Assembly: GCA_963666485.2 (NCBI GenBank)
Contig: CAXXUO010000002.1
Span: 64,001-128,000 of the forward strand
Reading direction: 5' to 3'
DNA length: 64,000 nt
DNA from: Syntrophorhabdaceae bacterium
GTDB lineage: Bacteria > Desulfobacterota > Syntrophorhabdia > Syntrophorhabdales > Syntrophorhabdaceae
This document shows positions 1 through 64,000 of the stretch, in pieces (the first letter of the stretch is position 1; each line of letters starts with the position of its first letter). The notes below the pieces were generated by a model. The model searched no databases. It worked only from the letters and a program-made list of their open reading frames with translations, and was not told the DNA's origin. The translations under genes were made by a program, and so were the position numbers.

Positions 1-236
1 TCGCCGGCCGGTTTCTCCTGCGCATACCTCACCGGGTCATCGTTCCCGGCAAGACCCGCCACGACAATAGGTGCCGCGTCATCCGCCGCCTTGAGAGCGC
101 GTATTGAAACAGACCCGATCTCCTGCCCGAAGAGCGCTCCCGCTGAACCCGCAAGGAATACCAGGAAAAACAGCGCCACCGCGGGCAAGACAAAAACAGA
201 TCTATCCCGGGTGATCGCGCCGCCGAAAATTTTCAT
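1..236 (-). CDS. Partial (N-terminal) secreted protein, probably VacJ/MlaA family; runs off the window edge
   Basis: ATG at 236 directly after the mlaC stop. Reads MKIFGG...VLPAVALFFLVFLAGSAGA (signal-like). Family assigned by position in the mla operon only. Confidence 0.45.
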   Translation of the reverse strand, partial: MKIFGGAITRDRSVFVLPAVALFFLVFLAGSAGALFGQEIGSVSIRALKAADDAAPIVVAGLAGNDDPVRYAQEKPAG

Positions 237-239
237 CAC

Positions 240-857
240 TTATTTCCCGCCTTTTTTCTTGCGCAATGTATCGATAAGCGTTTGCGGCGGATTGTTTCCA
301 AGGATGTCCCTGAACTGGGTGCGATAATTGCTGACGAGGCTCACCCCTTCGATCACGACATCATAGACCTTCCATTCATTCCCTTTCTTCATCGCCCTGT
401 AATTTATCGGCGTCTGGGCGGTGCTTGAGACGACGACTGTCTGGACCTCGACGGCATTCTCCCCGAGGGGCAGCTCTTTCGTAAAATTCACCTGTTCACT
501 GTTATATGATGTGATCCTGTCGATATAGGTGTCCCTGAGCATGCCCTTGAAAAGCTCGACAAACTCCTTGCGCTGGTCGACCGTGAATTTGTTCCAGTTA
601 AGGCCCAGGGTCCTCTTTGAAAGCTCGACCCAATCGAACATCTTGTCGGCGACGACCTCTATCTTCTGTTCCTTGGCCTTTTTTCCGGAAGGCCCTTTCA
701 GTTTCGGGTCCTTCAGGACATCAAGGACCGCCGTTACATTCGCCTTTACGGCATCGGTTGCCGGCCCGGCAATGAGACACACCGGGGCGAGCATTATGAT
801 AAACACCATCAAACCGGCTAATGATCTTTTCAACGCATCCTCCTTCACATGGGTCAC
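240..857 (-). CDS. mlaC: MlaC/Ttg2D phospholipid-binding periplasmic protein
   Basis: Signal peptide; WKVYDVVIEGVSLVSNYRTQF motif; operon context. Confidence 0.9.
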   Translation of the reverse strand: MTHVKEDALKRSLAGLMVFIIMLAPVCLIAGPATDAVKANVTAVLDVLKDPKLKGPSGKKAKEQKIEVVADKMFDWVELSKRTLGLNWNKFTVDQRKEFVELFKGMLRDTYIDRITSYNSEQVNFTKELPLGENAVEVQTVVVSSTAQTPINYRAMKKGNEWKVYDVVIEGVSLVSNYRTQFRDILGNNPPQTLIDTLRKKKGGK

Positions 858-1327
858 TTCGTTTCTTTACCCGAATCCTTTTTTACGTCACCAAAGGCAT
901 ACCTGCCAATGAGATCTTCTATATCGGCCGGGATAGAGGTCTGGGCTATGTATGAGCCCCCCTTGAGGGGCTCACCCGATCCGCCCGGATCTACCTTGAC
1001 ATATTTATCGCCGATAAGCCCGGCGGTCTTAATGGTCGCACTGGCGTCATCATAGATGATCGTGTTCTTGTTGATCTTCATTCCGACAACGCCCATCTGC
1101 TTGTCATGGTCAATGGTGAGGCCCGTGACGGTCCCGACCTGGATCCCGTAAACCTCCACCGCGCTGCCGACCCTCAACCCGGCGACGGACGTGAACCGTG
1201 CGTACAGGGGATAGGTCGTATCGCCGAAGAGTTCCACCTTCCCGAGCTTCACGGTCATATACCCGACACAGATGAGGCCAACCACAATGAAGATGCCGAC
1301 CGCTGTCTCCATTGAAAATTTTTTCAT
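854..1327 (-). CDS. mlaD: MlaD MCE-domain protein
   Basis: N-terminal TM; GLRVGSAVEVYGIQVGTV and IKTAGLIGDKYV MCE motifs. Confidence 0.92.
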   Translation of the reverse strand: MKKFSMETAVGIFIVVGLICVGYMTVKLGKVELFGDTTYPLYARFTSVAGLRVGSAVEVYGIQVGTVTGLTIDHDKQMGVVGMKINKNTIIYDDASATIKTAGLIGDKYVKVDPGGSGEPLKGGSYIAQTSIPADIEDLIGRYAFGDVKKDSGKETK

Positions 1328-2568
1328 TCCCCGTTACCTCCGAAATCGCACCGGTGTATTGAAATGATCTCCTGGCGTTCCCTTCCCTTGTCTATGATCT
1401 GTTCTATCGAATCGTCAGGAGAGACTTCCACAACCCCCGCACGCACATAGATCTCGAAACAGGCCGTCCCCGCCTTTGCCGATGCCACCTTCTCTATCCG
1501 TTCTATTACGCCATTCTCGAGTTCGTTTGAAAAATCTGCCACGAGCCTTCGCGCCTCTTCAAGGTCCTTCCGCGGGAAGATGGTGAGGATCTCATCCCTG
1601 CTGTGACGCGCGGAAAAACTACCGATATTGTTGAAGTACTGATTGGTATATTCGCCGAGGACCTTGAGGACCTCGAGGGCCGCCTGGGCACCTAATGCTT
1701 CATGCAAAATATTCAGCCGGACACTGAAAAGCGCGGCAGACGTCTTCTCCATGGATGAGCTTCCCAGCATCGCCGAGTAGTGCATCTTGAAGGCCTCCCG
1801 CGATAAGAGCCCCGTCAGCTGGTCCTCAAATCCGTCAAGGCTTCTTAAGAACTCCTCGATCATCGGGACCTTCAGGCGCAATGCCTCTTCGTACGGCCCT
1901 TCAAAACCGACGCTCCCTTCCCAGAGTATTATCACCCGGTCCGATATAAAAAACACGTCCGGGATGTCATGGCTAATCATGACAGCGGTAAAACCATACT
2001 TCTTTCTGTAATGGATTATCATGCTCAGGATCATGTTCTTGCGAATGGGGTCCTGGCCTGTGGTCGGCTCGTCAAAGAGGACTATTTTGGGATCGGTTAC
2101 GAGTGCCCGCGCGAGCGCCACGCGTTTCTGCATGCCCCCCGAAAGCTCCGAGGGGAACTTTCCGACCGCCTCTTCGAGTTCCAGGTCTTCGATGCGCTTC
2201 ATGACGCGTCTTTCAATTTCCGCCTTCGTGAGCTTCATCGTCTGTTTCAACGGGAAGGCGACATTATCAAAGACGTTCATCGAATCGAAAAGGGCGTTGT
2301 TCTGGAACAGGTACGCTATCTCCCTGCGGTGGCTTTCCCATTCGGCCCTCTTCATTTCACTGACAGGCTGGCCCTGGAAAAGGATCGAGCCTTCGTCCGG
2401 TTTCAAGAGGCCGATAATGTGCTTCAGAAGAACACTCTTTCCCGTGCCGCTCTTTCCGATGATCGTCGTGACCTGGTTCTCATAGATTCTCAGATTGATG
2501 TCGTCGAGCACGGTCTTGTCGTTGAACCGCTTCGTAACATTCCTGAACTCTATCAAAGGTGTTTCCAT
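1324..2568 (-). CDS. mlaF: MlaF ABC ATPase with C-terminal degenerate GGDEF-like extension
   Basis: Walker A GKSGTGKS, LSGGMQKR, FDEPTTGQDP. The extra ~170 aa begin DQLTGLLSREAF and contain ARHSRDEI. Confidence 0.85.
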   Translation of the reverse strand: METPLIEFRNVTKRFNDKTVLDDINLRIYENQVTTIIGKSGTGKSVLLKHIIGLLKPDEGSILFQGQPVSEMKRAEWESHRREIAYLFQNNALFDSMNVFDNVAFPLKQTMKLTKAEIERRVMKRIEDLELEEAVGKFPSELSGGMQKRVALARALVTDPKIVLFDEPTTGQDPIRKNMILSMIIHYRKKYGFTAVMISHDIPDVFFISDRVIILWEGSVGFEGPYEEALRLKVPMIEEFLRSLDGFEDQLTGLLSREAFKMHYSAMLGSSSMEKTSAALFSVRLNILHEALGAQAALEVLKVLGEYTNQYFNNIGSFSARHSRDEILTIFPRKDLEEARRLVADFSNELENGVIERIEKVASAKAGTACFEIYVRAGVVEVSPDDSIEQIIDKGRERQEIISIHRCDFGGNGE

Positions 2569-2575
2569 ACCCTTC

Positions 2576-3469
2576 CTACATTAAGAACGATGTGACGACG
2601 TAATCCGAGACAAGGATCAGCACACACGAAATAACGACCGCGGACACGGTCGCAAGACCAACCGATTTGGCGCCGAACCCGTCTTTTCTCATGTGGCAGT
2701 AATAACCCTGGAAACAGCAGACGCATGAAACGATGGCGCCAAAGACGAGCGCCTTGATGAAGCCGCCGCGTATATCGACGAAGCCCAGGGCCGACTGGAC
2801 GCGGTAAACGTAGGTGCCCGCATTCGTACCGAGAAGAAGGACGCCCGTGATATAACCGCCGATGATCCCTATCAGGTCAAAAAAAGAGGTAAGCAGAGGG
2901 AAGCTGATTATGGAAGCGGCGATCCTGGGGCTGATCAGGTACCGTATCGGGTCGACACCCATTGCATAGAGGGCATCTATCTGCTCGGAGTTGCGCAGGA
3001 TACCGATCTCAGCCGCCATTGCCGAACCGGCGCGGGCCGCGATCATTATTGCCGTGAGCACGGGACCCAGTTCCCGTATGAGAGACAACGAGATCGCCGA
3101 GCCGAGGGCCCCGACGGAACCGAACTTGACAAGCGTGTAGAACAGTTGGAGACCGAGCACCATGCCCGTGAACAACGCGACGAGCATCACGATGAGTGAT
3201 GATTTTGCCCCGATGTAGTAGGTCTGGCTCGTTATCTCATAGATCTGTTTCGAACGAAATATATTGATAAAACCCAGGAAAAAGAAGATCGCCATGGCCC
3301 CGAAATTGGCGATCGTACGCACAGCGAACGCACCAACGGCGGTGAAAAATGCAAGGACCGGCATCGGCGTGCCCCCCGGTGAAACAGTTCCTCCCGTCAG
3401 CTTATCGTGATCCTTCATTATGACAGTTTCTTCCCCGCTGGGTTTTACAACACCCTTTTGGTCGTCCAT
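2576..3469 (-). CDS. mlaE: MlaE ABC permease (start codon uncertain)
   Basis: IRELGPVLTAIMIAARAGSAMAAEIG...EQIDAL motif. Confidence 0.92.
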   Translation of the reverse strand: MDDQKGVVKPSGEETVIMKDHDKLTGGTVSPGGTPMPVLAFFTAVGAFAVRTIANFGAMAIFFFLGFINIFRSKQIYEITSQTYYIGAKSSLIVMLVALFTGMVLGLQLFYTLVKFGSVGALGSAISLSLIRELGPVLTAIMIAARAGSAMAAEIGILRNSEQIDALYAMGVDPIRYLISPRIAASIISFPLLTSFFDLIGIIGGYITGVLLLGTNAGTYVYRVQSALGFVDIRGGFIKALVFGAIVSCVCCFQGYYCHMRKDGFGAKSVGLATVSAVVISCVLILVSDYVVTSFLM

Positions 3470-3565
3470 ATCATAGTCTCATCATTCCGGGCACACCGCC
3501 TCAAGGCGTGACATGACCGGGATTGGCGATGGCATGGGATAACTAAAAAACCCGCCCTGTAAGCC

Positions 3566-3595
3566 ATTATAAGCAACCTTACGCTGTGCTGTCAA
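3566..3595 (-). promoter_or_regulatory. Sigma70-type promoter of the mla operon
   Basis: Minus strand TTGACA-N18-TATAAT, both hexamers perfect, about 100 bp upstream of mlaE. Confidence 0.6.
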
Positions 3596-3631
3596 TAATA
3601 GGGAAAGAATTCGGAGTCATACCGGCAGCCG

Positions 3632-3982
3632 CTAACTCCCGGTTTTTACCAGGACAACGCCGTCGACCGTCATTTTCCACTGCTGCTGCTCAAGGTGGGG
3701 TGCCTGTGAGACGACAAAGGTCGTCGTGATCATTGGCACGCCGACAATGAAATTATCGCCGTCAAAAGCCTTCAGGGGGCCCGAAACAGATTTGGTCACG
3801 CCGCCCTTGATGCGCTTGTATTTCACGGAACCATCCTGCGTGATAAGAAGGTACATTTCCCGCGACTGCCACTCGCCGACATATGCAGCCTTGTCGGCGG
3901 GGACCTCTATCCCGCACCCGCACATCAGGAACGGGACCGCGAGGAAAACAAGCAGCATAAAAACACGCATCCTTCCGGTCAT
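3632..3982 (-). CDS. Hypothetical lipoprotein (116 aa)
   Basis: GGAGG RBS before ATG 3982; hydrophobic leader ending LMCGC (lipobox-like). Confidence 0.65.
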   Translation of the reverse strand: MTGRMRVFMLLVFLAVPFLMCGCGIEVPADKAAYVGEWQSREMYLLITQDGSVKYKRIKGGVTKSVSGPLKAFDGDNFIVGVPMITTTFVVSQAPHLEQQQWKMTVDGVVLVKTGS

Positions 3983-4086
3983 GTGGGCCACCTCCGATAT
4001 CATGCAACTATAGTATTGTATATCGTACTTTGCCGGCGGGAAGAACGCAACTGCAAGATTTGGGTATGCTTTCCGCGTCGTCAAAA

Positions 4087-4114
4087 TTGACACATGCATT
4101 TTCGTGCCTATAGT
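4087..4114 (+). promoter_or_regulatory. Putative sigma70 promoter for the AKR-fpg pair
   Basis: TTGACA-N16-TATAGT. Confidence 0.4.
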
Positions 4115-4165
4115 GTGAAGAGAAACGCAATCTGAGACCATCAGCTTGCACTGCGAGGTACGGGA

Positions 4166-5110
4166 ATGTACGTGGTGAATAAGGACATAAAGCGCGGCGA
4201 TATGCTCTACCGGGTGCTCGGTTCGACCGGAGAAGTGGTATCCGTCATCGGGGTGGGCGGCAACCATATAGGCCCGCCGGTAACAAAAAGAGACAGCACC
4301 CGGATAATCAGGGCTGCCATAGACGCCGGCGTCACGTTCATGGATAATTCATGGGACTACCACGGCGGCGAGAGCGAGGTCCGGATGGGCCGCGCTTTAA
4401 AAGGCAGATATCGCGATATGGTCTTCCTGATGACGAAGGTGGACGGCCGGACCGCAAAGGCCGCTCGCCTCCAGATCGATGAATCTCTTCGCCGCCTCCA
4501 GACAGACGTTATAGACCTCCTTCAGGTCCATGAAGTGATCAGGCTGGAAGATCCTGACAGGGTATTTTCGGAAGGCGGTGCGCTCGAGGCGCTCGTTGAA
4601 GCGCGCAAGGCCGGAAAGATCCGCTTTATCGGTTTCTCCGGGCACAAGGACCCTTACGTCCATCTCAGGATGCTGGAGACAGCCCGGGAACATAATTTCC
4701 GGTTCGATGCCGTACAGATGCCGCTCAATGCGATGGATACACATTACCGAAGCTTCGAGCACAATGTCCTTCCCGAACTGGCAGCTGACAACGTCGGGGT
4801 CCTCGCTATGAAATCAATGGGGTCGGGTGTCATTCTGGAGAGCAGCGTGATCAGCCCGGTCGAATGCCTGCGCTACACAATGAGCCTCCCAGTATCTACC
4901 GTCATAACCGGTATCGACAGTATGGAGATCCTCAGGCAGGACCTCGACGCAGTAAAACATTTTCAACCGATGTCCGAGGCGGACCGGAAGTTCCTCCTCG
5001 AAAGGACCCGGGATGCAGCCCGGCACGGCGCCTTCGAGGTATTCAAGACAACAAACATCTTCGACACCACCGCCCGGAACCCGGAGTGGCTCGAGGACCC
5101 GCAACAATAA
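4166..5110 (+). CDS. Aldo/keto reductase
   Basis: GVTFMDNSWDYHGGESE, FLMTK, SLRRLQTDVIDLLQVH, GKIRFIGFSGH. Confidence 0.9.
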   Translation: MYVVNKDIKRGDMLYRVLGSTGEVVSVIGVGGNHIGPPVTKRDSTRIIRAAIDAGVTFMDNSWDYHGGESEVRMGRALKGRYRDMVFLMTKVDGRTAKAARLQIDESLRRLQTDVIDLLQVHEVIRLEDPDRVFSEGGALEALVEARKAGKIRFIGFSGHKDPYVHLRMLETAREHNFRFDAVQMPLNAMDTHYRSFEHNVLPELAADNVGVLAMKSMGSGVILESSVISPVECLRYTMSLPVSTVITGIDSMEILRQDLDAVKHFQPMSEADRKFLLERTRDAARHGAFEVFKTTNIFDTTARNPEWLEDPQQ

Positions 5111-5135
5111 ACGGGTTGTATCAGGGAGGTATTGC

Positions 5136-5930
5136 ATGCCGGAATTGCCCGACGTCGAAATATTTCGACAATACATTGATCTCAACGCACTTCACCAGGC
5201 CATCGAGGATGTCGAGGTGCTCACCAGTACTATCCTGAAAGGGGTATCACCGGAAAGGCTTGCCGACACCCTCAGAAAAAACTCGTTCGAAGAGACCCGC
5301 AGGCATGGAAAACACCTGTTCATCCGCCTTCAGGAGAACGGCTGGCTTACGATGCACTTCGGCCTGACCGGATACATCAGGTATTTCAAGGACCGCTCGG
5401 AAGAACCTCCCTACGACCGTCTCCTTATAAAATTCTCCCGCGGCGGATACCTCGCATATGCATCCCAGCGGAAGCTCGGGCGCATAGAGCTCATCGGCAG
5501 TGTCGAAGATTACATACGGCAGCACGGCCTGGGGCCCGATGCGATGTCCCGGTCGCTTGATTTTTCCGCATTCAAAAAAGCGCTTTCAAGCGCCCGGCGA
5601 TCGACGGTGAAGGCCGCGCTCATGGACCAGTCTCTGATCGCCGGTATCGGGAACGTCTATTCGGACGAGATAATGTACCAGTCAAACATCCATCCCTCCC
5701 GCAAGATGAGCCAGCTCGACGAGCCGATGATGAAGAGGCTCTTTACCAAGACAAAGCACGTCCTGCGCAAGGCCATCGAATACAGGGCGGACCCCCGTAA
5801 GTTCCCCGAATCCTGGATAACGCCCTACCGGAGAAGCAGGCGAAAATTCGCCGGATGCGTGGGCCCGATAGAAAGCATCAAGGTGTCGGGACGAACATCG
5901 TATTTTTGCCCGCAGTCGCAGAAGATATAG
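5136..5930 (+). CDS. Fpg/Nei family DNA glycosylase
   Basis: GGAGG RBS then MPELPDVE; RHGKHL; H2TH motif DQSLIAGIGNVYSDE; degenerate C-terminal zinc finger. Confidence 0.9.
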   Translation: MPELPDVEIFRQYIDLNALHQAIEDVEVLTSTILKGVSPERLADTLRKNSFEETRRHGKHLFIRLQENGWLTMHFGLTGYIRYFKDRSEEPPYDRLLIKFSRGGYLAYASQRKLGRIELIGSVEDYIRQHGLGPDAMSRSLDFSAFKKALSSARRSTVKAALMDQSLIAGIGNVYSDEIMYQSNIHPSRKMSQLDEPMMKRLFTKTKHVLRKAIEYRADPRKFPESWITPYRRSRRKFAGCVGPIESIKVSGRTSYFCPQSQKI

Positions 5931-5931
5931 G

Positions 5932-6223
5932 CGGCGGACGGCTAACGGCGTACGGCATACGGCTAACGGCTAACGGAAAAAACTTTTCAGGAAATATACT
6001 GCATTAGTCAAGAAGAGTGCTGACAACTCAAGGTTCAGAAGAGGCGGACGAAGGGGCGGTCAATATGGCATAAGGGGCTCATGCGGGGGAGGTGGTCCTC
6101 AACGCAAATGTTGACTAGTGTGAATTATATATACCGCGTATCGGGAAATATTTTTCCCGGGCGATGTCTTTTTTTAATTTTTTTGGCAGGTGAAGAGAAG
6201 CCGTTAGCCGTTAGCCGTTAGCC
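5932..6223. repeat. Inverted pair of heptamer arrays: (CGGCTAA-like)n at 5932-5976 and (GCCGTTA)n at 6200-6223
   Basis: Read directly; each arm abuts the stop codon of one of two convergent genes. Confidence 0.85.
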
Positions 6224-7348
6224 TTACGTTTCCTCCATCTCCACCTTCAGCGACAGGAATTTGAGCAGGTCTTTCAGGGCGAGTATGCCGACGAGCTTAT
6301 CACCGGTTGCGACGATGAGGCGGCTCGCACCGGTACGCGTCATGATGGACAGGGCCTTCATTGCATCGGTCTGGGGACCTACGACAGTCTCCTGGGAACA
6401 GGGCTTGGAAATTTCGGCCACGTGCCGTGTGTCCCACTCCTGGCGCGGGACTTCGTTGACCTCCCTTGTCGTCACACAGCCGACCAGGTGGCCCGAGTCC
6501 TCCACGATGGGAAACATCTTGTGATGGTATTTATAGACATAATCATCGACAAGGTCCTTCACCAGGATGGACGGCCTGACCGTGATCGGGTCCGTGCTCA
6601 TGAACCGCATTACCGGTTCTCCCTCCAGGGCCTGGCGGATGAGCAGCTGTTCGTACGCGGAACGCGCCGAACTCCTCAGGAACATGCCGATGAGGAACCA
6701 CCACATCCCGCCGAGAAAATTGCCGGTAAAGAATTGAAAAACCCCGAGCGCAACGATGAGTATCGCGAATCCTGTTCCGATGCGTGACGCAATACGGGTT
6801 GAACGGCGCAGGTCCTTGTTGCGGGCCCAGAGAATACTGTGCAGGATACGGCCCCCGTCGAGCGGATATGCCGGCAGCATGTTAAAGAGGGCGAGAATGA
6901 CGTTGATGACCGCGAGGTACCACAGTACACCGGCCACCGGTCCATGCTGTACGGCAAAGACAAGCGTTCCGTAAAAGATCCCTCCGAGAATGACGCTCGA
7001 TAAGGGGCCCGCGAGGGCCATAGTGAATTCGGCGAGCGGCCCGGGGGGATCCTCGCCCATTTCCGCTGCGCCGCCAAACATGAAGAGCGTAATGCCATCG
7101 ATCCTGGTCCCCGTCCTGCGCGCTATGACGGAGTGGGACAGTTCGTGGAAAACTATAGAAAAGAAAAGCCCGAGCATCGCGGTGATGCCCATGGTCCAGT
7201 ACGTGCGCGCCGGCAGGCCCGCGTATTGTGCCGGAAAGAGGCCCATCGACAGCGACCATGCGATCAGTATCGCGAGGATCGTCCAACTGGGATCGATACT
7301 GATCTGAAAACCGAATATCCTGAAAAGTCTTATCCTTCTTTCAAACAT
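6224..7348 (-). CDS. Site-2 (M50) metalloprotease with CBS pair
   Basis: HELSH, NMLPAYPLDGGR, C-terminal CBS domains. Confidence 0.92.
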   Translation of the reverse strand: MFERRIRLFRIFGFQISIDPSWTILAILIAWSLSMGLFPAQYAGLPARTYWTMGITAMLGLFFSIVFHELSHSVIARRTGTRIDGITLFMFGGAAEMGEDPPGPLAEFTMALAGPLSSVILGGIFYGTLVFAVQHGPVAGVLWYLAVINVILALFNMLPAYPLDGGRILHSILWARNKDLRRSTRIASRIGTGFAILIVALGVFQFFTGNFLGGMWWFLIGMFLRSSARSAYEQLLIRQALEGEPVMRFMSTDPITVRPSILVKDLVDDYVYKYHHKMFPIVEDSGHLVGCVTTREVNEVPRQEWDTRHVAEISKPCSQETVVGPQTDAMKALSIMTRTGASRLIVATGDKLVGILALKDLLKFLSLKVEMEET

Positions 7349-7531
7349 AGTATTCCCTGGAACAGATCGCCCTCTTTGAGCAAGCAATACTGATACCAGA
7401 GGGTAACTAACGGTAATAATTCAGCTACGTGAAAGATTGTCCGGATAATGTGTGGCATAGTGCCCCACCCCGGGGCATGACGACCCAATAAACGAAGAGT
7501 CCGGTGGTGATAGGGGAATGCTGTGATGATT

Positions 7532-7689
7532 CGTAAGGCGTGAGGCGTGAGGGCGTAAGGCGTAAAAACAGGAAAAAACATACGAAAGATCCTGCTCGGC
7601 CGATACGCAGCAAACGTATATTTCGCGGTGAGGTTCGCCTCTACTCCTTACGCCTTACCCTCACGCCTTACGCCTTACGCCTTACGGCC
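7532..7689. repeat. Inverted pair of heptamer arrays: (CGTRAGG)n at 7532-7565 and (CCTTACG)n at 7646-7689
   Basis: Read directly. Confidence 0.85.
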
Positions 7690-7692
7690 TTT

Positions 7693-8577
7693 CTACGCTT
7701 TGCCTATATCCCCGCCGAGGGATTTCCAGAACAGGGCTTCCATGTCCGAGCCCAGCTGAAATATGCCCTGCTGCTCCATAGATCGAATACGCATGTCGTA
7801 ATTTTCTTCGAGCTCCGACATGATGTTCATTACCTCGGGCGACCCTTTCAGTTTTTCGGTGACGGCCTGCCTTTGCCTGAGGGCCTTGTCGAACTCCTCT
7901 TTATCGACGGGTATGTTGTACAGTGTATTGAGGACTTCCATGAGCCTCACTTTTCCGAGATAATCCTCCTCCATCACGACGTACTGGGGCAGTGAGACAA
8001 TGAAAACAGCCGCGTCTATCCCGGCCTCGGCCGCTTTTTTCGTGATCAGGTTGGCGTATGTGGACGGGCCCTGGTAGGTGATCGGCATAGCCCCCGCCAT
8101 TCGTACGTCCTGCAGGGCTTTCTCACCCATCCCGTAACCGCTCACAAGTAAAGGCCGGGTATGCGGGACGACGTCGTACATGCTTCCCAGGAGTATGTAC
8201 CTCTTCGCTTCGAGCTTCGCAAGGACCTTGAGGACAGAATCGACGTACAGATGGGAGTTCGCATGAGGCTCGAGAAGATCGAGGAGGATAATGTCGTTTT
8301 GCCCTTCACGCCGGGCATAATAGATCATTGTGTTGGGGACCGACATTTCATTGATGCCGTCCTCGATCGTTATGACCGGCCGGTACCGGGTAAAGTCGTA
8401 AAAGCGGTCCGGCCGCGCGAGCCTTCCGAGCTCGAACGCGTTGTACTGCTTCCCGATCTCCCTGATGACCATGCTCCCGACATTGTTCACATCTATCCAG
8501 GGCCTTAAGGTCGCAAATACGAATGGTTCGTTGAGCCTCGGGACCGGTTCTGCCAGTTCAAACGCCCCTATCCTCAC
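7693..8577 (-). CDS. PAC2 (proteasome assembly chaperone-like) family protein
   Basis: GGAGG RBS plus GTG at 8577; PWIDVNNVGS, FYDFTRYRP, EPH, VPHTRP, YQGPS, SLPQY motifs. Confidence 0.8.
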   Translation of the reverse strand: MRIGAFELAEPVPRLNEPFVFATLRPWIDVNNVGSMVIREIGKQYNAFELGRLARPDRFYDFTRYRPVITIEDGINEMSVPNTMIYYARREGQNDIILLDLLEPHANSHLYVDSVLKVLAKLEAKRYILLGSMYDVVPHTRPLLVSGYGMGEKALQDVRMAGAMPITYQGPSTYANLITKKAAEAGIDAAVFIVSLPQYVVMEEDYLGKVRLMEVLNTLYNIPVDKEEFDKALRQRQAVTEKLKGSPEVMNIMSELEENYDMRIRSMEQQGIFQLGSDMEALFWKSLGGDIGKA

Positions 8578-8634
8578 AAGAGCCTCCAGTGAAATAAGGT
8601 AATGCGGTTTATGATCGTCTGTCAAGACAACAAA

Positions 8635-8811
8635 AAAAGACGGTTCCAGGTTCCACGTTCCACGTTCCACGAAAAAGAAAAAAGACATTGCTCTGGACTT
8701 TGAAACTCAAGCTTCAAGACCAAAAAACTATTCAAAGCTCAGGGTTCAACGCCTAAAGTCCGAAGAGAGGGTTACGTGGAACCTGGAACGTGGAACGTGG
8801 AACCGTCTTTT
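8635..8811. repeat. 37-bp inverted arms made of (TGGAACS)n heptamers plus GTCTTTT tail, at 8635-8671 and 8775-8811
   Basis: Near-perfect reverse complements about 100 bp apart. Confidence 0.9.
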
Positions 8812-10015
8812 ACGGTGCTACGAGTTTGTCCCCTATCGCTACTATTTCCGACGCGAATGCGCCTCTCGGGTTGCGTGTTATTGCGGGGACGAGGTCTATC
8901 GTGCTGCGTTCAACATCGACATGGCGGCCGATACTGCCGAGGAGCTGCACGTCCCGGGCGAGCCATTTTTTCGAAACGGTCTGTATCTTACCCGCCACCT
9001 CTTCCGGCCTGACGCCCTGCGGGACCCTGTTCACGACCAGCCACGGGTTGAATTCCCAGACCGCCTTCATGATCGCCGCCAGGTGCTCAGGACATTCCTC
9101 CCTGACCGAGGCGACCAGTTCATTGATCGTCTTCGACCCGTTGCCCGACATCGTCGCGTCATGGATATATTTCTCGAGCGCAGCGTCTTTCCGGTCCATT
9201 CCGGAGCGGGCCTCCATGCCCGTAAGCCTGTTGAGCTTCCGGTATATTGCCGCCTTCAGAAAATGGTATGCCCCGATGTATGATGCTGAATCACGGGTCG
9301 TGACGACGATGCCGTGGTCTGCCTGCAAAAAGAAGTCGAGGATATTGTACGACGTGTCGCCACCGAGATCGAGCAGGATGCAATCGGCCTCAATAGCATT
9401 GATCCCCTTGATGAGCTTCACTTTTTTCATGAAATCGATGTTCGCCGATCCCAGTTCCGAACTATCGCCACCGATCAGTATCGGCCCGTGCGGCGTCTCC
9501 ACCATGACATCGTCGAGCGAATCAACCCGTTTCTTCAGGAAGTCGTTGATCGAATTGCGCAGCAACGTCCGGTATCCCAGGTAAAGATGAAGGTTGGACC
9601 CCCCGAGGTCGAGATCGATGAGCACCGTCCTTAAACCGAGGGACGCAAGGTAGATGCCGAGATTGGCCGCGATGACGCTCTTCCCGATACCCCCCTTCGA
9701 GCCGCCGATAGCGATGATCTTTCCCCGGGTAAGAGCCATGTCCGCCGCCGGTCTCAACCCTTCCAGGTAATTGACGAGGAGTTCGTACGACCTCTGTATC
9801 GCGAGAAAGCGGTCCGATGTCACATCTTTGACGACCGCGTCCCTGATCATGTCAGGATGATGGACCCGCGCATTCCTCCTGTATGCCCTTTTCACCATGT
9901 CGACATCGAGGGTATCCAGGAAAGTCTCATTATCCGCAGCCGCCTCCGAGAACAAACATGCGCACGCAGCCTTTAATTCCCGTACCTTATCCGTTTCCAG
10001 CCTGTTTACGATCAT
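8810..10015 (-). CDS. J-domain plus FlhG/MinD-like ATPase fusion
   Basis: VKRAYRRNARVHHPD (HPD J motif) followed by deviant Walker A GGSKGGIGKS and IDLDLGGSNLH. Confidence 0.8.
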   Translation of the reverse strand: MIVNRLETDKVRELKAACACLFSEAAADNETFLDTLDVDMVKRAYRRNARVHHPDMIRDAVVKDVTSDRFLAIQRSYELLVNYLEGLRPAADMALTRGKIIAIGGSKGGIGKSVIAANLGIYLASLGLRTVLIDLDLGGSNLHLYLGYRTLLRNSINDFLKKRVDSLDDVMVETPHGPILIGGDSSELGSANIDFMKKVKLIKGINAIEADCILLDLGGDTSYNILDFFLQADHGIVVTTRDSASYIGAYHFLKAAIYRKLNRLTGMEARSGMDRKDAALEKYIHDATMSGNGSKTINELVASVREECPEHLAAIMKAVWEFNPWLVVNRVPQGVRPEEVAGKIQTVSKKWLARDVQLLGSIGRHVDVERSTIDLVPAITRNPRGAFASEIVAIGDKLVAP

Positions 10016-10079
10016 CCCTGCCCAACCTTGACGTTATATGAATATTGTCGTCAAATTTTGCAATAACTATACCAAGAAG

Positions 10080-10475
10080 AATGGGCGATGGGCGATGGGG
10101 AATACCCTAATTGGTCTGTGTAAACGTTCCGACCATGCAGGACAATCCCTTCCGCATAATCCCTAACCTCTCCCGTCTTCCCGGCCGTAAGAGCCGGGAC
10201 CCAGGGTTTTTCTTTTTGGTTTTTCAAACATATAAAAACTAAGAAAAAATAGAATCTTGGGTTCCGGGTCACGCCCGGAACGACGACTGAAACAGGTTAA
10301 AGACGGCCCGATGCCCAAAAGATGAATGTGGCGCCTGGCCGCCTTACCTTATATCCTCTATGTGTCCGGTGTGATGAGAACCTTTACAGTCTTGAATTGC
10401 ACCTACAAGATTGTAACCAATACAACGGGCAGCTTTTTGTCTTTCCCATCGCCCATCGCCTATTGCCCCTAGCCC
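10080..10475. repeat. Inverted pair of heptamer arrays: (GATGGGC)n at 10080-10100 and (CCCATCG-like)n at 10445-10475, enclosing two REP-like palindromes (~10173-10206, ~10257-10288)
   Basis: Read directly. Confidence 0.75.
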
Positions 10476-10479
10476 GATT

Positions 10480-11124
10480 TTATTTGAACCAGCGTGGTTC
10501 GTCGAACCTCTCCGTGCTGCGCATGATGCGCGTGGTGTGATTGTCGGCGAACTCGTTGCGCAATTTCTGGGTGATGCGGCGGTAATCCTCGTTCATGAGA
10601 AGGCGCCCGATGTCCATGGCGTCCTTGAAGGTGAACTCGGCAATTATCTCCCTGAACCCCCCGATAGAAACGTTCCAGCCGCCGGTCACTTCGACATAGC
10701 CTATTTTCTGCATGGTCGGGATATGCTCGTTCATGACGAAATCGGCATACTCTTTTTTCACGCCCGGCCTCAGGTCATAATACTGGTTGAGCTTCCAGAC
10801 CCCCTTCTGGATGGTGTATTTCCCCCGCTTCAGGTTCCCCGTCGGCTCGAGGACGGCGCCCCGGTAATTCACGATTATTGTCTTTAATTCCTGCAGAAGG
10901 TCCTTGAACTTCCTGCCGGTAATTATCTTCAACACCTCTTCGGTCTCGTTGACGCTGTAGACGCTTATAATGCGCGGCCCGATACCGACCTCGACATAGT
11001 AGCCGCCAACCGGCACAAGCCCCATATCGGCCATTTCAGGCAGATACGTCTCTATAATGAACTGGGAATAATCATACTCCTTCCCCCGGCTTATATCCCA
11101 GCTCTGTGTAAAAAGCACCGACAT
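10480..11124 (-). CDS. Hypothetical protein with two internally repeated domains (NIPSNAP/dimeric alpha-beta barrel-like)
   Basis: GGAGG RBS before ATG 11124; duplicated W/YD...GK..Y..F.....P....G....GG motif. Confidence 0.65.
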   Translation of the reverse strand: MSVLFTQSWDISRGKEYDYSQFIIETYLPEMADMGLVPVGGYYVEVGIGPRIISVYSVNETEEVLKIITGRKFKDLLQELKTIIVNYRGAVLEPTGNLKRGKYTIQKGVWKLNQYYDLRPGVKKEYADFVMNEHIPTMQKIGYVEVTGGWNVSIGGFREIIAEFTFKDAMDIGRLLMNEDYRRITQKLRNEFADNHTTRIMRSTERFDEPRWFK

Positions 11125-11197
11125 GGCTACCTCCCGTTTCTTTGCCTGAACATCATCGAAATATTCTACATCAAGAACCACAAAAATGAACAGCGCT

Positions 11198-11519
11198 TCC
11201 ACGTTCCACGCAAAGAAAGCAAAAACCAAAAAGCCGAAAGACGCTGGATCCCGGCAAGCCGGGATGACGGGTAGAGGCGGGTGTAAAGAAATCGGTTCAA
11301 AGTTCAAGGTTCAAAGTTCAAGAAAAAAAACAAAGAAAGAAGAAAAGACCGTTACATGTTCCCACCACAACCCCGCCGTCATCCCGGCTTGCCGGGATCC
11401 AGCGTCTTTTCTTTTTTTCATTTGTTCTTTCGTGGAACGTGGAACGTGGAACCTGGAACCGTCTTTTTCTTTTATTTTTTGTTTTTTTTCCTTGAACCTT
11501 GAACCTTGAACCTTGAACC
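11198..11519. repeat. Composite repeat block: TTCCACG array, 34-bp CGTC-type palindrome pair (11237-11270 and 11376-11409), (RGTTCAA)4 at 11294-11321, TGGAACG array at 11431-11467, (TTGAACC)4 at 11492-11519
   Basis: Read directly; the two 34-bp copies are exact reverse complements. Confidence 0.9.
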
Positions 11520-11559
11520 ATTTTTTTAACTGTTTACTGTCTTTTTTGTCTGGTCTACA

Positions 11560-11778
11560 ATGACGGTGATGGAAAGTGTCAAAATAACGCTTAACGGGAT
11601 GCAGGAAAAGGTCCCGCCGGGAACGACCGTCGCCGACCTGATAGAACAGGCCGGGGAAAATGACAAGAACCTGATCGTGGAACGGAACAACCGTTTCGTT
11701 CATCCCCATACGTACCCGTCGACCATTGTCGGTGAAGGCGACAGGATCGAATTGATAAACCCTGACTTTGGAGGTTGA
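11560..11778 (+). CDS. thiS: ThiS/MoaD-like sulfur carrier protein
   Basis: Small ubiquitin-like size; ITLNG, VERN, EGDRIELI, C-terminal GG. Confidence 0.8.
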   Translation: MTVMESVKITLNGMQEKVPPGTTVADLIEQAGENDKNLIVERNNRFVHPHTYPSTIVGEGDRIELINPDFGG

Positions 11779-12091
11779 GATACAGTCCGTTCTCTTTGTC
11801 GCCGGTATTGTCTTTTTCGCCCTTTCATGCCTCGTCGCGGCGGCGAACATCGCTATCGGCATAACCCGCTATATCCGCAAACGCAAAGGCATGCCACAGA
11901 AACGGCAATCACTGATCTTCGTCCTGTCTATCGTCTTTTCCATCATGGCATACAGTACCGCCCGGAATTCCATCGGGCCCTGGGTATTCATACCGGCCAT
12001 TGTTGATCCTGCGACCATATTCCTCGCTGCCGCGCCCTTCCTGCTGCACAAAGTGCGCAAACAGGCCCAAAACGAACGGAAAGGGACATGA
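11768..12091 (+). CDS. Hypothetical membrane protein
   Basis: Three hydrophobic segments; overlaps both neighbours in operon fashion. Confidence 0.6.
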   Translation: MEVEIQSVLFVAGIVFFALSCLVAAANIAIGITRYIRKRKGMPQKRQSLIFVLSIVFSIMAYSTARNSIGPWVFIPAIVDPATIFLAAAPFLLHKVRKQAQNERKGT

Positions 12092-12717
12092 TCGCGGTCA
12101 TCGCAGCGGCGGCCGTCCTCGGGCTGTCGGCGGGCTTCTCTCCCGGACCGCTTCTCGCCCTGGTGATCGCCCAGACGTTGCGGTACGGCACGGGTGAAGG
12201 TATTAAAGTCTCTATCGCCCCGCTTATCACAGACGCGCCGATCATCGCCCTGTCTGTTTTCATCGTCTCGCGTTTTTCGGGGATGAACGCGGTCCTTGGG
12301 GCGATATCGCTTGCAGGGGGGCTCTTTGTCCTTTACCTTGGATGGGAGACACTCCGCGCACAGCACCCTTCAACAGGCACCGCCAACGACAGGGCCGGAT
12401 CGATCGGCAGGGGCGTCGCCGTGAACGCGTTGAGCCCCCACCCTTATATTTTCTGGATCACCGTCGGGTCCCCCGTCATAATAAGGTCGTACCGGGAAAG
12501 CCCGGCATTGGCCATCATTTTTGTCGTTTCATTTCTCGTGTGCCTCATCGGGTCAAAGATCGTGATCGCTGTACTCGTGGGCAGGACGAAAAAGATACTG
12601 GCGGGAAAAGTGTACCGGTTCATCATGGGGGCTCTCGGCGTCGCTCTTTTTATCTTTGCCCTTTCCCTGCTCAGGGACGGCCTCGTGCTTATCGGGTTGA
12701 TAACCAAATTTCCTTGA
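12088..12717 (+). CDS. LysE/RhtB family translocator
   Basis: GFSPGPL motif; VNALSPHPYIFW; six TM segments. Confidence 0.85.
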   Translation: MIAVIAAAAVLGLSAGFSPGPLLALVIAQTLRYGTGEGIKVSIAPLITDAPIIALSVFIVSRFSGMNAVLGAISLAGGLFVLYLGWETLRAQHPSTGTANDRAGSIGRGVAVNALSPHPYIFWITVGSPVIIRSYRESPALAIIFVVSFLVCLIGSKIVIAVLVGRTKKILAGKVYRFIMGALGVALFIFALSLLRDGLVLIGLITKFP

Positions 12718-12743
12718 AAGCGCACGACTGACCCGATAGAATA

Positions 12744-13562
12744 ATGCCAAACAATACAACGCCAAAAAAGGAGCGGCCCGCCATGCCCGATTACAGCAAG
12801 ATCGATACACCGGACGTCCTGTCGTACGTATTTTATCCCCGGAATGAATCGGGCCCGTGCCCGAAATATGCCTTCGATCATTTCATCCCGGTCGACGATG
12901 CGGTGGCCGTCCATTGCCGCTTTTACAAAGAGAATGACGCATGGCCCTGGGTCCTCTTTTTTCACGGCAACGGTGAGGTCGTCGGTGATTATGACGAGCT
13001 TTCCCTGTTCTATTTCAAGTACAAACTGAATATAGCGGTCGCGGATTATCGGGGCTACGGCAAGAGCAACGGCACGCCCACGGTCGCAAACATGTCCCGC
13101 GACGCGCACAAGGTCTTCGAATCTGCCAGGTCCGCCCTCAGGGAAAAGGGTCTGAACGAAAATATCTGGGTGATGGGGCGCTCGCTCGGCAGCGTGTCCG
13201 CCTTCGAGATAGCCCACGGTCACGGCAGCGACGTGAGGGGCCTCATCATAGAGAGCGGTTTCCCCAGCATATCGAGCCTTATCATCCGCCACAGCATAGC
13301 GTCGCCTGACATGTCCCTCGATGCGATCACCGGGGAGTGCCTTACGATGCTCAGGGCGATCACCGTGCCGGTCCTCGTCATCCACGGCGAATACGACACG
13401 CTCGTTCCCCCCGACGAGGCGGAGACGATCATGGAAAATATAGGATCTCCAAGAAAGGACCTTCTTATGATACCGGGCGCGACCCACAACGATATTATGT
13501 TCGTGGGGCTCCGGCAATACATGGAGGCGATCAGGCGTCTCGTTGACGAAACGGCCGCCTGA
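12744..13562 (+). CDS. Alpha/beta hydrolase (start may be 12783)
   Basis: FFHGNGE, DYRGYGKS, GRSLGS nucleophile elbow, HGEYD, HND. Confidence 0.9.
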   Translation: MPNNTTPKKERPAMPDYSKIDTPDVLSYVFYPRNESGPCPKYAFDHFIPVDDAVAVHCRFYKENDAWPWVLFFHGNGEVVGDYDELSLFYFKYKLNIAVADYRGYGKSNGTPTVANMSRDAHKVFESARSALREKGLNENIWVMGRSLGSVSAFEIAHGHGSDVRGLIIESGFPSISSLIIRHSIASPDMSLDAITGECLTMLRAITVPVLVIHGEYDTLVPPDEAETIMENIGSPRKDLLMIPGATHNDIMFVGLRQYMEAIRRLVDETAA

Positions 13563-13602
13563 CACCCGGCGAAAACAGCGTTCCTTAAGAAGACTTGCTT
13601 CC

Positions 13603-13782
13603 TTACCCGATCGCTTTGACCTTGCCGATCAGTTCGGTCAACTTCTTTTCCCTTTCTTTCAGGGCCTCGCGGAATTCTCTCCTGTCGGTGCGCTTGACCT
13701 CAACTTCAAGGTGGGAATGATATCTTTCGAGCACATTGAGCAGTAATTTTGCCTCTTCATCGTTCATATCGAGGGTAGCCAT
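13603..13782 (-). CDS. Small coiled-coil hypothetical protein (59 aa; below the ORF-track cutoff)
   Basis: AGGAGG RBS; MATLDMNDEEAKLLLNVLERYHSHLEVEVKRTDRREFREALKEREKKLTELIGKVKAIG. Confidence 0.65.
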   Translation of the reverse strand: MATLDMNDEEAKLLLNVLERYHSHLEVEVKRTDRREFREALKEREKKLTELIGKVKAIG

Positions 13783-14001
13783 ATCTTCCTCCTTTACAGG
13801 CCCCGGATCACATCTCCGGCCCCTTCGCCTGTATATTCATGATAGGCATTCTGTCGCCGCGGTGCAACCCGGTGACGCATCAATGAACAAGCCTTCCGGG
13901 AAGGTCCCTTTACTACTTATTTAGCACAAGTCTGGAATAATTCAAGGAACAACCGGCGAGAAACCCCCGAGAGAGTTTCGCAACACCCGCCCCATCTTTT
14001 T

Positions 14002-14038
14002 CGTGGAACCTAGAACCTGGAACGTGGAACCGTCTTTA
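14002..14038. repeat. Solo TGGAACS heptamer array plus GTCTTT tail overlapping the aspA stop codon
   Basis: Same unit as 8775-8811 and 11431-11467. Confidence 0.85.
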
Positions 14039-15448
14039 CCGTTCCCCCGTCCACCCCGGCTTGACCATATTTTCCGGCGACAGGATGGTATCTATCTCTT
14101 CTTTTTTCATGTATCCCTTTTCGAGGACAATATCATAGACCGAGCGTTTGCTCACGAGCGCCTCGTGCGCTATCTCGGTACACCTTTCGTAGCCGAGAAA
14201 AGGATTGAGCGCGGTAACGAGGCCGATGCTCTGCTCGACATATTCCCTGCACCTCTCACGGTTCGCCTCTATCCCCCGTATGCAGCGATCTGCAAGCGTC
14301 CGGCAGGCGCGGCGCAGGGCGACGAGGGAATTGAAAAGGCCAAAGGCGATGACGGGCTCCATGACGTTGAGCTCCAGTTGGCCGGCCTCGGCAGCGAAAC
14401 TCACCGTGACGTCATTTCCGATGACCAGGTATGCGACCTGGTTTACGACCTCGGGAATGATCGGGTTGACCTTGCCCGGCATAATGGTGGAGCCGGGTGC
14501 CATGGCGGGCAGGCTTATCTCGTTGAGCCCGCATCGCGGACCTGATGCGAGGAGCCTCAGGTCGTTGCATATCTTCGACATCTTCACCGCGACCCGTTTC
14601 AGGACCCCGGATAGCTGCACGTAAACGCCTGAATCCTGTGTTGCCTCGACGAGATTGGGTGACGTGAGGACATCTATGCCTGTCACATCCTTAAGCTTCA
14701 GGGCAACGAGCGGGGCATAATCCGGATGGGCATTGATCCCTGTGCCGATGGCGGTCGCCCCGAGGTTGATCTCGCGGACCAATTCCTGCGCCTCCCGCAC
14801 GCGCTCGATATCCTCGCCGAGCATGACGGCATATGCGGAAAATTCCTGTCCCAGCGTCATGGGGACCGCGTCCTGGAGTTGGGTTCTGCCCATCTTGATC
14901 ACGTCGTAGAATTCGACCGATTTTTTCTCGAACGCCGCCCGCAGGTATTCCATCGCGTCGATAAGCTGCCTGATCTTGAAGATCAGCGTCAGCCTGATGG
15001 CCGTCGGGTAGACATCGTTTGTCGACTGGCACAGATTGACATGATTGTTGGGGTGTACGATAGAATATTGCCCTTTTTCATGGCCGAGCTTTTCAAGGGC
15101 GACATTCGCAATGACCTCGTTGGCGTTCATGTTCGTCGATGTGCCCGCACCGCCCTGGATCATGTCGACGACGAACTGGTCACGGAACTTCCCCGCAAGT
15201 ATATCGTCACAGGCATCGCGTATGGCATCGGCCAGGCCGGCAGGCAGAAGCCCCAGTTCCTTGTTCGCCATAGCCGCAGCTTTCTTGACATATGCCAGGG
15301 ACCTTATGAAAACAGGATACGTTGAAAGGGGGATCCCGCTGATGTGAAAGTTCTCCGTCGCCCGCAGGGTCTGCACCCCGTAGTATGCATCCGCGGGGAC
15401 GTCCCTTTCGCCAAGGAGATCATGTTCCTTCCTGAATGCGTCACTCAT
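14036..15448 (-). CDS. aspA: Aspartate ammonia-lyase
   Basis: QGGAGTSTNMNANE, KMGRTQLQDA, GSTIMPGKVNP. Confidence 0.93.
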   Translation of the reverse strand: MSDAFRKEHDLLGERDVPADAYYGVQTLRATENFHISGIPLSTYPVFIRSLAYVKKAAAMANKELGLLPAGLADAIRDACDDILAGKFRDQFVVDMIQGGAGTSTNMNANEVIANVALEKLGHEKGQYSIVHPNNHVNLCQSTNDVYPTAIRLTLIFKIRQLIDAMEYLRAAFEKKSVEFYDVIKMGRTQLQDAVPMTLGQEFSAYAVMLGEDIERVREAQELVREINLGATAIGTGINAHPDYAPLVALKLKDVTGIDVLTSPNLVEATQDSGVYVQLSGVLKRVAVKMSKICNDLRLLASGPRCGLNEISLPAMAPGSTIMPGKVNPIIPEVVNQVAYLVIGNDVTVSFAAEAGQLELNVMEPVIAFGLFNSLVALRRACRTLADRCIRGIEANRERCREYVEQSIGLVTALNPFLGYERCTEIAHEALVSKRSVYDIVLEKGYMKKEEIDTILSPENMVKPGWTGER

Positions 15449-16716
15449 GCCGAGGCCTCCCGTATGTTATTGTCGTCCTCAAACGTATCTTCAATTGAAC
15501 CGGGTTCATCCTTCTTTCCGAACACGCCCTCCCATCGCGCCACGACAACCGTTGCAAGGCAATTCCCGGTGACGTTGACAGCCGTGCGTCCCATGTCCAT
15601 GATCGTATCGACGCCCAGTATGATAGCGACGGCCTGCACGGGAAGGCCGAATGATGCCAGGGTCCCTGCAAGAACGACGAGTGACGCCCGGGGCACCCCT
15701 GCGGCCCCTTTGCTCGCGAAGATGAGAGTGAAACCCATCATGAGCTGCTGCGTGAGGCTGAGCTCGATGCCGGCGGCCTGCGCGGCGAACACGGAGGCGA
15801 GCGAAAGATATATCGTCGTGCCGTCAAGATTGAAGCTGTAGCCCGTCGGGATAACGAACGACACCACGCGGCGCGGGACGCCGAGCGCCTCCATGTTCTC
15901 CATGGCCTTGGGCAGCGCCGCCTCCGAGCTCGATGTCGAAAAAGCGATCATTGCCGGCTCCTTGACCGCCGCCAGGAACGCCTTGAGCGGCACCCTGCAG
16001 ATCAGTGCCACGGGAAGCAGTATCGCCAGGAGAAAGACAATGATCGCCCCGTAAAATGTCAGGATGAGAACGCATAGTTTGAGAAGGACATTCATCCCCT
16101 TGCTGGCAACGATGACCGCAATGGCCGCCCCGACGCCGATCGGCGCCATCTTCATGACAATATTCGTGTACTTGAACATTGTCTCGGCAAGCGCCTCGCA
16201 GAACTCGATGATCGGTTTCTTCTTCTCTTTTATGAGGCTCAAGGCTATCGCGAATATGATGGTGAACACCACCACTTCAAGTACATCGCCCCGCACGGCG
16301 GAATCGAAGAAATTATCGGGAAATATATTGATAACAATTTCTTTTATCGTCATATGCTTCGGCTGACCGAGTCCCGCAACCGGGCCTGCGCCGCCAAGAT
16401 CGATCCCGCGCCCGGGCTTCGTTATATTGACGGCAATGAGACCGAGAAAAAGGGCCAGCGTCGTGACGATCTCAAAGTACACGATAGACTTGACCCCCAT
16501 CCTCCCCACTGCCTTCAGGTCGGAATGACTTGCGATACCGACAACCAGGGTCGCAAAAATAATAGGGACAACAATGGTTTTTACGAGGCGTATAAAGATG
16601 GTGCTCAGCGGGTCGAGCATGACCCCGAGCCCGGGAAATGCAAAGCCTACGATCAATCCTGCGATCATCCCGATAAATATGAGGTGAGTCTGCGAAAGCC
16701 TTCTGCCGTTCGCCAA
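15445..16716 (-). CDS. Dicarboxylate/amino acid:cation symporter (GltP/DctA family)
   Basis: AFSTSSSEAALP, GYSFNLDGT, SKGAAGVP, DMGRTAVNVTGN. Confidence 0.92.
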   Translation of the reverse strand: MANGRRLSQTHLIFIGMIAGLIVGFAFPGLGVMLDPLSTIFIRLVKTIVVPIIFATLVVGIASHSDLKAVGRMGVKSIVYFEIVTTLALFLGLIAVNITKPGRGIDLGGAGPVAGLGQPKHMTIKEIVINIFPDNFFDSAVRGDVLEVVVFTIIFAIALSLIKEKKKPIIEFCEALAETMFKYTNIVMKMAPIGVGAAIAVIVASKGMNVLLKLCVLILTFYGAIIVFLLAILLPVALICRVPLKAFLAAVKEPAMIAFSTSSSEAALPKAMENMEALGVPRRVVSFVIPTGYSFNLDGTTIYLSLASVFAAQAAGIELSLTQQLMMGFTLIFASKGAAGVPRASLVVLAGTLASFGLPVQAVAIILGVDTIMDMGRTAVNVTGNCLATVVVARWEGVFGKKDEPGSIEDTFEDDNNIREASA

Positions 16717-16859
16717 GCCGGTGCCTCCTGTCGCGGAGAGTGACTGCGTGTGTGGTGTATCACAAAGAATTAATCTTGTTTACAGGAAAAAAGCAATGAA
16801 AATAGCCGCCCATAACCTCGGAAAGACGGGTGCCCACGCAGGACCGGGACAAAACTGTA

Positions 16860-16888
16860 TTGAATTGAAAGGCCAAAACCGCTATAAT
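16860..16888 (+). promoter_or_regulatory. Sigma70 promoter of tRNA-Arg
   Basis: TTGAAT-N17-TATAAT, ending 9 bp before the tRNA. Confidence 0.7.
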
Positions 16889-16897
16889 ACACACCGT

Positions 16898-16974
16898 GCG
16901 CCCGTAGCTCAATTGGATAGAGTGTTGGACTACGAATCCAAAGGTTAGAGGTTCGATCCCTCTCGGGCGCGCCA
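16898..16974 (+). tRNA. tRNA-Arg (anticodon ACG)
   Basis: 77 nt; acceptor GCGCCCG/CGGGCGC; anticodon arm TTGGA-CTACGAA-TCCAA; GTTCGA T-loop; encoded CCA. Confidence 0.97.
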
Positions 16975-17052
16975 ATACTTTCAATGGTTTACAAGCAATG
17001 CCCCGGAAAACACTCCTTCTTTCCCCAACAGTCTCCCCAACATTAGGGCAAT

Positions 17053-17078
17053 AAAAAAGCCCCCTGTTTCCAGGGGCC
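17053..17078 (-). terminator. Intrinsic terminator-like hairpin; a related one lies at 17171-17200
   Basis: Minus strand CCCCTG-GAAA-CAGGGG then GCTTTTTT. Confidence 0.55.
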
Positions 17079-17306
17079 GTGTGCCACTTTGGCAGCTATA
17101 AAGGGGTGGGACCAAAGTCTCGCGATCGATTGATAGTCAAGCGTTCGCATTAACTAAGCTTTCGCAGAATAAAAAAGACCCCAGTTTTGCCGGGGCCTTT
17201 ACCATAGACGTATATCACACATTGATAAAAGCTGAAGTGCATCAATGTTTCAGATTAACTTTACCGACACGGAAATGACTGCAACAATGCGCGCAGAATT
17301 AAATTA

Positions 17307-17459
17307 ATGATCGCTACCGGTTACAACAGCGAGTCCCTCTCCCCCAGAAAAGTAAAAAGGTACGGCATCAAGAAATTGCTGACGAAACCCATCTATAGAA
17401 AGGAGATGGCGAAAGCCATCCAGGAAGTGCTCGATACATCAGTCGCTATTACCAATTAA
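17307..17459 (+). pseudogene. C-terminal fragment of a receiver (REC) domain
   Basis: IATGYNSESLSPRKVKRYGIKKLLTKPIYRKEMAKAIQEVLD resembles the end of the hybrid kinase at 49704 (LCTGHSE...FLMKPLTRHELASAVRRVLD). Confidence 0.6.
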
Positions 17460-17663
17460 AGGAATCCTGTCCACCAGAGCATAAGCGCCATGGGCGCCAG
17501 AAATAAATATCCGGAAGGTAACCCGCATGTAAAGAACCCAGGGGGAGTTCAGTGCCAATCAGGTCCCCTTCCCCTCTCCCAAAAAAGAATGCTTTTTTCA
17601 GGTCGTCGGGGTGTCCGGTTTATATGGAGCCACTACAAAGTCATCTCTATCAACAACTGGGTG

Positions 17664-20600
17664 TCAACAGGCTTCGTCGTCCGGGGTTTTTCTGAACCTT
17701 CCATACCTCAATGCCAGGGTGGGCAGAATGAGAAGATTTAAAGTTGTCGACGTCGTCAGTCCTCCGAGAATGACGATTGCCATGGGCCCTTCTATCTCTC
17801 GTCCCGGGGCGCCGCTGCCTATGGCCAGCGGGAGGAGCCCAAGACCTGTCACGGTTGCGGTCATGAGGATTGGCGCTAAGCGTTCGGAGGCGCCCCGGAT
17901 GGCCGCGTCAATACCCCAATCCATGCCCTCGACCACTACAAGGTGCTCGTAGTGCGAGATCAACATTATTGAGTTTCTGAGGGTGATGCCGAAGAGGGTG
18001 ATGAACCCCACGAGAGGACCGAGAGACAGCATGCCGCCCATGGCGAATACGGTCAGGACGCCGCCGACCAGGGCGAAGGGCACATTTGCCAGGACAAGCA
18101 GGAGATTCCGGGAATTCATCATCACGATCGACAAAAGCAGGATTATCCCTAGCCCGGCCAAACCCGGAATGGACGACCAGATCACGGCGCGATCTGGCCT
18201 CGGCCGCTGCGGTGCCGCCGAAGTCGACGTAGCTTCCCGGCGGGAAGGCAACACTTGAAACGATGCGCCTTCGGGCTTCATCGACGAACTTGTCTGCGGG
18301 GACCCCGGAAACATCGCAGGTGATCGTTTGTACGCGACGCGCACCGTCGTGCAGGACCATGGACCGGCCGGACGTTTCGTACACAGACGCAAGCTGGCCG
18401 AGCGGAACGTAGGCACCCGATGGGCCGCGAAGAGGGAGGGCGGCAACTGCGTCAATTGCTCTGCCGCTCCCGCGGAGAAAGGATCACGGTCACGTCGAAG
18501 ACGCGGTTTCCGTCGTACACCTGGCCCGCCGTTGTCCCGCGAAACGCCGTCCCCATAGCGTCCATGACCGTCACCGGGTCGAACCCCCAGCGTGCCACGT
18601 CGTAAGGACGCAGTTCGATTGCGACCTGCGGGGCCCCCCCGGAGGGGACTGCATCTGAACGCCCCTTGCCCCGGGCGTGCCGGCAAGGATCCCGCGCCGC
18701 CTCGCCTGCCTGGCGGTCCAGCTGTTCCAGGTCATTTCCATAGATATTCATCACAACGTCAGCACGATAGCCCGAGAGTGTCTCCTCGATCCGCTCGGTG
18801 AGGAAGGTTTTCAGCGCGAAGTTCACGCCTGCGAATTGTCCGAGGGCCTTCTGGATGTCTGCCTGTGCCCGCTCGGATCTCCCCCTCGGTGAGGTTCGGC
18901 TTGAGATCGACCCTCGAATTCGCTGGAGTTCGTGCTGAAGACGTCGGCCTCGGCTTCGGCCCTTCCGACCCTTTGAGCAACGGACCTGATATTGGGGATG
19001 CCCTTGAGCGCGCTGGCTACCAACGTCCCGATGCGGAGCGATTCACCGAGCGAGGTCCCCGGGACGGCGGACACGTGAAGGATGAAGTGGCCTTCACTCA
19101 GTTCCGGCAGAAAACTTGGGCTGAAAAAAGGGGATCGCCGCCATGCTGAGCACAGTGATAACGACGCCGGCAAGAATGATCGCCCGCGGTGACCGGCCCA
19201 CCGTGAGAAGGAAGAGAACGGTACCTCTTCTTGAGAAAGCGTAATCAGGGGAGGGTCCTCGTCTTTGAGCCCGCCCCTTCCGAGGAAAATGAAGCAGAGT
19301 GGCGGCGTCACCGTGAGCGCGATGGCCAGTGAGGCAAGGATGGAAAGAATGTACGCGATGCCGAGGGGGGCGAAGATCCGTCCCGCGAGGCCCGACATGG
19401 TGAGGACCGGAACGAATACGAGCGCCACGATGAACGTGGCGTACACGACAGCGCTTCGCACCTCGATGGACGCATCGAAGACGACGCGGATCGCCGGCCG
19501 CGGGTGAGGATCTCTGCGGTTCTCCTGCAGGCGCCTGAAGATGTTCTCCACATCGATGACCGCATCGTCGACCACCTCACCGATGGCAATGGCAAGCCCG
19601 CCGAGGGTCATCGTGTTGAGCGTGAACCCGAGGCGCTCCATTACGGTCACCGCCATGAGAAAGGGATAGCGGGATGGCCGTGCACGAGATGGCGGCCGTG
19701 CGGAAATTGAAAAGGAAGAGGAAAAGCACGAGAACGACAAGGACCGCCCCGATGATCAAAGACGTACGGATGTTGGCAAGCGCGGTTTCGATGAAATTGG
19801 CGGGGCGAAAGAGGTCAGACCGGACCTCCACTCCTTGCGTTCCGAGGGTGGCCTTAAGTCCGCCAAGGGCCTTTTCGACGGCATCGGTCACCTCCCGGGT
19901 ATTTGCACCGTACTGGGCCTCGACCATGAGGATGACCCCCGGCTTACCATCGATTGCCGCTGCCACCAAAAGCGGGTGCGGGCGCTTCGGGCGACGTGTG
20001 CCAGTTGCCCCAGGGTCACGTTCACACCGTTCTGTTGCGCAACGACGGTAGCCGCGATCCTTTGTGGGGTAAGAGCCTGACCTTCCGCCTGCAGGACCCA
20101 GGCGCTGGTTGCCCGTATCTATGAAACCGGCACCGACAACGCCCGTGGCACGGCGGGCCGCGTTCAGAACGTCGTCCATGGCCACGGCATATTGCGTGAG
20201 GCTTTCCGTAGCGACCTGGACCTGGTATTGCTTCACATCCCCGCCGAAGACCGCAACATTGGCGACGCCCGGAACGGAGAGCAGGCGCAAACGCACTGTC
20301 CAGTCCGCGATGGTCCTGAGTTCCATCTGCGTTAACGTGCCTGACGTGAGGCCTACGGCCAGGACGGTGCTGGTTGAGGATGTAAGGGGCGTCATGACGG
20401 GGGGCTTTGACTCCCCGGGGCAATTGGCTGAGCACGCGGGTCAGGCGCTCGGCCACCACCTGCCTCGCCCGGTAGATGTCCGTCCCCATCCGGAAGGTCA
20501 TAGTTATCACAGAGAGTCCCTGGATGGAGCCGGAGCGAAGGGATTCTATCTCCGGCACCCCGTTGATGGTTGTTTCAACGGGCGTGGTGACAAGGAGTTC

Positions 20601-20786
20601 CACCTGCTCCGCCGAGAGGCCCCCGGCGCTTCCGTCTGGATCTGCACCATCGGTGGAGCAAACTCGGGGAATACATCGTATTTGGCGTGGGACAAGGTAT
20701 AAAGGCCATATCCGAGAAGCGCAAACGCGAGGGCGATGGACGATGCCCCGGCGGTGAAGGGAGAACCAAACGATACTATTGAGCAT
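17664..20786 (-). pseudogene. CusA/CzcA family RND permease broken by many frameshifts (decay or sequencing error)
   Basis: Fragments in different frames: YDVFPEFAPPMVQIQTEAPG, NTMTLGGLAIAIGEVVDDAVIDVEN, ERLAPILMTA. Confidence 0.8.
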
Positions 20787-21848
20787 GCCGGCCTCTCACT
20801 CGCCTTCCGTGTCCCACCTGGATCCGGGAGCGGAACATCTCCGATAAAAGCTGCTGTGCCCCCTTCACGACGACCTTCTCTCCCGGGGAAAACCCTTTTG
20901 CTGCGACCCACCCGTTATCGGCCGGCAAGTCGGTAGGGACAATACGCTGGACGAACTCCTCCGGCCCGGTTTGAATATAGGCCCACGCCCTGCCCTGCCA
21001 CCACACAGCGCTCGATTGGGGGATAAGAACACCGTTAACAGGCGGACCGGAAGGGAAGAAGGCAACGAGATTCATCCCGGGAATCAACCCCCGGGTATTC
21101 TCCGCTGCATACAGGTAGCCCGGCGCCTGTATGCGCGGATCGAGACGGGGAAGAGGGGACACCAACCGCGCAGTGATGTTCTTTCCCGGCAAAACCAAGT
21201 TTAACGGTCTGAGGCGCCGTTACCTCAACTCCTGCGGGGGGCGTCACCTGAATCAGGAGATCTTCTTGAGCGACGAGCTTGCGAAACCGGGAGGAATCGG
21301 CGATCAACCATCCTGCGACGACAGGACCCCATTGCTGGCGCACACCGCTCTCCACGAGCGTCAGGGAATTCCGTGCGGCGTTGACGGTTGCGCGATCGGA
21401 GCGTGCTGTTCCTTCCGCGGCCTCAAGTGCCTTGAGGGAGGCATTTCGGTCCTCTTTGTAAAGGGCCGACAACCGTTCGTATTCTGCATTGGACACGGCG
21501 AGAAGGTTTCGCGCTTTTTCGAACTGCGCCTTTGCAGTGACATAGTTTGTCCTCAGGGTGTTCAACTCCTGCATGGACAGCACGATGGCCGCACCGCGCA
21601 CCTCCTGCCTGCTCACCGCCACTTCCAATGCCGACACTGCAATCCCGTTCTTTGCCGCCTCTTCGGCGGGCATCCTTATCGTGATCACGCCGTGTGCCGT
21701 GCTTACCCTCGCCGTCGCCTTGACGGGACGTTCGCGCTCAGCCTCTGTCTTTAGTGCATGACGGCCGTGCAGAAAACCCCAGACGAGCGCCGCAACGGCG
21801 AGGGGCGACCACGATGACAAACAGTGTGCGTCTTGTTCTTGCGTTCAT
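20776..21848 (-). pseudogene. RND membrane fusion protein, frameshifted
   Basis: Coiled hairpin in 21035-21820; C-terminal part in 20776-21198 (GVLIPQSSAVWWQG...GEKVVVKGAQQLLSE). Confidence 0.7.
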
Positions 21849-23266
21849 TTAAGGCCGCTCCTTGAGCATGTCTGCGGCAGGCTGATCGGACGAAGGGAGC
21901 CCGCGAACCAGCCAGGTGGGTTCCAGGGGTTTCTGAACAGCATTTTCGAGGGCGCCAAGAGACGCCTGAGCACGGTCGAGCGCCGTCAATTGCGCCCGTG
22001 CCGCTACTACGGTCTGCAGGGCGCTACCTGTCAATGAAAGCCTGTCACTCTCACCGTGTTCGAAGGACCGCTTCGCGAGCACCTCTTTATCCCTGGCCAG
22101 TTTCAAGGCTTTTGAGGCTTCGGCGAGTTCGACCAGCGCCGACCGGTATCCGGCGAGAGCCCTTGCCGTTTCACCGATCACCTGTGCCTGGAGCGCGAGG
22201 AACCTCTCCTCGGCCTGTTTGCGCCCGGCCTCAGCCTCTGCGATCGGTCCCCGGTTGCGGCTGACAGGCAGCGTGAGAGAGACGCCGATGGTGTATTTGT
22301 TCGTTCCGGTGTCGAAGTTGTAGCCCGGCTGCCAGTCGATATTCGGGTACTGCTTCGCAATTTCCAACCTGTAAAAGTTGCCTCCGAGACTGCATACTCG
22401 GCAAGGGAACGCCTTATATCGAGCCGGTTGAGCACGGCAGCCCGCTCAACCTCCTCGAAGCCGGGGGCGACTGCAACAGGATGGTCGAATCCCGGCCAGG
22501 AGAGTTCAATGTTTTCAAAGGCCGTCACGGATACGCCGATAGCGGAGGCAAGATCGACCCTTGCCTGTGCAAGCCGACCCTCGGCCGTATGGATGGCAAG
22601 CCTCGCATTAGCGAGCTCGATGAGTGCGGTGTCGAGGTCGGGTCGCGGGATCTCACCGACATCGAAACGCCGTTGTACGAGCTCCGCCATTCGTGTCCGC
22701 AGCTCCTCTTCCGCGCGAAGCAGATCGACATTTCGTTTCGCTATGAGAAGGTTTGCAAGCGCGAGGCGGAGCCGGGCACGGACCTGCCACGCAACTTCCG
22801 CAAACTGGATCCGGGCCGCGTCGACTGACCTTTCGGCGACCTGAACACGCAGATCACGCTTGCCGGCCGTTTCCATGGGAATTGTCGGGACAATGGAAAG
22901 TATCCAGGGGTTTGGCGGGTTGTTGAATGCCCGGCCGACAGCGGCAGCAACGCGAGGATCAGGACGCTGTCCTGCGGTGATGACCCTTGCTTCGGCGAGC
23001 CTGACACCCGCTGCCGCGAGTGCGAGGTCCTGGTGATAGTAGAGCGAGGCGAGGGTGAGTATCGAAGGGTCCCACATGGCGGGTGGCCAGGATGGAAGGG
23101 CATGGCCCAAGTTTTGTTCCACGAAGACCCTCAAGCCGGGATTGTCCAGGGCTCGTTTCTCGAAACTCTTCGCCGTGTTCACGGGCGAAATCGGGTTGGG
23201 CCGGTAGACTGCACAACTCCAGATTGCCATTGCAATCAAGACAATTGCGAGACTGACCTTCATCAT
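21849..23266 (-). pseudogene. TolC/CusC family outer membrane factor, frameshifted near 22370
   Basis: Lipoprotein-like leader (WSC); two ORFs give the N- and C-terminal halves of an OEP protein. Confidence 0.75.
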
Positions 23267-23493
23267 AAGAGTATCTAATCATTCGCGGTAGTGGCTACAA
23301 GAGACGGCAGGCATTAAACAATATCCCTATAGACAGTGCCTCTCATCTGCATGGGCGCATCTTGCGTCTATTGAGGATCTTTTCGTTGTAATTGGGCCAA
23401 TGGCCCGATTAATTTTTGGTATATCCGGTCGTTCCGTATTGTGTATCGGGTACGGACACTTTAAAATTAGAAAAAGCAGAGAGGTGACGTATC

Positions 23494-23946
23494 ATGAAAA
23501 GATTTTTTGTAGTTTCAACAATAGTTTTGGCCGTCATTTTCTTATTTCTTTCCGGCCTGTCCTTTGCACAGGGGAAAAAGGGGGGAGGAGGCTGGGGTCC
23601 GGGAACGGCGTATAACAGGCTGTACGATCCGAACACCATGGAGAAATTGAAGGGGGAGATCGAAACAATAGAGCCGTTTACCCCCCGTAAAGGCATGAGC
23701 CAGGGAATTCACCTGGTCCTGAAGACTGACACGGGATCGATCCCCGTTCAGCTGGGACCATCCTGGTACATTGAAAAGCAGAACCTTACATTGACGGTTG
23801 GTGATAAGGTTGAAATAACCGGTTCGCGGGTCACTTTTGACGACAAACCCGCTATAATCGCTGCGGAGATCAAGAAAGGCGATAAGGTTTTAAAACTGAG
23901 AAATCAGGATGGTACACCGGTATGGAGCCGCCGGGGATCGAGATAA
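23494..23946 (+). CDS. Secreted small OB-fold-like protein
   Basis: GAGG RBS; signal peptide; VQLGPSWYI...GDKVEITGSRV...LRNQDGTPVW. Confidence 0.75.
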   Translation: MKRFFVVSTIVLAVIFLFLSGLSFAQGKKGGGGWGPGTAYNRLYDPNTMEKLKGEIETIEPFTPRKGMSQGIHLVLKTDTGSIPVQLGPSWYIEKQNLTLTVGDKVEITGSRVTFDDKPAIIAAEIKKGDKVLKLRNQDGTPVWSRRGSR

Positions 23947-23980
23947 ACCAGGCCGGAGTAACAGCCGAAATTGATCGATC

Positions 23981-25681
23981 CTATTTTTCCCGATGGAAAG
24001 GCCAGGCCATGAGGCCCCCTTCCATCACCTTCACATTCCTCCAGCCGTTCGCCTCCAGGACACGGGCAGCTTCGTACCCGCGGAGAGATATCTTGCAATA
24101 GCAGATTATCTCCGCGTCCCTATCCTGCGGAAGCTCGTTGAGCCTCTTACGAAGCATTCCGATAGGGATAAGTGTCTCGCCTATCCCAAGGCGCATCTGT
24201 TCGTACTCATCAGGGCCGCGTGCATCGAGAAAGAATGCCTTCTCCCTGTTGTCTATTTTTTTCTTCACATCCGCACACGAGATGCCTTTCATGAACCCGC
24301 GCATTTTATTCTGGATGATATGCGCAGAGGCTATGCCATGATCGATCGCCAATGAGAACGGAGGGGCATACGGGAGGTCAGCATTGATCATGTCATCGAT
24401 GGTCAGGGACCCCTTGATCGCCATTGCCCATTGAGCGATCTGCTTGCTGACGTCCCCAAGGCCAACGCATTGGGCGCCCAGCACACGTCCGGAGGACCTT
24501 TCGACGACGAGCTTCGACACGAGCATTTTCCCCTGCATGAAGCCGGGTTTATCGGGACTAGCATTTATCACGGTCTCGATATCCATGAATCCCGCGTCCC
24601 GCGCTGCCTTTTCCGAGAGCCCCGTCGATCCGGCCGTATAATCGAAGACCTTGCATATGCCCGTCTGGATCGTCCCCGGGAAACTGGCCCGGTTGCCTGC
24701 CGCTGCGTTTTCTCCCGCCACCCTGCCCTCGAGGTTGGCAAGATCACCGTAGGGCGCGAGGACCTTTTTCCCGGTGATAAGGTTCGTCACCTCGATGCAG
24801 TCGCCGACCGCGTATATATCGGGGTCAGATGTCTGCATGTAACGATCGACAGCGATACCGCCCGTCTCTCCGATCACTATTCCTGCATCCCGGGCAAGCA
24901 TGGTATTCGGGCTGACTCCTATCGCAACGACCGCCAATTCACAGGGAAGTTCGGTTCCGTTGCTGAGCTTGACCCCGGTGAGCCTGCCGTCCTCGCCGAG
25001 GAACGCGGCAAGTCCATTTTGTGTAATGACATTGGCATTTCTGCTCTTCACATGGTTCTCGACAAGCTTTGCCATCTCCCAGTCGAGAAACGTGAGGAGC
25101 TGGGGAAGAAGCTCGACGATCGTGATCTCGATCCCGGCGAGCTCGAGCGCCTCGCTCGTCTCCATGCCGATCAAGCCGCCGCCGATTATGACAGCCTTCC
25201 TGATCCTGCGTTCATCCCGCACACGCCTTAAAAAATCGGCATCCCGCATAGACTGAAGGGTCGTTATACCGGAGAGTTCGACTCCGGGAACCCGGGGATA
25301 CCGGGGAGAGGAACCTGTCGCCAGGATGAGCTTGTCGTAGCCGACCTCCTCGGTCTCTCCCGTGACGAGGTCCCGGCATGTTACCCGTTTTTCCTGCCTG
25401 TCTATATGGACCGCCTCGGTCTGGGTCTTCGCCACGATACCCTTCGCGCTTATGTAAAATTTCGGGTCCCGCGTCACGCCTGTCGGCGTGGCAAGAAGCA
25501 TGTTCCTGTCGTCGAAAACACCGCCGACATAATAGGGATACCCGCACGATGCCATGGAGAGGTCCGGGTCTTTCTGGATAATGACGATCTCCGCCTCTTC
25601 GTCCATTCTCCGTGCCCGCGCGGCAGCTTTGGGACCCGCGGCAGAACCGCCTATCACGACTATTTTTTTTCTGTCATTCAT
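23981..25681 (-). CDS. CoA-disulfide/persulfide reductase-rhodanese fusion (CoADR-RHD/Npsr-like)
   Basis: GGSAAG FAD site, SMASCGYPY, GGGLIG, YAPPFS, C-terminal rhodanese CKISLRG. Confidence 0.88.
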   Translation of the reverse strand: MNDRKKIVVIGGSAAGPKAAARARRMDEEAEIVIIQKDPDLSMASCGYPYYVGGVFDDRNMLLATPTGVTRDPKFYISAKGIVAKTQTEAVHIDRQEKRVTCRDLVTGETEEVGYDKLILATGSSPRYPRVPGVELSGITTLQSMRDADFLRRVRDERRIRKAVIIGGGLIGMETSEALELAGIEITIVELLPQLLTFLDWEMAKLVENHVKSRNANVITQNGLAAFLGEDGRLTGVKLSNGTELPCELAVVAIGVSPNTMLARDAGIVIGETGGIAVDRYMQTSDPDIYAVGDCIEVTNLITGKKVLAPYGDLANLEGRVAGENAAAGNRASFPGTIQTGICKVFDYTAGSTGLSEKAARDAGFMDIETVINASPDKPGFMQGKMLVSKLVVERSSGRVLGAQCVGLGDVSKQIAQWAMAIKGSLTIDDMINADLPYAPPFSLAIDHGIASAHIIQNKMRGFMKGISCADVKKKIDNREKAFFLDARGPDEYEQMRLGIGETLIPIGMLRKRLNELPQDRDAEIICYCKISLRGYEAARVLEANGWRNVKVMEGGLMAWPFHREK

Positions 25682-25755
25682 TTAATCTTTCCCCTTTTCA
25701 ACAGATTCCGCATGAAGCCTATATATGCATTGAACAGCGTTATATCAATGGTTAT

Positions 25756-26265
25756 CTATTCACGCCTGGCAGGTTTGGGTCTATTCTCTTTTCCGGCAAA
25801 CCATCCCTCGCCGGCGTCGGGGAACGAATCGAAACGGGGAACGTAGGGCCTTATATCGAGAAGCGGCGTATCATCTATAATATCAAGGCCCTTCACCTCG
25901 AGCCTGTTTGCCTCCCTCTTCATTAGCCGGACGATATTTATCCCAATATAGTTGGGCCGGGCGGGATGGCGGGATGCAAAAATGCCGTGGGGCAGATCAT
26001 CGAGCAACATCGGCCGCACCATCTCGACAGGTCCGGCCCTGTCCAGGAGATAGATAAGGTAAACGTGCGAGAACTTTTCAATGTCTTGCAGGCCCTCGGC
26101 ATATTCCGGGAACACCTCGACCCAACCTGTCATGTCGGGCCTGAATATGCCCTGGATGGGTGCCTCATCCTTCGTTTTATAGGGGGAATGGATGATGCCC
26201 AGCGGCACCAAGTTGCTTTTCATTACCATGTGCCCGTCCCTATGATCATAAAATATTATCCCCAT
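25756..26265 (-). CDS. tsaA: TsaA/TrmO family SAM-binding methyltransferase (start may be ~26223)
   Basis: GIIHSPY, GIFASRHPARPN.IG, GLDIIDDTPLLDIRPY. Confidence 0.85.
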   Translation of the reverse strand: MGIIFYDHRDGHMVMKSNLVPLGIIHSPYKTKDEAPIQGIFRPDMTGWVEVFPEYAEGLQDIEKFSHVYLIYLLDRAGPVEMVRPMLLDDLPHGIFASRHPARPNYIGINIVRLMKREANRLEVKGLDIIDDTPLLDIRPYVPRFDSFPDAGEGWFAGKENRPKPARRE

Positions 26266-26337
26266 TTCCCAGGCAGGTGCGCCGCATCTGATATTTTACG
26301 GCAATCACTATACGAAAAATTATGATGGAACTGTCTA

Positions 26338-26727
26338 TTATGCCTTTGGACCGGACATATACCGCGCCAAATGGTTCATTATGGCTTTTTTGAGGCCTGT
26401 CGCACCCAGATTCGAGCAATGAATCTTGTACTCGGGAAGCCCTCCCAATGCCTTGACGATATCCATATCATCAAGCATCATGGCTTCGTCGAGGTCCCTG
26501 CCGATCGCGAGTTCTGTCATGACACTCGCACAGGCGATCGAAGCAGGGCATCCCCGGATCTGATAGCGCGCTGCGACGATGACATTTTCTTCAACCTTAA
26601 TGAAGACCCGCAAGAAATCCCCGCAATTGGGGTCGCCAATTTCCCCAACCCCGTCGTGGTTGTTTATGATGCCCACATTGCGGGGATTCTCGAAATGGTC
26701 CATGACAATTTCAGTATATTCGTTCAT
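26338..26727 (-). CDS. iscU: IscU/NifU-type Fe-S scaffold
   Basis: DHFENPRNVG, CGD, GC, KIHCS. Confidence 0.85.
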   Translation of the reverse strand: MNEYTEIVMDHFENPRNVGIINNHDGVGEIGDPNCGDFLRVFIKVEENVIVAARYQIRGCPASIACASVMTELAIGRDLDEAMMLDDMDIVKALGGLPEYKIHCSNLGATGLKKAIMNHLARYMSGPKA

Positions 26728-26790
26728 AGTGAAAAACCTTTCCCGGAGCGGATGACACAATGCATCCGCTCCGCTGATGGACCTGGCGCA

Positions 26791-28062
26791 TTAATGATCA
26801 CATGTGTTGGCGCCGGTGACGAGTGTTCCTTGCAAATAATTCACAACAGCCTGGCGAGGGTCAACCTCCTGCGCCCCTGTTACAACCTTGACACCCTGTT
26901 CGGCAAAAAGCTGCTGGGCGCGGCTTCCCATTCCGCCGGCTATTATGAATTTGACGCCCTGCTGCGCTAGCCATGGCGGCAGGATACCCGGTTCATGGGG
27001 CGGGGGTGTTACGAATGTCTCGCCGACGATCGTGCCGTTCTCATCGGCATCGTACAGGGCAAAAGATTCACAATGTCCGAAGTGCATGCACAGCTTGCCT
27101 TCGTTTGTAGGTACTGCAAATTTCATGATATCTCCTTTCACGGGGATATCCCCCTGGCCCGCGCCACTGGAGGGTATGACAGAGCTTTCTCCATTCGATG
27201 GTTTTGTCGTGGGCCGGGGAATATCCGCAGTCTCCGACGGATACTTGGATATTATCTTATCCACTATCGCTTCAAAATGTTTTGCGGCATCCGTGTTTAT
27301 ATATGCAAGGACATAGGGTTCCCCGCTGTCGCCGCTTTTCACGATCTCCGGGTCGAGCGGTACGGAGCCCAGGAACGGGACGTTCATCCTGTCCGCTAAT
27401 TCCTTCCCTCCTCCTTTCGAGAAAATATCGACCTCCTTGCCGCAATGAGGGCAGATGAAACCGCTCATGTTCTCGACGATACCCGCAACCGGCAGTCCGA
27501 GCTGGCTGCAGAACGTCACGCACTTGGCGACGTCGATCGTCGCGACCTGCTGGGGAGTCGTCACGATAACGGCGCTTGCCCTTTCCTTGATAAGCTGTCC
27601 CACGGAAAGGGGTTCGTCGCCCGTCCCGGGAGGAGCGTCGATGACGAGATAATCCAGGTCCCCCCACATGACATACTGAAGAAATTGTTTGATCACGTTG
27701 TATTTCAGGGGTCCTCGCCATACTATGGGCTGATCGTCATGCTCGATGAGAAGCCCCATGGATACGACGTGCAGCTTGGGATACGCCTCGATCGGGATGA
27801 TCTCGTTGTCTTTTACGCCGACCTTGTGGCCGGCGATGCCCAGCATCTTCGGTATGCTCGGCCCGTGGATGTCGACATCGAGAAGCCCCACTCTCTGGCC
27901 CTGCGCAGCGAGGCTCAGCGCAAGGTTTACCGCGACCGTGCTCTTGCCCACCCCGCCCTTGCCCGACAGGACCATAAGCGTTCTTCCTATCCTGCTCAGA
28001 TTTTGCTGTAAGATCAGGTCGTCCATTTCATTGTCCGGTGCTGTGTGTCCACACTCTGCCAT
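26791..28062 (-). CDS. Mrp/ApbC Fe-S carrier ATPase fused to a NifB/NifX-like domain
   Basis: SGKGGVGKST, DAPPGTGDE, ENMSGFICPHC; C-terminal HFGHC...GGMG. Confidence 0.9.
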   Translation of the reverse strand: MAECGHTAPDNEMDDLILQQNLSRIGRTLMVLSGKGGVGKSTVAVNLALSLAAQGQRVGLLDVDIHGPSIPKMLGIAGHKVGVKDNEIIPIEAYPKLHVVSMGLLIEHDDQPIVWRGPLKYNVIKQFLQYVMWGDLDYLVIDAPPGTGDEPLSVGQLIKERASAVIVTTPQQVATIDVAKCVTFCSQLGLPVAGIVENMSGFICPHCGKEVDIFSKGGGKELADRMNVPFLGSVPLDPEIVKSGDSGEPYVLAYINTDAAKHFEAIVDKIISKYPSETADIPRPTTKPSNGESSVIPSSGAGQGDIPVKGDIMKFAVPTNEGKLCMHFGHCESFALYDADENGTIVGETFVTPPPHEPGILPPWLAQQGVKFIIAGGMGSRAQQLFAEQGVKVVTGAQEVDPRQAVVNYLQGTLVTGANTCDH

Positions 28063-28066
28063 ATCT

Positions 28067-28936
28067 TTACTCCTTGTAAAAAGATTTTATATGTTCCGCG
28101 ATCCCGCCGATCGCATGACTGGCGGGACTGTCGGGAGCATATTCTACAATGGCCTTGCCCTGGCGCTGGGCCTCCGAGATCTCCGTGTCATAGGGTATCT
28201 CGCCAAAGACCAATACTTTATTTTCCCTGCAATAATTTACGATTGTCCCGGTATGGTCCGGATTGATATCGCTCTTGTTTACGACGCATGCCGCGGGGAT
28301 CGTGAAATGCCGGGTAAGCTGCACGATCCTTTCCAGGTCGTGAATCCCGGATGCTGTCGGTTCGGTCACAATAACGGCAAGCGATGTTCCCGTTATGGAC
28401 GCTATGACAGGGCATCCTATACCCGGCGGGCCGTCGATGAGGATCCCTGACAGTCCCGCGCTGAGCGCTTTTTCTTTCGCCTCCGTCCTGACCATCGTGA
28501 CGAGTTTCCCGGAATTCTCCTCTCCGGGTAAAAGTTCTGCGTAGACAAAGGGTTCTCCGGTCGCCGTATCGCAAACATAGCAGTGCCCGGCGAGCGGCGT
28601 TGTAAATGTCACTGCGGATGCGGGGCAATAATAGTGACAGGCGCCGCACCCTTCACACGATACCGGATCGACAACATAGTCGTCAGAGATCGCACCGAAG
28701 CGGCACGCATCCCTGCAAATACCGCAGGTGGTGCACTTTTCGGGTAGTATCGCTGCTTTTTTCCCCGCAAAAAACTTTTTTTCCTCGAGAATGCGCGGGG
28801 ACACGACAAGGGAGAGGTTCGCGGCATCCACGTCACAGTCGACGAGGGCCTTGTTCTTCAGGAGATATGCAAGGGAGGCAACAACCGATGTCTTACCCGT
28901 TCCGCCTTTTCCGCTCACAATGACAACTTCTTTCAT
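28067..28936 (-). CDS. MinD-superfamily ATPase with inserted 4Fe-4S ferredoxin domain
   Basis: SGKGGTGKT, DCDVDAAN, two CxxCxxCxxxC motifs, DGPPGIGCP. Confidence 0.9.
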   Translation of the reverse strand: MKEVVIVSGKGGTGKTSVVASLAYLLKNKALVDCDVDAANLSLVVSPRILEEKKFFAGKKAAILPEKCTTCGICRDACRFGAISDDYVVDPVSCEGCGACHYYCPASAVTFTTPLAGHCYVCDTATGEPFVYAELLPGEENSGKLVTMVRTEAKEKALSAGLSGILIDGPPGIGCPVIASITGTSLAVIVTEPTASGIHDLERIVQLTRHFTIPAACVVNKSDINPDHTGTIVNYCRENKVLVFGEIPYDTEISEAQRQGKAIVEYAPDSPASHAIGGIAEHIKSFYKE

Positions 28937-29868
28937 GACCGGGCCTCCCGGACATTGACAGTGCGCGAAGAAAGAAGCGCTATTACTCCTTCCGCAAGGG
29001 ATTCATAAATATCCCTGTAGCGGGGTATAGATTCGAGGATGATGTCGCCGCGCGAGTAATGGCGGGCGATATCCGTATCTTCGGGGATGACCGCCAAAAC
29101 GGGAATATCGTTCGCCTCGAGATATGTGTTCAGGGGAATGTAGTCCCCGCTGTGCCTGTTGATGACGACCCCGATCGGAATATCGAGCCACCTTGCAACA
29201 TCTATCGCTATTATGAGGTCGTGCAGACCAAACGGCGTCGGCTCGGTCACCATGATGACGGCATCGGAACCATTGAGAGCGGCTACAACCGGGCATGATG
29301 TTCCCGGTGGAGCGTCCAGTATCTGGAGGTACACATCACGATGACGATCTTTGACTTTCTTGATAAGCGGCACGGCCATTGCTTCCCCGACATTCAATAC
29401 GCCGTGGACAAAGTCAATATTCCCGGCCGCAGTCCCTTCTTCAATAATGCCTATGTCGCGTTGCCCTTCCGTCATGGCGCCTGCCGGGCACAGTGACGTG
29501 CACAACCCACAGCCGTGGCACAAACCGGGAAATATCAGCGTATCTCCGGGCAGGTTAACGATGGCGTGAAATTCGCAGTGCGACCCGCATTCTCCACAAC
29601 TTGTACATCTGCTTTGGTCAACGACAGGCACCATAACCTTCGCGGCACCCGTTTTTCTGATCTGTGGTCTGAGAAAGATATGACCATTTGGCTCCTCGAC
29701 GTCACAATCGAGGTATTGTACATTTTGGCCGGCTTCGGCAAGAAACGCGGCAAGGTTCACGGCTACCGTCGTTTTCCCTGTACCGCCCTTGCCGCTGGCC
29801 AGCGTAATGGTCATACCGGAAACATCGATCATAACGCCCTCACCATTTTTGTCCCGCATTGTGGGCAT
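28933..29868 (-). CDS. MinD-superfamily ATPase with 4Fe-4S domain, partner subunit (true start likely ~29832)
   Basis: ASGKGGTGKT, DCDVEEPN, two CxxCxxCxxxC motifs, DAPPGTSCP. Confidence 0.88.
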   Translation of the reverse strand: MPTMRDKNGEGVMIDVSGMTITLASGKGGTGKTTVAVNLAAFLAEAGQNVQYLDCDVEEPNGHIFLRPQIRKTGAAKVMVPVVDQSRCTSCGECGSHCEFHAIVNLPGDTLIFPGLCHGCGLCTSLCPAGAMTEGQRDIGIIEEGTAAGNIDFVHGVLNVGEAMAVPLIKKVKDRHRDVYLQILDAPPGTSCPVVAALNGSDAVIMVTEPTPFGLHDLIIAIDVARWLDIPIGVVINRHSGDYIPLNTYLEANDIPVLAVIPEDTDIARHYSRGDIILESIPRYRDIYESLAEGVIALLSSRTVNVREARS

Positions 29869-30077
29869 ACCTGTTCAAAGCAGGGGACACCCCGCACATG
29901 CGGGGCCCGTGTTCCGCATTGCGGGCACTCGCATTCACCCTGGGTTCCCGTACCCCGGCCTCCCATTCGGCCTCGTCCGGTCCCTGATCCGCCTGCTGCG
30001 TTGGCTGCACCGCGACCGGCGCCCTGCCCCTTCACAGGCCCTTTTCCCAATGGCCCTGTCCCATCTTTACCTGGCAT
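29829..30077 (-). CDS. Small Gly-rich protein (DUF5320-like) with C-terminal Cys cluster
   Basis: AGGAGG RBS; MPGKDGTGPLG; CECPQCG...PC...CPQCG. Confidence 0.75.
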   Translation of the reverse strand: MPGKDGTGPLGKGPVKGQGAGRGAANAAGGSGTGRGRMGGRGTGTQGECECPQCGTRAPHVRGVPCFEQVCPQCGTKMVRAL

Positions 30078-30105
30078 GATACATACCTCCTTTTTACCCT
30101 TCCGG

Positions 30106-31014
30106 CTATTCTCCCCGCACAATGGGTGCAGAAGGGTCTCGACACCATTCTTCTATGGAGCCATCGAAGATCGACACCTTTTCATAACCGAGCACTTCGC
30201 TCAACATGAACCACCATGTCGGTGAGAATTTGCCGGTGCAACACAAAAGAACGATCTCTTTTTTTCTGTCCGTTCCGACAACCCTCGCTGCTTGCCCGGC
30301 GATTTGTTTCCGGTCCGCATACGTTCCGTCTTTGTTAAAAGCGAGGGTGTAAGGCAGATTCACGCTTCCCGGTATATGTCCTTGTCTGGCTGCACCGGGG
30401 TCCTTCACTTCACCGGTGAAGTAACTGTGTAATCTCGTATCGACAATGGCTGCGCGCCGCATTTTTTCCTTCAGGCAGTCTTTCGAGCACAGGACCTTTT
30501 CGTTCCATTTGCAGCAAAAAGGTCGCGGCGCGGCCTTCACCCATCCCTTTTCCACGGGATTTCCTTCGCCAATCCAGCGTGCATATCCGCCGTCGAGAAT
30601 TGCGATTGTCGATATCCCGGCATATTTCATGGTCCATGCGACCCGTGCGGGATGCGCCCGGTCAAGGTCGGTTTCGGTCTTGCCGGCAATGACAACGATG
30701 CTGTCCGGCCCAATACCCACCGAACTTAGGTTTTCTTCTATATCATCCTTCGGAGGAAGCTGACATGAAATGCCTTTCTCCATAGTTCGCCAGGCATTAT
30801 ACGTCAGGCTAACGGACCCGGGTATATGACCTTCCCTGTATTCCTCAACTTTCCTGATATCAACGACGACGAGGCCGGAAGTACCCTTATTTTTCACCAG
30901 CCATTGCGCCGTTACAACCGAAGGTATTATTTCCGTTGGATATGCTTTGGGCGCATTCACTGAGCTCGCGAGCAACAGAGCTATTACCATTGAAACAATA
31001 GCCAGGTATTTCAT
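30106..31014 (-). CDS. Secreted tandem-domain rhodanese sulfurtransferase
   Basis: Signal peptide; GHIPGS twice; LDGG; active loop CCTGKFS; FDGSIEEW. Confidence 0.88.
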   Translation of the reverse strand: MKYLAIVSMVIALLLASSVNAPKAYPTEIIPSVVTAQWLVKNKGTSGLVVVDIRKVEEYREGHIPGSVSLTYNAWRTMEKGISCQLPPKDDIEENLSSVGIGPDSIVVIAGKTETDLDRAHPARVAWTMKYAGISTIAILDGGYARWIGEGNPVEKGWVKAAPRPFCCKWNEKVLCSKDCLKEKMRRAAIVDTRLHSYFTGEVKDPGAARQGHIPGSVNLPYTLAFNKDGTYADRKQIAGQAARVVGTDRKKEIVLLCCTGKFSPTWWFMLSEVLGYEKVSIFDGSIEEWCRDPSAPIVRGE

Positions 31015-31077
31015 GATCCCTCCCTGTGCTGATCATCATTCCTCGAATTGTCTCGATATTGTGCCATGGCTTTAATC

Positions 31078-31845
31078 TCACCAGTGTCCCTCGACGTCGG
31101 CACCGGAGAGTTTGGAAAGTTTCCCGTTCCTGTACGAGTCGATAGCTTCCCGGACGGTCATGTTCGTTGCCGTGAAAACATCGACGCCTGCTGCCGACAA
31201 GACACGGAAGGCGTTGGGCCCGAGATGCCCGCTTATGACCGTCTTCGCACCGGCATTGATAACATTTTGAGCTGTCTGGATACCGGCCCCCTGGGCTGCA
31301 TTCATATTTTGGATATTTTCAAATATGTCCTGTGTTTGAGTTTCCGGGTTAAAGACAAGTATCTTCTTTGCCCGTCCAAAGCGCTCGTCAACCATACCGT
31401 CGAACGCGCCATCTGCACTGGTTATCGCTATTTTCATAGATTCTCCTTCTTGTGTTCCTTCCGAGAGAGATTGGGCGGCCTGTGCAACAGCTTCAGCCGA
31501 AGCACACCCTTCACCCCAATCCTTTCGCCATCGGCAGGGGCGTACCATTTCCTCCCGGAACGCTACGTTTCCCCCTTCGATCCTGAGCGCCTTGCCGTTT
31601 ATCACGGCATCAGCTATCTTTTGATGGGCCGTATTGATGAGACGATGAAATGTAGGCTGGGAGACCTCCATTTGCGCGGCCGCTTTTTCCTGCGGGTACC
31701 CGAGAAGGTCTTTCAGCCGCATGGCTTCCACTTCATCCTGCCCGATCACGATTTCACGAATATCCCCGAGAGGAATGCCGGCTGGCTTAAAGTAGATCGT
31801 TTTCGGCTGGAAACCGATTCGCCTCTTACAGGTTCGTCTTGGCAT
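31078..31845 (-). CDS. DUF134 HTH protein fused to a NifB/NifX-like domain
   Basis: MPR..., FKPAG, EAMRLKD, QEKAAAQMEVSQPTFHR, IEGG; then RFGRA...GAGIQTAQ...GPNAF. Confidence 0.88.
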   Translation of the reverse strand: MPRRTCKRRIGFQPKTIYFKPAGIPLGDIREIVIGQDEVEAMRLKDLLGYPQEKAAAQMEVSQPTFHRLINTAHQKIADAVINGKALRIEGGNVAFREEMVRPCRWRKDWGEGCASAEAVAQAAQSLSEGTQEGESMKIAITSADGAFDGMVDERFGRAKKILVFNPETQTQDIFENIQNMNAAQGAGIQTAQNVINAGAKTVISGHLGPNAFRVLSAAGVDVFTATNMTVREAIDSYRNGKLSKLSGADVEGHW

Positions 31846-31866
31846 ATGTGTTATCTCCTTCTATAA

Positions 31867-31922
31867 ATGAATATATATTCATATTGAACTCTTGTCAATA
31901 AAAATTATGAATATAAATTCAC
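31867..31922 (-). promoter_or_regulatory. Promoter (TTGACA 31898-31893, N17, TATATT) with two palindromic operator-like boxes
   Basis: Perfect 16-bp palindrome ATGAATATATATTCAT at 31867-31882; 14/16 copy at 31907-31922. Confidence 0.7.
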
Positions 31923-31988
31923 AATAAACTAGGTTATACTCTACGCGATATACAGTCTGACCAAATGATTTTAGATAAAGGAGACAGC

Positions 31989-32767
31989 ATGGATTACCAA
32001 AGTATCATCACTACGGTTCGGGATAATATCGCTACGATCACCCTCAACCGCCCTGACAATATGAACACTTTTACCACACTTATGGCGACAGAGCTCAATC
32101 ATGCCCCTTCGCACGCTTGATAATGAGGATGCTGTCCGGGTGATCATCCTGAAGGGCGCCGGAAAGGCCTTTTGTGCCGGGATCGACGTCAGTGAATTCC
32201 CCGGCAAGACGGCGATGGAATACCAGGAATGGATCGGGATGATGGGAAAAGCCATGATCACCATGAACGACCTGAAAAAACCCGTTATCGCCGAGGTACA
32301 GGGGATCGCCGCCGCGATAGGGGCGGGACTTGTGGCTGCAGCGGACCTTGCCATCGTGTCGGAAAGGGCCCGTTTTGGCCTGACTGCGATCAATGTCGGC
32401 CTCAATTGCATTGGCCCCGCCATCCCCGTCTCGCGCTGCGTCGGGAGAAAGAGGGCCCTCGAACTCCTCTTCTTTGGGGACATGATAGATGCGGCCGAGG
32501 CGCTCCAAATGGGGCTTATCAACCGCATTGTCAAGCATGACGAACTGGACGGCAAGACTCATGAATGGGCGCAGCAGTTGGCCGACAAGAGTCCCCTTGC
32601 GATCGAAACGGCAAAGAAGGCATTTTTATACCGCCGCCGACATGGAATACCATAAGGCCTTCGAGCATGTGACCTCGGCGCTCGCGCGCCTGTGCACCAC
32701 CGAAGATGTCGGTGAGGGCATTGCGGCCTTCTTTGACAAGAGAAAGCCAAGCTGGAAAAGACGTTAA
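31989..32767 (+). pseudogene. Enoyl-CoA hydratase/isomerase with two frameshifts (~32104, ~32627)
   Basis: ITLNRPD, GKAFCAGID, KPVIAEVQG, EGIAAFFDKRKPSW spread over different frames. Confidence 0.8.
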
Positions 32768-32782
32768 TCGGGGAATCCTGCC

Positions 32783-33460
32783 ATGACACAAACCAAGGCC
32801 TTGCTTTTTGCATCGATCTCATTCGTTATCTGGATCATCATGCCCGGTATCTGGACATCAGGGAATGCCCATGAGAACACCATCGCCAGCGATACGCGAA
32901 GCCTTATCAACCTCAAAAAGTTTCCCGAGCGCCCGTCGGATTTCAACCGCAAGCTGAAGCCGTACGTCGCGAGGATCATTCAAAGACACGGGCACGAAGA
33001 ATGGAAGGCCGTGGTGCTGACAAATGAACTCCACCATCACATGGGGCTGCACTCGATCGTGGGCGCGAAAATGGGTATCAGGGCGCGTGAATTGCTCAGG
33101 GCGCCGTTTGATACGATCACCGTTGTCCTCGTATGCGGGCCTCAAAACCACCTGGCAGCTGCCTCAACGACGGCATCCAGGTATCTACGGGCGCAAGCCT
33201 CGGCAGGGGGGCAATCCTGGTGATATAGATTGGCCCACGACGACCCCCGTGCCGATTTCATATCGGGAAAAAAGAAAGTCACTTTGAAGCTCAGGGAGGA
33301 GATAGTCAGCGACATTAATAGGATGATCAAGGAATGTTCCGAAAAGCATACTTTTCAATCACAACAGTATTTTAATGAACTCGACAGGCTAATCTATTGA
33401 GTCCTGGTTACAATGGGACAGGGCATTTCTCTTTGAAGAGACCATGGGAGTTTTCCCATA
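32783..33460 (+). pseudogene. FmdE-like secreted protein, frameshifted; end approximate
   Basis: ELHHHMGLHSIVGAKMG, then in another frame SCLNDGIQVSTGASLGRG. Confidence 0.6.
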
Positions 33461-33602
33461 ATTCCGAAATTGTCAACTGAGTACCGGATATCAACGTACA
33501 CACGGTTCACTACAGCTATAACCGGTAGGGGGGGCTTTGTGTTTATCCGGACTATACCCCCTTTTTCTAAAAAGAATGCTTTTTCAGGCATTCGCCACAA
33601 TG

Positions 33603-33775
33603 TTGTAACTATTTTGTAACTAACGACCCCTCAAATACCCTCTCAGAATCCAAACATAACCCAAAGATGAGAAATTTTAAAAAGCCTGTAATGTGTTGAT
33701 ATTAGCGCATTTATAGAATTTGGTATAGTGTACTACGAATCCAAAGGTTAGAGGTTCGATCCCTCTCGGGCGCGC
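33603..33775 (+). repeat. att junction 1: ~130-bp arm plus exact 44-bp copy of the tRNA-Arg 3' part (33732-33775)
   Basis: Identical to 16929-16972; arm homologous to 40202-40328. Confidence 0.92.
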
Positions 33776-34193
33776 ATTTTACTTCGATAAGTTACAAACC
33801 ACACTGAAATTTCACAACCTTGTCGTGCTACCTTATAGCTACCCTTTGAATGTTTTTTGGTTCTGTTGAGACGAAGACAGGATCTTCTGAAGATTGAGGT
33901 AAATCCTTATTAATTCTCATCATCGGACGGGCAGCTCTCTTCCATGCGCCAGGCGGGATACACCGAGACGACCGTGCCGGGTGAAACAGTCTGTCTCAAC
34001 ATTGAAACACATTTCTTTTGGTGTATGGATACAATACGTAATACTTTCGAGGCATTATCAGGATGTTTACGTGCGGCATGGTTATTGCTCTTTTTATTAT
34101 GGCTATATCTCTGTTAAGATGGAAACAACGGCTTTGCGGTCCGGGTGATCGAAAAGCGCAACTGCCCACGATCGAGATGAAAGGAATCTTTCA

Positions 34194-37100
34194 ATGTCCC
34201 ACAAAAAGATTCTCCTTGTAGAGGATGAGGCCCCTTATAGCCGTTGCCCAGAAGAAGGTCCTCGAGAAGTACGGGTATGCGGTCGTAACCGCTCACTCCG
34301 GAAGAAGAAGGCCATAGAGGACGGTCCGTTCCACCCCGGGCATCGACCTCATCCTCATGGACATCAACCTCGGGAAGGGGAAGATGGACGGCACGGAGGC
34401 CGCGGAGGTCATCCTCAGGGACCACGACATTCCCGTCCTCTTCCTGTCCAGCTACACACAGCCCGAGATCGTCGAGAAAACAGAAAGGATCACCTCCTAC
34501 GGCTATGTCGTCAAGGATTCTGGCGAGACCGTCCTCAACGCATCGATAAAGATGGCGTTCAAACTCTACGAGGCGCACCAGAAGGTCACGCAGAATGCGG
34601 AACAGTTCCGCGCCGTCACCAATACCGTCGATCGACGGCTTCTGGCTCATCGATACGGAAGGCCGCATCCTGGACGTCAACGAGGCTTACTGCCAGATGA
34701 CCGGCTACGGCCGCGACGAACTCCTCGCAATGTACATCCCCGACCTTGACGCGGGTCGAAGACGCCGACATGGCCAGGGAGCACATGGCGAAGGTCATTG
34801 AAAAGGGCTCCGACCGTTTCGAGAGCAGGCACCGCTGCAAGGACGGACGGACAATCGACGTCGAGGTGAGCACAATACTGACGGGGGAACAGAAGCTCCT
34901 TGTCTTCATTCAAAACATCACGGACCGGAAGAAGGCACAAAAGGCCCTGGAGCTGCAATCGGCCATTACGGAAACGGTGGGCGAAGGCATCTTCCTGATA
35001 GGTGTCGAGGACAACATCATCAAGTGGGCGAACTCGAAATTCGAGAAGATGTTCGGCTACGGTCCGGGCGAGATGACGGGGATGCATGTCGACAGGGTGA
35101 ATGCGCCCACGGACAGGACACCGACGGAAACAAGGATATCGATCGTCGACGTGCTTCTCGAAAAAGGGGAATGGCACGGGGAAATAAAGAACGTAAAGAA
35201 GGACGGGACGCATTTCTGGTGCTATATCCGTGTCTCCCTGTTCGACCATCCCGAGTTCGGACGGGTCATGGTATCGGCGCATACGGACACCACGGGGCTC
35301 AAGCAGGGGGAGCAGGAACTGCGGGAAAGCAAAGAGACGTTCCGCGCAATTGCCGATTACACATACGACTGGGAAAACTGGGTTGGACCGGATGGCAGGC
35401 TGATCTGGATAAATCCCGCCGTCGAGCGTTTGACCGGGTACAGCGTAAAAGAATGCCTTGCCATGAAGGATTTCCCTCTGCCCATCATCGAAGACACCGA
35501 CAGGGAGCGGGTTGCTGTTGATTTCTCAGAAGCGGTTAAGGGAGCCTCTGGCGATGGGGTCGATTTTCGTGTCCGCTGTAAAGACGGCACGGTTAAATGG
35601 TTCTCTGCATCGTACCAGCAAATCTACGATTCAGCAGGAAAACATCTTGGCCACCGATCGAGCATACGCGACATTAACGACCGGAAACATGCGGAGGAGA
35701 CAGTTCAGCGGGATCTCGAGGCCATGATGGTTTTGCACAAACTCAGTTTGTCGAGCGCCCTTCCCGGAACCCTGTCAGAGTTGCTCACCGGGATTGTCGA
35801 TGCCGCGATCGCAATCACCTCGGCCGACTTCGGGAACATCCAGCTGTTGGACCCTGAGACCGGCCGTCTCCGGGTCGTTGCGCACCGCAACCTCCCGGAC
35901 TGGTGGCTTGCGTTCTGGGAGACGGTCAGCGAAGGAGAGGGGGGTGTGCGGCACGGCGCTTCAGGACGAGGAACGGGTCATCGTTCCGGACGTGGAGCAG
36001 AGCCCGATCTTTGTCGGAACGCCGGCACTCGAGATCCAGCTGCGGGCCGGCATCAGGGCGGTCCAGTCGACCCCGCTCAGGAGCAGGGATGGCAGGATCA
36101 TCGGCATGTTCTCCACGCATTTCAAAAAGCCGCTCAGGCCGGACGACCGCCAGATACGACTGCTCGATCTGCTCGCCCGACAGGCTGCCGACCTGGTCGA
36201 GCAGGGCCGGTATGAGGCGGATCTCAAGCAGAGCGAGGAAAGGTATCGCACCCTGTTCGAGGCTGCTGCGGACGGCATCGTTATTCACGACACCCGGGGC
36301 AGGAACATCGCTGCCAATCCACGTGCCTGTGAAATGCTGGGATACAGCCGTAACGAACTGCTGGCCATGTCATTATCCGACCTGATCCCGCCGGAAGAGC
36401 TTCAACAAAATCCGCCGCGGCTGAGCGATGCCCTCGCGGGTCGGCCTGTATGTTACGAACGTAAACTGCGGCGAAAGGACGGAACCCTTATCGACATCGA
36501 GATCAGGGCTGGTCGGGTCATGGAAGACAAAATACAGGCTTTCTGGCGGGGACATCACGGAACGCAAACGCGCCGAGAAAGCCTTGCGCCTTGAGCAGGA
36601 ACGTCTCGCAGGGCATCTTGAGAGGAACCAATACCGGGGACATGGGAATGGAATCTGCAAACCGGGGAAGTCGTGTTCAATGAACGATGGGCCGAGATCA
36701 TCGGCTATACCCTGGAGGAGATCTCTCCCCGTTTCCATCGAGACCTGGGAAAAGTTCTGCCACCCGGAGGATCTTAAGGTCAGCGGTGGACCTGTTAGAG
36801 AGACATTTTCCGGGGCGATCTGGATTATTATGAGTGCGAAGCACGGATGCGGCACAAGAGCGGCGAGTGGGCCTGGGTGCTGGACCCGGGGGCAGGTGAT
36901 CACATGGGCGAGCAACGGCAGGACCGCTCATGATGATGGGCACACACCAGGAGAATCACCGGCCCGCAAGCAGGCCGAGGATGACATCAAATCCTCCCTC
37001 CATGAGAAAGAGGTCCTCTTAAAAGAGATCCACCACCGGGTGAAGAAACAACCTCCTGGTCGTCTCGAGCATTTTGAACCTCCAGTCGGATACGATCATG

Positions 37101-37611
37101 GACAGGAAGGCAAAGGACCTCATTGAGGACTGCCGTCAGAGGATACATGCCATGTCCATCATCCACAACAGACTGTATAGTTCTGAGAGCCTCTCCCGCG
37201 TCAGCTTCAAGGGGTACACCGAGGAGCTCCTCGCAGACATTGCCCGCTCCTACGGGACCCGCCCCGGGGATGTCGCTCTCGTGACCGGACGTCGGTGACA
37301 TCACATTCGACATCGAGACCGCGATACCGCTCGGGCTCATCATGAACGAGCTTGTCTCGAATGCCATGAAGCACGCCTTCTCCGGGGAGAGAAAGGGTAC
37401 CATTAGGGTGAACATCCATGAACACGAGGGCAGATTCCTTCTGACGGTCAGGGATAACGGCGTAGGCTTCCCGGAAGGGATCGATTTCACCGCCACCGAA
37501 TCCTTAGGGATGCAGCTCGTCGTCACCCTCGTGGAACAACTCGACGGGAGCATAGATCTTATAAGGGGCAACGGGACGGAGTTCAGGGTTACCTTTGGGG
37601 CCGGGGCATGA
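34194..37611 (+). pseudogene. REC-multiPAS-GAF histidine kinase (HisKA_2/HWE-like), multiply frameshifted
   Basis: KKILLVEDE, LMDINLG, PAS motifs, GAF, LLKEIHHRVK, MNELVSNAMKHAF, DNGVG across several ORFs. Confidence 0.8.
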
Positions 37612-37659
37612 GGCACAATACAACGCAAAGCATAACGGCGGAAATCCCGTTAAGATGCT

Positions 37660-40143
37660 ATGAAATATTCATTTTTCAAATCCATACGCACCACACCTTA
37701 TCTTGCTGGTTTTGATAGCGGTCCTTCCGGCCCTTGTCATTCATTGTCTACAACGGGGTAATACAAAAACAACACGACATACGCGAAACAGAAAGCAATG
37801 CCATGCGCGTCCTGACAGGCCTTGCATACGCCCATGAATATGCGGTCGAGAGCACCCACCAGTTCCTCTCTATCCTCGCCCAGATGCCCCGATGTACAGA
37901 ACCTGAACCTCCCCGCGTGCAACCGGCTGTTTGGCAAACTTCTCAAAGATAACCCGCTGTACTCGAACATCTTCCTGGCAAATGATAGGGGAATGTTGGT
38001 TGCCAGTGCCAAACCGTTTACCCCTTTCAGCGTGGAACACCGGAAATTCTTCCGGGACACGATGCAATCACGACGCTTCTCGGCCGGAGAGTATGTGAAA
38101 GGCGTTATCGTGAGGCGTTCCGTGTTCCACTTTTCTTATCCCGTCCTCGATGCGCACAAAAACATGAAAGGTCTTGTCGCGGTAGCTGTCGACCTTGCAA
38201 GCTACGGCAATGTCTTTGCCATGGCAAAATTGCCTGAACACTCCGTCCTGGCAATCTCTGACCATAACCACACGATCCTTTACCGGTACCCTAATCCCGA
38301 AAAGTACATCGGCTCAAAGGCCCTGCAGGAAAATGTAAAGTCTTTTGCCGGGGAAGAGGAACAAGGTCTCTTCAGAGGCACCGGGTTTGAAGGGGTGCCC
38401 CGCCTGTTCGCCTTTAAACAGTTTCGCCTCGGGCCCGGTCAGCCGTTCTACATGGTCATGCGCGTAGGTATCTATGAGAAAGAGGCCCTTGCCTCCATGA
38501 AACGCAATTTCCTCATAAACATCGCCCTCCTGTGGTTTGCATTCATCGCCGCTTTGCTGCTGTCCTGGGTACTCGGCAGCGCGATTATTACCCGGAGGAT
38601 GAACAGAGTCATAGAAGCATCCACGCAGCTTGGACATGGCGACCTATCGGCCCGCACCGGTTTGCACCATAGCGAAAGCGAATTCGGCCAACTCGCCGCT
38701 GCGTTCGACGGGATGGCGACGGCCCTGGAGCAAAAAGAAGCGGAACGTTTGTCTTCCGAACAAGCCCTCAGGAGGAGTGAGGAAAAGTTCCGTTCCCTCG
38801 TCGAACACCTGCCACAGAATGTCTTCATAAAGGACAGCTTTTCCCGGTATATCACCTGCAACCGGCATTACGCCCGGGGGCTCGGGCTGGAGATAGAAGA
38901 CATAGTCGGGAAGACGGACTATGAATTCCATCGAAAAGAACTGGCGGATGGGTACCGGGCGGATGATCGGAAGGTTATCGAATCCGGCAAGGCCATCTCC
39001 CTCGAGGAGAAGTACGTCCGCTCCGGTGAAGAGCGCTGGGCATGGACAACGAAGGTCCCGTTCCGCAACCAGCAGGGAGATGTCATCGGGGTGATGGGCA
39101 TATTCGAGGATATCACGGACAGGAAGACTCTTTCGGAGAAACTCTTTCACGAACAGGAGCGCCTCCGCATCATCTTCGACGCCTCGCCCTCGGGCATTAT
39201 CCTCGTGGACCCGTCCGGTATCATCACCTTCGCTAACCAGAGGATGGCCGACATGTTCGGTTGTGCCCTGGATGAGCTCGTCGGCTCCTCGTATCCGTCC
39301 CATGTCCATCCGGACCAGCGGTCCACGGGTGACGCAAGGATGCGCCAGCTCATACGGGGAGAGGTGGACAGCGTCAACACAGAACGGTATTACATCCGCA
39401 AGGACGGTACCGGTTTCTGGGGATATTTGAGCGGCCGCCGCCAGGCTGACGAGAGCGGAACCTTTGTTAATCTCGTCGGCATTATCATGGACATAACCGC
39501 GCTCAAACAGGTCGAAAACACCCTCAAGGCCTCCCTCAAGGAGAAGGAGTCCCTCCTCAAAGAAATCCACCACCGGGTGAAGAACAACCTCATGGTCGTA
39601 TCGAGCATCTTAAGCCTCCAGTCGGGGACCATCAGGGACCAGAAGGTCAGGGACCTCATCGAGGAGTGCCGCAGACGAATACAGGTCATGTCCCTCATAC
39701 ACAACAAGCTCTACCGTTCAGCCAATCTCGCACATATCGGCTTCAGGGAATACACGGAGGACCTCCTTGGGGACATTGCCAGTTCGTACGGAGACCGCGC
39801 GGGAAATATCGCCCTCGTGACCGACGTCGGGGACATCTCCTTCGACATCGAGACCGCCATACCGCTGGGTCTCATCATGAACGAGCTCGTCTCGAACGCC
39901 ATGAAACATGCCTTCCCCGCAGAGAGGAAGGGCACCATCACGGTCAACCTCAATGAACAGGAGGGCAGCTTCCGGCTCACGGTCGGCGACGACGGCGCGG
40001 GGTTCCCGGAAGATCTCGATTTCACCGCCACCGAATCCTTAGGGATGCAGCTCGTCGTCAGCCTCGTGGAACAGCTCGACGGCACCATAGAACTCATCAC
40101 GGACAACGGGACGGAGTTCAGGGTAACCTTCGGGGCGGGATAA
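37660..40143 (+). CDS. Cache-HAMP-PAS-PAS histidine kinase (HisKA_2); N-terminus frameshifted, long intact ORF 37822-40143
   Basis: TM helix, HAMP GDLSARTG...EFGQLAAAFDGM, LLKEIHHRVKNNL, DDGAG. Confidence 0.8.
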
Positions 40144-40201
40144 GAAAATGGAGGATTTGACCCGTATATGGACCAGTATTGTGGTAAAACCACGCAAGGG
40201 A

Positions 40202-40374
40202 TTGTAACTATTTTGTAACGAATGACCCCTCAAATACCTCTCAGAATCCAACATAATCCAAAGATGAGACATTTGTAAAAGCTTGTAATCTATTGATATT
40301 AGCGCCTTTATAGGAATTGGTAGAGTGTACTGCGAACCCAAAGGTTAGAGGTTCGATCCCTCTCGGGCGCGCCA
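40202..40374 (+). repeat. att junction 2: arm plus 46-bp tRNA-Arg 3' copy (40329-40374, 2 mismatches)
   Basis: ACTGCGAACCCAAAGG...CGCGCCA. Confidence 0.92.
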
Positions 40375-40669
40375 ATAAAAGCAATATGTCACTCTCAGTA
40401 TTCACATTCTCCGCCGAAAATACCCAGCAATATACCCGGCAGACTGATGACTTTGTCCTTGACGTAGTCCTTATTATATACCCAAGCCGAAAAGGACCAG
40501 CATTCTTTGTTCCCCGATTTGTTCCATAGTCAAGAAGTTGAAAATTCTTAATACTGTTCATCTTTCCCCGTCGAATTCCGCGTCCTGAATTTTATAATTG
40601 TAAAAAGAAAACTGACTCTATATAATCGAACGAGCACAATTAAATTCAGAGTGGCAGGGAGGAGCGTCT

Positions 40670-40933
40670 ATGAAGAAAACATTCATCGTATTGTTCGCGG
40701 GATTTATTGTCCTTGTGTTTGCCTGCAATCCTGCTGTGTCTGCTGATACCCCGGTCAAAGCTGACGCAACGAAAATGGATTCTCCTAAGAAAAAGAACGA
40801 ATCGAAGGAAATAAAAGGGAAGACAGAGAAGAATGTACCCAAAAAGACCGGTGACGCTTTAGGGGAAACTGCACCAAAATCCTCGGCACCAGTTGGTAAG
40901 AGCACAAATGCCTTGAAACAAAATACGAAGTAA
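40670..40933 (+). CDS. Small Lys-rich secreted protein
   Basis: GGAGG RBS; MKK signal peptide. Confidence 0.65.
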   Translation: MKKTFIVLFAGFIVLVFACNPAVSADTPVKADATKMDSPKKKNESKEIKGKTEKNVPKKTGDALGETAPKSSAPVGKSTNALKQNTK

Positions 40934-41237
40934 CTCCTGACTTTATTGCTCATATAGTGCGCCGCCCTTTGAAGATTCGTGGTGCATGGCCGAGCATGAT
41001 AAGCTTGTCGAATTGGTCAGAGAAAAGACCAACGGGTTGAACGCTGACTCCTGGAATCAGAAGGGATGCTATCACTTTCATTCTCCAACCAGGGAGGGGC
41101 GTTGAGGGAATACAGGATGTGATCAGGGAATCGAAAAGCGATTGATCTATCAAGCCAATTATTTGAAATCCGACGGCATCGTCAGCTGCATTCATTAAAC
41201 CCGCACCTCCAGGGCACCACAATCAATCTGACGCTCG

Positions 41238-42809
41238 CTATTCCCGCAGCGTTGATCCCGGTACCGGATATTTATTTATCAGCGGTTGATACAGGGGAAT
41301 ATTGCGGACAAAAATATTGGCCACCTTGTCGTCATAAATCAGTCGCCAGCCATTGCAGCGCCGCAAATGGCGTGACAACGGCGAGTCGGCATCAAAAATG
41401 ACCCAGTTCATGTCATATTTTCTCATAACTGATTCCCAGTCTCTCTCGATGTTTTTGATCTTGAAGTATTCCTTGATCCGGTCAGCACCGTACATATCCA
41501 CCCTGCCGTCAATAAATACGCGGTATTGAGGCCAGGCTGCATATATGACATAATCTCCGAATTCGTCGTTATTGAACATGTTGCCCGGTATTCTCTCCCG
41601 TTTCAGGAATTCAACCGCTGCCACAGGCTTTATTGTTTTATCAAATGTGATCACAGTGTCACTTTGCGCCAGAAGAAACGAAACCATCAAAGCTGTGGCT
41701 ATTGGCCATAGAAAGCCGCGTGCCCGACCATCAATTTCCGCAATTTTGACATCTTGACAACGCAGCCAGGCAATTGTCCTCCCGCCCAAATTTTCAGTAT
41801 ATCCATTCGCCAAACGAGCTGCTACAGGTGATGCTATGATGGCAAATAAGGCGATATAGCGCTCCGAATAGAGGGCCATATTGAGAAAGAATAGCAGAAG
41901 GCCCAGTTCAATAATGTTTGGCTTTCGGCGTGAGATTGCCAGCAGGGCCAGGATAGATAGCAGGAATACCCTGAAGGGGAAAACCCCCATATCGTGGAAA
42001 TTCGGTGACGCCCATTCCACGATATGATCCATGAGGTAGCTGTCAAAAACCAATCTGAAAGGGAAGAAGAAGATATCGAAGCCAAATGGGTTGCAAAGCG
42101 CAGCTGCCATGCAGAGGACGGTGATCTTGAGAATGAACCGCCATTTTCGTTTCGCTGCCTCTCTGAGAGCCTTCTCACCTAAACGGGACAATATAAGATT
42201 GCCGGCGCCATAGAGGCCAAGAAGGATAAAGCCTGCGATGAAGCCGCCATGCAAATTGACCCAGAGAAGCATCAGAGGAGGTAAAAAATAGAGTGGGCCG
42301 CTGTCGTCGTGCTGGTAACGGTCCAGCAAGTCGTACCAGACGACCATCATCAATAGTGAGAAAATATGCGGGCGGGCCAGCCAGTGCAGCATAGAAGAAG
42401 CTGCTGCAAGCATAACCAGGATCAGCGGGATCAGGACGCGACCGTTGATCCGATGTAGCATCCGGAGCAGCAGGTAATAGACCAGTGCGATAAGTCCCGC
42501 GAAAAAAACGACAATACCCGTGAGGCCGGATAGATTGTGCACGGCGGCCATAATGACCTCGGAAAGCCACTCATGCGCTGTCCAGGAAAGCGGCGGTTCA
42601 ATAAAGGAAAACAGGTCCTGGTGTGGAATAGTGAACGTTTTAATAATATATTCGCCAGTCCGGATATGAAAGCCTGTGTCGCCGTCATTTAGGAGCCTTT
42701 GCCCGCAAGTAATGGTCAGAAACAAAAAGAGGATCGCAAAGAACATATCAGCAATCCTGGGTATCAAAAAACGTTGTATTTTGATCGCGCTTATATTCCG
42801 GACGGTCAT
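41238..42809 (-). CDS. Polytopic membrane protein, probable GT-C-fold glycosyltransferase (start uncertain)
   Basis: Many TM segments; DTGFHIRTG, HEWL, RPH, LWVNLHGGF, EW.SP, VFIDGR motifs; divergent from a GT2 gene. Confidence 0.6.
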   Translation of the reverse strand: MTVRNISAIKIQRFLIPRIADMFFAILFLFLTITCGQRLLNDGDTGFHIRTGEYIIKTFTIPHQDLFSFIEPPLSWTAHEWLSEVIMAAVHNLSGLTGIVVFFAGLIALVYYLLLRMLHRINGRVLIPLILVMLAAASSMLHWLARPHIFSLLMMVVWYDLLDRYQHDDSGPLYFLPPLMLLWVNLHGGFIAGFILLGLYGAGNLILSRLGEKALREAAKRKWRFILKITVLCMAAALCNPFGFDIFFFPFRLVFDSYLMDHIVEWASPNFHDMGVFPFRVFLLSILALLAISRRKPNIIELGLLLFFLNMALYSERYIALFAIIASPVAARLANGYTENLGGRTIAWLRCQDVKIAEIDGRARGFLWPIATALMVSFLLAQSDTVITFDKTIKPVAAVEFLKRERIPGNMFNNDEFGDYVIYAAWPQYRVFIDGRVDMYGADRIKEYFKIKNIERDWESVMRKYDMNWVIFDADSPLSRHLRRCNGWRLIYDDKVANIFVRNIPLYQPLINKYPVPGSTLRE

Positions 42810-42958
42810 TTCGATTCTGTAACATATTATGTCAAAGGTTGACAAGCTGGACATACAAAGAAAAGAAGGACGTATCCGGGGGCCTGTCATGGCCCTGCTG
42901 GCGCCGCGGGGCTTGACATCGGAGGGAAATTGTGTGTGTTAATTGTTAAGGAACAACG

Positions 42959-43684
42959 ATGATCTCCGTGATTATCCCCACCTACAGAGAAGCCGAAAAC
43001 CTGCGCCTCATCCTGCCGCGGGTGTTTCACGTCCTGGAACAGGCCGGCATGGAAGGCGAGGTCATCGTTGTGGACGACGATTCACCGGACGGAACGGCGG
43101 AAACGGTGCGGGAACTTGCCCGCGATTACCCCGTGCGGGTGCATGTCCGCAGGGACGAGAGGGGGCTGGCAACCGCGGTCATGAAGGGTTTTGAACTTGC
43201 CGGGGGCGACATCGTCGTCGTGATGGACGCGGATCTGAGCCACCCCGGCGAAAAGATCCCCGAAATGGTGCGGCCGATCCTGGAGGACAGGTGCGATATA
43301 ACCGTCGGCAGCCGCTACGTGAGCGGCGGGGGCTGCGACCACTGGCCGCTGTCGCGAAAGCTGATCAGCAGGTCTTCGGGGCTTATGGCCAGGGGGGTGA
43401 CGAAGCTTTCCGACCCGACCAGCGGTTTCATGGCGGTGCGGAAGGCCGTCCTCGACAAAACGGTGCTGGACCCGGTGGGGTGGAAGATAGTCCTCGAGGT
43501 CGTTGTCAAGACCGGGCAGAGGGTTGAGGAGGTCCCGATCGTTTTTGCGGACAGGGAAAAAGGGCAGAGCAAGCTGAACTTGAGGGTGCAGGCCGAGTAC
43601 ATGGCACACCTCATGAGGCTCTACCATTTCAGGTACCGGTCACTTTTCGAGTTCGTGAAATTCTGCATCACCGCCAAAGGTTAG
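42959..43684 (+). CDS. Polyprenol-phosphate mannosyltransferase-like GT2, C-terminally truncated at att junction 3
   Basis: SVIIPTYRE, VVDDDSPDGT, MDADLSH, GSRY, DPTSGF, R..GQSKL; stop codon lies inside the tRNA copy. Confidence 0.85.
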   Translation: MISVIIPTYREAENLRLILPRVFHVLEQAGMEGEVIVVDDDSPDGTAETVRELARDYPVRVHVRRDERGLATAVMKGFELAGGDIVVVMDADLSHPGEKIPEMVRPILEDRCDITVGSRYVSGGGCDHWPLSRKLISRSSGLMARGVTKLSDPTSGFMAVRKAVLDKTVLDPVGWKIVLEVVVKTGQRVEEVPIVFADREKGQSKLNLRVQAEYMAHLMRLYHFRYRSLFEFVKFCITAKG

Positions 43685-43710
43685 AGGTTCGATCCCTCTC
43701 GGGCGCGCCA
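43674..43710 (+). repeat. att junction 3: exact 37-bp tRNA-Arg 3' copy
   Basis: CCAAAGGTTAGAGGTTCGATCCCTCTCGGGCGCGCCA. Confidence 0.92.
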
Positions 43711-43786
43711 ATGACATCGAGGGTTCAAGAGCAACACTCAGAAAAAGGCTCTCTCTCCTTCAACAGTGTCCCGAGCATAAAGCCAG

Positions 43787-43814
43787 AAAAAGCCCCGGAT
43801 GAACCGGGGCCTTT
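43787..43814. terminator. Hairpin terminator downstream of the pentapeptide gene
   Basis: AAAAAGCCCCGG-ATGAA-CCGGGGCCTTT. Confidence 0.6.
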
Positions 43815-43822
43815 CATTATTC

Positions 43823-44272
43823 CTAGCGACAAACACCGATCGAATTCGGACCGCACTTTTTTCCGTCCGTCCATGTCGCGCCCGTTAAAACCGCATCAGT
43901 CAAATCTGCAGTACCCAGGAGAGCACCTGTTAGGTTTGCCCCGGTCAGAACAGCCCCCCTAAATTTTGTTTGGTTAACCATGGCACCGGCCAGGTTCGCG
44001 TTCATCAGGGCTGCGCCGCTGAAATCTGCTCTGTCAAGCTGTGCATTCTGGAAACTTACATTCATCAGGGATGCCCCTTTGAGGTTTGAATTAGCCATAC
44101 TGTTGGTGCCAAAATTCAAACCAACCAGGCATGCCCCGCTCAGGTCACAGTTCAGGCAGGAAGTGCCACCCCTTTTTACTTTGTCGAAATCGGCCTGATT
44201 AAATGCCATCGTCTTTGTAGCAGCCATTGCCATTACCACTAATGCTAAGACAACCAGTACAAATTTTTTCAT
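43823..44272 (-). CDS. Secreted pentapeptide-repeat protein
   Basis: Signal peptide; CLNCDLSGA; A(D/N)LxG repeats; WTDGKKC...SIGVC. Confidence 0.88.
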   Translation of the reverse strand: MKKFVLVVLALVVMAMAATKTMAFNQADFDKVKRGGTSCLNCDLSGACLVGLNFGTNSMANSNLKGASLMNVSFQNAQLDRADFSGAALMNANLAGAMVNQTKFRGAVLTGANLTGALLGTADLTDAVLTGATWTDGKKCGPNSIGVCR

Positions 44273-44467
44273 CCGCACCTCCCTGATTCCGATTATGGAT
44301 CATCTCGTTACAGAGGCCAATAGAATTCGGGCCATTGACGCATACCATCCTCCGTCTTTTTTGGGCTTCTGCCGGTTGTCACACGGTCTGTCTACCATGT
44401 AATCAGACTTAACATAATTATCAGATAACATGTTAAGTATGATTACGGGACATGCGGGATCTTATGC

Positions 44468-44806
44468 ATGACCGATCTCAGGAGCGCGATGGCGGATGCT
44501 TCGCTTCAGCGTATCCTGATAGCAAAGGATCTGGCGACAGCAGGAATCGTTTCGGTCACGATGGATGACACCCTGAACACCGCGCTGAAGCTGATGGCTG
44601 AAATAAACGTACGGGAACTCCCCGTCGTCAGCGGCAAAGATTCCCTGAACATCGCTGCGATGATCAGCAGAAAAGACATCACCCGCGCATATCACATCGA
44701 AATAGAGCGGAAAAAATCCGTAGCCGGATTATCGGACCAATATTTCCCTCTTTCTCGTAAGCCGAATCCGAAGTTTAGAGGTTCGATCCCTCCCGGGCGT
44801 GCTTGA
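44468..44806 (+). pseudogene. Orphan CBS-domain fragment running into att junction 4
   Basis: VSVTMDDTLNTALKLM...ELPVV...MISRKDI; the last codons are tRNA-derived. Confidence 0.6.
44763..44802 (+). repeat. att junction 4: degenerate 40-bp tRNA-Arg 3' copy (4 mismatches)
   Basis: CGAATCCGAAGTTTAGAGGTTCGATCCCTCCCGGGCGTGC. Confidence 0.85.
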
Positions 44807-44840
44807 TCTTACGAGTTCAAAGAAAACATTTCCGTAAGGG

Positions 44841-45344
44841 TCAATTTTGCTTTGTCAGCATGAAGGTGCGGTGCTTGGGCAGGCTTGGGTCCCGACGCCT
44901 CTGGGAAGCCCAATGAATCACGGCAATACAGATGTAAAAGAAATAGAATATCACAGTCATAAGTATCCGGCTGTCCCTGAATTCGAAAAGATCACCATTG
45001 CTATCAAAATAGATATTCACGGGAACATTCATATCGAGAACCTCTTTTATGGCAACAATATTCTTGAATGACCTGTTCACCTCTGCATTAATTTTATCGA
45101 TCCCTCCGCTGGTTGCTGATCTGGGGTACGCAATATATGTCACCGAAATGCCGCCACCCGATACGGCGGTATCCTTACATATGACTTCCGCTATCATGGC
45201 CTTCCGAATATATTTGATCTTTTCGCGAGCATCAAACTCCGGCCCAACGATCTGTCCCAATATGGCCAGGCCGATTATAACCAACCCGTGGTTTATTATA
45301 CGTTTGGTCCCGGGTGTCATGGTGTGAAACACCTGAAAGAGCAC
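44841..45344 (-). CDS. Hypothetical membrane protein (start uncertain)
   Basis: Two hydrophobic segments flanking a soluble region. Confidence 0.5.
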   Translation of the reverse strand: MLFQVFHTMTPGTKRIINHGLVIIGLAILGQIVGPEFDAREKIKYIRKAMIAEVICKDTAVSGGGISVTYIAYPRSATSGGIDKINAEVNRSFKNIVAIKEVLDMNVPVNIYFDSNGDLFEFRDSRILMTVIFYFFYICIAVIHWASQRRRDPSLPKHRTFMLTKQN

Positions 45345-45678
45345 ATATACGTTTTTACGAAACGCCCCGCGTATGTAACCAGGCCTTTCCCGGTTAATAT
45401 ATCACAATGATCTGTTTAGAAAATGATATATATATTCAAATATTACGTCAACAGTTTTATGGAGTTGACGCCGCAAAAGTGGTTTCTTTGCCTGGCCGGT
45501 CGGGATAGTTTCTCCTTGCCGCATCCCTTTATTTCGGGCAAACTTTTACCGTGTAAGACTGTCGGGGAACGCAACCCTCGCCGGCCCCCGTCACCGATGC
45601 CAAAGGACGCTGCATGAAACGGAAAGTACCGGAGGAACCAAAGTCAATGTGCGAAGAAAGGATCAGGAGCCTGTTGCA

Positions 45679-46008
45679 ATGTGGACAATAAATGAGAAAA
45701 CGTGCATCATACTCATCCTTCTCGGGTTAACAGTGGTCGCTGTTTCCATTCCTCTTTACCTGGGAAAGGTAAAGCGGAATGCCGCTTACGGGTTCAGGAT
45801 ACGGAAAGCCCTCGAATCTGATCAGAATTGGTACCGGATTAACCGGTACGGCGCAATATCACTTATTGTATGGGCGATATGCCTCATGGCCGCCGGGATC
45901 ATTTGCCTGTCCGTTCCTCCGGACTATGTGTTGATGGCGGCAAAGGCCTGCTTTGTCTCCATCATTGTCCCGATACTCCTGACGATAGCCTTTGCCAGGA
46001 GGATGTGA
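45679..46008 (+). CDS. SdpI/YhfL family small membrane protein
   Basis: AGGAG RBS; KRNAAYGFR......SDQNWYRINRYG. Confidence 0.75.
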   Translation: MWTINEKTCIILILLGLTVVAVSIPLYLGKVKRNAAYGFRIRKALESDQNWYRINRYGAISLIVWAICLMAAGIICLSVPPDYVLMAAKACFVSIIVPILLTIAFARRM

Positions 46009-46166
46009 CTGTGAGGTTTTTGTACATCTAACAGGAGAGAGCGAAAGGTAATACCGTAGAAGATGTCACGCCCCTTCCCCGGGGTCCAACGGCCGTGAGG
46101 ACGCGGTCCGGGAAGTATTAATTTATTATTTTTCTCTCAGTATTTGAAAGTATAGTAATATTAAAA

Positions 46167-49100
46167 ATGGGGGAAGGCGGGACATTGATCGCTGACAAGG
46201 CCAAAACGAAAAAGCAGCTGCTCGATGAGATAGCGGAGTTGCGCCGGCGCAATGCCGAACGGGAAGCGGCGAACTTTCAGCTTCAGCGGTCCGAGGAACG
46301 CCTCCGGCGTGTATCGGACGCGGGCCGCATCGGATTCTTTGAGTGGAACGCCACTACGGACACGTCGTACCTGAGTCCCCAGCATTATGACATTTTCGGC
46401 TGGGAACCGGGAAGTCCGGTAGATTTTGAACGATGGCTCAGCACGGTCCATCCCGATGATCGTGAACGGGTAACCGTGAACGCGCGGGAGCGGCTCGAAC
46501 AGGCGAGGGCCGGCGGCCGCACTGAAGTACAAAGGGACGAGTACCGCATACTGCGCGATGACGGCGGGCTGCGGTGGATGGAAGCTGAGTATGATGTCGA
46601 ACTAGTTCAAAATGAGATCATCCTGCGGGGTGCTGTCCGGGATATCACCGAGCGGAAGCGGATGGAAGAGACTGTCCGGCGCGAGAGTGACCTGCTCCGG
46701 TCCGTAATGAACGGTACCCGCAACGTACACCTTGTCTGCCTTGACACGGAATTCAATTTTGTCAGGGTCAACGAGGCCTACGCTTCGACCTGTGGTTTCC
46801 GGCCCGACGAAATGATCGGCAAGAACCACTTTGCCCTCAATCCGAATCCCGAGATCGAGGCTATATTCGCCCGGGTCAGGGACACGGGGGAACCTTTCGA
46901 GACCCGCGACAAGCCCTTCATCTTCCCCGACCAACCGGAGAGGGGGGTAACCTACTGGGACTGGACCCTTACCCCTGAGACGGACACGCAAGGCGGGGTG
47001 ACCGGCCTCGTCTTCGCCCTGGTGGAGACAACGAACCGCAAGCGGACCGAAGAAAAGCTTCGCGAAAGCGAGGAAAAATACCGCAGGCTGTTTACGGAAG
47101 CCGGACTGGGAATATTCCATTCAACCTTCGACGACCGGTTCATCGATCTCAACCACGCCCTGGCGCAGATGCTGGGGTACAACTCGCCCGAAGAGGTTAT
47201 GGAGGCTATTCACAGTATTTCCGAACAGATCTACGTCGACCACCCGCGCAGAGATTCTATCCTCGAGCAGGTCCTTGCGGAAGGGAAGACGGTAACCACC
47301 GAGAACCGGTATTACCGTAAATCCGGGGAAATTTGGCCGGCCCGCCTTCACGTCCGGCAGGTATCCGATGATACCGGAAAGCCGGCGTACCTCGAAGGGT
47401 TCGTGGAGGATATCACGGAATATAAGAGGATGGAGCGGCAGTTGAGGGAACAGGACCTTTTTCTTTCGTCCGTCGCGAAAACCTCTCCTGCCATCGTGTA
47501 CGTATATGACATGGAAACGGGAAGCAATGTTTACATCAGCGAGGCAATAGAATCAATACTGGGTTATTCGCCCGCCGCGGTACAGGCCCTGGGCGGTGAG
47601 CTGTTTGCCCGTATCATACATCCTGAGGACCTTCCCCCGGTGATCGACTTCCAGTCGAAGGTCGAACGTGCCAACGACAACGACATACTGGAGAACGAAT
47701 ACCGCGCACGACACGCGGACGGGTCGTGGCGTGTCCTGCGTTCCCGCGAACGGCCCTTCCTGAGAAATGCGGACGGTTCGGTGAAGCAGAAGATCGGCAT
47801 TGCTGTGGATATCACGGAACACAAACGGGCAGAACAGGCGCTGCGTGCAAGCGAGGAAAACTGGCGGAGGCTTGTCGAGGTCTTCCCTGAATGCATTTTG
47901 GTGCATGGGGAAGGAGTCGTTCGCTACGTGAATGCTGCCGGCGCCCGCCTCCTCGGATGCACCTCACCCGACGAGGCCGTAGGCCGCTCAATATGGGATA
48001 TCGTACCGAAGGACAGGCTGGCAACGGGAAAAGCGCGCGTTCGCTCCGTCGAAAGGGACGGGGTTCCAACGCCGCCCATGGAGTTGGATTTTGTTCGTTT
48101 CGATGGCAGCACGTTCATGGGAGAGATATGTTCTCCGGGACATTACCGAGCGCAAGCAGATGGAGGAGGGCCTCCGCAGGTCCCGTGACGAACTGGAGAG
48201 GCGCGTAACCGAAAGGACGGAGGAAATAAAACATCTCGCCGAGGCGGTGAACAATGCCCTCGACGGCGTTATCCTCGCGCACGGCTATACGATCTTCTAT
48301 GCCAACCCGGCCTTTACGAGGATCACCGGGTACTCGGAGCAGGAACTGATGAATAAAAATGCCTCCCTGTTCAGGAGCGACGAGGTCCCTGCTTCATTCT
48401 ACGAGGACATCAGAAAGCGCATAGTGGCGGACAAGGCGTGGACCGGCATATACCCGTCAAAAAGAAAGGATGGGACCCCGATCTATCTTCAGCTCCAGGC
48501 GTCGGTTATCGAGGCCACTTCGGTAACCGTATTCATATGCCATGACGTGACCGAAAAATTGCAGCTCGAAGAAAAGCTCCGCCAGGCCCACAAGATGGAG
48601 GCCATCGGTACCCTCGCGGGGGGCATCGCCCATGACTTCAACAACATCCTGGCCGCCATCATCGGTTTTACCGAGATGGCCATAGAGGACGTGCCCGACC
48701 GGCCGCTGGTCGGGAAGAACCTCCAGAACGTCATGACATCCGCCATACGGGCACGGGACCTGGTCAAGCAGATCCTTGCCTTCTCGAGAAAGGCCAGCTA
48801 CGAAAGGATACCGGTCGCCCTGTCGCCCATCGTGCAGGAGACGATCAAGCTCCTTCGGGCATCCATTCCCGCCACCGTGGACCTGACACTCTCGATGACG
48901 GCCTCGCGCGACACGGTCATCGCCGCTCCCGTCGAGGTCCAGCAGATCGTCATGAACCTCGCGACGAACGCCCTGCTCGCCCTCCAGGACCGGCAGGGTT
49001 CTCTCGAGATCGCCGTGTCCAACATCGATTTTGAGCCGGATGGCACAACCTGGGGCCGCGTGTCGCGGGAATATATCCAGATCACGATAAAAGACTCCGG

Positions 49101-49704
49101 GGTGGGCATGGCCCCCGGCGTCATGAAAAGGATCTTCGACCCCTTCTTCACCACCCGGGAGGTGGGCAAGGGCTCCGGCATGGGACTCGCGGTCGTCTAC
49201 GGGATAGTGAAAGACTTAGGAGGCGCCATCACCGTGGAGAGCGAGCCGGGAAGGGGCTCGACGTTCAGGGTTTTCCTGCCCGGGGCCGGGGACGCAGTCA
49301 AAGATGAGGGGAAGCAGGCCTCCCTGGTCCGCGGAAACGAACACATCCTTTTTGTCGATGATGAGGCCCTCATTGCTGATTGGGGCAGAGAAGCCCTCAC
49401 GAGACTCGGCTACACGGTGACCACCGTAAAAGACGGCAGGCAGGCCCTTGAGATCTTCTCGGCCAACCCTTCCCTTTTCGACCTCATCATCACCGATCAG
49501 GCCATGCCGCAGATGTCCGGGTCGGACCTCTGCGTCGAGCTCCTGCGCACCAGGAACGACATCCCCATCATCCTGTGCACCGGTCACTCGGAGACGACAT
49601 CGGCGGAAAAAGCCGAACAGTTCGGCGTCCGGGAATTCCTCATGAAGCCCCTCACCCGGCATGAACTGGCATCCGCGGTCCGCAGGGTTCTAGACGCAGT
49701 GTAA
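46167..49704 (+). CDS. Multi-PAS hybrid histidine kinase (HisKA-HATPase-REC) with one apparent frameshift near 48130
   Basis: PAS repeats in 46167-48188; KMEAIGTLAGGIAHDFNN, DPFFTT, GSGMGL and REC in 48091-49704. Confidence 0.82.
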
Positions 49705-49893
49705 AAACAACCTTTCCTTTTGGTGCTGTTTTCCTTGAGTTGACTTAATCAAGAAAACCCGATAAATGCTCCGGCGTTATGCCCGATGGCGGGACAAGAA
49801 GTGAAAATGCGGCAGCCGGTGATATAGACCATCGGAGACCCATGAACATTCCTGAATAGCAACAATATTACCCCGTATTGTCATTCACGATCG

Positions 49894-52446
49894 ATGTCCG
49901 ATTTTATCGTGAATAATCTTCTGGGCAGATCCTTTCAGCTTATATATACTATTCGGAAACAGGCAGATATGATCGTTCTGATATTCGCTCTGATCTTGAT
50001 TATAGCCTTGCTCGCCGGAATTCTGGTCCGCCGGAGGTCCGCCATGCTTTCTGTCCAAAAAGCCCTGACGGAGCATGCGGTCTTCGAAGAGATTCTCGAG
50101 AAGTTATCCCGGACTTTCGTCAATATTCCCCCGGAAGAGGTGGATGGCGCTATCGACGGAGCGATCCAGATGACATGCGACCGCCTGGGTTTTGATATCG
50201 GCCTCCTGTGGGAATGGACCGGAGACGAACCGGGATTTCTCACGCCAACGCACATTTACCGGCCATTCGGGGGGCCTGATGTACCCCCGGGAATGGATGC
50301 CGATGTTGTCTTTCCCTGGTGCCTGGGTGAAATGAAGGCAGGCAGAACCGTCGCGATATCCGCGGATAGATCGCCTCCCGAAGCATCACGGGACCGGGAG
50401 TCCTGGAAGCATTACGGCATCAAGAGTACACTGGCCATCCCCTTGTCCACGGGGAACAGCCCTTTCGTCGGGGTCCTGAGCTTCAATACGACGCGGGATG
50501 ATCATCCGTGGTCCGCGGACATCATGACGAAGCTTCAGCTTGTGGCAGAAATATTCGCCAACGCCCTTGTCCGAAAGATCTCGAACCAGGCCCTGCGGGA
50601 GAGTGAGGAAAGGCTCAGTGTCGCGTCCGCCGCCGCAGGGGCCGGTTTATGGATCCTGGACTTGAATACCGGGATCTTTTGGGTTACGCCGAAGGTCATT
50701 GATCTGTTCGGTTTTCCCCCGGGCCTTCCGGTCAGCCTCGATAGTTTCCTGTCGACGGTACATCCCGAGGATCGCACGCGTCTATCGGAGGTGGTGCGCA
50801 ATCTGGCCATGTCGAACGAGGATACACAGGTTGAGTACCGCATCGTCCGTCCCGGCGGCGCCTTACGCTGGGTCTCATCCCGGGGGCGCAGGCAGCTTGG
50901 CCCGCACGGTGAAGCCGTTCGATTGATGGGCATATCGCTTGATATTACCGAGCGAAAAGAGACTGAATCGGCTGCAGAAGAGATCCAGTCCACGATCACC
51001 GCGATCATCGAAAGCACGGAAGACCTGATCTGGTCGGTGGATTGCGAACGATTCGGGCTTTTGACCTTCAATACCGCCCTCGCGGAGTATTTCCGCCGGG
51101 GGACCGGTTTGTCCATCGAGCGGGGCATGAACCCCGATGACCTGGTGAGTGGGAGTTTCACGCCGGCGTTTGCCGCGAAATGGCGGTCGTTCTACGAACG
51201 GGCCCTTCGGGACGGGCCCTACAGTGAAGAATACAGGGTAAGCTCCGCCGACAAGACGCTGCTTCTCTCTTTCTCGATCCTCAAGAGAGAGGGAAAAGCG
51301 TTAGGTGTGTCCGTGTTCGGCAGAGATATCACCGAACGAAAGCGGATGGCCGAGAAGATAGCCGCTGCATCGCGGGAATGGCAGGCCACATTCGACTCGA
51401 TCCCCGATCTCGTCATGATCCTTGACCGGGAACACACGGTGCTGCAGGCCAACAAGGCCGTCAGCTCGTTCCTCGGCATTTCGCCCGAGATGATCATCGG
51501 GCAGTATTGCCACGCATTGATGCATGGAAAGGATCATCAGTCCTGCCCTGTCAAAGTGGTAAACGAAACGAAAAAACATGAAGAGAGAATGATCTACGAG
51601 GAGAGATGGAAAAAATGGCTCGATATCTCCGTCGACCCGATTCTCGACCCGACAGGAAATATTGTACGCATCGTCCATACCATCAAGGATGTTACCGAAC
51701 AAAAAAAGATCGAAGCCGAAGCCCTGGATTCACGCAGGGAAATGCTCAGGATGGAAAGGGTCCTCCGCATGGGAGAACTGACGGCATCGCTCGCCCACGA
51801 ACTCAACCAGCCTCTTACGTCTATCCTGAACAATGCCCGGGCGGCTTTGAGATTTATGGATTCAGGCAACCTGGCCGAGGAAGAGCTCAGGGATATTCTG
51901 AACGATATAGCGCACGACGACAAAAGGGCCGGGGAGATCATCAGAAGCATACGTTCCATGGTAAAACACGAGGATACGGAGAGAGTGTCTGTACCGCTCA
52001 ATGATATCCTGCGGCAGGTGATTTCCCTCTATAACAGTGAAGCCATTATCCGGGGCATTACCGTCGAAGCTTTCTTGACGGATGACCTGCCCGACGTGAA
52101 CATCGATGCAGTTCAGATCCAGCAGGTGCTGACCAACCTCCTGATGAATGCCGCCGAATCTATGCTCGATAAGGATGGCGAGAGAAAGATCTCCTTGAGA
52201 ACCGGCCCCGGCGAAGGCAACAGCGTCCGTCTTGCCCTGAGCGATACCGGGCCGGGAATAGAAGAGAAGAACCTCCGCAGGATATTCGAGCCTTTCTTTA
52301 CGACCAAGCGGTCCGGGCTGGGAATGGGCTTATCGCTCAGCCGCTCGATCATCGAGGCGCACGGGGGTCATATGTGGGCCGAAAACAATACGGACCGGGG
52401 GATGACGTTTTATTTCGATCTTCCCTCCCGCGAAGGTGGAGCATGA
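49894..52446 (+). CDS. GAF-PAS histidine kinase, FixL/NodV/TodS-like (start may be 49969)
   Basis: MGELTASLAHELNQPL, NLLMNAAE, DTGPG, EPFFTTK, GLGMGL. Confidence 0.88.
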   Translation: MSDFIVNNLLGRSFQLIYTIRKQADMIVLIFALILIIALLAGILVRRRSAMLSVQKALTEHAVFEEILEKLSRTFVNIPPEEVDGAIDGAIQMTCDRLGFDIGLLWEWTGDEPGFLTPTHIYRPFGGPDVPPGMDADVVFPWCLGEMKAGRTVAISADRSPPEASRDRESWKHYGIKSTLAIPLSTGNSPFVGVLSFNTTRDDHPWSADIMTKLQLVAEIFANALVRKISNQALRESEERLSVASAAAGAGLWILDLNTGIFWVTPKVIDLFGFPPGLPVSLDSFLSTVHPEDRTRLSEVVRNLAMSNEDTQVEYRIVRPGGALRWVSSRGRRQLGPHGEAVRLMGISLDITERKETESAAEEIQSTITAIIESTEDLIWSVDCERFGLLTFNTALAEYFRRGTGLSIERGMNPDDLVSGSFTPAFAAKWRSFYERALRDGPYSEEYRVSSADKTLLLSFSILKREGKALGVSVFGRDITERKRMAEKIAAASREWQATFDSIPDLVMILDREHTVLQANKAVSSFLGISPEMIIGQYCHALMHGKDHQSCPVKVVNETKKHEERMIYEERWKKWLDISVDPILDPTGNIVRIVHTIKDVTEQKKIEAEALDSRREMLRMERVLRMGELTASLAHELNQPLTSILNNARAALRFMDSGNLAEEELRDILNDIAHDDKRAGEIIRSIRSMVKHEDTERVSVPLNDILRQVISLYNSEAIIRGITVEAFLTDDLPDVNIDAVQIQQVLTNLLMNAAESMLDKDGERKISLRTGPGEGNSVRLALSDTGPGIEEKNLRRIFEPFFTTKRSGLGMGLSLSRSIIEAHGGHMWAENNTDRGMTFYFDLPSREGGA

Positions 52447-53066
52447 ACGAAGAAGGACCGACCATTTTCATTATTGATGACGACGCTTCGGTACGTAAAA
52501 GCCTCTCAAGGCTCCTCAAGTCACACAGGCTGGCGGTAGAGACCTTCGCTTCGGCGGAACAGTTTCTCGGGCGCGAGGTGTACGGCGGGAACGGCTGCAT
52601 CATTCTCGACGTCAGAATGCCGGGATTGAGCGGCATTGCCCTCAGGGACGAATTGACGAGAACCGGCTGCCGGATGCCCATCATCTTCATAACCGGCCAC
52701 GGCGATATCCCCATGGGTGTGGATGCAATGAAAAAAGGGGCGTACGATTTCCTTGCGAAGCCTTTCGAAGAGGAGCAGCTCGTGGACGCCGTGCGTGGCG
52801 CCCTCGAAAAAAATGCGCAGGACATGGCCAGCCGTATTGAATCGGAAACCGTGAAAAGCCTCACCGACCGGCTGACCCCGAGGGAAAAAGAGGTTCTCCC
52901 CTATATTATCGCCGGTTTTCTGAACAAGCAGATCGCCTTCAAGCTCAACATCGCCGAAAAGACCGTCAAGGTCCATCGGGGCCATATCATGGAAAAGCTT
53001 GGCGCGGGCTCTGTTGCGGAACTCGTTCGTCTTACCGACAAGGCAAATATCAAGCCAATTGAATAG
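52443..53066 (+). CDS. FixJ/NodW-type REC-LuxR response regulator
   Basis: IIDDD, LDVRMPG, ITGHGD, LTPREKEV, NKQIA, TVKVHR. Confidence 0.92.
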   Translation: MNEEGPTIFIIDDDASVRKSLSRLLKSHRLAVETFASAEQFLGREVYGGNGCIILDVRMPGLSGIALRDELTRTGCRMPIIFITGHGDIPMGVDAMKKGAYDFLAKPFEEEQLVDAVRGALEKNAQDMASRIESETVKSLTDRLTPREKEVLPYIIAGFLNKQIAFKLNIAEKTVKVHRGHIMEKLGAGSVAELVRLTDKANIKPIE

Positions 53067-53081
53067 ATGGCCGTAAAGGGC

Positions 53082-53160
53082 CGTAAGGCGTAAGGCGTGA
53101 GCGCGTAAGGCGTAAGGCGTGAGCGCGTAAGGCGTAAGGCGTGAGCGCGTAAGGCGTAAA
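53082..53160. repeat. Heptamer-derived 22-bp tandem repeat (CGTAAGG CGTAAGG CGTGAGCG) x3.6
   Basis: Read directly; same unit family as 7532-7689. Confidence 0.9.
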
Positions 53161-53183
53161 GGCGCCCAGCCCCTCGCTCATCG

Positions 53184-53215
53184 CCGTCATCCCGGGCTTG
53201 ACCCGGGACCCAAGG
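53184..53215. repeat. CGTC-type REP-like palindrome
   Basis: CCGTCATCCCGGG-CTTGA-CCCGGGACCCAAGG; related to 11376-11409. Confidence 0.7.
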
Positions 53216-53281
53216 TTCTGCCCTTTTGTAACATCGGTATCAACCTCTAACCCTTCAGGATTCTGCGTCTTTCCCCACGTG

Positions 53282-53304
53282 TACGACCAAGGTCCAATAG
53301 ACGA
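53282..53304. promoter_or_regulatory. Putative response-regulator box, copy 1
   Basis: TACGACCAAGGTCCAATAGACGA; 22/23 identical to 56529-56551. Confidence 0.55.
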
Positions 53305-53367
53305 CTGCGTTCCCGTTATTTATCATACATATACAAATGAGAAGCCTCTCCCTAAATAAGGACAGGA

Positions 53368-53757
53368 ATGGATAGAAGAATAAAAAGCATGGTCTATGTT
53401 ATCGACGACGATGCGTCGGTCAGGAAGGCTTTCGGCAGGCTTATGCGGTCGGCAAATATCCGGGCCGAGATATTTTCATCCCCTGATGAATTTTTCCGCA
53501 CGGACAGGAAAGAGGGCACTGCCTGCATTCTCCTGGATATCAGTATGCCCGGGATAACAGGCTTCGAATTTATGCAGGTCATGGCGGCGGAAAAGATAGA
53601 TATGCCCGTCATCGTTGTCTCCGCAAGCGACGACGTGCGCATCAGGGAACGCGCAAAAGAGTTGGGGGCCGTGGCCTTTTTTCGAAAACCCGTCGATGAT
53701 CAGGCCCTTCTGGATGCTATCTGGTGGGCCGTTTCAGGAGCGAAGGAAAGGGCATGA
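53368..53757 (+). CDS. Single-domain response regulator
   Basis: VIDDD, LDISMPG, RKP. Confidence 0.9.
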   Translation: MDRRIKSMVYVIDDDASVRKAFGRLMRSANIRAEIFSSPDEFFRTDRKEGTACILLDISMPGITGFEFMQVMAAEKIDMPVIVVSASDDVRIRERAKELGAVAFFRKPVDDQALLDAIWWAVSGAKERA

Positions 53758-53784
53758 CCTTCCGGTTTTCATAGGAACGAAACA

Positions 53785-54297
53785 ATGAGTATGATGCAAA
53801 AACTGAAAAACGAGATCAAAGAGGTCGGATTGGCGGCCGTCTACTTTTTGACCTGGATCGGTTCCCTCGTTCTGATCAAGACCCTTATCCTGGACGAATA
53901 CAGGATAGAGTTCCACGGGCTTTCCCTTGCCATTCTCGGCGCACTTATCCTGGCGAAAGTTGTCATCGTGCTGGAATATGTTCCCGTGGGCAACTGGACC
54001 CGGGATAAAGCCGTGATCTGGGACGTCCTTCTCCGTACGCTCCTCTACAGCGCGGGCGTGTTCCTCGTTATCGTCCTGGAAAAATCGTTTGAAGGCCGCC
54101 GTCTCCATGGCGGTTTCATTCCCTCTCTTATCTTCGTGTTCCGATCCGCCAATATGCCCCATGTTTGGGCGAACGTGGTCTGTCTCTCGGGGGCTCTCCT
54201 CGGGTACAACATACTGTCTGTACTGCGCAACCATCTTGGAAGGGCCGGACTTATCAAGATCTTTACAAGCCCGGCACAATGGAATGAATACAAATGA
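53785..54297 (+). CDS. Hypothetical membrane protein
   Basis: Four TM segments; GALILAKVV. Confidence 0.7.
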   Translation: MSMMQKLKNEIKEVGLAAVYFLTWIGSLVLIKTLILDEYRIEFHGLSLAILGALILAKVVIVLEYVPVGNWTRDKAVIWDVLLRTLLYSAGVFLVIVLEKSFEGRRLHGGFIPSLIFVFRSANMPHVWANVVCLSGALLGYNILSVLRNHLGRAGLIKIFTSPAQWNEYK

Positions 54298-54365
54298 GGT
54301 TGAGGCTCAAACTTCAGCATGAAAGAAGAAAACCCCATAATTTTATTTAATACAGGAGGCATGCC

Positions 54366-55181
54366 ATGAAAATGAGAAAGGCGCTATGTATGATGTTCTT
54401 CCTGCTGTTTATGCTTTCTGCGGGATGGGTGCACGGGCAGACAACCGCCGCACCGGTTCAAAAAACGCCGGGGGACCAATGGAAATTCACCATAGCGCCC
54501 TTTCTGTGGGCGAGCTCGATCAACAGCACGGTCACGGTGGGCGGGTATGATGTCGACACGAGGACGTCTTTTTCCGATATCTGGCGCGACCTGAACGGGG
54601 CCTTCATGATCCACATGGAGGCGCAGAAGGAGAACTTCGGGCTCTTTCTCGAGCCCATGTATTCGAGGATACGGGCCGATTCCACCTTCAACCGCCAGCG
54701 CGATCCGAACCTCCCGGCCATCCCGCGAGACCTTACCCTGACGTATACTCAGTGGATCGTGGAAGGCGGCGGGTTCTACCAGGCAGGCAAATGGCGAACC
54801 GGGGAAAACAACGATGAATGGACGACGCTTGACATTCTCGCCGGTGCCCGCTACTGGTCGGTCAAGACAGACCTTGATACAAGCACGGTGATAAACCCCG
54901 GCAGGTCGAGTTCGTGGGTAGACCCCATTGTCGGTGTCCGTTTTACCGCCGACCTGTCGAAAAAGGTCCTCGTGAATCTGAGAGGCGATATTGGCGGATT
55001 TGGAGTGGGATCTGATTTTACCTGGAATGCACTGGCCCTTTTTGGCTATCGATTTAACGAGCATATCACGGGGCTCATCGGTTATCGGGCCCTTTACGTC
55101 AATTATAAGGCCGGGACAAGCCGGGAAAGGTTCGAAGAAACATTTTATGGACCTGTCCTGGGACTGGCGTTCAGTTTCTGA
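54366..55181 (+). CDS. Outer-membrane beta-barrel protein
   Basis: Signal peptide; APFLW, GARYW, WVDPIVG, GDIGGFG; C-terminal Phe. Confidence 0.8.
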   Translation: MKMRKALCMMFFLLFMLSAGWVHGQTTAAPVQKTPGDQWKFTIAPFLWASSINSTVTVGGYDVDTRTSFSDIWRDLNGAFMIHMEAQKENFGLFLEPMYSRIRADSTFNRQRDPNLPAIPRDLTLTYTQWIVEGGGFYQAGKWRTGENNDEWTTLDILAGARYWSVKTDLDTSTVINPGRSSSWVDPIVGVRFTADLSKKVLVNLRGDIGGFGVGSDFTWNALALFGYRFNEHITGLIGYRALYVNYKAGTSRERFEETFYGPVLGLAFSF

Positions 55182-55220
55182 TGATCCGGCCGGTCGTGAG
55201 AATATTCAAGGAGGAATAAC

Positions 55221-56489
55221 ATGTTCTGCAGGAAAATGATCGCTTTCGCCGGTATCACAGTGCTCCTCGTTCTCTGCTCCGTCTTCTTCAATGCCGAGGT
55301 CTCCTCGCAGGAACTGCGTACTCCGCCCTTTACATTGAAGGCATCGGAAATCCTTCCACAAGGACTCATCCGGGGCGAAAATTATACCGTTAAAGAAACA
55401 GTCAGCAATGACGGGCTGATCAATACATACGAACTCGAGACGAAATACGGCCCGACCACCGTGGAAAGTACGGTGTCCCTCCTCAAAAGGATCAACGAAC
55501 TGAAAGCGCTTGACGCCATGGAAAAAATGCAGGGGACCGACACCTTTGTAAAAGCGGCCCAGGATGCTGCCACCGGACCATTGGCGACGGCACGGGACCT
55601 GGTCGTGAACCCTGTCGGCACTGTCAAGAATATCGGCAGCGGCATCAGCCGTTTTTTCAGCAACGTCGGGCAGGCGATATCCAGCAATAGCCCGGACCAG
55701 CCCAACATAGCCAAGGCGGCCCTTGGCCAGGCGGTGAACAAGAGGGGCTTTGCCTATGAATTCAAGGTCGACCCCTATTCAAGTTATAAACCGCTCCAGG
55801 ACACGCTTGACAAGATAGCCTGGACAGCGACCGCCGGCAGCCTCACCGTCAAGGCGGCCTTCTCGGCCATACCCGGGGGCGCCGGTACAGTCGTGTCGCT
55901 CACCAGTACGTCCGACAGCCTCCGTTCCCTGGTCCGCGACAATACCCCGGCCGCCCTTGAACAGATCAACAGGGACAAGCTTTCCGGAATGGGCATCCCG
56001 GACCGGGTGATCAACGCCTACATGAATAACAGGCATTACAACGCGTTCGAGCAGACGATCCTTGTGGGTGAACTGGACGACATGCGGGGCATAAAGGGCC
56101 GTGATGCCTTTATCTATGTCGCATCCATGGCAAACGAGGAAACGGTTGCCATTTATATGCGCGGCACTGCACAGCTCATGGCGCTATTCAATAAGCGTGT
56201 AGCACCCGTCGACCACATGGTCGAGATCAGCCGGCTCGTGTTCCTCAAAACAAAAAATGGCCGGATGGTCGGGATATTCCCCGTCGATAATGTTTCATGG
56301 ACCGCAAATCTTCTTCAGCGCGAAAGAGACATCTCGCAGGCGATGCGCAAGATGAGGGGTGTCCGCGGCAAAGAACTGTGGTTTGGGGGTCCCGTGGACC
56401 GTGCCGCCCGGGAGGCCCTTGAAGCAAGGGGATGGAAGGTCGTCGACCGCTTCCTGGAACGGGCTTTCAAAGAACTGGTAAAACAATAA
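55221..56489 (+). CDS. Hypothetical secreted protein
   Basis: AGGAGG RBS; signal peptide; 422-aa ORF. Confidence 0.75.
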   Translation: MFCRKMIAFAGITVLLVLCSVFFNAEVSSQELRTPPFTLKASEILPQGLIRGENYTVKETVSNDGLINTYELETKYGPTTVESTVSLLKRINELKALDAMEKMQGTDTFVKAAQDAATGPLATARDLVVNPVGTVKNIGSGISRFFSNVGQAISSNSPDQPNIAKAALGQAVNKRGFAYEFKVDPYSSYKPLQDTLDKIAWTATAGSLTVKAAFSAIPGGAGTVVSLTSTSDSLRSLVRDNTPAALEQINRDKLSGMGIPDRVINAYMNNRHYNAFEQTILVGELDDMRGIKGRDAFIYVASMANEETVAIYMRGTAQLMALFNKRVAPVDHMVEISRLVFLKTKNGRMVGIFPVDNVSWTANLLQRERDISQAMRKMRGVRGKELWFGGPVDRAAREALEARGWKVVDRFLERAFKELVKQ

Positions 56490-56528
56490 CCAGGCTGCTG
56501 ATCCAGGGAAATATGGATAGGACGTATC

Positions 56529-56551
56529 TACGACCAAGGTCCCATAGACGA
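56529..56551. promoter_or_regulatory. Putative response-regulator box, copy 2
   Basis: TACGACCAAGGTCCCATAGACGA. Confidence 0.55.
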
Positions 56552-56671
56552 GATTTTTTCGTTCACCTAGACTTCTACGGAACATCGGCCGGTGCGGGTC
56601 GATCGATGAGTTAAGGATAGAGGCCCAAGGACAACTCCGATACGGGTCCTTAAACCAGGGAGGGAGAGCTC

Positions 56672-56974
56672 ATGATGAAACATGTGTGCATGAACGTGGT
56701 AGCTGTGATCGTATTTACCTTTGTCTTCACGGCAATTGCCGGGGCCCAGCAGTTTCCCCTGCTGGATGACGTGGCGAATAAGGTTGTCCAGAAATACCAG
56801 CAGTCCACCTGCCAGCAGTTGTGGCAGGAGAAGGCCTCGCAAAAAGCGAAATCCGAAAGGGAAGAAAGGCTCGTACAGCTGCTGCGGGACGACCCGGCGA
56901 TGCGCGCCGAATTCTTCAACAGGGTGTCCGTGCCCATCGCCACGAAAATGTTTGAATGCGGAATGATCCCATGA
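56672..56974 (+). CDS. Small secreted protein with two Cys
   Basis: Signal peptide; KYQQSTCQQLW...KMFECGMIP. Confidence 0.75.
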   Translation: MMKHVCMNVVAVIVFTFVFTAIAGAQQFPLLDDVANKVVQKYQQSTCQQLWQEKASQKAKSEREERLVQLLRDDPAMRAEFFNRVSVPIATKMFECGMIP

Positions 56975-57903
56975 TGCGGCTCCGCGGACCTCAAAAACAA
57001 CCTCATTATATCTCAGGTGTAGCATGGCGGCGGGGTTTGCTTTTCCTGCTGGTGCTGATTGTGCTTACCTTTGCATGCGCGGCACATGTTCATGCCGGGC
57101 AGCCGGGCAAATCAACTCAGGGTAAGAAAGCTGCAAAAAATCAGGTCGATGCGCCATCATCGCCGGCGAGGCTGGAGATAGAGCCGAAGGCGGTCGAAAT
57201 CGTCAAAGCAGCGTGCGAACGGCTGGCTACCGCCAAAACGGTGCGCTTTACGGCAATCGTCGAGTACGAGTACCCGAGCCTTCTCGGCCCCGCATTGGTC
57301 TACACGACGAGATCCGAGGTGGCCATGCAGCGGCCTGACAAGCTGCGGATAATCACGCCGGGGGACGGTCCTGCCACCGAATTCTACTATGACGGCAAGG
57401 CAATTTCCGCCCTGTCACCCGCGGAAAAGATGATCGCCGTGGCCGAGGCCCCTCCCACAATAGACGCCGCGCTGCAGGCCGCTTACGACCTGGCTTCGAT
57501 CTACTTTCCTTTCACCGACATCCTTGTTGCCGACCCGTACAAGGACCTTTCGGAAGGCCTGAGGATCGCGTTTTATATCGGGCAGTCCCGTGTGGTTGGC
57601 GGCGTGACGACCGATATGGTGGCCCTGGCGAACGATGCCGTCTTCCTTCAAATCTGGATAGGAGCGGAAGACAGGCTGCCGCGCATGGTCCGCGCGGTCT
57701 ACCGTGATGATCCGTCCCGGCTGCGGCACGGGCTCACGTTGTCAAACTGGAAACTCGATGACACCCTTCCGGCAGACACATTCACCCCGTCTGTGCCGGC
57801 GGATGCCATTTCCGTGTCTTTTGCCCGGCCTGATCCTCAACTCCCTCCCGCTCCTACCCCTGCCAGATTCAAGGAAAAGCCCAAAGCCACACCGGGAAAG
57901 TAA
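56971..57903 (+). CDS. DUF2092-like (LolA-fold) periplasmic protein
   Basis: QRPDKLR, YYDGK, APPTID, QIWIG...LP. Confidence 0.75.
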   Translation: MMRLRGPQKQPHYISGVAWRRGLLFLLVLIVLTFACAAHVHAGQPGKSTQGKKAAKNQVDAPSSPARLEIEPKAVEIVKAACERLATAKTVRFTAIVEYEYPSLLGPALVYTTRSEVAMQRPDKLRIITPGDGPATEFYYDGKAISALSPAEKMIAVAEAPPTIDAALQAAYDLASIYFPFTDILVADPYKDLSEGLRIAFYIGQSRVVGGVTTDMVALANDAVFLQIWIGAEDRLPRMVRAVYRDDPSRLRHGLTLSNWKLDDTLPADTFTPSVPADAISVSFARPDPQLPPAPTPARFKEKPKATPGK

Positions 57904-58195
57904 GGAGATACCAGATGAATATCAAAAAAGCGGTCAACCAATGTATCCCGGTTATCGCCATTTTTTTGGTACCGCTCTTCGCGTGCGGGCAGGCGTTTGC
58001 CTTCGCACATGCTAACATCTATGGCGGCCGGACGGCCGGAACAAGCAGTTCATGGAGTCATACCGGGCGTTACGGCGGTACAGCATCGGGCGGCGGGGGT
58101 TCATGGAGCGGTACCGGGGCGCGCGGCGGTACGGCCTCGGGCGGAGGCGGCTCGTGGAGTGCAAAGGGTGAGTACGGGGGGCACGCATCCGGCAG

Positions 58196-59554
58196 GATAG
58201 TGTCAAGAATCTTTCGCACTTTCCATAGCAACCCCACTAATCCGGTTATGCCTTAATGCTCTCGATGATCTCCTGCTCAAGCCGGTCCATTTTCAGGTAC
58301 TGGCTCATTCCCCATTTGGTTCCCGCTATGTGCCTTAGCCGGGCAGCCACGAGCATGAGTGCCGACCTGCCGTCAGGGAACGACCCGACGACCCGTGTGC
58401 GCCGTCTGATCTCCTTCATGATCCGCTCCAGGGGGTTGTTGGTCCTGATCCTCCTCCAGTGCTCGCGGGGGAACCCGTAATAGCCGAGCGTCTCGTGGAT
58501 CCCCTCGTTCAGCATGTCCGCGGCCCTGCCGAGTTTCATCTCCTTGAGCTTCTTCACCACCGCCTCCGCTTTCTTCTGCGCTTCTTTCCTGTCCTCCTGG
58601 GCATGGATCGCCGTGAGCATGGCGACGACCTCCTTGATCTTCCCCCTGGGCACGACGGTGAACACGTTCCGGTAGAAGTGGACAACGCACCTCTGCCATG
58701 AGGCGTCGGGGTAGAACAGGGCGAGACTCTCGACGAGGCCCAGGCACTTGTCGGATATGAAGAGCTCCACACCCTTGAGCCCGCGCTCTTTGAGGTAGCG
58801 CAGGAAGGATGTCCAGCTGTCCTTGTCCTCCCGCGCACCCTCGGCCACACCCAGGATCTCCCGGTAGCCTTCGCGGTTCACCCCTATCGCTACAAGGACC
58901 GATACGCTCCTGACCTCCCCGCCCCAGGTCCTCTTGAGCGCTATCCCGTCGAGGTAGACGTAGGGATGCTCACCTTCGATGGGGCTTAATCTCCACTGCT
59001 CGATCGTGGTGTATATCTTTGCGTTGAGGTTCGAGACGGTGCCGGGGCTCACCTTCGTGCCCCAGAGGGCCTCCGTGATGTCCTCGACCCTCCTTACCGA
59101 CACCCCGGCCAGGTACATCTCGACGAGGGCCTCTTCCACGGATGATTCCCTTCTTTTGTACCGTTCGATGATCGCGGTCTCGAAGGGAAGCGACCTCAGC
59201 TTGGGCATCTTGATGTCCACCTCCCCCGCCTTCGTCTGGAGGGTTCGGGTATAATGGCCCGCCCGTGTGTCCCTGCGTTCCTCCGTGCGCTCGTACCTCT
59301 GTGCGTTGCACAGGCGGGACGCCTCTTCATCGAGAAGTGCATTGAGCGTCTCCTGCACCGTTCCCCTTACGATCTCTCCCAGGTGGTCCTTTATCTGCGC
59401 CTCATTAATCTGGATTATCGTGCCGCCTTCTGTGGTAGACTCTTTCTGGGCCATGGTTCTTCCTCCCTCTGGTTTTTGTTTTGTGTGGTGCTTAACACTA
59501 CCAGATTCGAGGTTGCCATGGCTCTTAAATGTGCGAAAAATATTTTACGTTATC
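58196..59554 (-). mobile_element. IS256-family insertion sequence, 1359 bp
   Basis: Imperfect ~27-bp TIRs (GATAGTGTCAAGAATCTTTCGCAC / reverse complement GATAACGTAAAATATTTTTCGCAC); 8-bp TSD TCCGGCAG at 58188-58195 and 59555-59562. Confidence 0.95.
58246..59454 (-). CDS. IS256-family transposase
   Basis: MYLAGVSVR, YVYLDG, ISD, WQRCVVHFYRN, RTNNPLER. Confidence 0.95.
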   Translation of the reverse strand: MAQKESTTEGGTIIQINEAQIKDHLGEIVRGTVQETLNALLDEEASRLCNAQRYERTEERRDTRAGHYTRTLQTKAGEVDIKMPKLRSLPFETAIIERYKRRESSVEEALVEMYLAGVSVRRVEDITEALWGTKVSPGTVSNLNAKIYTTIEQWRLSPIEGEHPYVYLDGIALKRTWGGEVRSVSVLVAIGVNREGYREILGVAEGAREDKDSWTSFLRYLKERGLKGVELFISDKCLGLVESLALFYPDASWQRCVVHFYRNVFTVVPRGKIKEVVAMLTAIHAQEDRKEAQKKAEAVVKKLKEMKLGRAADMLNEGIHETLGYYGFPREHWRRIRTNNPLERIMKEIRRRTRVVGSFPDGRSALMLVAARLRHIAGTKWGMSQYLKMDRLEQEIIESIKA

Positions 59555-60289
59555 TCCGGCAGCGGCGGATCGTCGAGCGGGACATCTGCCTATGGAGGCA
59601 GTTACTCGCACACAACGGGACAAGGGACAACTGCTGCAAACCGTTATGGCACGACTGCCACCCATACCTACGGTTCGGGCTCAACCACTGCCACAACTCA
59701 GTCGGGCGCGACTGCGACGCATTACTACGGCGCCGGGACAGTTGCAACGAGTCCGACCGGCGCGACGGCTTACCGCCCGCCCGTTCCGCCACCGACCCCT
59801 TACTATGGCGCAGCCTATCCGGCGTCCTATCATCCGCCTGTTGTCGTCAATACCTATGGCAACGGGTGCTACAATTGTGGAGGCTGGTCACCGGCCGGTG
59901 CAGTTGCTGCAGGAGCAGTAGTCGGCGTGGCCGTAGGTGCGGCTCACGCATCCTCGAACACGGCCGACGCAACAACCAGCGCCTATAATGCGGGAGTTGC
60001 AGCAGGCAGCGCGAACACTGCTGCCGCGACAACGAAAGCCTACAACGCGGGTGTCGCGGCAGGCACGGCGACAAACTATGCGGCGGGGGCTATTTATCCC
60101 ACGCTGCCGGCAGGCGCCACTCCGATCAAAAAGAATGGGACAACCTACTACCTCAGCGGCAACACGTGGTTCCAGCCTTCCTATGGGGCAAACGGGGTTT
60201 ATTACCGCGTGGTACCGACGCCTTAAAAAGATAGAGAAAACTGATCCACTGCTTAGCTAAACGGAGAACGGAATATGCGATAAACCTAG

Positions 60290-60329
60290 CGAATCCAAAG
60301 GTCAGAGGCCCGATCCCTCCCGGGCGCGC
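60290..60329 (+). repeat. att junction 5: degenerate 40-bp tRNA-Arg 3' copy (4 mismatches)
   Basis: CGAATCCAAAGGTCAGAGGCCCGATCCCTCCCGGGCGCGC. Confidence 0.85.
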
Positions 60330-60345
60330 ATTTAATATAAAGGAA

Positions 60346-61572
60346 TTATTCATATCGCAATGCATCGATCGGCTCTTGTCGTGAGGCCTTTAATGCCGGA
60401 TACAATCCGAATATGGCTCCCGTTGCGCCTGCAAAGCCAAATCCGACAACTATATCCGAGATATGCGTGACAACATGCATATCATATAATTTGGATATTG
60501 CCGCACAGCCCACCACTCCATAAAAGATTCCCATCATGCCGCCCGTCATGGAAAGCACAGCCGCTTCCATTAAGAATTGAATACAAATATTTGCCGGGGT
60601 AGCCCCGGCGGCCATTCTTATGCCTATTTCCCGCGTCCTTTCCGTTACCGAAACCAGCATAATATTCATAATACCGATTCCACCAACCAAGAGTGCTATT
60701 CCGGCTATGAAACCGAATATCATTTTCAAGGAATAACTCATATAATCCATGATACGTAGGACATTGGCCAGATTCCGGACATCGAAATCCTTTTCACGCT
60801 TGTATGTTTTGTGCCGCTGACGCAAGAGATTGTTGATTTCTTTTTCGGCAGAATCCATTATCTCGTGCCCTTTTGCTTTGACCATAACCCAGTGCACCAT
60901 ACCGGGAAAGCTATTGCCCAATAATTTTTTCTGAGCCGTTGTTATGGGAACATAGATCATATCATCCTGGTCCTGGGCTGTTAACGATTGACCCTTTTTA
61001 AACAGCACGCCCTTAACTTCGAAAGGGACCCTGTTGATCCGAATTATCTTATTAACAGGATACGTTCCGGGAAATAGTTTTCGTGCAACCGTGTTTCCTA
61101 TGACGCATACTTTGTTTGAATTCCGTACATCTTCGGATGTAAATGGCAAGCCGATCTCTAATTTCAAATCCTGTATGTTAAAGATTCCAACATCCGAACC
61201 GGTAACGGATGTTGTCCAATTTACATTACCAAATACAACCTGGGCCGCACCTCCCATCATGGGGGTAGAATCCGCTACTGCGGGACATTCTTTTTTTATG
61301 GCCTCGGCATCTCCCAGTGTAAGCGTGGGCTGCGTCCCCATTGCCATTTTAGCGCCCCGAGACGATGAATTGCCCGATATAACAATAAGAATATTACTCC
61401 CCAGGCTGGAGAATTCGGCCCGTATCATCTGTCCCACATAATTCCCGAATGAGAGCATCAGAACAATTGAAAATACCCCGATGACAATACCGGTCATAGT
61501 CAGACTCGAACGCATTTTATTAGCGAACAATGATTTGACCGCCGTCCGGAATATCCAAAGATAATTATTCAA
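60346..61572 (-). CDS. MacB/FtsX-family ABC permease (TTG start inferred)
   Basis: NKMRSSLTMTGIVIG, VGGIGIMNIMLVSVTERTREIGIR, PIDALRYE. Confidence 0.9.
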   Translation of the reverse strand: MNNYLWIFRTAVKSLFANKMRSSLTMTGIVIGVFSIVLMLSFGNYVGQMIRAEFSSLGSNILIVISGNSSSRGAKMAMGTQPTLTLGDAEAIKKECPAVADSTPMMGGAAQVVFGNVNWTTSVTGSDVGIFNIQDLKLEIGLPFTSEDVRNSNKVCVIGNTVARKLFPGTYPVNKIIRINRVPFEVKGVLFKKGQSLTAQDQDDMIYVPITTAQKKLLGNSFPGMVHWVMVKAKGHEIMDSAEKEINNLLRQRHKTYKREKDFDVRNLANVLRIMDYMSYSLKMIFGFIAGIALLVGGIGIMNIMLVSVTERTREIGIRMAAGATPANICIQFLMEAAVLSMTGGMMGIFYGVVGCAAISKLYDMHVVTHISDIVVGFGFAGATGAIFGLYPALKASRQEPIDALRYE

Positions 61573-61573
61573 A

Positions 61574-62290
61574 TCACATCCCGTAAACGACTTGTTTCTT
61601 CCGAGATTCAAGGATCTTGTCAAACACGATTGCGCCGTCCAGAAATCGTATTAACCGCTTGCTATATCCGGCAACACTTTCATCATGGGTTACCAGTATT
61701 ATGGTCGTTCCCGACTCCTCGTTGAGACGCGTGAATATATCCATTATTTCCCGGCTGGTCTTTGTATCAAGATTACCTGTTGGCTCATCGGCAAGCAGAA
61801 TAGGGTTGCCGGCTGCTATTGCCCGTGCAATAGCGACACGTTGCTGCTGGCCAATAGACAATTGGTTAGGATGGGCAGTTTCCCGCCTGTCAAGGCCCAC
61901 AGCCTCAAGGGCTATCCGGGCTTTTTCCCGCCGCTCGGCAGCGGGAACACCCCGATAAAAAAGAGGCATCCCGACATTATCCAGCGCAGAGGTGCGCGGC
62001 AAGAGGTTAAAACCCTGAAATACAAAGGAAATTTGCCGGTTGCGAATATTGGCCCTTTCGGTTCTGCTCAGGTGGCTGAATTCTTTCCCTGAGAGATAGT
62101 ATTGGCCTCCCGTAGGAGAATCAAGAAAGCCGATGATGTTAAGCAACGTAGTTTTGCCTGATCCCGATGGACCCATAATGGAAATAAACTCCGATCTCCC
62201 GATAGATAAAGAAACATTATCCAGAGCTCGCAATTGCACATCTTCGTTTATTTGATATATCTTGGTTATATTTCTGATTTCTATAAACAT
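61574..62290 (-). CDS. MacB/LolD-type ABC ATPase
   Basis: GPSGSGKT, LSIGQQQR, LLADEPTGNLD, VTHD. Confidence 0.92.
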   Translation of the reverse strand: MFIEIRNITKIYQINEDVQLRALDNVSLSIGRSEFISIMGPSGSGKTTLLNIIGFLDSPTGGQYYLSGKEFSHLSRTERANIRNRQISFVFQGFNLLPRTSALDNVGMPLFYRGVPAAERREKARIALEAVGLDRRETAHPNQLSIGQQQRVAIARAIAAGNPILLADEPTGNLDTKTSREIMDIFTRLNEESGTTIILVTHDESVAGYSKRLIRFLDGAIVFDKILESRKKQVVYGM

Positions 62291-62297
62291 ATCTCGA

Positions 62298-62450
62298 TCA
62301 CCAGCCCCCTAAAGGCAAAGTTGGGTCAGTGAGCGGATTATAAACGGCAAGAACTGGCACCGCAGCGGGCCAGAGCGAAAAAACAAGGCCCATTGTGCAT
62401 CCGATGATCAGAACTGCTCCAACTAATATCAAGATAGTAGACAATCTCAT
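62298..62450 (-). CDS. Small hydrophobic peptide (50 aa), paralog of 62519-62710
   Basis: MRLSTILILVGAVLIIGCTMGLVFSL leader shared with the upstream ORF. Confidence 0.65.
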   Translation of the reverse strand: MRLSTILILVGAVLIIGCTMGLVFSLWPAAVPVLAVYNPLTDPTLPLGGW

Positions 62451-62518
62451 TTTAATTTCTTTAATGAATTCATCACGGAATATGTCAAGAACAATCCCCA
62501 AATTGTAATGGCGCTGAC

Positions 62519-62710
62519 TCAATCAGAAGGAAAAGGGACATCAGTCTGCTGCACAATCGCACCATTACTGAGCTGTAGCGCTGGATGAAATTGGCCGATC
62601 TGAGCGGCGATAACCGGCGCGGAGGCAGGTGATAATGTAAAAACAAGACCCATCGTGCATCCGATGATCAGGACTGCTCCAACTATTATCAGGATAGTCG
62701 ATAATCTCAT
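62519..62710 (-). CDS. Small hydrophobic peptide (63 aa)
   Basis: AGGAG RBS; MRLSTILIIVGAVLIIGCTMGLVFTL. Confidence 0.7.
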   Translation of the reverse strand: MRLSTILIIVGAVLIIGCTMGLVFTLSPASAPVIAAQIGQFHPALQLSNGAIVQQTDVPFPSD

Positions 62711-62719
62711 AAATATCTC

Positions 62720-62890
62720 CTATCCACCAATGATCGGGTCCCATTCGGGATACCAGTACCGTAACACCACGCCTGAAACTACCGCTGCCACACCCACGAC
62801 AATTCCTACCACCAACAGGATTACTAAAATTGAGCCTTTATCCCGGTACAGCGGTGCCAACAGATGGTTCTTTATTTTTGTCAAACTCAT
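62720..62890 (-). CDS. Small single-TM peptide (56 aa), possibly pilin-like leader
   Basis: GGAGG RBS; ...YRDKG-SILVILLVVGIVVGVAAVV... Confidence 0.6.
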   Translation of the reverse strand: MSLTKIKNHLLAPLYRDKGSILVILLVVGIVVGVAAVVSGVVLRYWYPEWDPIIGG

Positions 62891-62916
62891 AGCCAACCTC
62901 CTCGTATTCAAGTATT

Positions 62917-64000
62917 TCATCTCGACGGTAATTCCAAAACTTTTTTCTTTTTTGCCACATCAACTATAACGCTCTGACCATCGTATAATTCCCCGCTTTT
63001 CATCTCAGTGTATTGATTATCGCTTAGCCCGGTTTTAACCTCGATCCTTTGTAATTTCCCTCCTTCCAGAATCCAAACGCCCGGCTTACTGTCGGAATTC
63101 TTCCATGCCATATCCTGGCCCGCAGGAATAAAACGAAGCGCGGCGTTTGGGATTCGAAGAGCATTGTCAGACCTGTCAATCTTGAATTTTACGTTCGCCG
63201 TCATGCCCGGTCGTAATTTTTTTTCCTTATTGTCTACTTTGATTACCACGATATACGTCACGACATTCTGCACCGTAATCGGCTCGATCCTGACCTGGGA
63301 TACTTTTCCGTGGAATATGGTGTCTTGGTAAGAATCGACGGTAAAATCCACATTTTGGCCCGGAGCAATCAGGGATATGTCGGACTCATCGACATTCGCT
63401 TCGATCTGCATTTGATCGAGGTTTTCGGCAATGCTGAACAAATTCGGTGTCACGAAGCTGGATACGACTGTTTGGCCGACATCGATGCTCTTCGAAATAA
63501 TGGTTCCGTCTATAGGCGACACTATACGCGTATATCGAAGATTAGCCTCGGCGGCCTTCACCTGTCCCATAGCCTGAGCTGCCTGGGCTCGTGCAGCATC
63601 AAGCTGGGCCAGACAGGATTCATAATTCGTTTCGGCTGTATCCAATTCCTGTCTCGCAATCAGATCCTGGGACCATAGTTCCTTGTATCTACCCCTGGTC
63701 CTTTTGCTATCCAGGAGAGCAGCATTACATTTTGAAATGTTGGCCCGGGTTGAAAGATGATTTGCTCTGGCCTGTTCCAATTGGGCCTCATACGTAGATG
63801 GATCTATCTGTGCCAATAACTGTCCTTTTTTCACGGGACTGTTATAGTCAACAAAAATCCTGCTGATAGTCCCGGTCACCTGAGCACCAACCTTGACCGT
63901 TGTCACTGCGTTCAACGTTCCGGTTGCAGTTATTACCTTTTCAATACCTCCCCGCGAAATAGATTCGGTTATATAGTGTGGTTTATCTTTAGCGGTAAAT
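62917..64000 (-). CDS. MacA-type efflux membrane fusion protein; N-terminus outside the window
   Basis: VKVGAQVTG, VKKGQLLAQID, IVSPIDG, GQTV, LRPGMTA. Confidence 0.9.
   Translation of the reverse strand, partial: FTAKDKPHYITESISRGGIEKVITATGTLNAVTTVKVGAQVTGTISRIFVDYNSPVKKGQLLAQIDPSTYEAQLEQARANHLSTRANISKCNAALLDSKRTRGRYKELWSQDLIARQELDTAETNYESCLAQLDAARAQAAQAMGQVKAAEANLRYTRIVSPIDGTIISKSIDVGQTVVSSFVTPNLFSIAENLDQMQIEANVDESDISLIAPGQNVDFTVDSYQDTIFHGKVSQVRIEPITVQNVVTYIVVIKVDNKEKKLRPGMTANVKFKIDRSDNALRIPNAALRFIPAGQDMAWKNSDSKPGVWILEGGKLQRIEVKTGLSDNQYTEMKSGELYDGQSVIVDVAKKKKVLELPSR

Follow-up and report, generated by a model that had tools for sequence, protein, structure and literature searches.

Organization of the tRNA-Arg(ACG) locus

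The window, the whole 64-kb stretch analysed here (64,000 nucleotides of the 669-kb contig C2 of a Syntrophorhabdaceae bacterium), contains a single tRNA gene. It is an intact tRNA-Arg(ACG) at 16898..16974 on the forward strand, identified with ARAGORN and Rfam, which is the genome's only gene for the ACG isoacceptor and forms the attL side of an array of copies of its own 3' half. A sequence-only reading of this DNA had listed five direct repeats of that half behind the tRNA, and BLAST against the entire 3.77-Mb genome recovered all five in direct orientation, with E values from 9e-19 to 8e-7, far beyond chance. F1 (33732..33775) covers tRNA positions 32-75 at 100% identity, and F2 (40329/40333-40374) is a displaced half of 97.6-98% identity with two anticodon-loop mismatches. 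F3 (43674..43710) covers positions 41-77 at 100%, and its left edge is a deletion breakpoint within a GT2 gene. F4 (44763..44802) is a decayed half of 90-92% identity, and F5 (60290..60329), at 90%, has a mutated T-loop; all five are on the forward strand. The spacings from the tRNA through F1 to F5 are 16803, 6597, 3336, 1094 and 15527 nt. The search for the array end with the tRNA half, which the same reading had proposed, stopped at F5, as neither BLAST nor a profile search found another copy further along C2. A sixth copy, of 40 nt and 100% identity, lies on another contig (C3:171978-172017). A profile built from the copies matched seven sites with E values from 5e-16 to 1e-12, and its next match was another tRNA-Arg (E 0.011); additional copies in a more decayed state were not found. 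Extra partial copies exist for 7 of the 48 tRNA genes, that is, for six tRNAs besides Arg(ACG).

In four of the five window copies, identity begins at tRNA position 32 or 36, as expected of 3' halves displaced by tyrosine integrases that cross over in the anticodon loop, and this part of the earlier interpretation holds. All six copies are direct and share one register; F1 and F2 begin at position 32, and F4, F5 and the copy on C3 at position 36. F1 and F2 are also longer than first described: in front of both stand a degenerate tRNA 5' half and some 130 nt of flank that they have in common; 33603-33775 and 40202-40372 are 90% identical over 173 nt.

Segments and their cargo

The left end of segment 1 (16975..17663) is non-coding and carries a terminator-like hairpin, with no integrase remnant detected. 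The stretch 16938-17063 is weakly similar to 43674-43796, the right flank of F3 (76% over 127 nt including the fragment). An RND efflux operon follows on the reverse strand (17664..23266), with AcrB pieces in several frames and an outer-membrane factor; its GC content is 60-63%, compared with a genome average of 54.5%, and it has no match among 19 genus genomes. A forward-strand gene at 23494..23946 encodes a 150-aa exported protein with weak MamS-like similarity. Its homologue in the relative G015 lies about 6 kb behind tRNA-Arg, and in G014, as here, the gene adjoins that of CoA-disulfide reductase. The reverse-strand Fe-S/sulfur block (23981..32765) encodes a CoA-disulfide reductase-rhodanese, a TrmO-like protein, IscU/NifU, Mrp/NUBPL-NifX, two MinD/CbiA-ferredoxin ATPases, DUF5320, rhodanese, DUF134-NifX and enoyl-CoA hydratase. 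This block is conserved in the genus at core-like divergence, and the copies of relatives lie at non-tRNA loci. The right end of segment 1 (33603..33731, forward) consists of a 65-nt motif, TGTAACTATTTTGTAAC..., and then a degenerate tRNA-Arg 5' half at 33705-33731.

Segment 2 (33776..40201, forward) encodes two PAS/GAF/Cache histidine kinases. Its initial 165 nt are similar to the sequence beside a tRNA-Arg(TCT) fragment of G014, and its right end (40202..40328, forward) carries the 65-nt motif again, with a degenerate tRNA 5' half at 40302-40328. Segment 3 (40375..43673) is a putative envelope-glycosylation module, to judge from family names. It contains a reverse-strand gene for a 550-aa membrane protein (41238-42890), which belongs to a large family that lacks a Pfam model and goes in UniRef under names that include 'Glycosyltransferase RgtA/B/C/D-like domain', and a divergent GT2 gene on the forward strand (42959-43684) that is interrupted by F3. 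Segment 4 (43711..44762) holds a reverse-strand pentapeptide-repeat gene (43823-44278) and, at 44456-44721, a 270-bp scrap from the 3' end of a CBS-domain gene. In G003, the complete CBS gene and the CoA-disulfide reductase gene are convergent and 50 bp apart, and the two are neighbours in G011 as well. Segment 5 (44803..60289) encodes an SdpI-like protein, hybrid PAS histidine kinases, LuxR-type and single-domain response regulators, three unknown proteins and DUF2092. It also contains an IS256-family element (58187-59554), which is 100% identical to three other copies in the genome. The cluster of kinases, regulators and unknown proteins is conserved across the genus at 65-77%. Beyond F5, a MacB permease, an ABC ATPase and an HlyD-type adaptor are encoded on the reverse strand (60346..64000). 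This part has a GC content of 43-48% and no match in the five genus genomes searched; foreign-looking DNA therefore extends past F5, to about C2:130 kb.

The cargo is thus a mosaic of DNA without a genus counterpart (e.g. the RND operon), the genus-conserved Fe-S/sulfur block and the 3-kb glycosyltransferase module. The segments are multi-gene blocks of 1.1-16.8 kb, whose genes lie on both strands and which have their own regulators. In this little-studied syntrophic anaerobe, one tRNA gene has gathered about 43 kb of genes for signalling, efflux, the envelope and sulfur/Fe-S functions, and tRNA arrays can contain relocated native DNA besides imports.

Assembly quality

Repeats of 40-170 nt can be collapsed or mis-joined during assembly, and the array could be an artefact of this kind. 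In the probable source sample, short-read contigs end at F1, F2 and F3, and F4 alone is bridged, so the segment order rests on the assembly itself. The window also differs from these contigs by many one-base gaps, 14 in 28000-33653 and 21 in 33746-37047. Against an artefact, all segments have similar depth (9-17) in that sample, a single contig runs across F4, and every fragment has unique flanks. The indel pattern also suggests that the assembly was made from long reads, which would span repeats of this length. An artefact is accordingly considered highly improbable.

Removal of six listed bases merged the ORFs 36428-37126 and 37342-37611 into one 410-aa frame and extended the next kinase to 826 aa. 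Most of the apparent frameshifts that were checked are assembly indel errors, and this explains at least partly the fragmentation of the first kinase in segment 2. The check covered 28000-33653 and 33746-37047, and the RND operon lies outside these ranges. Pseudogene decay was dropped as a sign of old islands, since at least the six frameshifts checked in segment 2 are assembly errors. For annotators, this is a warning that many "pseudogenes" in the assembly are indel errors. Contig joints such as 34372 to 47057 and 37041 to 42992 were considered as excision products and rejected, because their sides are shorter than 30 nt and lie inside paralogous kinase genes.

Recombinase and relaxase searches

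Six-frame searches at E<=1 gave six PF00589 matches in the genome, none of them on the 669-kb contig, and two PF00239 matches, both on C3. The relaxase family PF03432 had no match, and tblastn with six integrases of this genome and three from relatives found nothing in the window. When 22 unassigned ORFs were scanned with PHROGs and NCBIfam, none matched a mobile element, the sole hit being the weak MamS-like one. An IS256-type transposase at 58246-59454 was confirmed by PF00872. The statement that the array lacks an integrase, a serine recombinase and a relaxase, with IS256 as the sole recombinase, is upheld by these results. Integrase remnants in each segment were the sign that the sequence-only reading had named as speaking against it; the five segments yielded none, whether at E<=1 or with relaxed tblastn.

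The source of integrase proposed in that reading was not found. An enzyme lying beyond the window was not detected on the contig, which has no PF00589 or PF00239 match at this threshold. An integrase acting in trans fares no better, since neither family yielded a cognate enzyme for tRNA-Arg(ACG) in the 99%-complete genome and the tRNA-adjacent recombinases sit at other tRNAs. Three tyrosine integrases lie beside tRNA-Cys/Gly, Arg(TCT) and Arg(CCT), and a large serine recombinase lies at tRNA-Ser(TGA). The latter (C3:169641-171308) is 670 nt from the stray Arg fragment and was considered as a trans-acting enzyme; it was rejected because nothing ties it to Arg. Its likely own site is tRNA-Ser(TGA), which the 3' end of its gene overlaps.

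The element-end motif and the tRNA in relatives

The 65-nt motif also occurs upstream of tRNA-Leu and tRNA-Sec fragments of this genome; 7 of 19 genus-mates have it in such places, and none of 21 more distant relatives does. Together with the degenerate tRNA 5' half, it is common to elements that target Arg, Leu and Sec tRNAs. In G009 (contig C115), an intact 7.2-kb element is closed by the motif, in the order tRNA-Leu, 374-aa integrase, HTH, 552-aa protein, CHC2 primase, further genes, motif and Leu fragment. The motif may represent an integrase arm-binding region. The 552-aa protein was considered as kin of the 550-aa protein of segment 3, and the two are not related. One small tyrosine-integrase element family, marked by this motif and the degenerate 5' half, may have been re-targeted in Syntrophorhabdus to at least three tRNAs (Arg-ACG, Leu-TAG and Sec-TCA). 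The integrase-less arrays would then form a genus-wide pool, in which modules such as the glycosyltransferase pair move between tRNAs and species by means of whichever integrase-bearing member is present. This proposal is speculative and, on present evidence, unlikely. If true, the re-targeted family and the shared pool would be the counterpart of gene-cassette exchange in a distributed form anchored to tRNAs. If the motif marks one integrase family that has switched its tRNA target, change in site specificity could be studied in this natural series.

The tRNA-Arg(ACG) gene is an active integration site in the genus. In G009, it is followed by an 8.7-kb island with an N4/N6 methylase and SmaI-like nuclease, a relaxase, a NikA-like protein, a 399-aa tyrosine integrase and an Arg 3' fragment. 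In G003, a 369-aa tyrosine integrase, HTH_3, HTH_17, DUF3854 and restriction/defence cargo follow over more than 20 kb. G015 has an integrase-less 2.9-kb island with an exact 43-nt fragment behind tRNA-Arg. The locus is highly variable between relatives. The same 427-aa gene lies downstream of the tRNA in 6 of the 10 genus loci fetched, mostly directly and, in G009 and G018, after an island or extra DNA. In the two loci where it was scanned, it encodes the DctM subunit of a TRAP transporter, with DctP next. What originally adjoined the tRNA thus differs from the cargo found here. Remnants of integrases follow Sec fragments directly in G018 and G014, and another is present in this genome at C3:194672-195055; integrase decay beside fragments is therefore seen in sister arrays.

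These observations bear on the idea that the tRNA-half copies were spread by segmental duplication or chromosomal rearrangement, homologous or IS-mediated, with no serial integration. Native blocks do lie inside the array, and the junction of the CBS and CoA-disulfide reductase genes of G003 and G011 is split here, with its sides permuted 20 kb apart. Segment 2 has paralogues of 74-83% identity at C2:148-154 kb, two of the four identical IS256 copies are within 0.9 kb of a tRNA fragment, and one Arg fragment is on a different contig. However, duplication would copy the tRNA's own flanks, whereas F1 and F2 have on their left an element end that recurs at Leu and Sec fragments. The start of the copies in the anticodon loop, with none having a true 5' half, and the classical arrangement of integrase and fragment at the same tRNA in relatives also argue against duplication, which is considered very unlikely as the origin of the array.

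The segment 3 module in other genomes

The segment 3 module is 95-96% identical to a region of G012 (contig C6), although the core DNA of the two genomes is only 66-75% identical, and contigs from two unrelated metagenomes match it at about 96-97% identity. In G012, the module sits among tRNA-Sec fragments. The shared part begins 215 nt right of F2 and stops 20 nt left of F3. In a sludge-metagenome contig, a genuine tRNA-Arg 5' half stands immediately before the left end of segment 3, which indicates that the segment began as an element inserted at tRNA-Arg. In both metagenomes, the homology (GT2 homologues) continues past the start of F3 into sequence unlike F3, so the copy here is a truncated piece of longer DNA and no self-contained cassette. 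When metagenomes were scanned with the 550-aa protein, the close matches among the best 80 (2 loci at 93%) all had the G012-type arrangement, and the version behind an intact tRNA-Arg was not among these 80.

Such sharing raises the possibility that the array is still alive, its segments keeping working att sites and being excised, reordered or transferred when an integrase-bearing element of the genus lands at the site or acts in trans. F1 and F3 are identical to the tRNA half, the module is much closer between hosts than their core DNA and stands behind an intact tRNA-Arg in one metagenome and among Sec fragments in G012, relatives have two different integrases for the tRNA-Arg site, and the mechanism is among those described in PMC5704250 and PMC3146451. 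On the other side, no integrase for the Arg(ACG) site was detected in the genome itself, the part shared with G012 has no att boundaries there and is flanked by a transposase gene, and the copy here is truncated. Joints that link two fragments were not seen in the contigs compared with the window, in which rare forms are invisible. A raw-read run under the same species label, of which about 4% was covered, gave nine matching reads, too few to bear on the locus, and runs with small shares were set aside as evidence of habitat. Continuing mobility of the array is rated as unlikely.

Origin of the array

The array probably records, in fossil form, a series of site-specific integrations at tRNA-Arg(ACG), after which the integrases were lost and CIME-like remnants were left. 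Elements with tyrosine integrases would have crossed over in the anticodon loop, each supplying a replacement tRNA 3' half and some also a terminator-like hairpin. Every insertion would have shifted the prior 3' half distally, building a tandem stack, and later deletion of the integrase modules would have left att-flanked, integrase-less remnants. Scrambling may have followed through deletions that reached into att copies, the IS256 insertion and the relocation of native DNA. The order of these events and deletion as the route of integrase loss are what we infer. The junction types point to at least two element families, because F1 and F2 start at position 32 with the motif and degenerate 5' half and F4, F5 and the C3 copy start at position 36.

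The junctions themselves have decayed. F3 starts at position 41 inside the GT2 ORF, F4 abuts the scrap of the CBS gene, and F4 and F5 are 8-10% diverged. The junctions at F3 and F4, at least, are breakpoints of deletions or rearrangements instead of att crossovers. Simple accretion cannot put native DNA between a tRNA and displaced fragments. The Fe-S block and the kinase cluster of segment 5, which lie inside the array at core-like divergence, thus require additional rearrangements beyond simple accretion. The full identity of F1 and F3 to the tRNA and the 95-97% identity of segment 3 in other hosts indicate that parts of the array are young or still exchanged. Five clean integrase losses are many, and this number, with the losses reconstructed rather than seen, counts against accretion.

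Comparison with known systems

The array had been interpreted as an integron-like accretion platform, that is, a dedicated site of gene capture at which a fixed recombination site is loaded with cassettes. Mobile integrons consist of intI, attI and attC cassettes, which are mostly single promoterless ORFs. The likeness is one of outline, in that recombination sites are repeated in one orientation with variable genes between them, at a locus that varies among relatives. In contrast, no IntI-type or other tyrosine recombinase was detected on the contig, and no attI or attC hairpin was detected in the array. The sites repeated here are tRNA halves flanked by element-derived sequence, the segments (1-17 kb) hold many genes with regulators on both strands instead of single promoterless ORFs that each end in attC, the identical pattern occurs at six other tRNAs, and two junctions are breakpoints. 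The integron-like interpretation is thus barely credible and was abandoned.

Serotype-converting phages carry glucosylation (gtr) modules beside their att site. Segment 3 is similar in having a GT2 glycosyltransferase and a large membrane glycosyltransferase-like protein right by an att site. It differs in that no GtrA-like flippase or phage genes were identified in it, and its role is predicted from family names.

CIMEs and tandem accretion are reportedly treated in Pavlovic 2004 and Bellanger 2011. As described in passages of PMC5704250, CIMEs have lost integration and transfer genes and kept attL and attR, and newcomers integrate at the flanking att site in the 3' end of the target gene; CIMEs and tandem accretion were first described for ICESt1/ICESt3-related elements of Streptococcus thermophilus. 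The segments here are likewise flanked by att copies, at a site that the G009 and G003 islands use, and are free of integration and transfer genes, since PF00589, PF00239 and PF03432 had no match in the window and the ORF scans agreed. No ICE/IME backbone gene remnant was found in any segment, and the right ends of segments 1 and 2 share the motif with the integrase-bearing element of G009. The array differs from these CIMEs in its five att copies, the lack of an integrase-bearing member, the tRNA target, the syntrophic deltaproteobacterial host and the native, genus-conserved DNA inside it. Possible mobilisation by an incoming element is the published CIME and accretion idea and is not new.

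In Dehalococcoides, multiple tandem islands are found less than 100 kb downstream of one small-RNA gene, ssrA, each with a direct repeat of its 3' end (McMurdie et al. 2011, PMC3146451). According to the same paper, 15 islands have no integration module and were suggested to be CIMEs, some islands may now be fixed, and additional conserved nucleotides adjoin the repeat. The array here shares the tandem islands bounded by target 3'-end repeats, the occurrence of islands that lack an integration module and the extra conserved nucleotides beside the repeat. The Dehalococcoides islands have, as described there, a tmRNA target, a 20-bp repeat and the serine recombinase DsiB next to attL, whereas the present array has tRNA-Arg, repeats of 37-46 nt that start from the anticodon loop and tyrosine integrases in relatives.

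Islander places 2083 of 3919 islands in its 'anticodon centred' attP class, and its account includes 125 tandems of two or more and four of three or more (Hudson et al. 2014/15, PMC4383910). As in these islands, a regenerated tRNA and a displaced 3' fragment mark the ends here, and the crossover is anticodon-centred. The procedure as described in PMC4383910 requires an own integrase for each island and each tandem member. An intact tDNA with co-oriented displaced fragments is present here and an integrase in each island is not, so none of the five segments would pass this filter. Island-finding tools that require an integrase would miss every segment of such an array. Tandem accretion with integrase loss is a known route to the build-up of foreign genes, already described in Streptococcus and Dehalococcoides. 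The new detail of the present array is the 65-nt end motif, which is joined to a degenerate tRNA 5' half at elements that target Arg, Leu and Sec tRNAs.

The tRNA-Arg(ACG) gene and its displaced halves

The genome studied has a size of 3.77 Mb in 10 contigs, and the window corresponds to C2:64001-128000. ARAGORN and Rfam each identified a single tRNA in the window, tRNA-Arg(ACG) at 16898-16974. Copies of this gene were sought with a repeat finder and by BLAST, the tRNA serving as query against both the window and the whole genome. Together, these searches recovered all five 3'-half copies (F1 to F5) described in the sequence-only reading, all directly oriented and sharing one register. F1 (33732-33775) and F3 (43674-43710) are 100% identical to the tRNA, F2 (40333-40374) is 97.6% identical and reaches back to 40329 with two anticodon-loop mismatches, and F4 (44763-44802) and F5 (60290-60329) are 90-92% and 90% identical, respectively. 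The E-values of the copies in the whole-genome BLAST ranged from 9e-19 to 8e-7. A profile built from the copies recovered the same sites and one extra at C3:171975-172018; the next match was another tRNA-Arg (E 0.011). These results, together with the genome-wide tRNA BLAST, indicate that the array ends at F5 on C2.

The copies differ in where identity to the tRNA starts: position 32 for F1 and F2, position 36 for F4, F5, and the C3 copy, and position 41 for F3. In front of both F1 and F2 are approximately 27 nt resembling the tRNA 5' half (16911-16972 vs 33717-33775, 90% over 62 nt), and upstream of this stretch they have a common flank of approximately 100 nt (33603-33775 vs 40202-40372, 90% over 173 nt). 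Such copies occur genome-wide: extra partial copies exist for 7 of the 48 tRNA genes, namely Cys, Leu-TAG, Sec, Arg-ACG, Arg-CCT, Arg-TCT, and Lys-CTT.

Search for recombinases

Searched in six frames at E<=1, PF00589 gave six matches in the genome and none on C2. PF00239 gave two matches, both on C3 and hence none on C2, and the relaxase model PF03432 gave none in the genome. Nine integrases were used as tblastn queries (six from the genome itself, the tRNA-Leu integrase of the genus-mate G009, and the tRNA-Arg integrases of the genus-mates G009 and G003), and nothing was found in the window, even at E 5-10. ORF scans of the window with Pfam, PHROGs, and NCBIfam revealed no mobility gene apart from an IS256-family transposase (58246-59454). 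The array was therefore correctly described as integrase-less, and the proposal of an integrase just beyond the window found no match on C2. The tyrosine integrases of the genome adjoin tRNA-Cys/Gly, Arg-TCT, and Arg-CCT; none adjoins Arg-ACG, Leu-TAG, or Sec. Present-day mobilization of some segments, either in cis or by an enzyme acting in trans, is considered unlikely. The array is probably a decayed and rearranged accretion array.

The sixth tRNA-Arg(ACG) half, 40 nt on C3, lies 670 nt from a large serine recombinase gene (stretch C3:169566-172017; 5567-8018 of the fetched locus L126). This gene encodes a 555-aa protein with Resolvase, Recombinase, and zinc ribbon domains, and its 3' end overlaps tRNA-Ser(TGA). 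Nothing links it to the Arg sites, and it was rejected as their enzyme. A Cro/CI-type HTH gene lies between the recombinase and the stray half, and past the half are a PIN-like remnant, an AcrB gene, a Leu-like fragment with a 65-nt motif, and an IS256 copy. The region looks like another scrambled element graveyard.

Four IS256-family copies are 100% identical (window 58187-59554, C1:987716, C3:178078, and C3:204907), two of them at most 0.9 kb from a tRNA fragment; this identity suggests that the element is currently active. An intergenic element of approximately 80 nt with a 22-nt-period tandem repeat (CGTAAGGCGTAAGGCGTGAGCG...) occurs at 53082-53159 and 7532-7566, and also at C2:37765-37934, C1:672379, and C1:1230283, with 88-92% identity in two genus-mates (G002 and G007). 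Upstream of the tRNA, a REP-like 40-nt repeat is found intergenically in both orientations (8634-8674, 8772-8811, 11428-11468, and 13999-14037).

The same tRNA site in related genomes

For 10 of the 19 genus genomes, the DNA downstream of the tRNA was retrieved. On the upstream side, the aspartase/fumarase-type lyase and dicarboxylate symporter genes are syntenic in genus-mates at approximately 74-78% nucleotide identity. The same 427-aa gene follows the tRNA in 6 of the 10 loci, directly in most, past an island in G009, and past 7.9 kb of other DNA in G018. In the two of these six loci that were scanned, it encodes a DctM TRAP-transporter subunit and is followed by DctP. Past DctM/DctP, genes for a sigma-54 regulator and a kinase are followed by one for a flavoprotein; the flavoprotein orthologue in the genome studied lies at C2:205712-207265. 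The cargo present in this genome does not include the ancestral neighbor of the tRNA.

The element in G009 is 8.7 kb long and has an exact fragment at its end; tRNA-Arg is followed there by genes for a DNA methylase, SmaI-like nuclease, relaxase, NikA-like protein, and 399-aa tyrosine integrase. In G003, which is among the two closest relatives, a gene for a 369-aa tyrosine integrase lies 41 nt downstream of a tRNA-Arg(ACG); past it, HTH_3, HTH_17, DUF3854, and restriction/defence genes occupy more than 20 kb. The island in G015 lacks an integrase, spans 2.9 kb, and has an exact 43-nt fragment. These islands show that tRNA-Arg(ACG) is a real and repeatedly used integration target. It serves no fewer than two integrases, those of G009 and G003, which are distantly related (31% identical to each other).

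A 65-nt motif at element ends

A 65-nt motif starting with TGTAACTATTTTGTAAC lies in the left flanks of F1 and F2 (33603-33668 and 40202-40267) and contains two TGTAAC half-sites 11 nt apart. It also occurs at C1:822697-822759 before a tRNA-Leu fragment and at C3:177808-177870 before a degenerate Leu-like fragment, approximately 75 nt upstream in each case. Together with the fetched loci L023-L026, L028, and L029, it is found 50-75 nt upstream of the displaced halves of three tRNAs (Arg-ACG, Leu-TAG, and Sec). Of the 19 genus-mates, 7 carry the motif, with Leu or Sec fragments downstream of it; none of the 21 more distant relatives has it. When one genome per species was scanned for the exact pattern, seven stretches emerged, six of them in MAGs of this group; the seventh, in a Clostridia genome, shows no similarity past 18 nt. 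The full motif was detected in no other genus.

On contig C115 of G009, the motif closes an intact 7.2-kb element in the order tRNA-Leu, 374-aa integrase (convergent with the tRNA), HTH, 552-aa protein, CHC2 primase, small ORFs, motif, and Leu fragment. Remnants of this integrase family are found immediately after Sec fragments in G018 and G014, and the genome studied has a 128-aa remnant following a Sec fragment (C3:194672-195055). We infer that the motif is a putative arm-type binding region of the 374-aa integrase family and that the degenerate tRNA 5' half is the putative element side of attP. An element family that switches targets while keeping this motif deserves a second look.

The first 165 nt of segment 2 (33776-33940) are approximately 82-85% identical to DNA after a tRNA-Arg(TCT) fragment on contig C11 of G014 (locus L133, 9834-10040). 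This likeness is a second hint at recombination of element ends with different tRNA halves. Near the start of the same segment, approximately 370 nt (34209-34579) with two overlapping ORFs lacking a family match have 74-83% copies at no fewer than four sites of the genome (C2:150104, C1:841647, C1:1113749, and C10:83311) and occur on many contigs of G007.

Composition of the segments

The DNA between the fragments is a mosaic. Core DNA upstream of the tRNA served as the divergence baseline, with 75-78% identity for G003 and G014 and 69-76% for G018, G012, and G009. The RND operon stretch (16975-23425) has a GC content of 60-63% vs a genome mean of 54.5%, and none of the 19 genus genomes yielded a match to it at E<=1e-15. 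Beyond F5, the MacB/ABC/HlyD genes have a GC content of 43-48% and, like DUF2092, no match in the five genomes searched, so that foreign-looking DNA extends past F5 to approximately C2:130 kb.

Segment 3 (40589-43653) is 95-96% identical to G012:C6:4477-7892, indicating a recent exchange. The G012 module has a transposase gene at its flank and is split by a 364-nt insert with a tRNA-Sec fragment, with other Sec fragments nearby. Sediment and sludge metagenome contigs carry the module at roughly 96-97% identity (depth 12 and 6), and the rest of the stretch is poorly covered there. The sludge contig has a genuine tRNA-Arg 5' half directly before position 40329, indicating that segment 3 began as an element inserted at tRNA-Arg. 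Both metagenomes match the window as far as 43673, one base short of F3, after which their contigs continue for 755-961 nt of unlike sequence. In the genome studied, segment 3 is truncated within its GT2 gene, and the deletion responsible also took the initial bases of the att copy. The 550-aa protein of the segment is a member of a large Desulfobacterota family without a Pfam model, in which one UniRef name is 'Glycosyltransferase RgtA/B/C/D-like domain'; with the GT2 gene, it looks like a possible envelope-glycosylation pair.

Other parts are native. The Fe-S/sulfur block (23981-32765) has collinear matches in 18 of 19 genus genomes at 69-85%, a core-like divergence. In G018 (C1), G009 (C38), and G012 (C16), it lies in a stretch of roughly 16 kb between orthologues of C2:611730 and C2:611773, which in the genome studied are 43 nt apart without the block; in G003, it occupies a third location elsewhere. 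The block has thus changed place repeatedly within the genus. No tRNA fragment or 65-nt motif was found near it in the relatives where it was located. To the left of F4, at a distance of 40 nt, is a 270-bp scrap from the 3' part of a CBS-domain gene. The full gene in G003 is convergent with a CoA-disulfide reductase gene 50 nt away, and the pair is also adjacent in G011; in the genome studied, the two sides of this junction are 20 kb apart and permuted. A 150-aa gene beside the CoA-disulfide reductase gene is common to this genome and G014. The kinase/regulator/unknown cluster of segment 5 is genus-conserved at 65-77%. Simple accretion cannot place native DNA between the tRNA and its displaced halves, and therefore relocation or capture events must be added; this relocated DNA is also worth a second look.

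Assembly quality

Contigs of the probable source sample cover 28-48 kb completely, at depth 9-17; F4 is bridged, and F1, F2, and F3 each coincide with a contig break. Compared with the window, these short-read contigs show 1 substitution and 14 one-base gaps in 28000-33653, 21 gaps in 33746-37047, and no gaps in 40348-47999. Once six listed bases are removed, two kinase fragments form one 410-aa frame and the next kinase grows from 773 to 826 aa, so the fragmented kinases are at least partly sequencing artefacts. Pseudogenes were set aside as evidence because of these single-base indel errors, and the assembly should be polished before apparent pseudogenes in this genome are believed, given the errors seen in 28000-37900. 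The truncations at F3 and F4 lie within the gap-free stretch.

Comparison with known systems

The locus had been interpreted as an integron-like platform. This interpretation is not supported, since each integron property tested was absent from the tRNA-Arg locus and the segments are not cassettes. Islander, as described, recognizes a tRNA island by three features (regenerated tDNA, displaced fragment, and integrase) and requires an integrase in every member of a tandem array (125 arrays of at least two and 4 of at least three among 3919 islands; PMC4383910). A review of integrative mobilizable elements (IMEs) outlines a three-step route of integration, decay to a cis-mobilizable element (CIME) that keeps attL and attR, and accretion of a newcomer (PMC5704250). 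McMurdie et al. described tandem islands, with 20-bp repeats at their boundaries, in the 100 kb that follow ssrA in Dehalococcoides, including 15 islands without an integration module that were proposed to be CIMEs, some possibly fixed (PMC3146451). The tRNA-Arg(ACG) locus is another case of this known accretion/CIME kind, comparable to the Dehalococcoides ssrA islands and the route outlined for IMEs.
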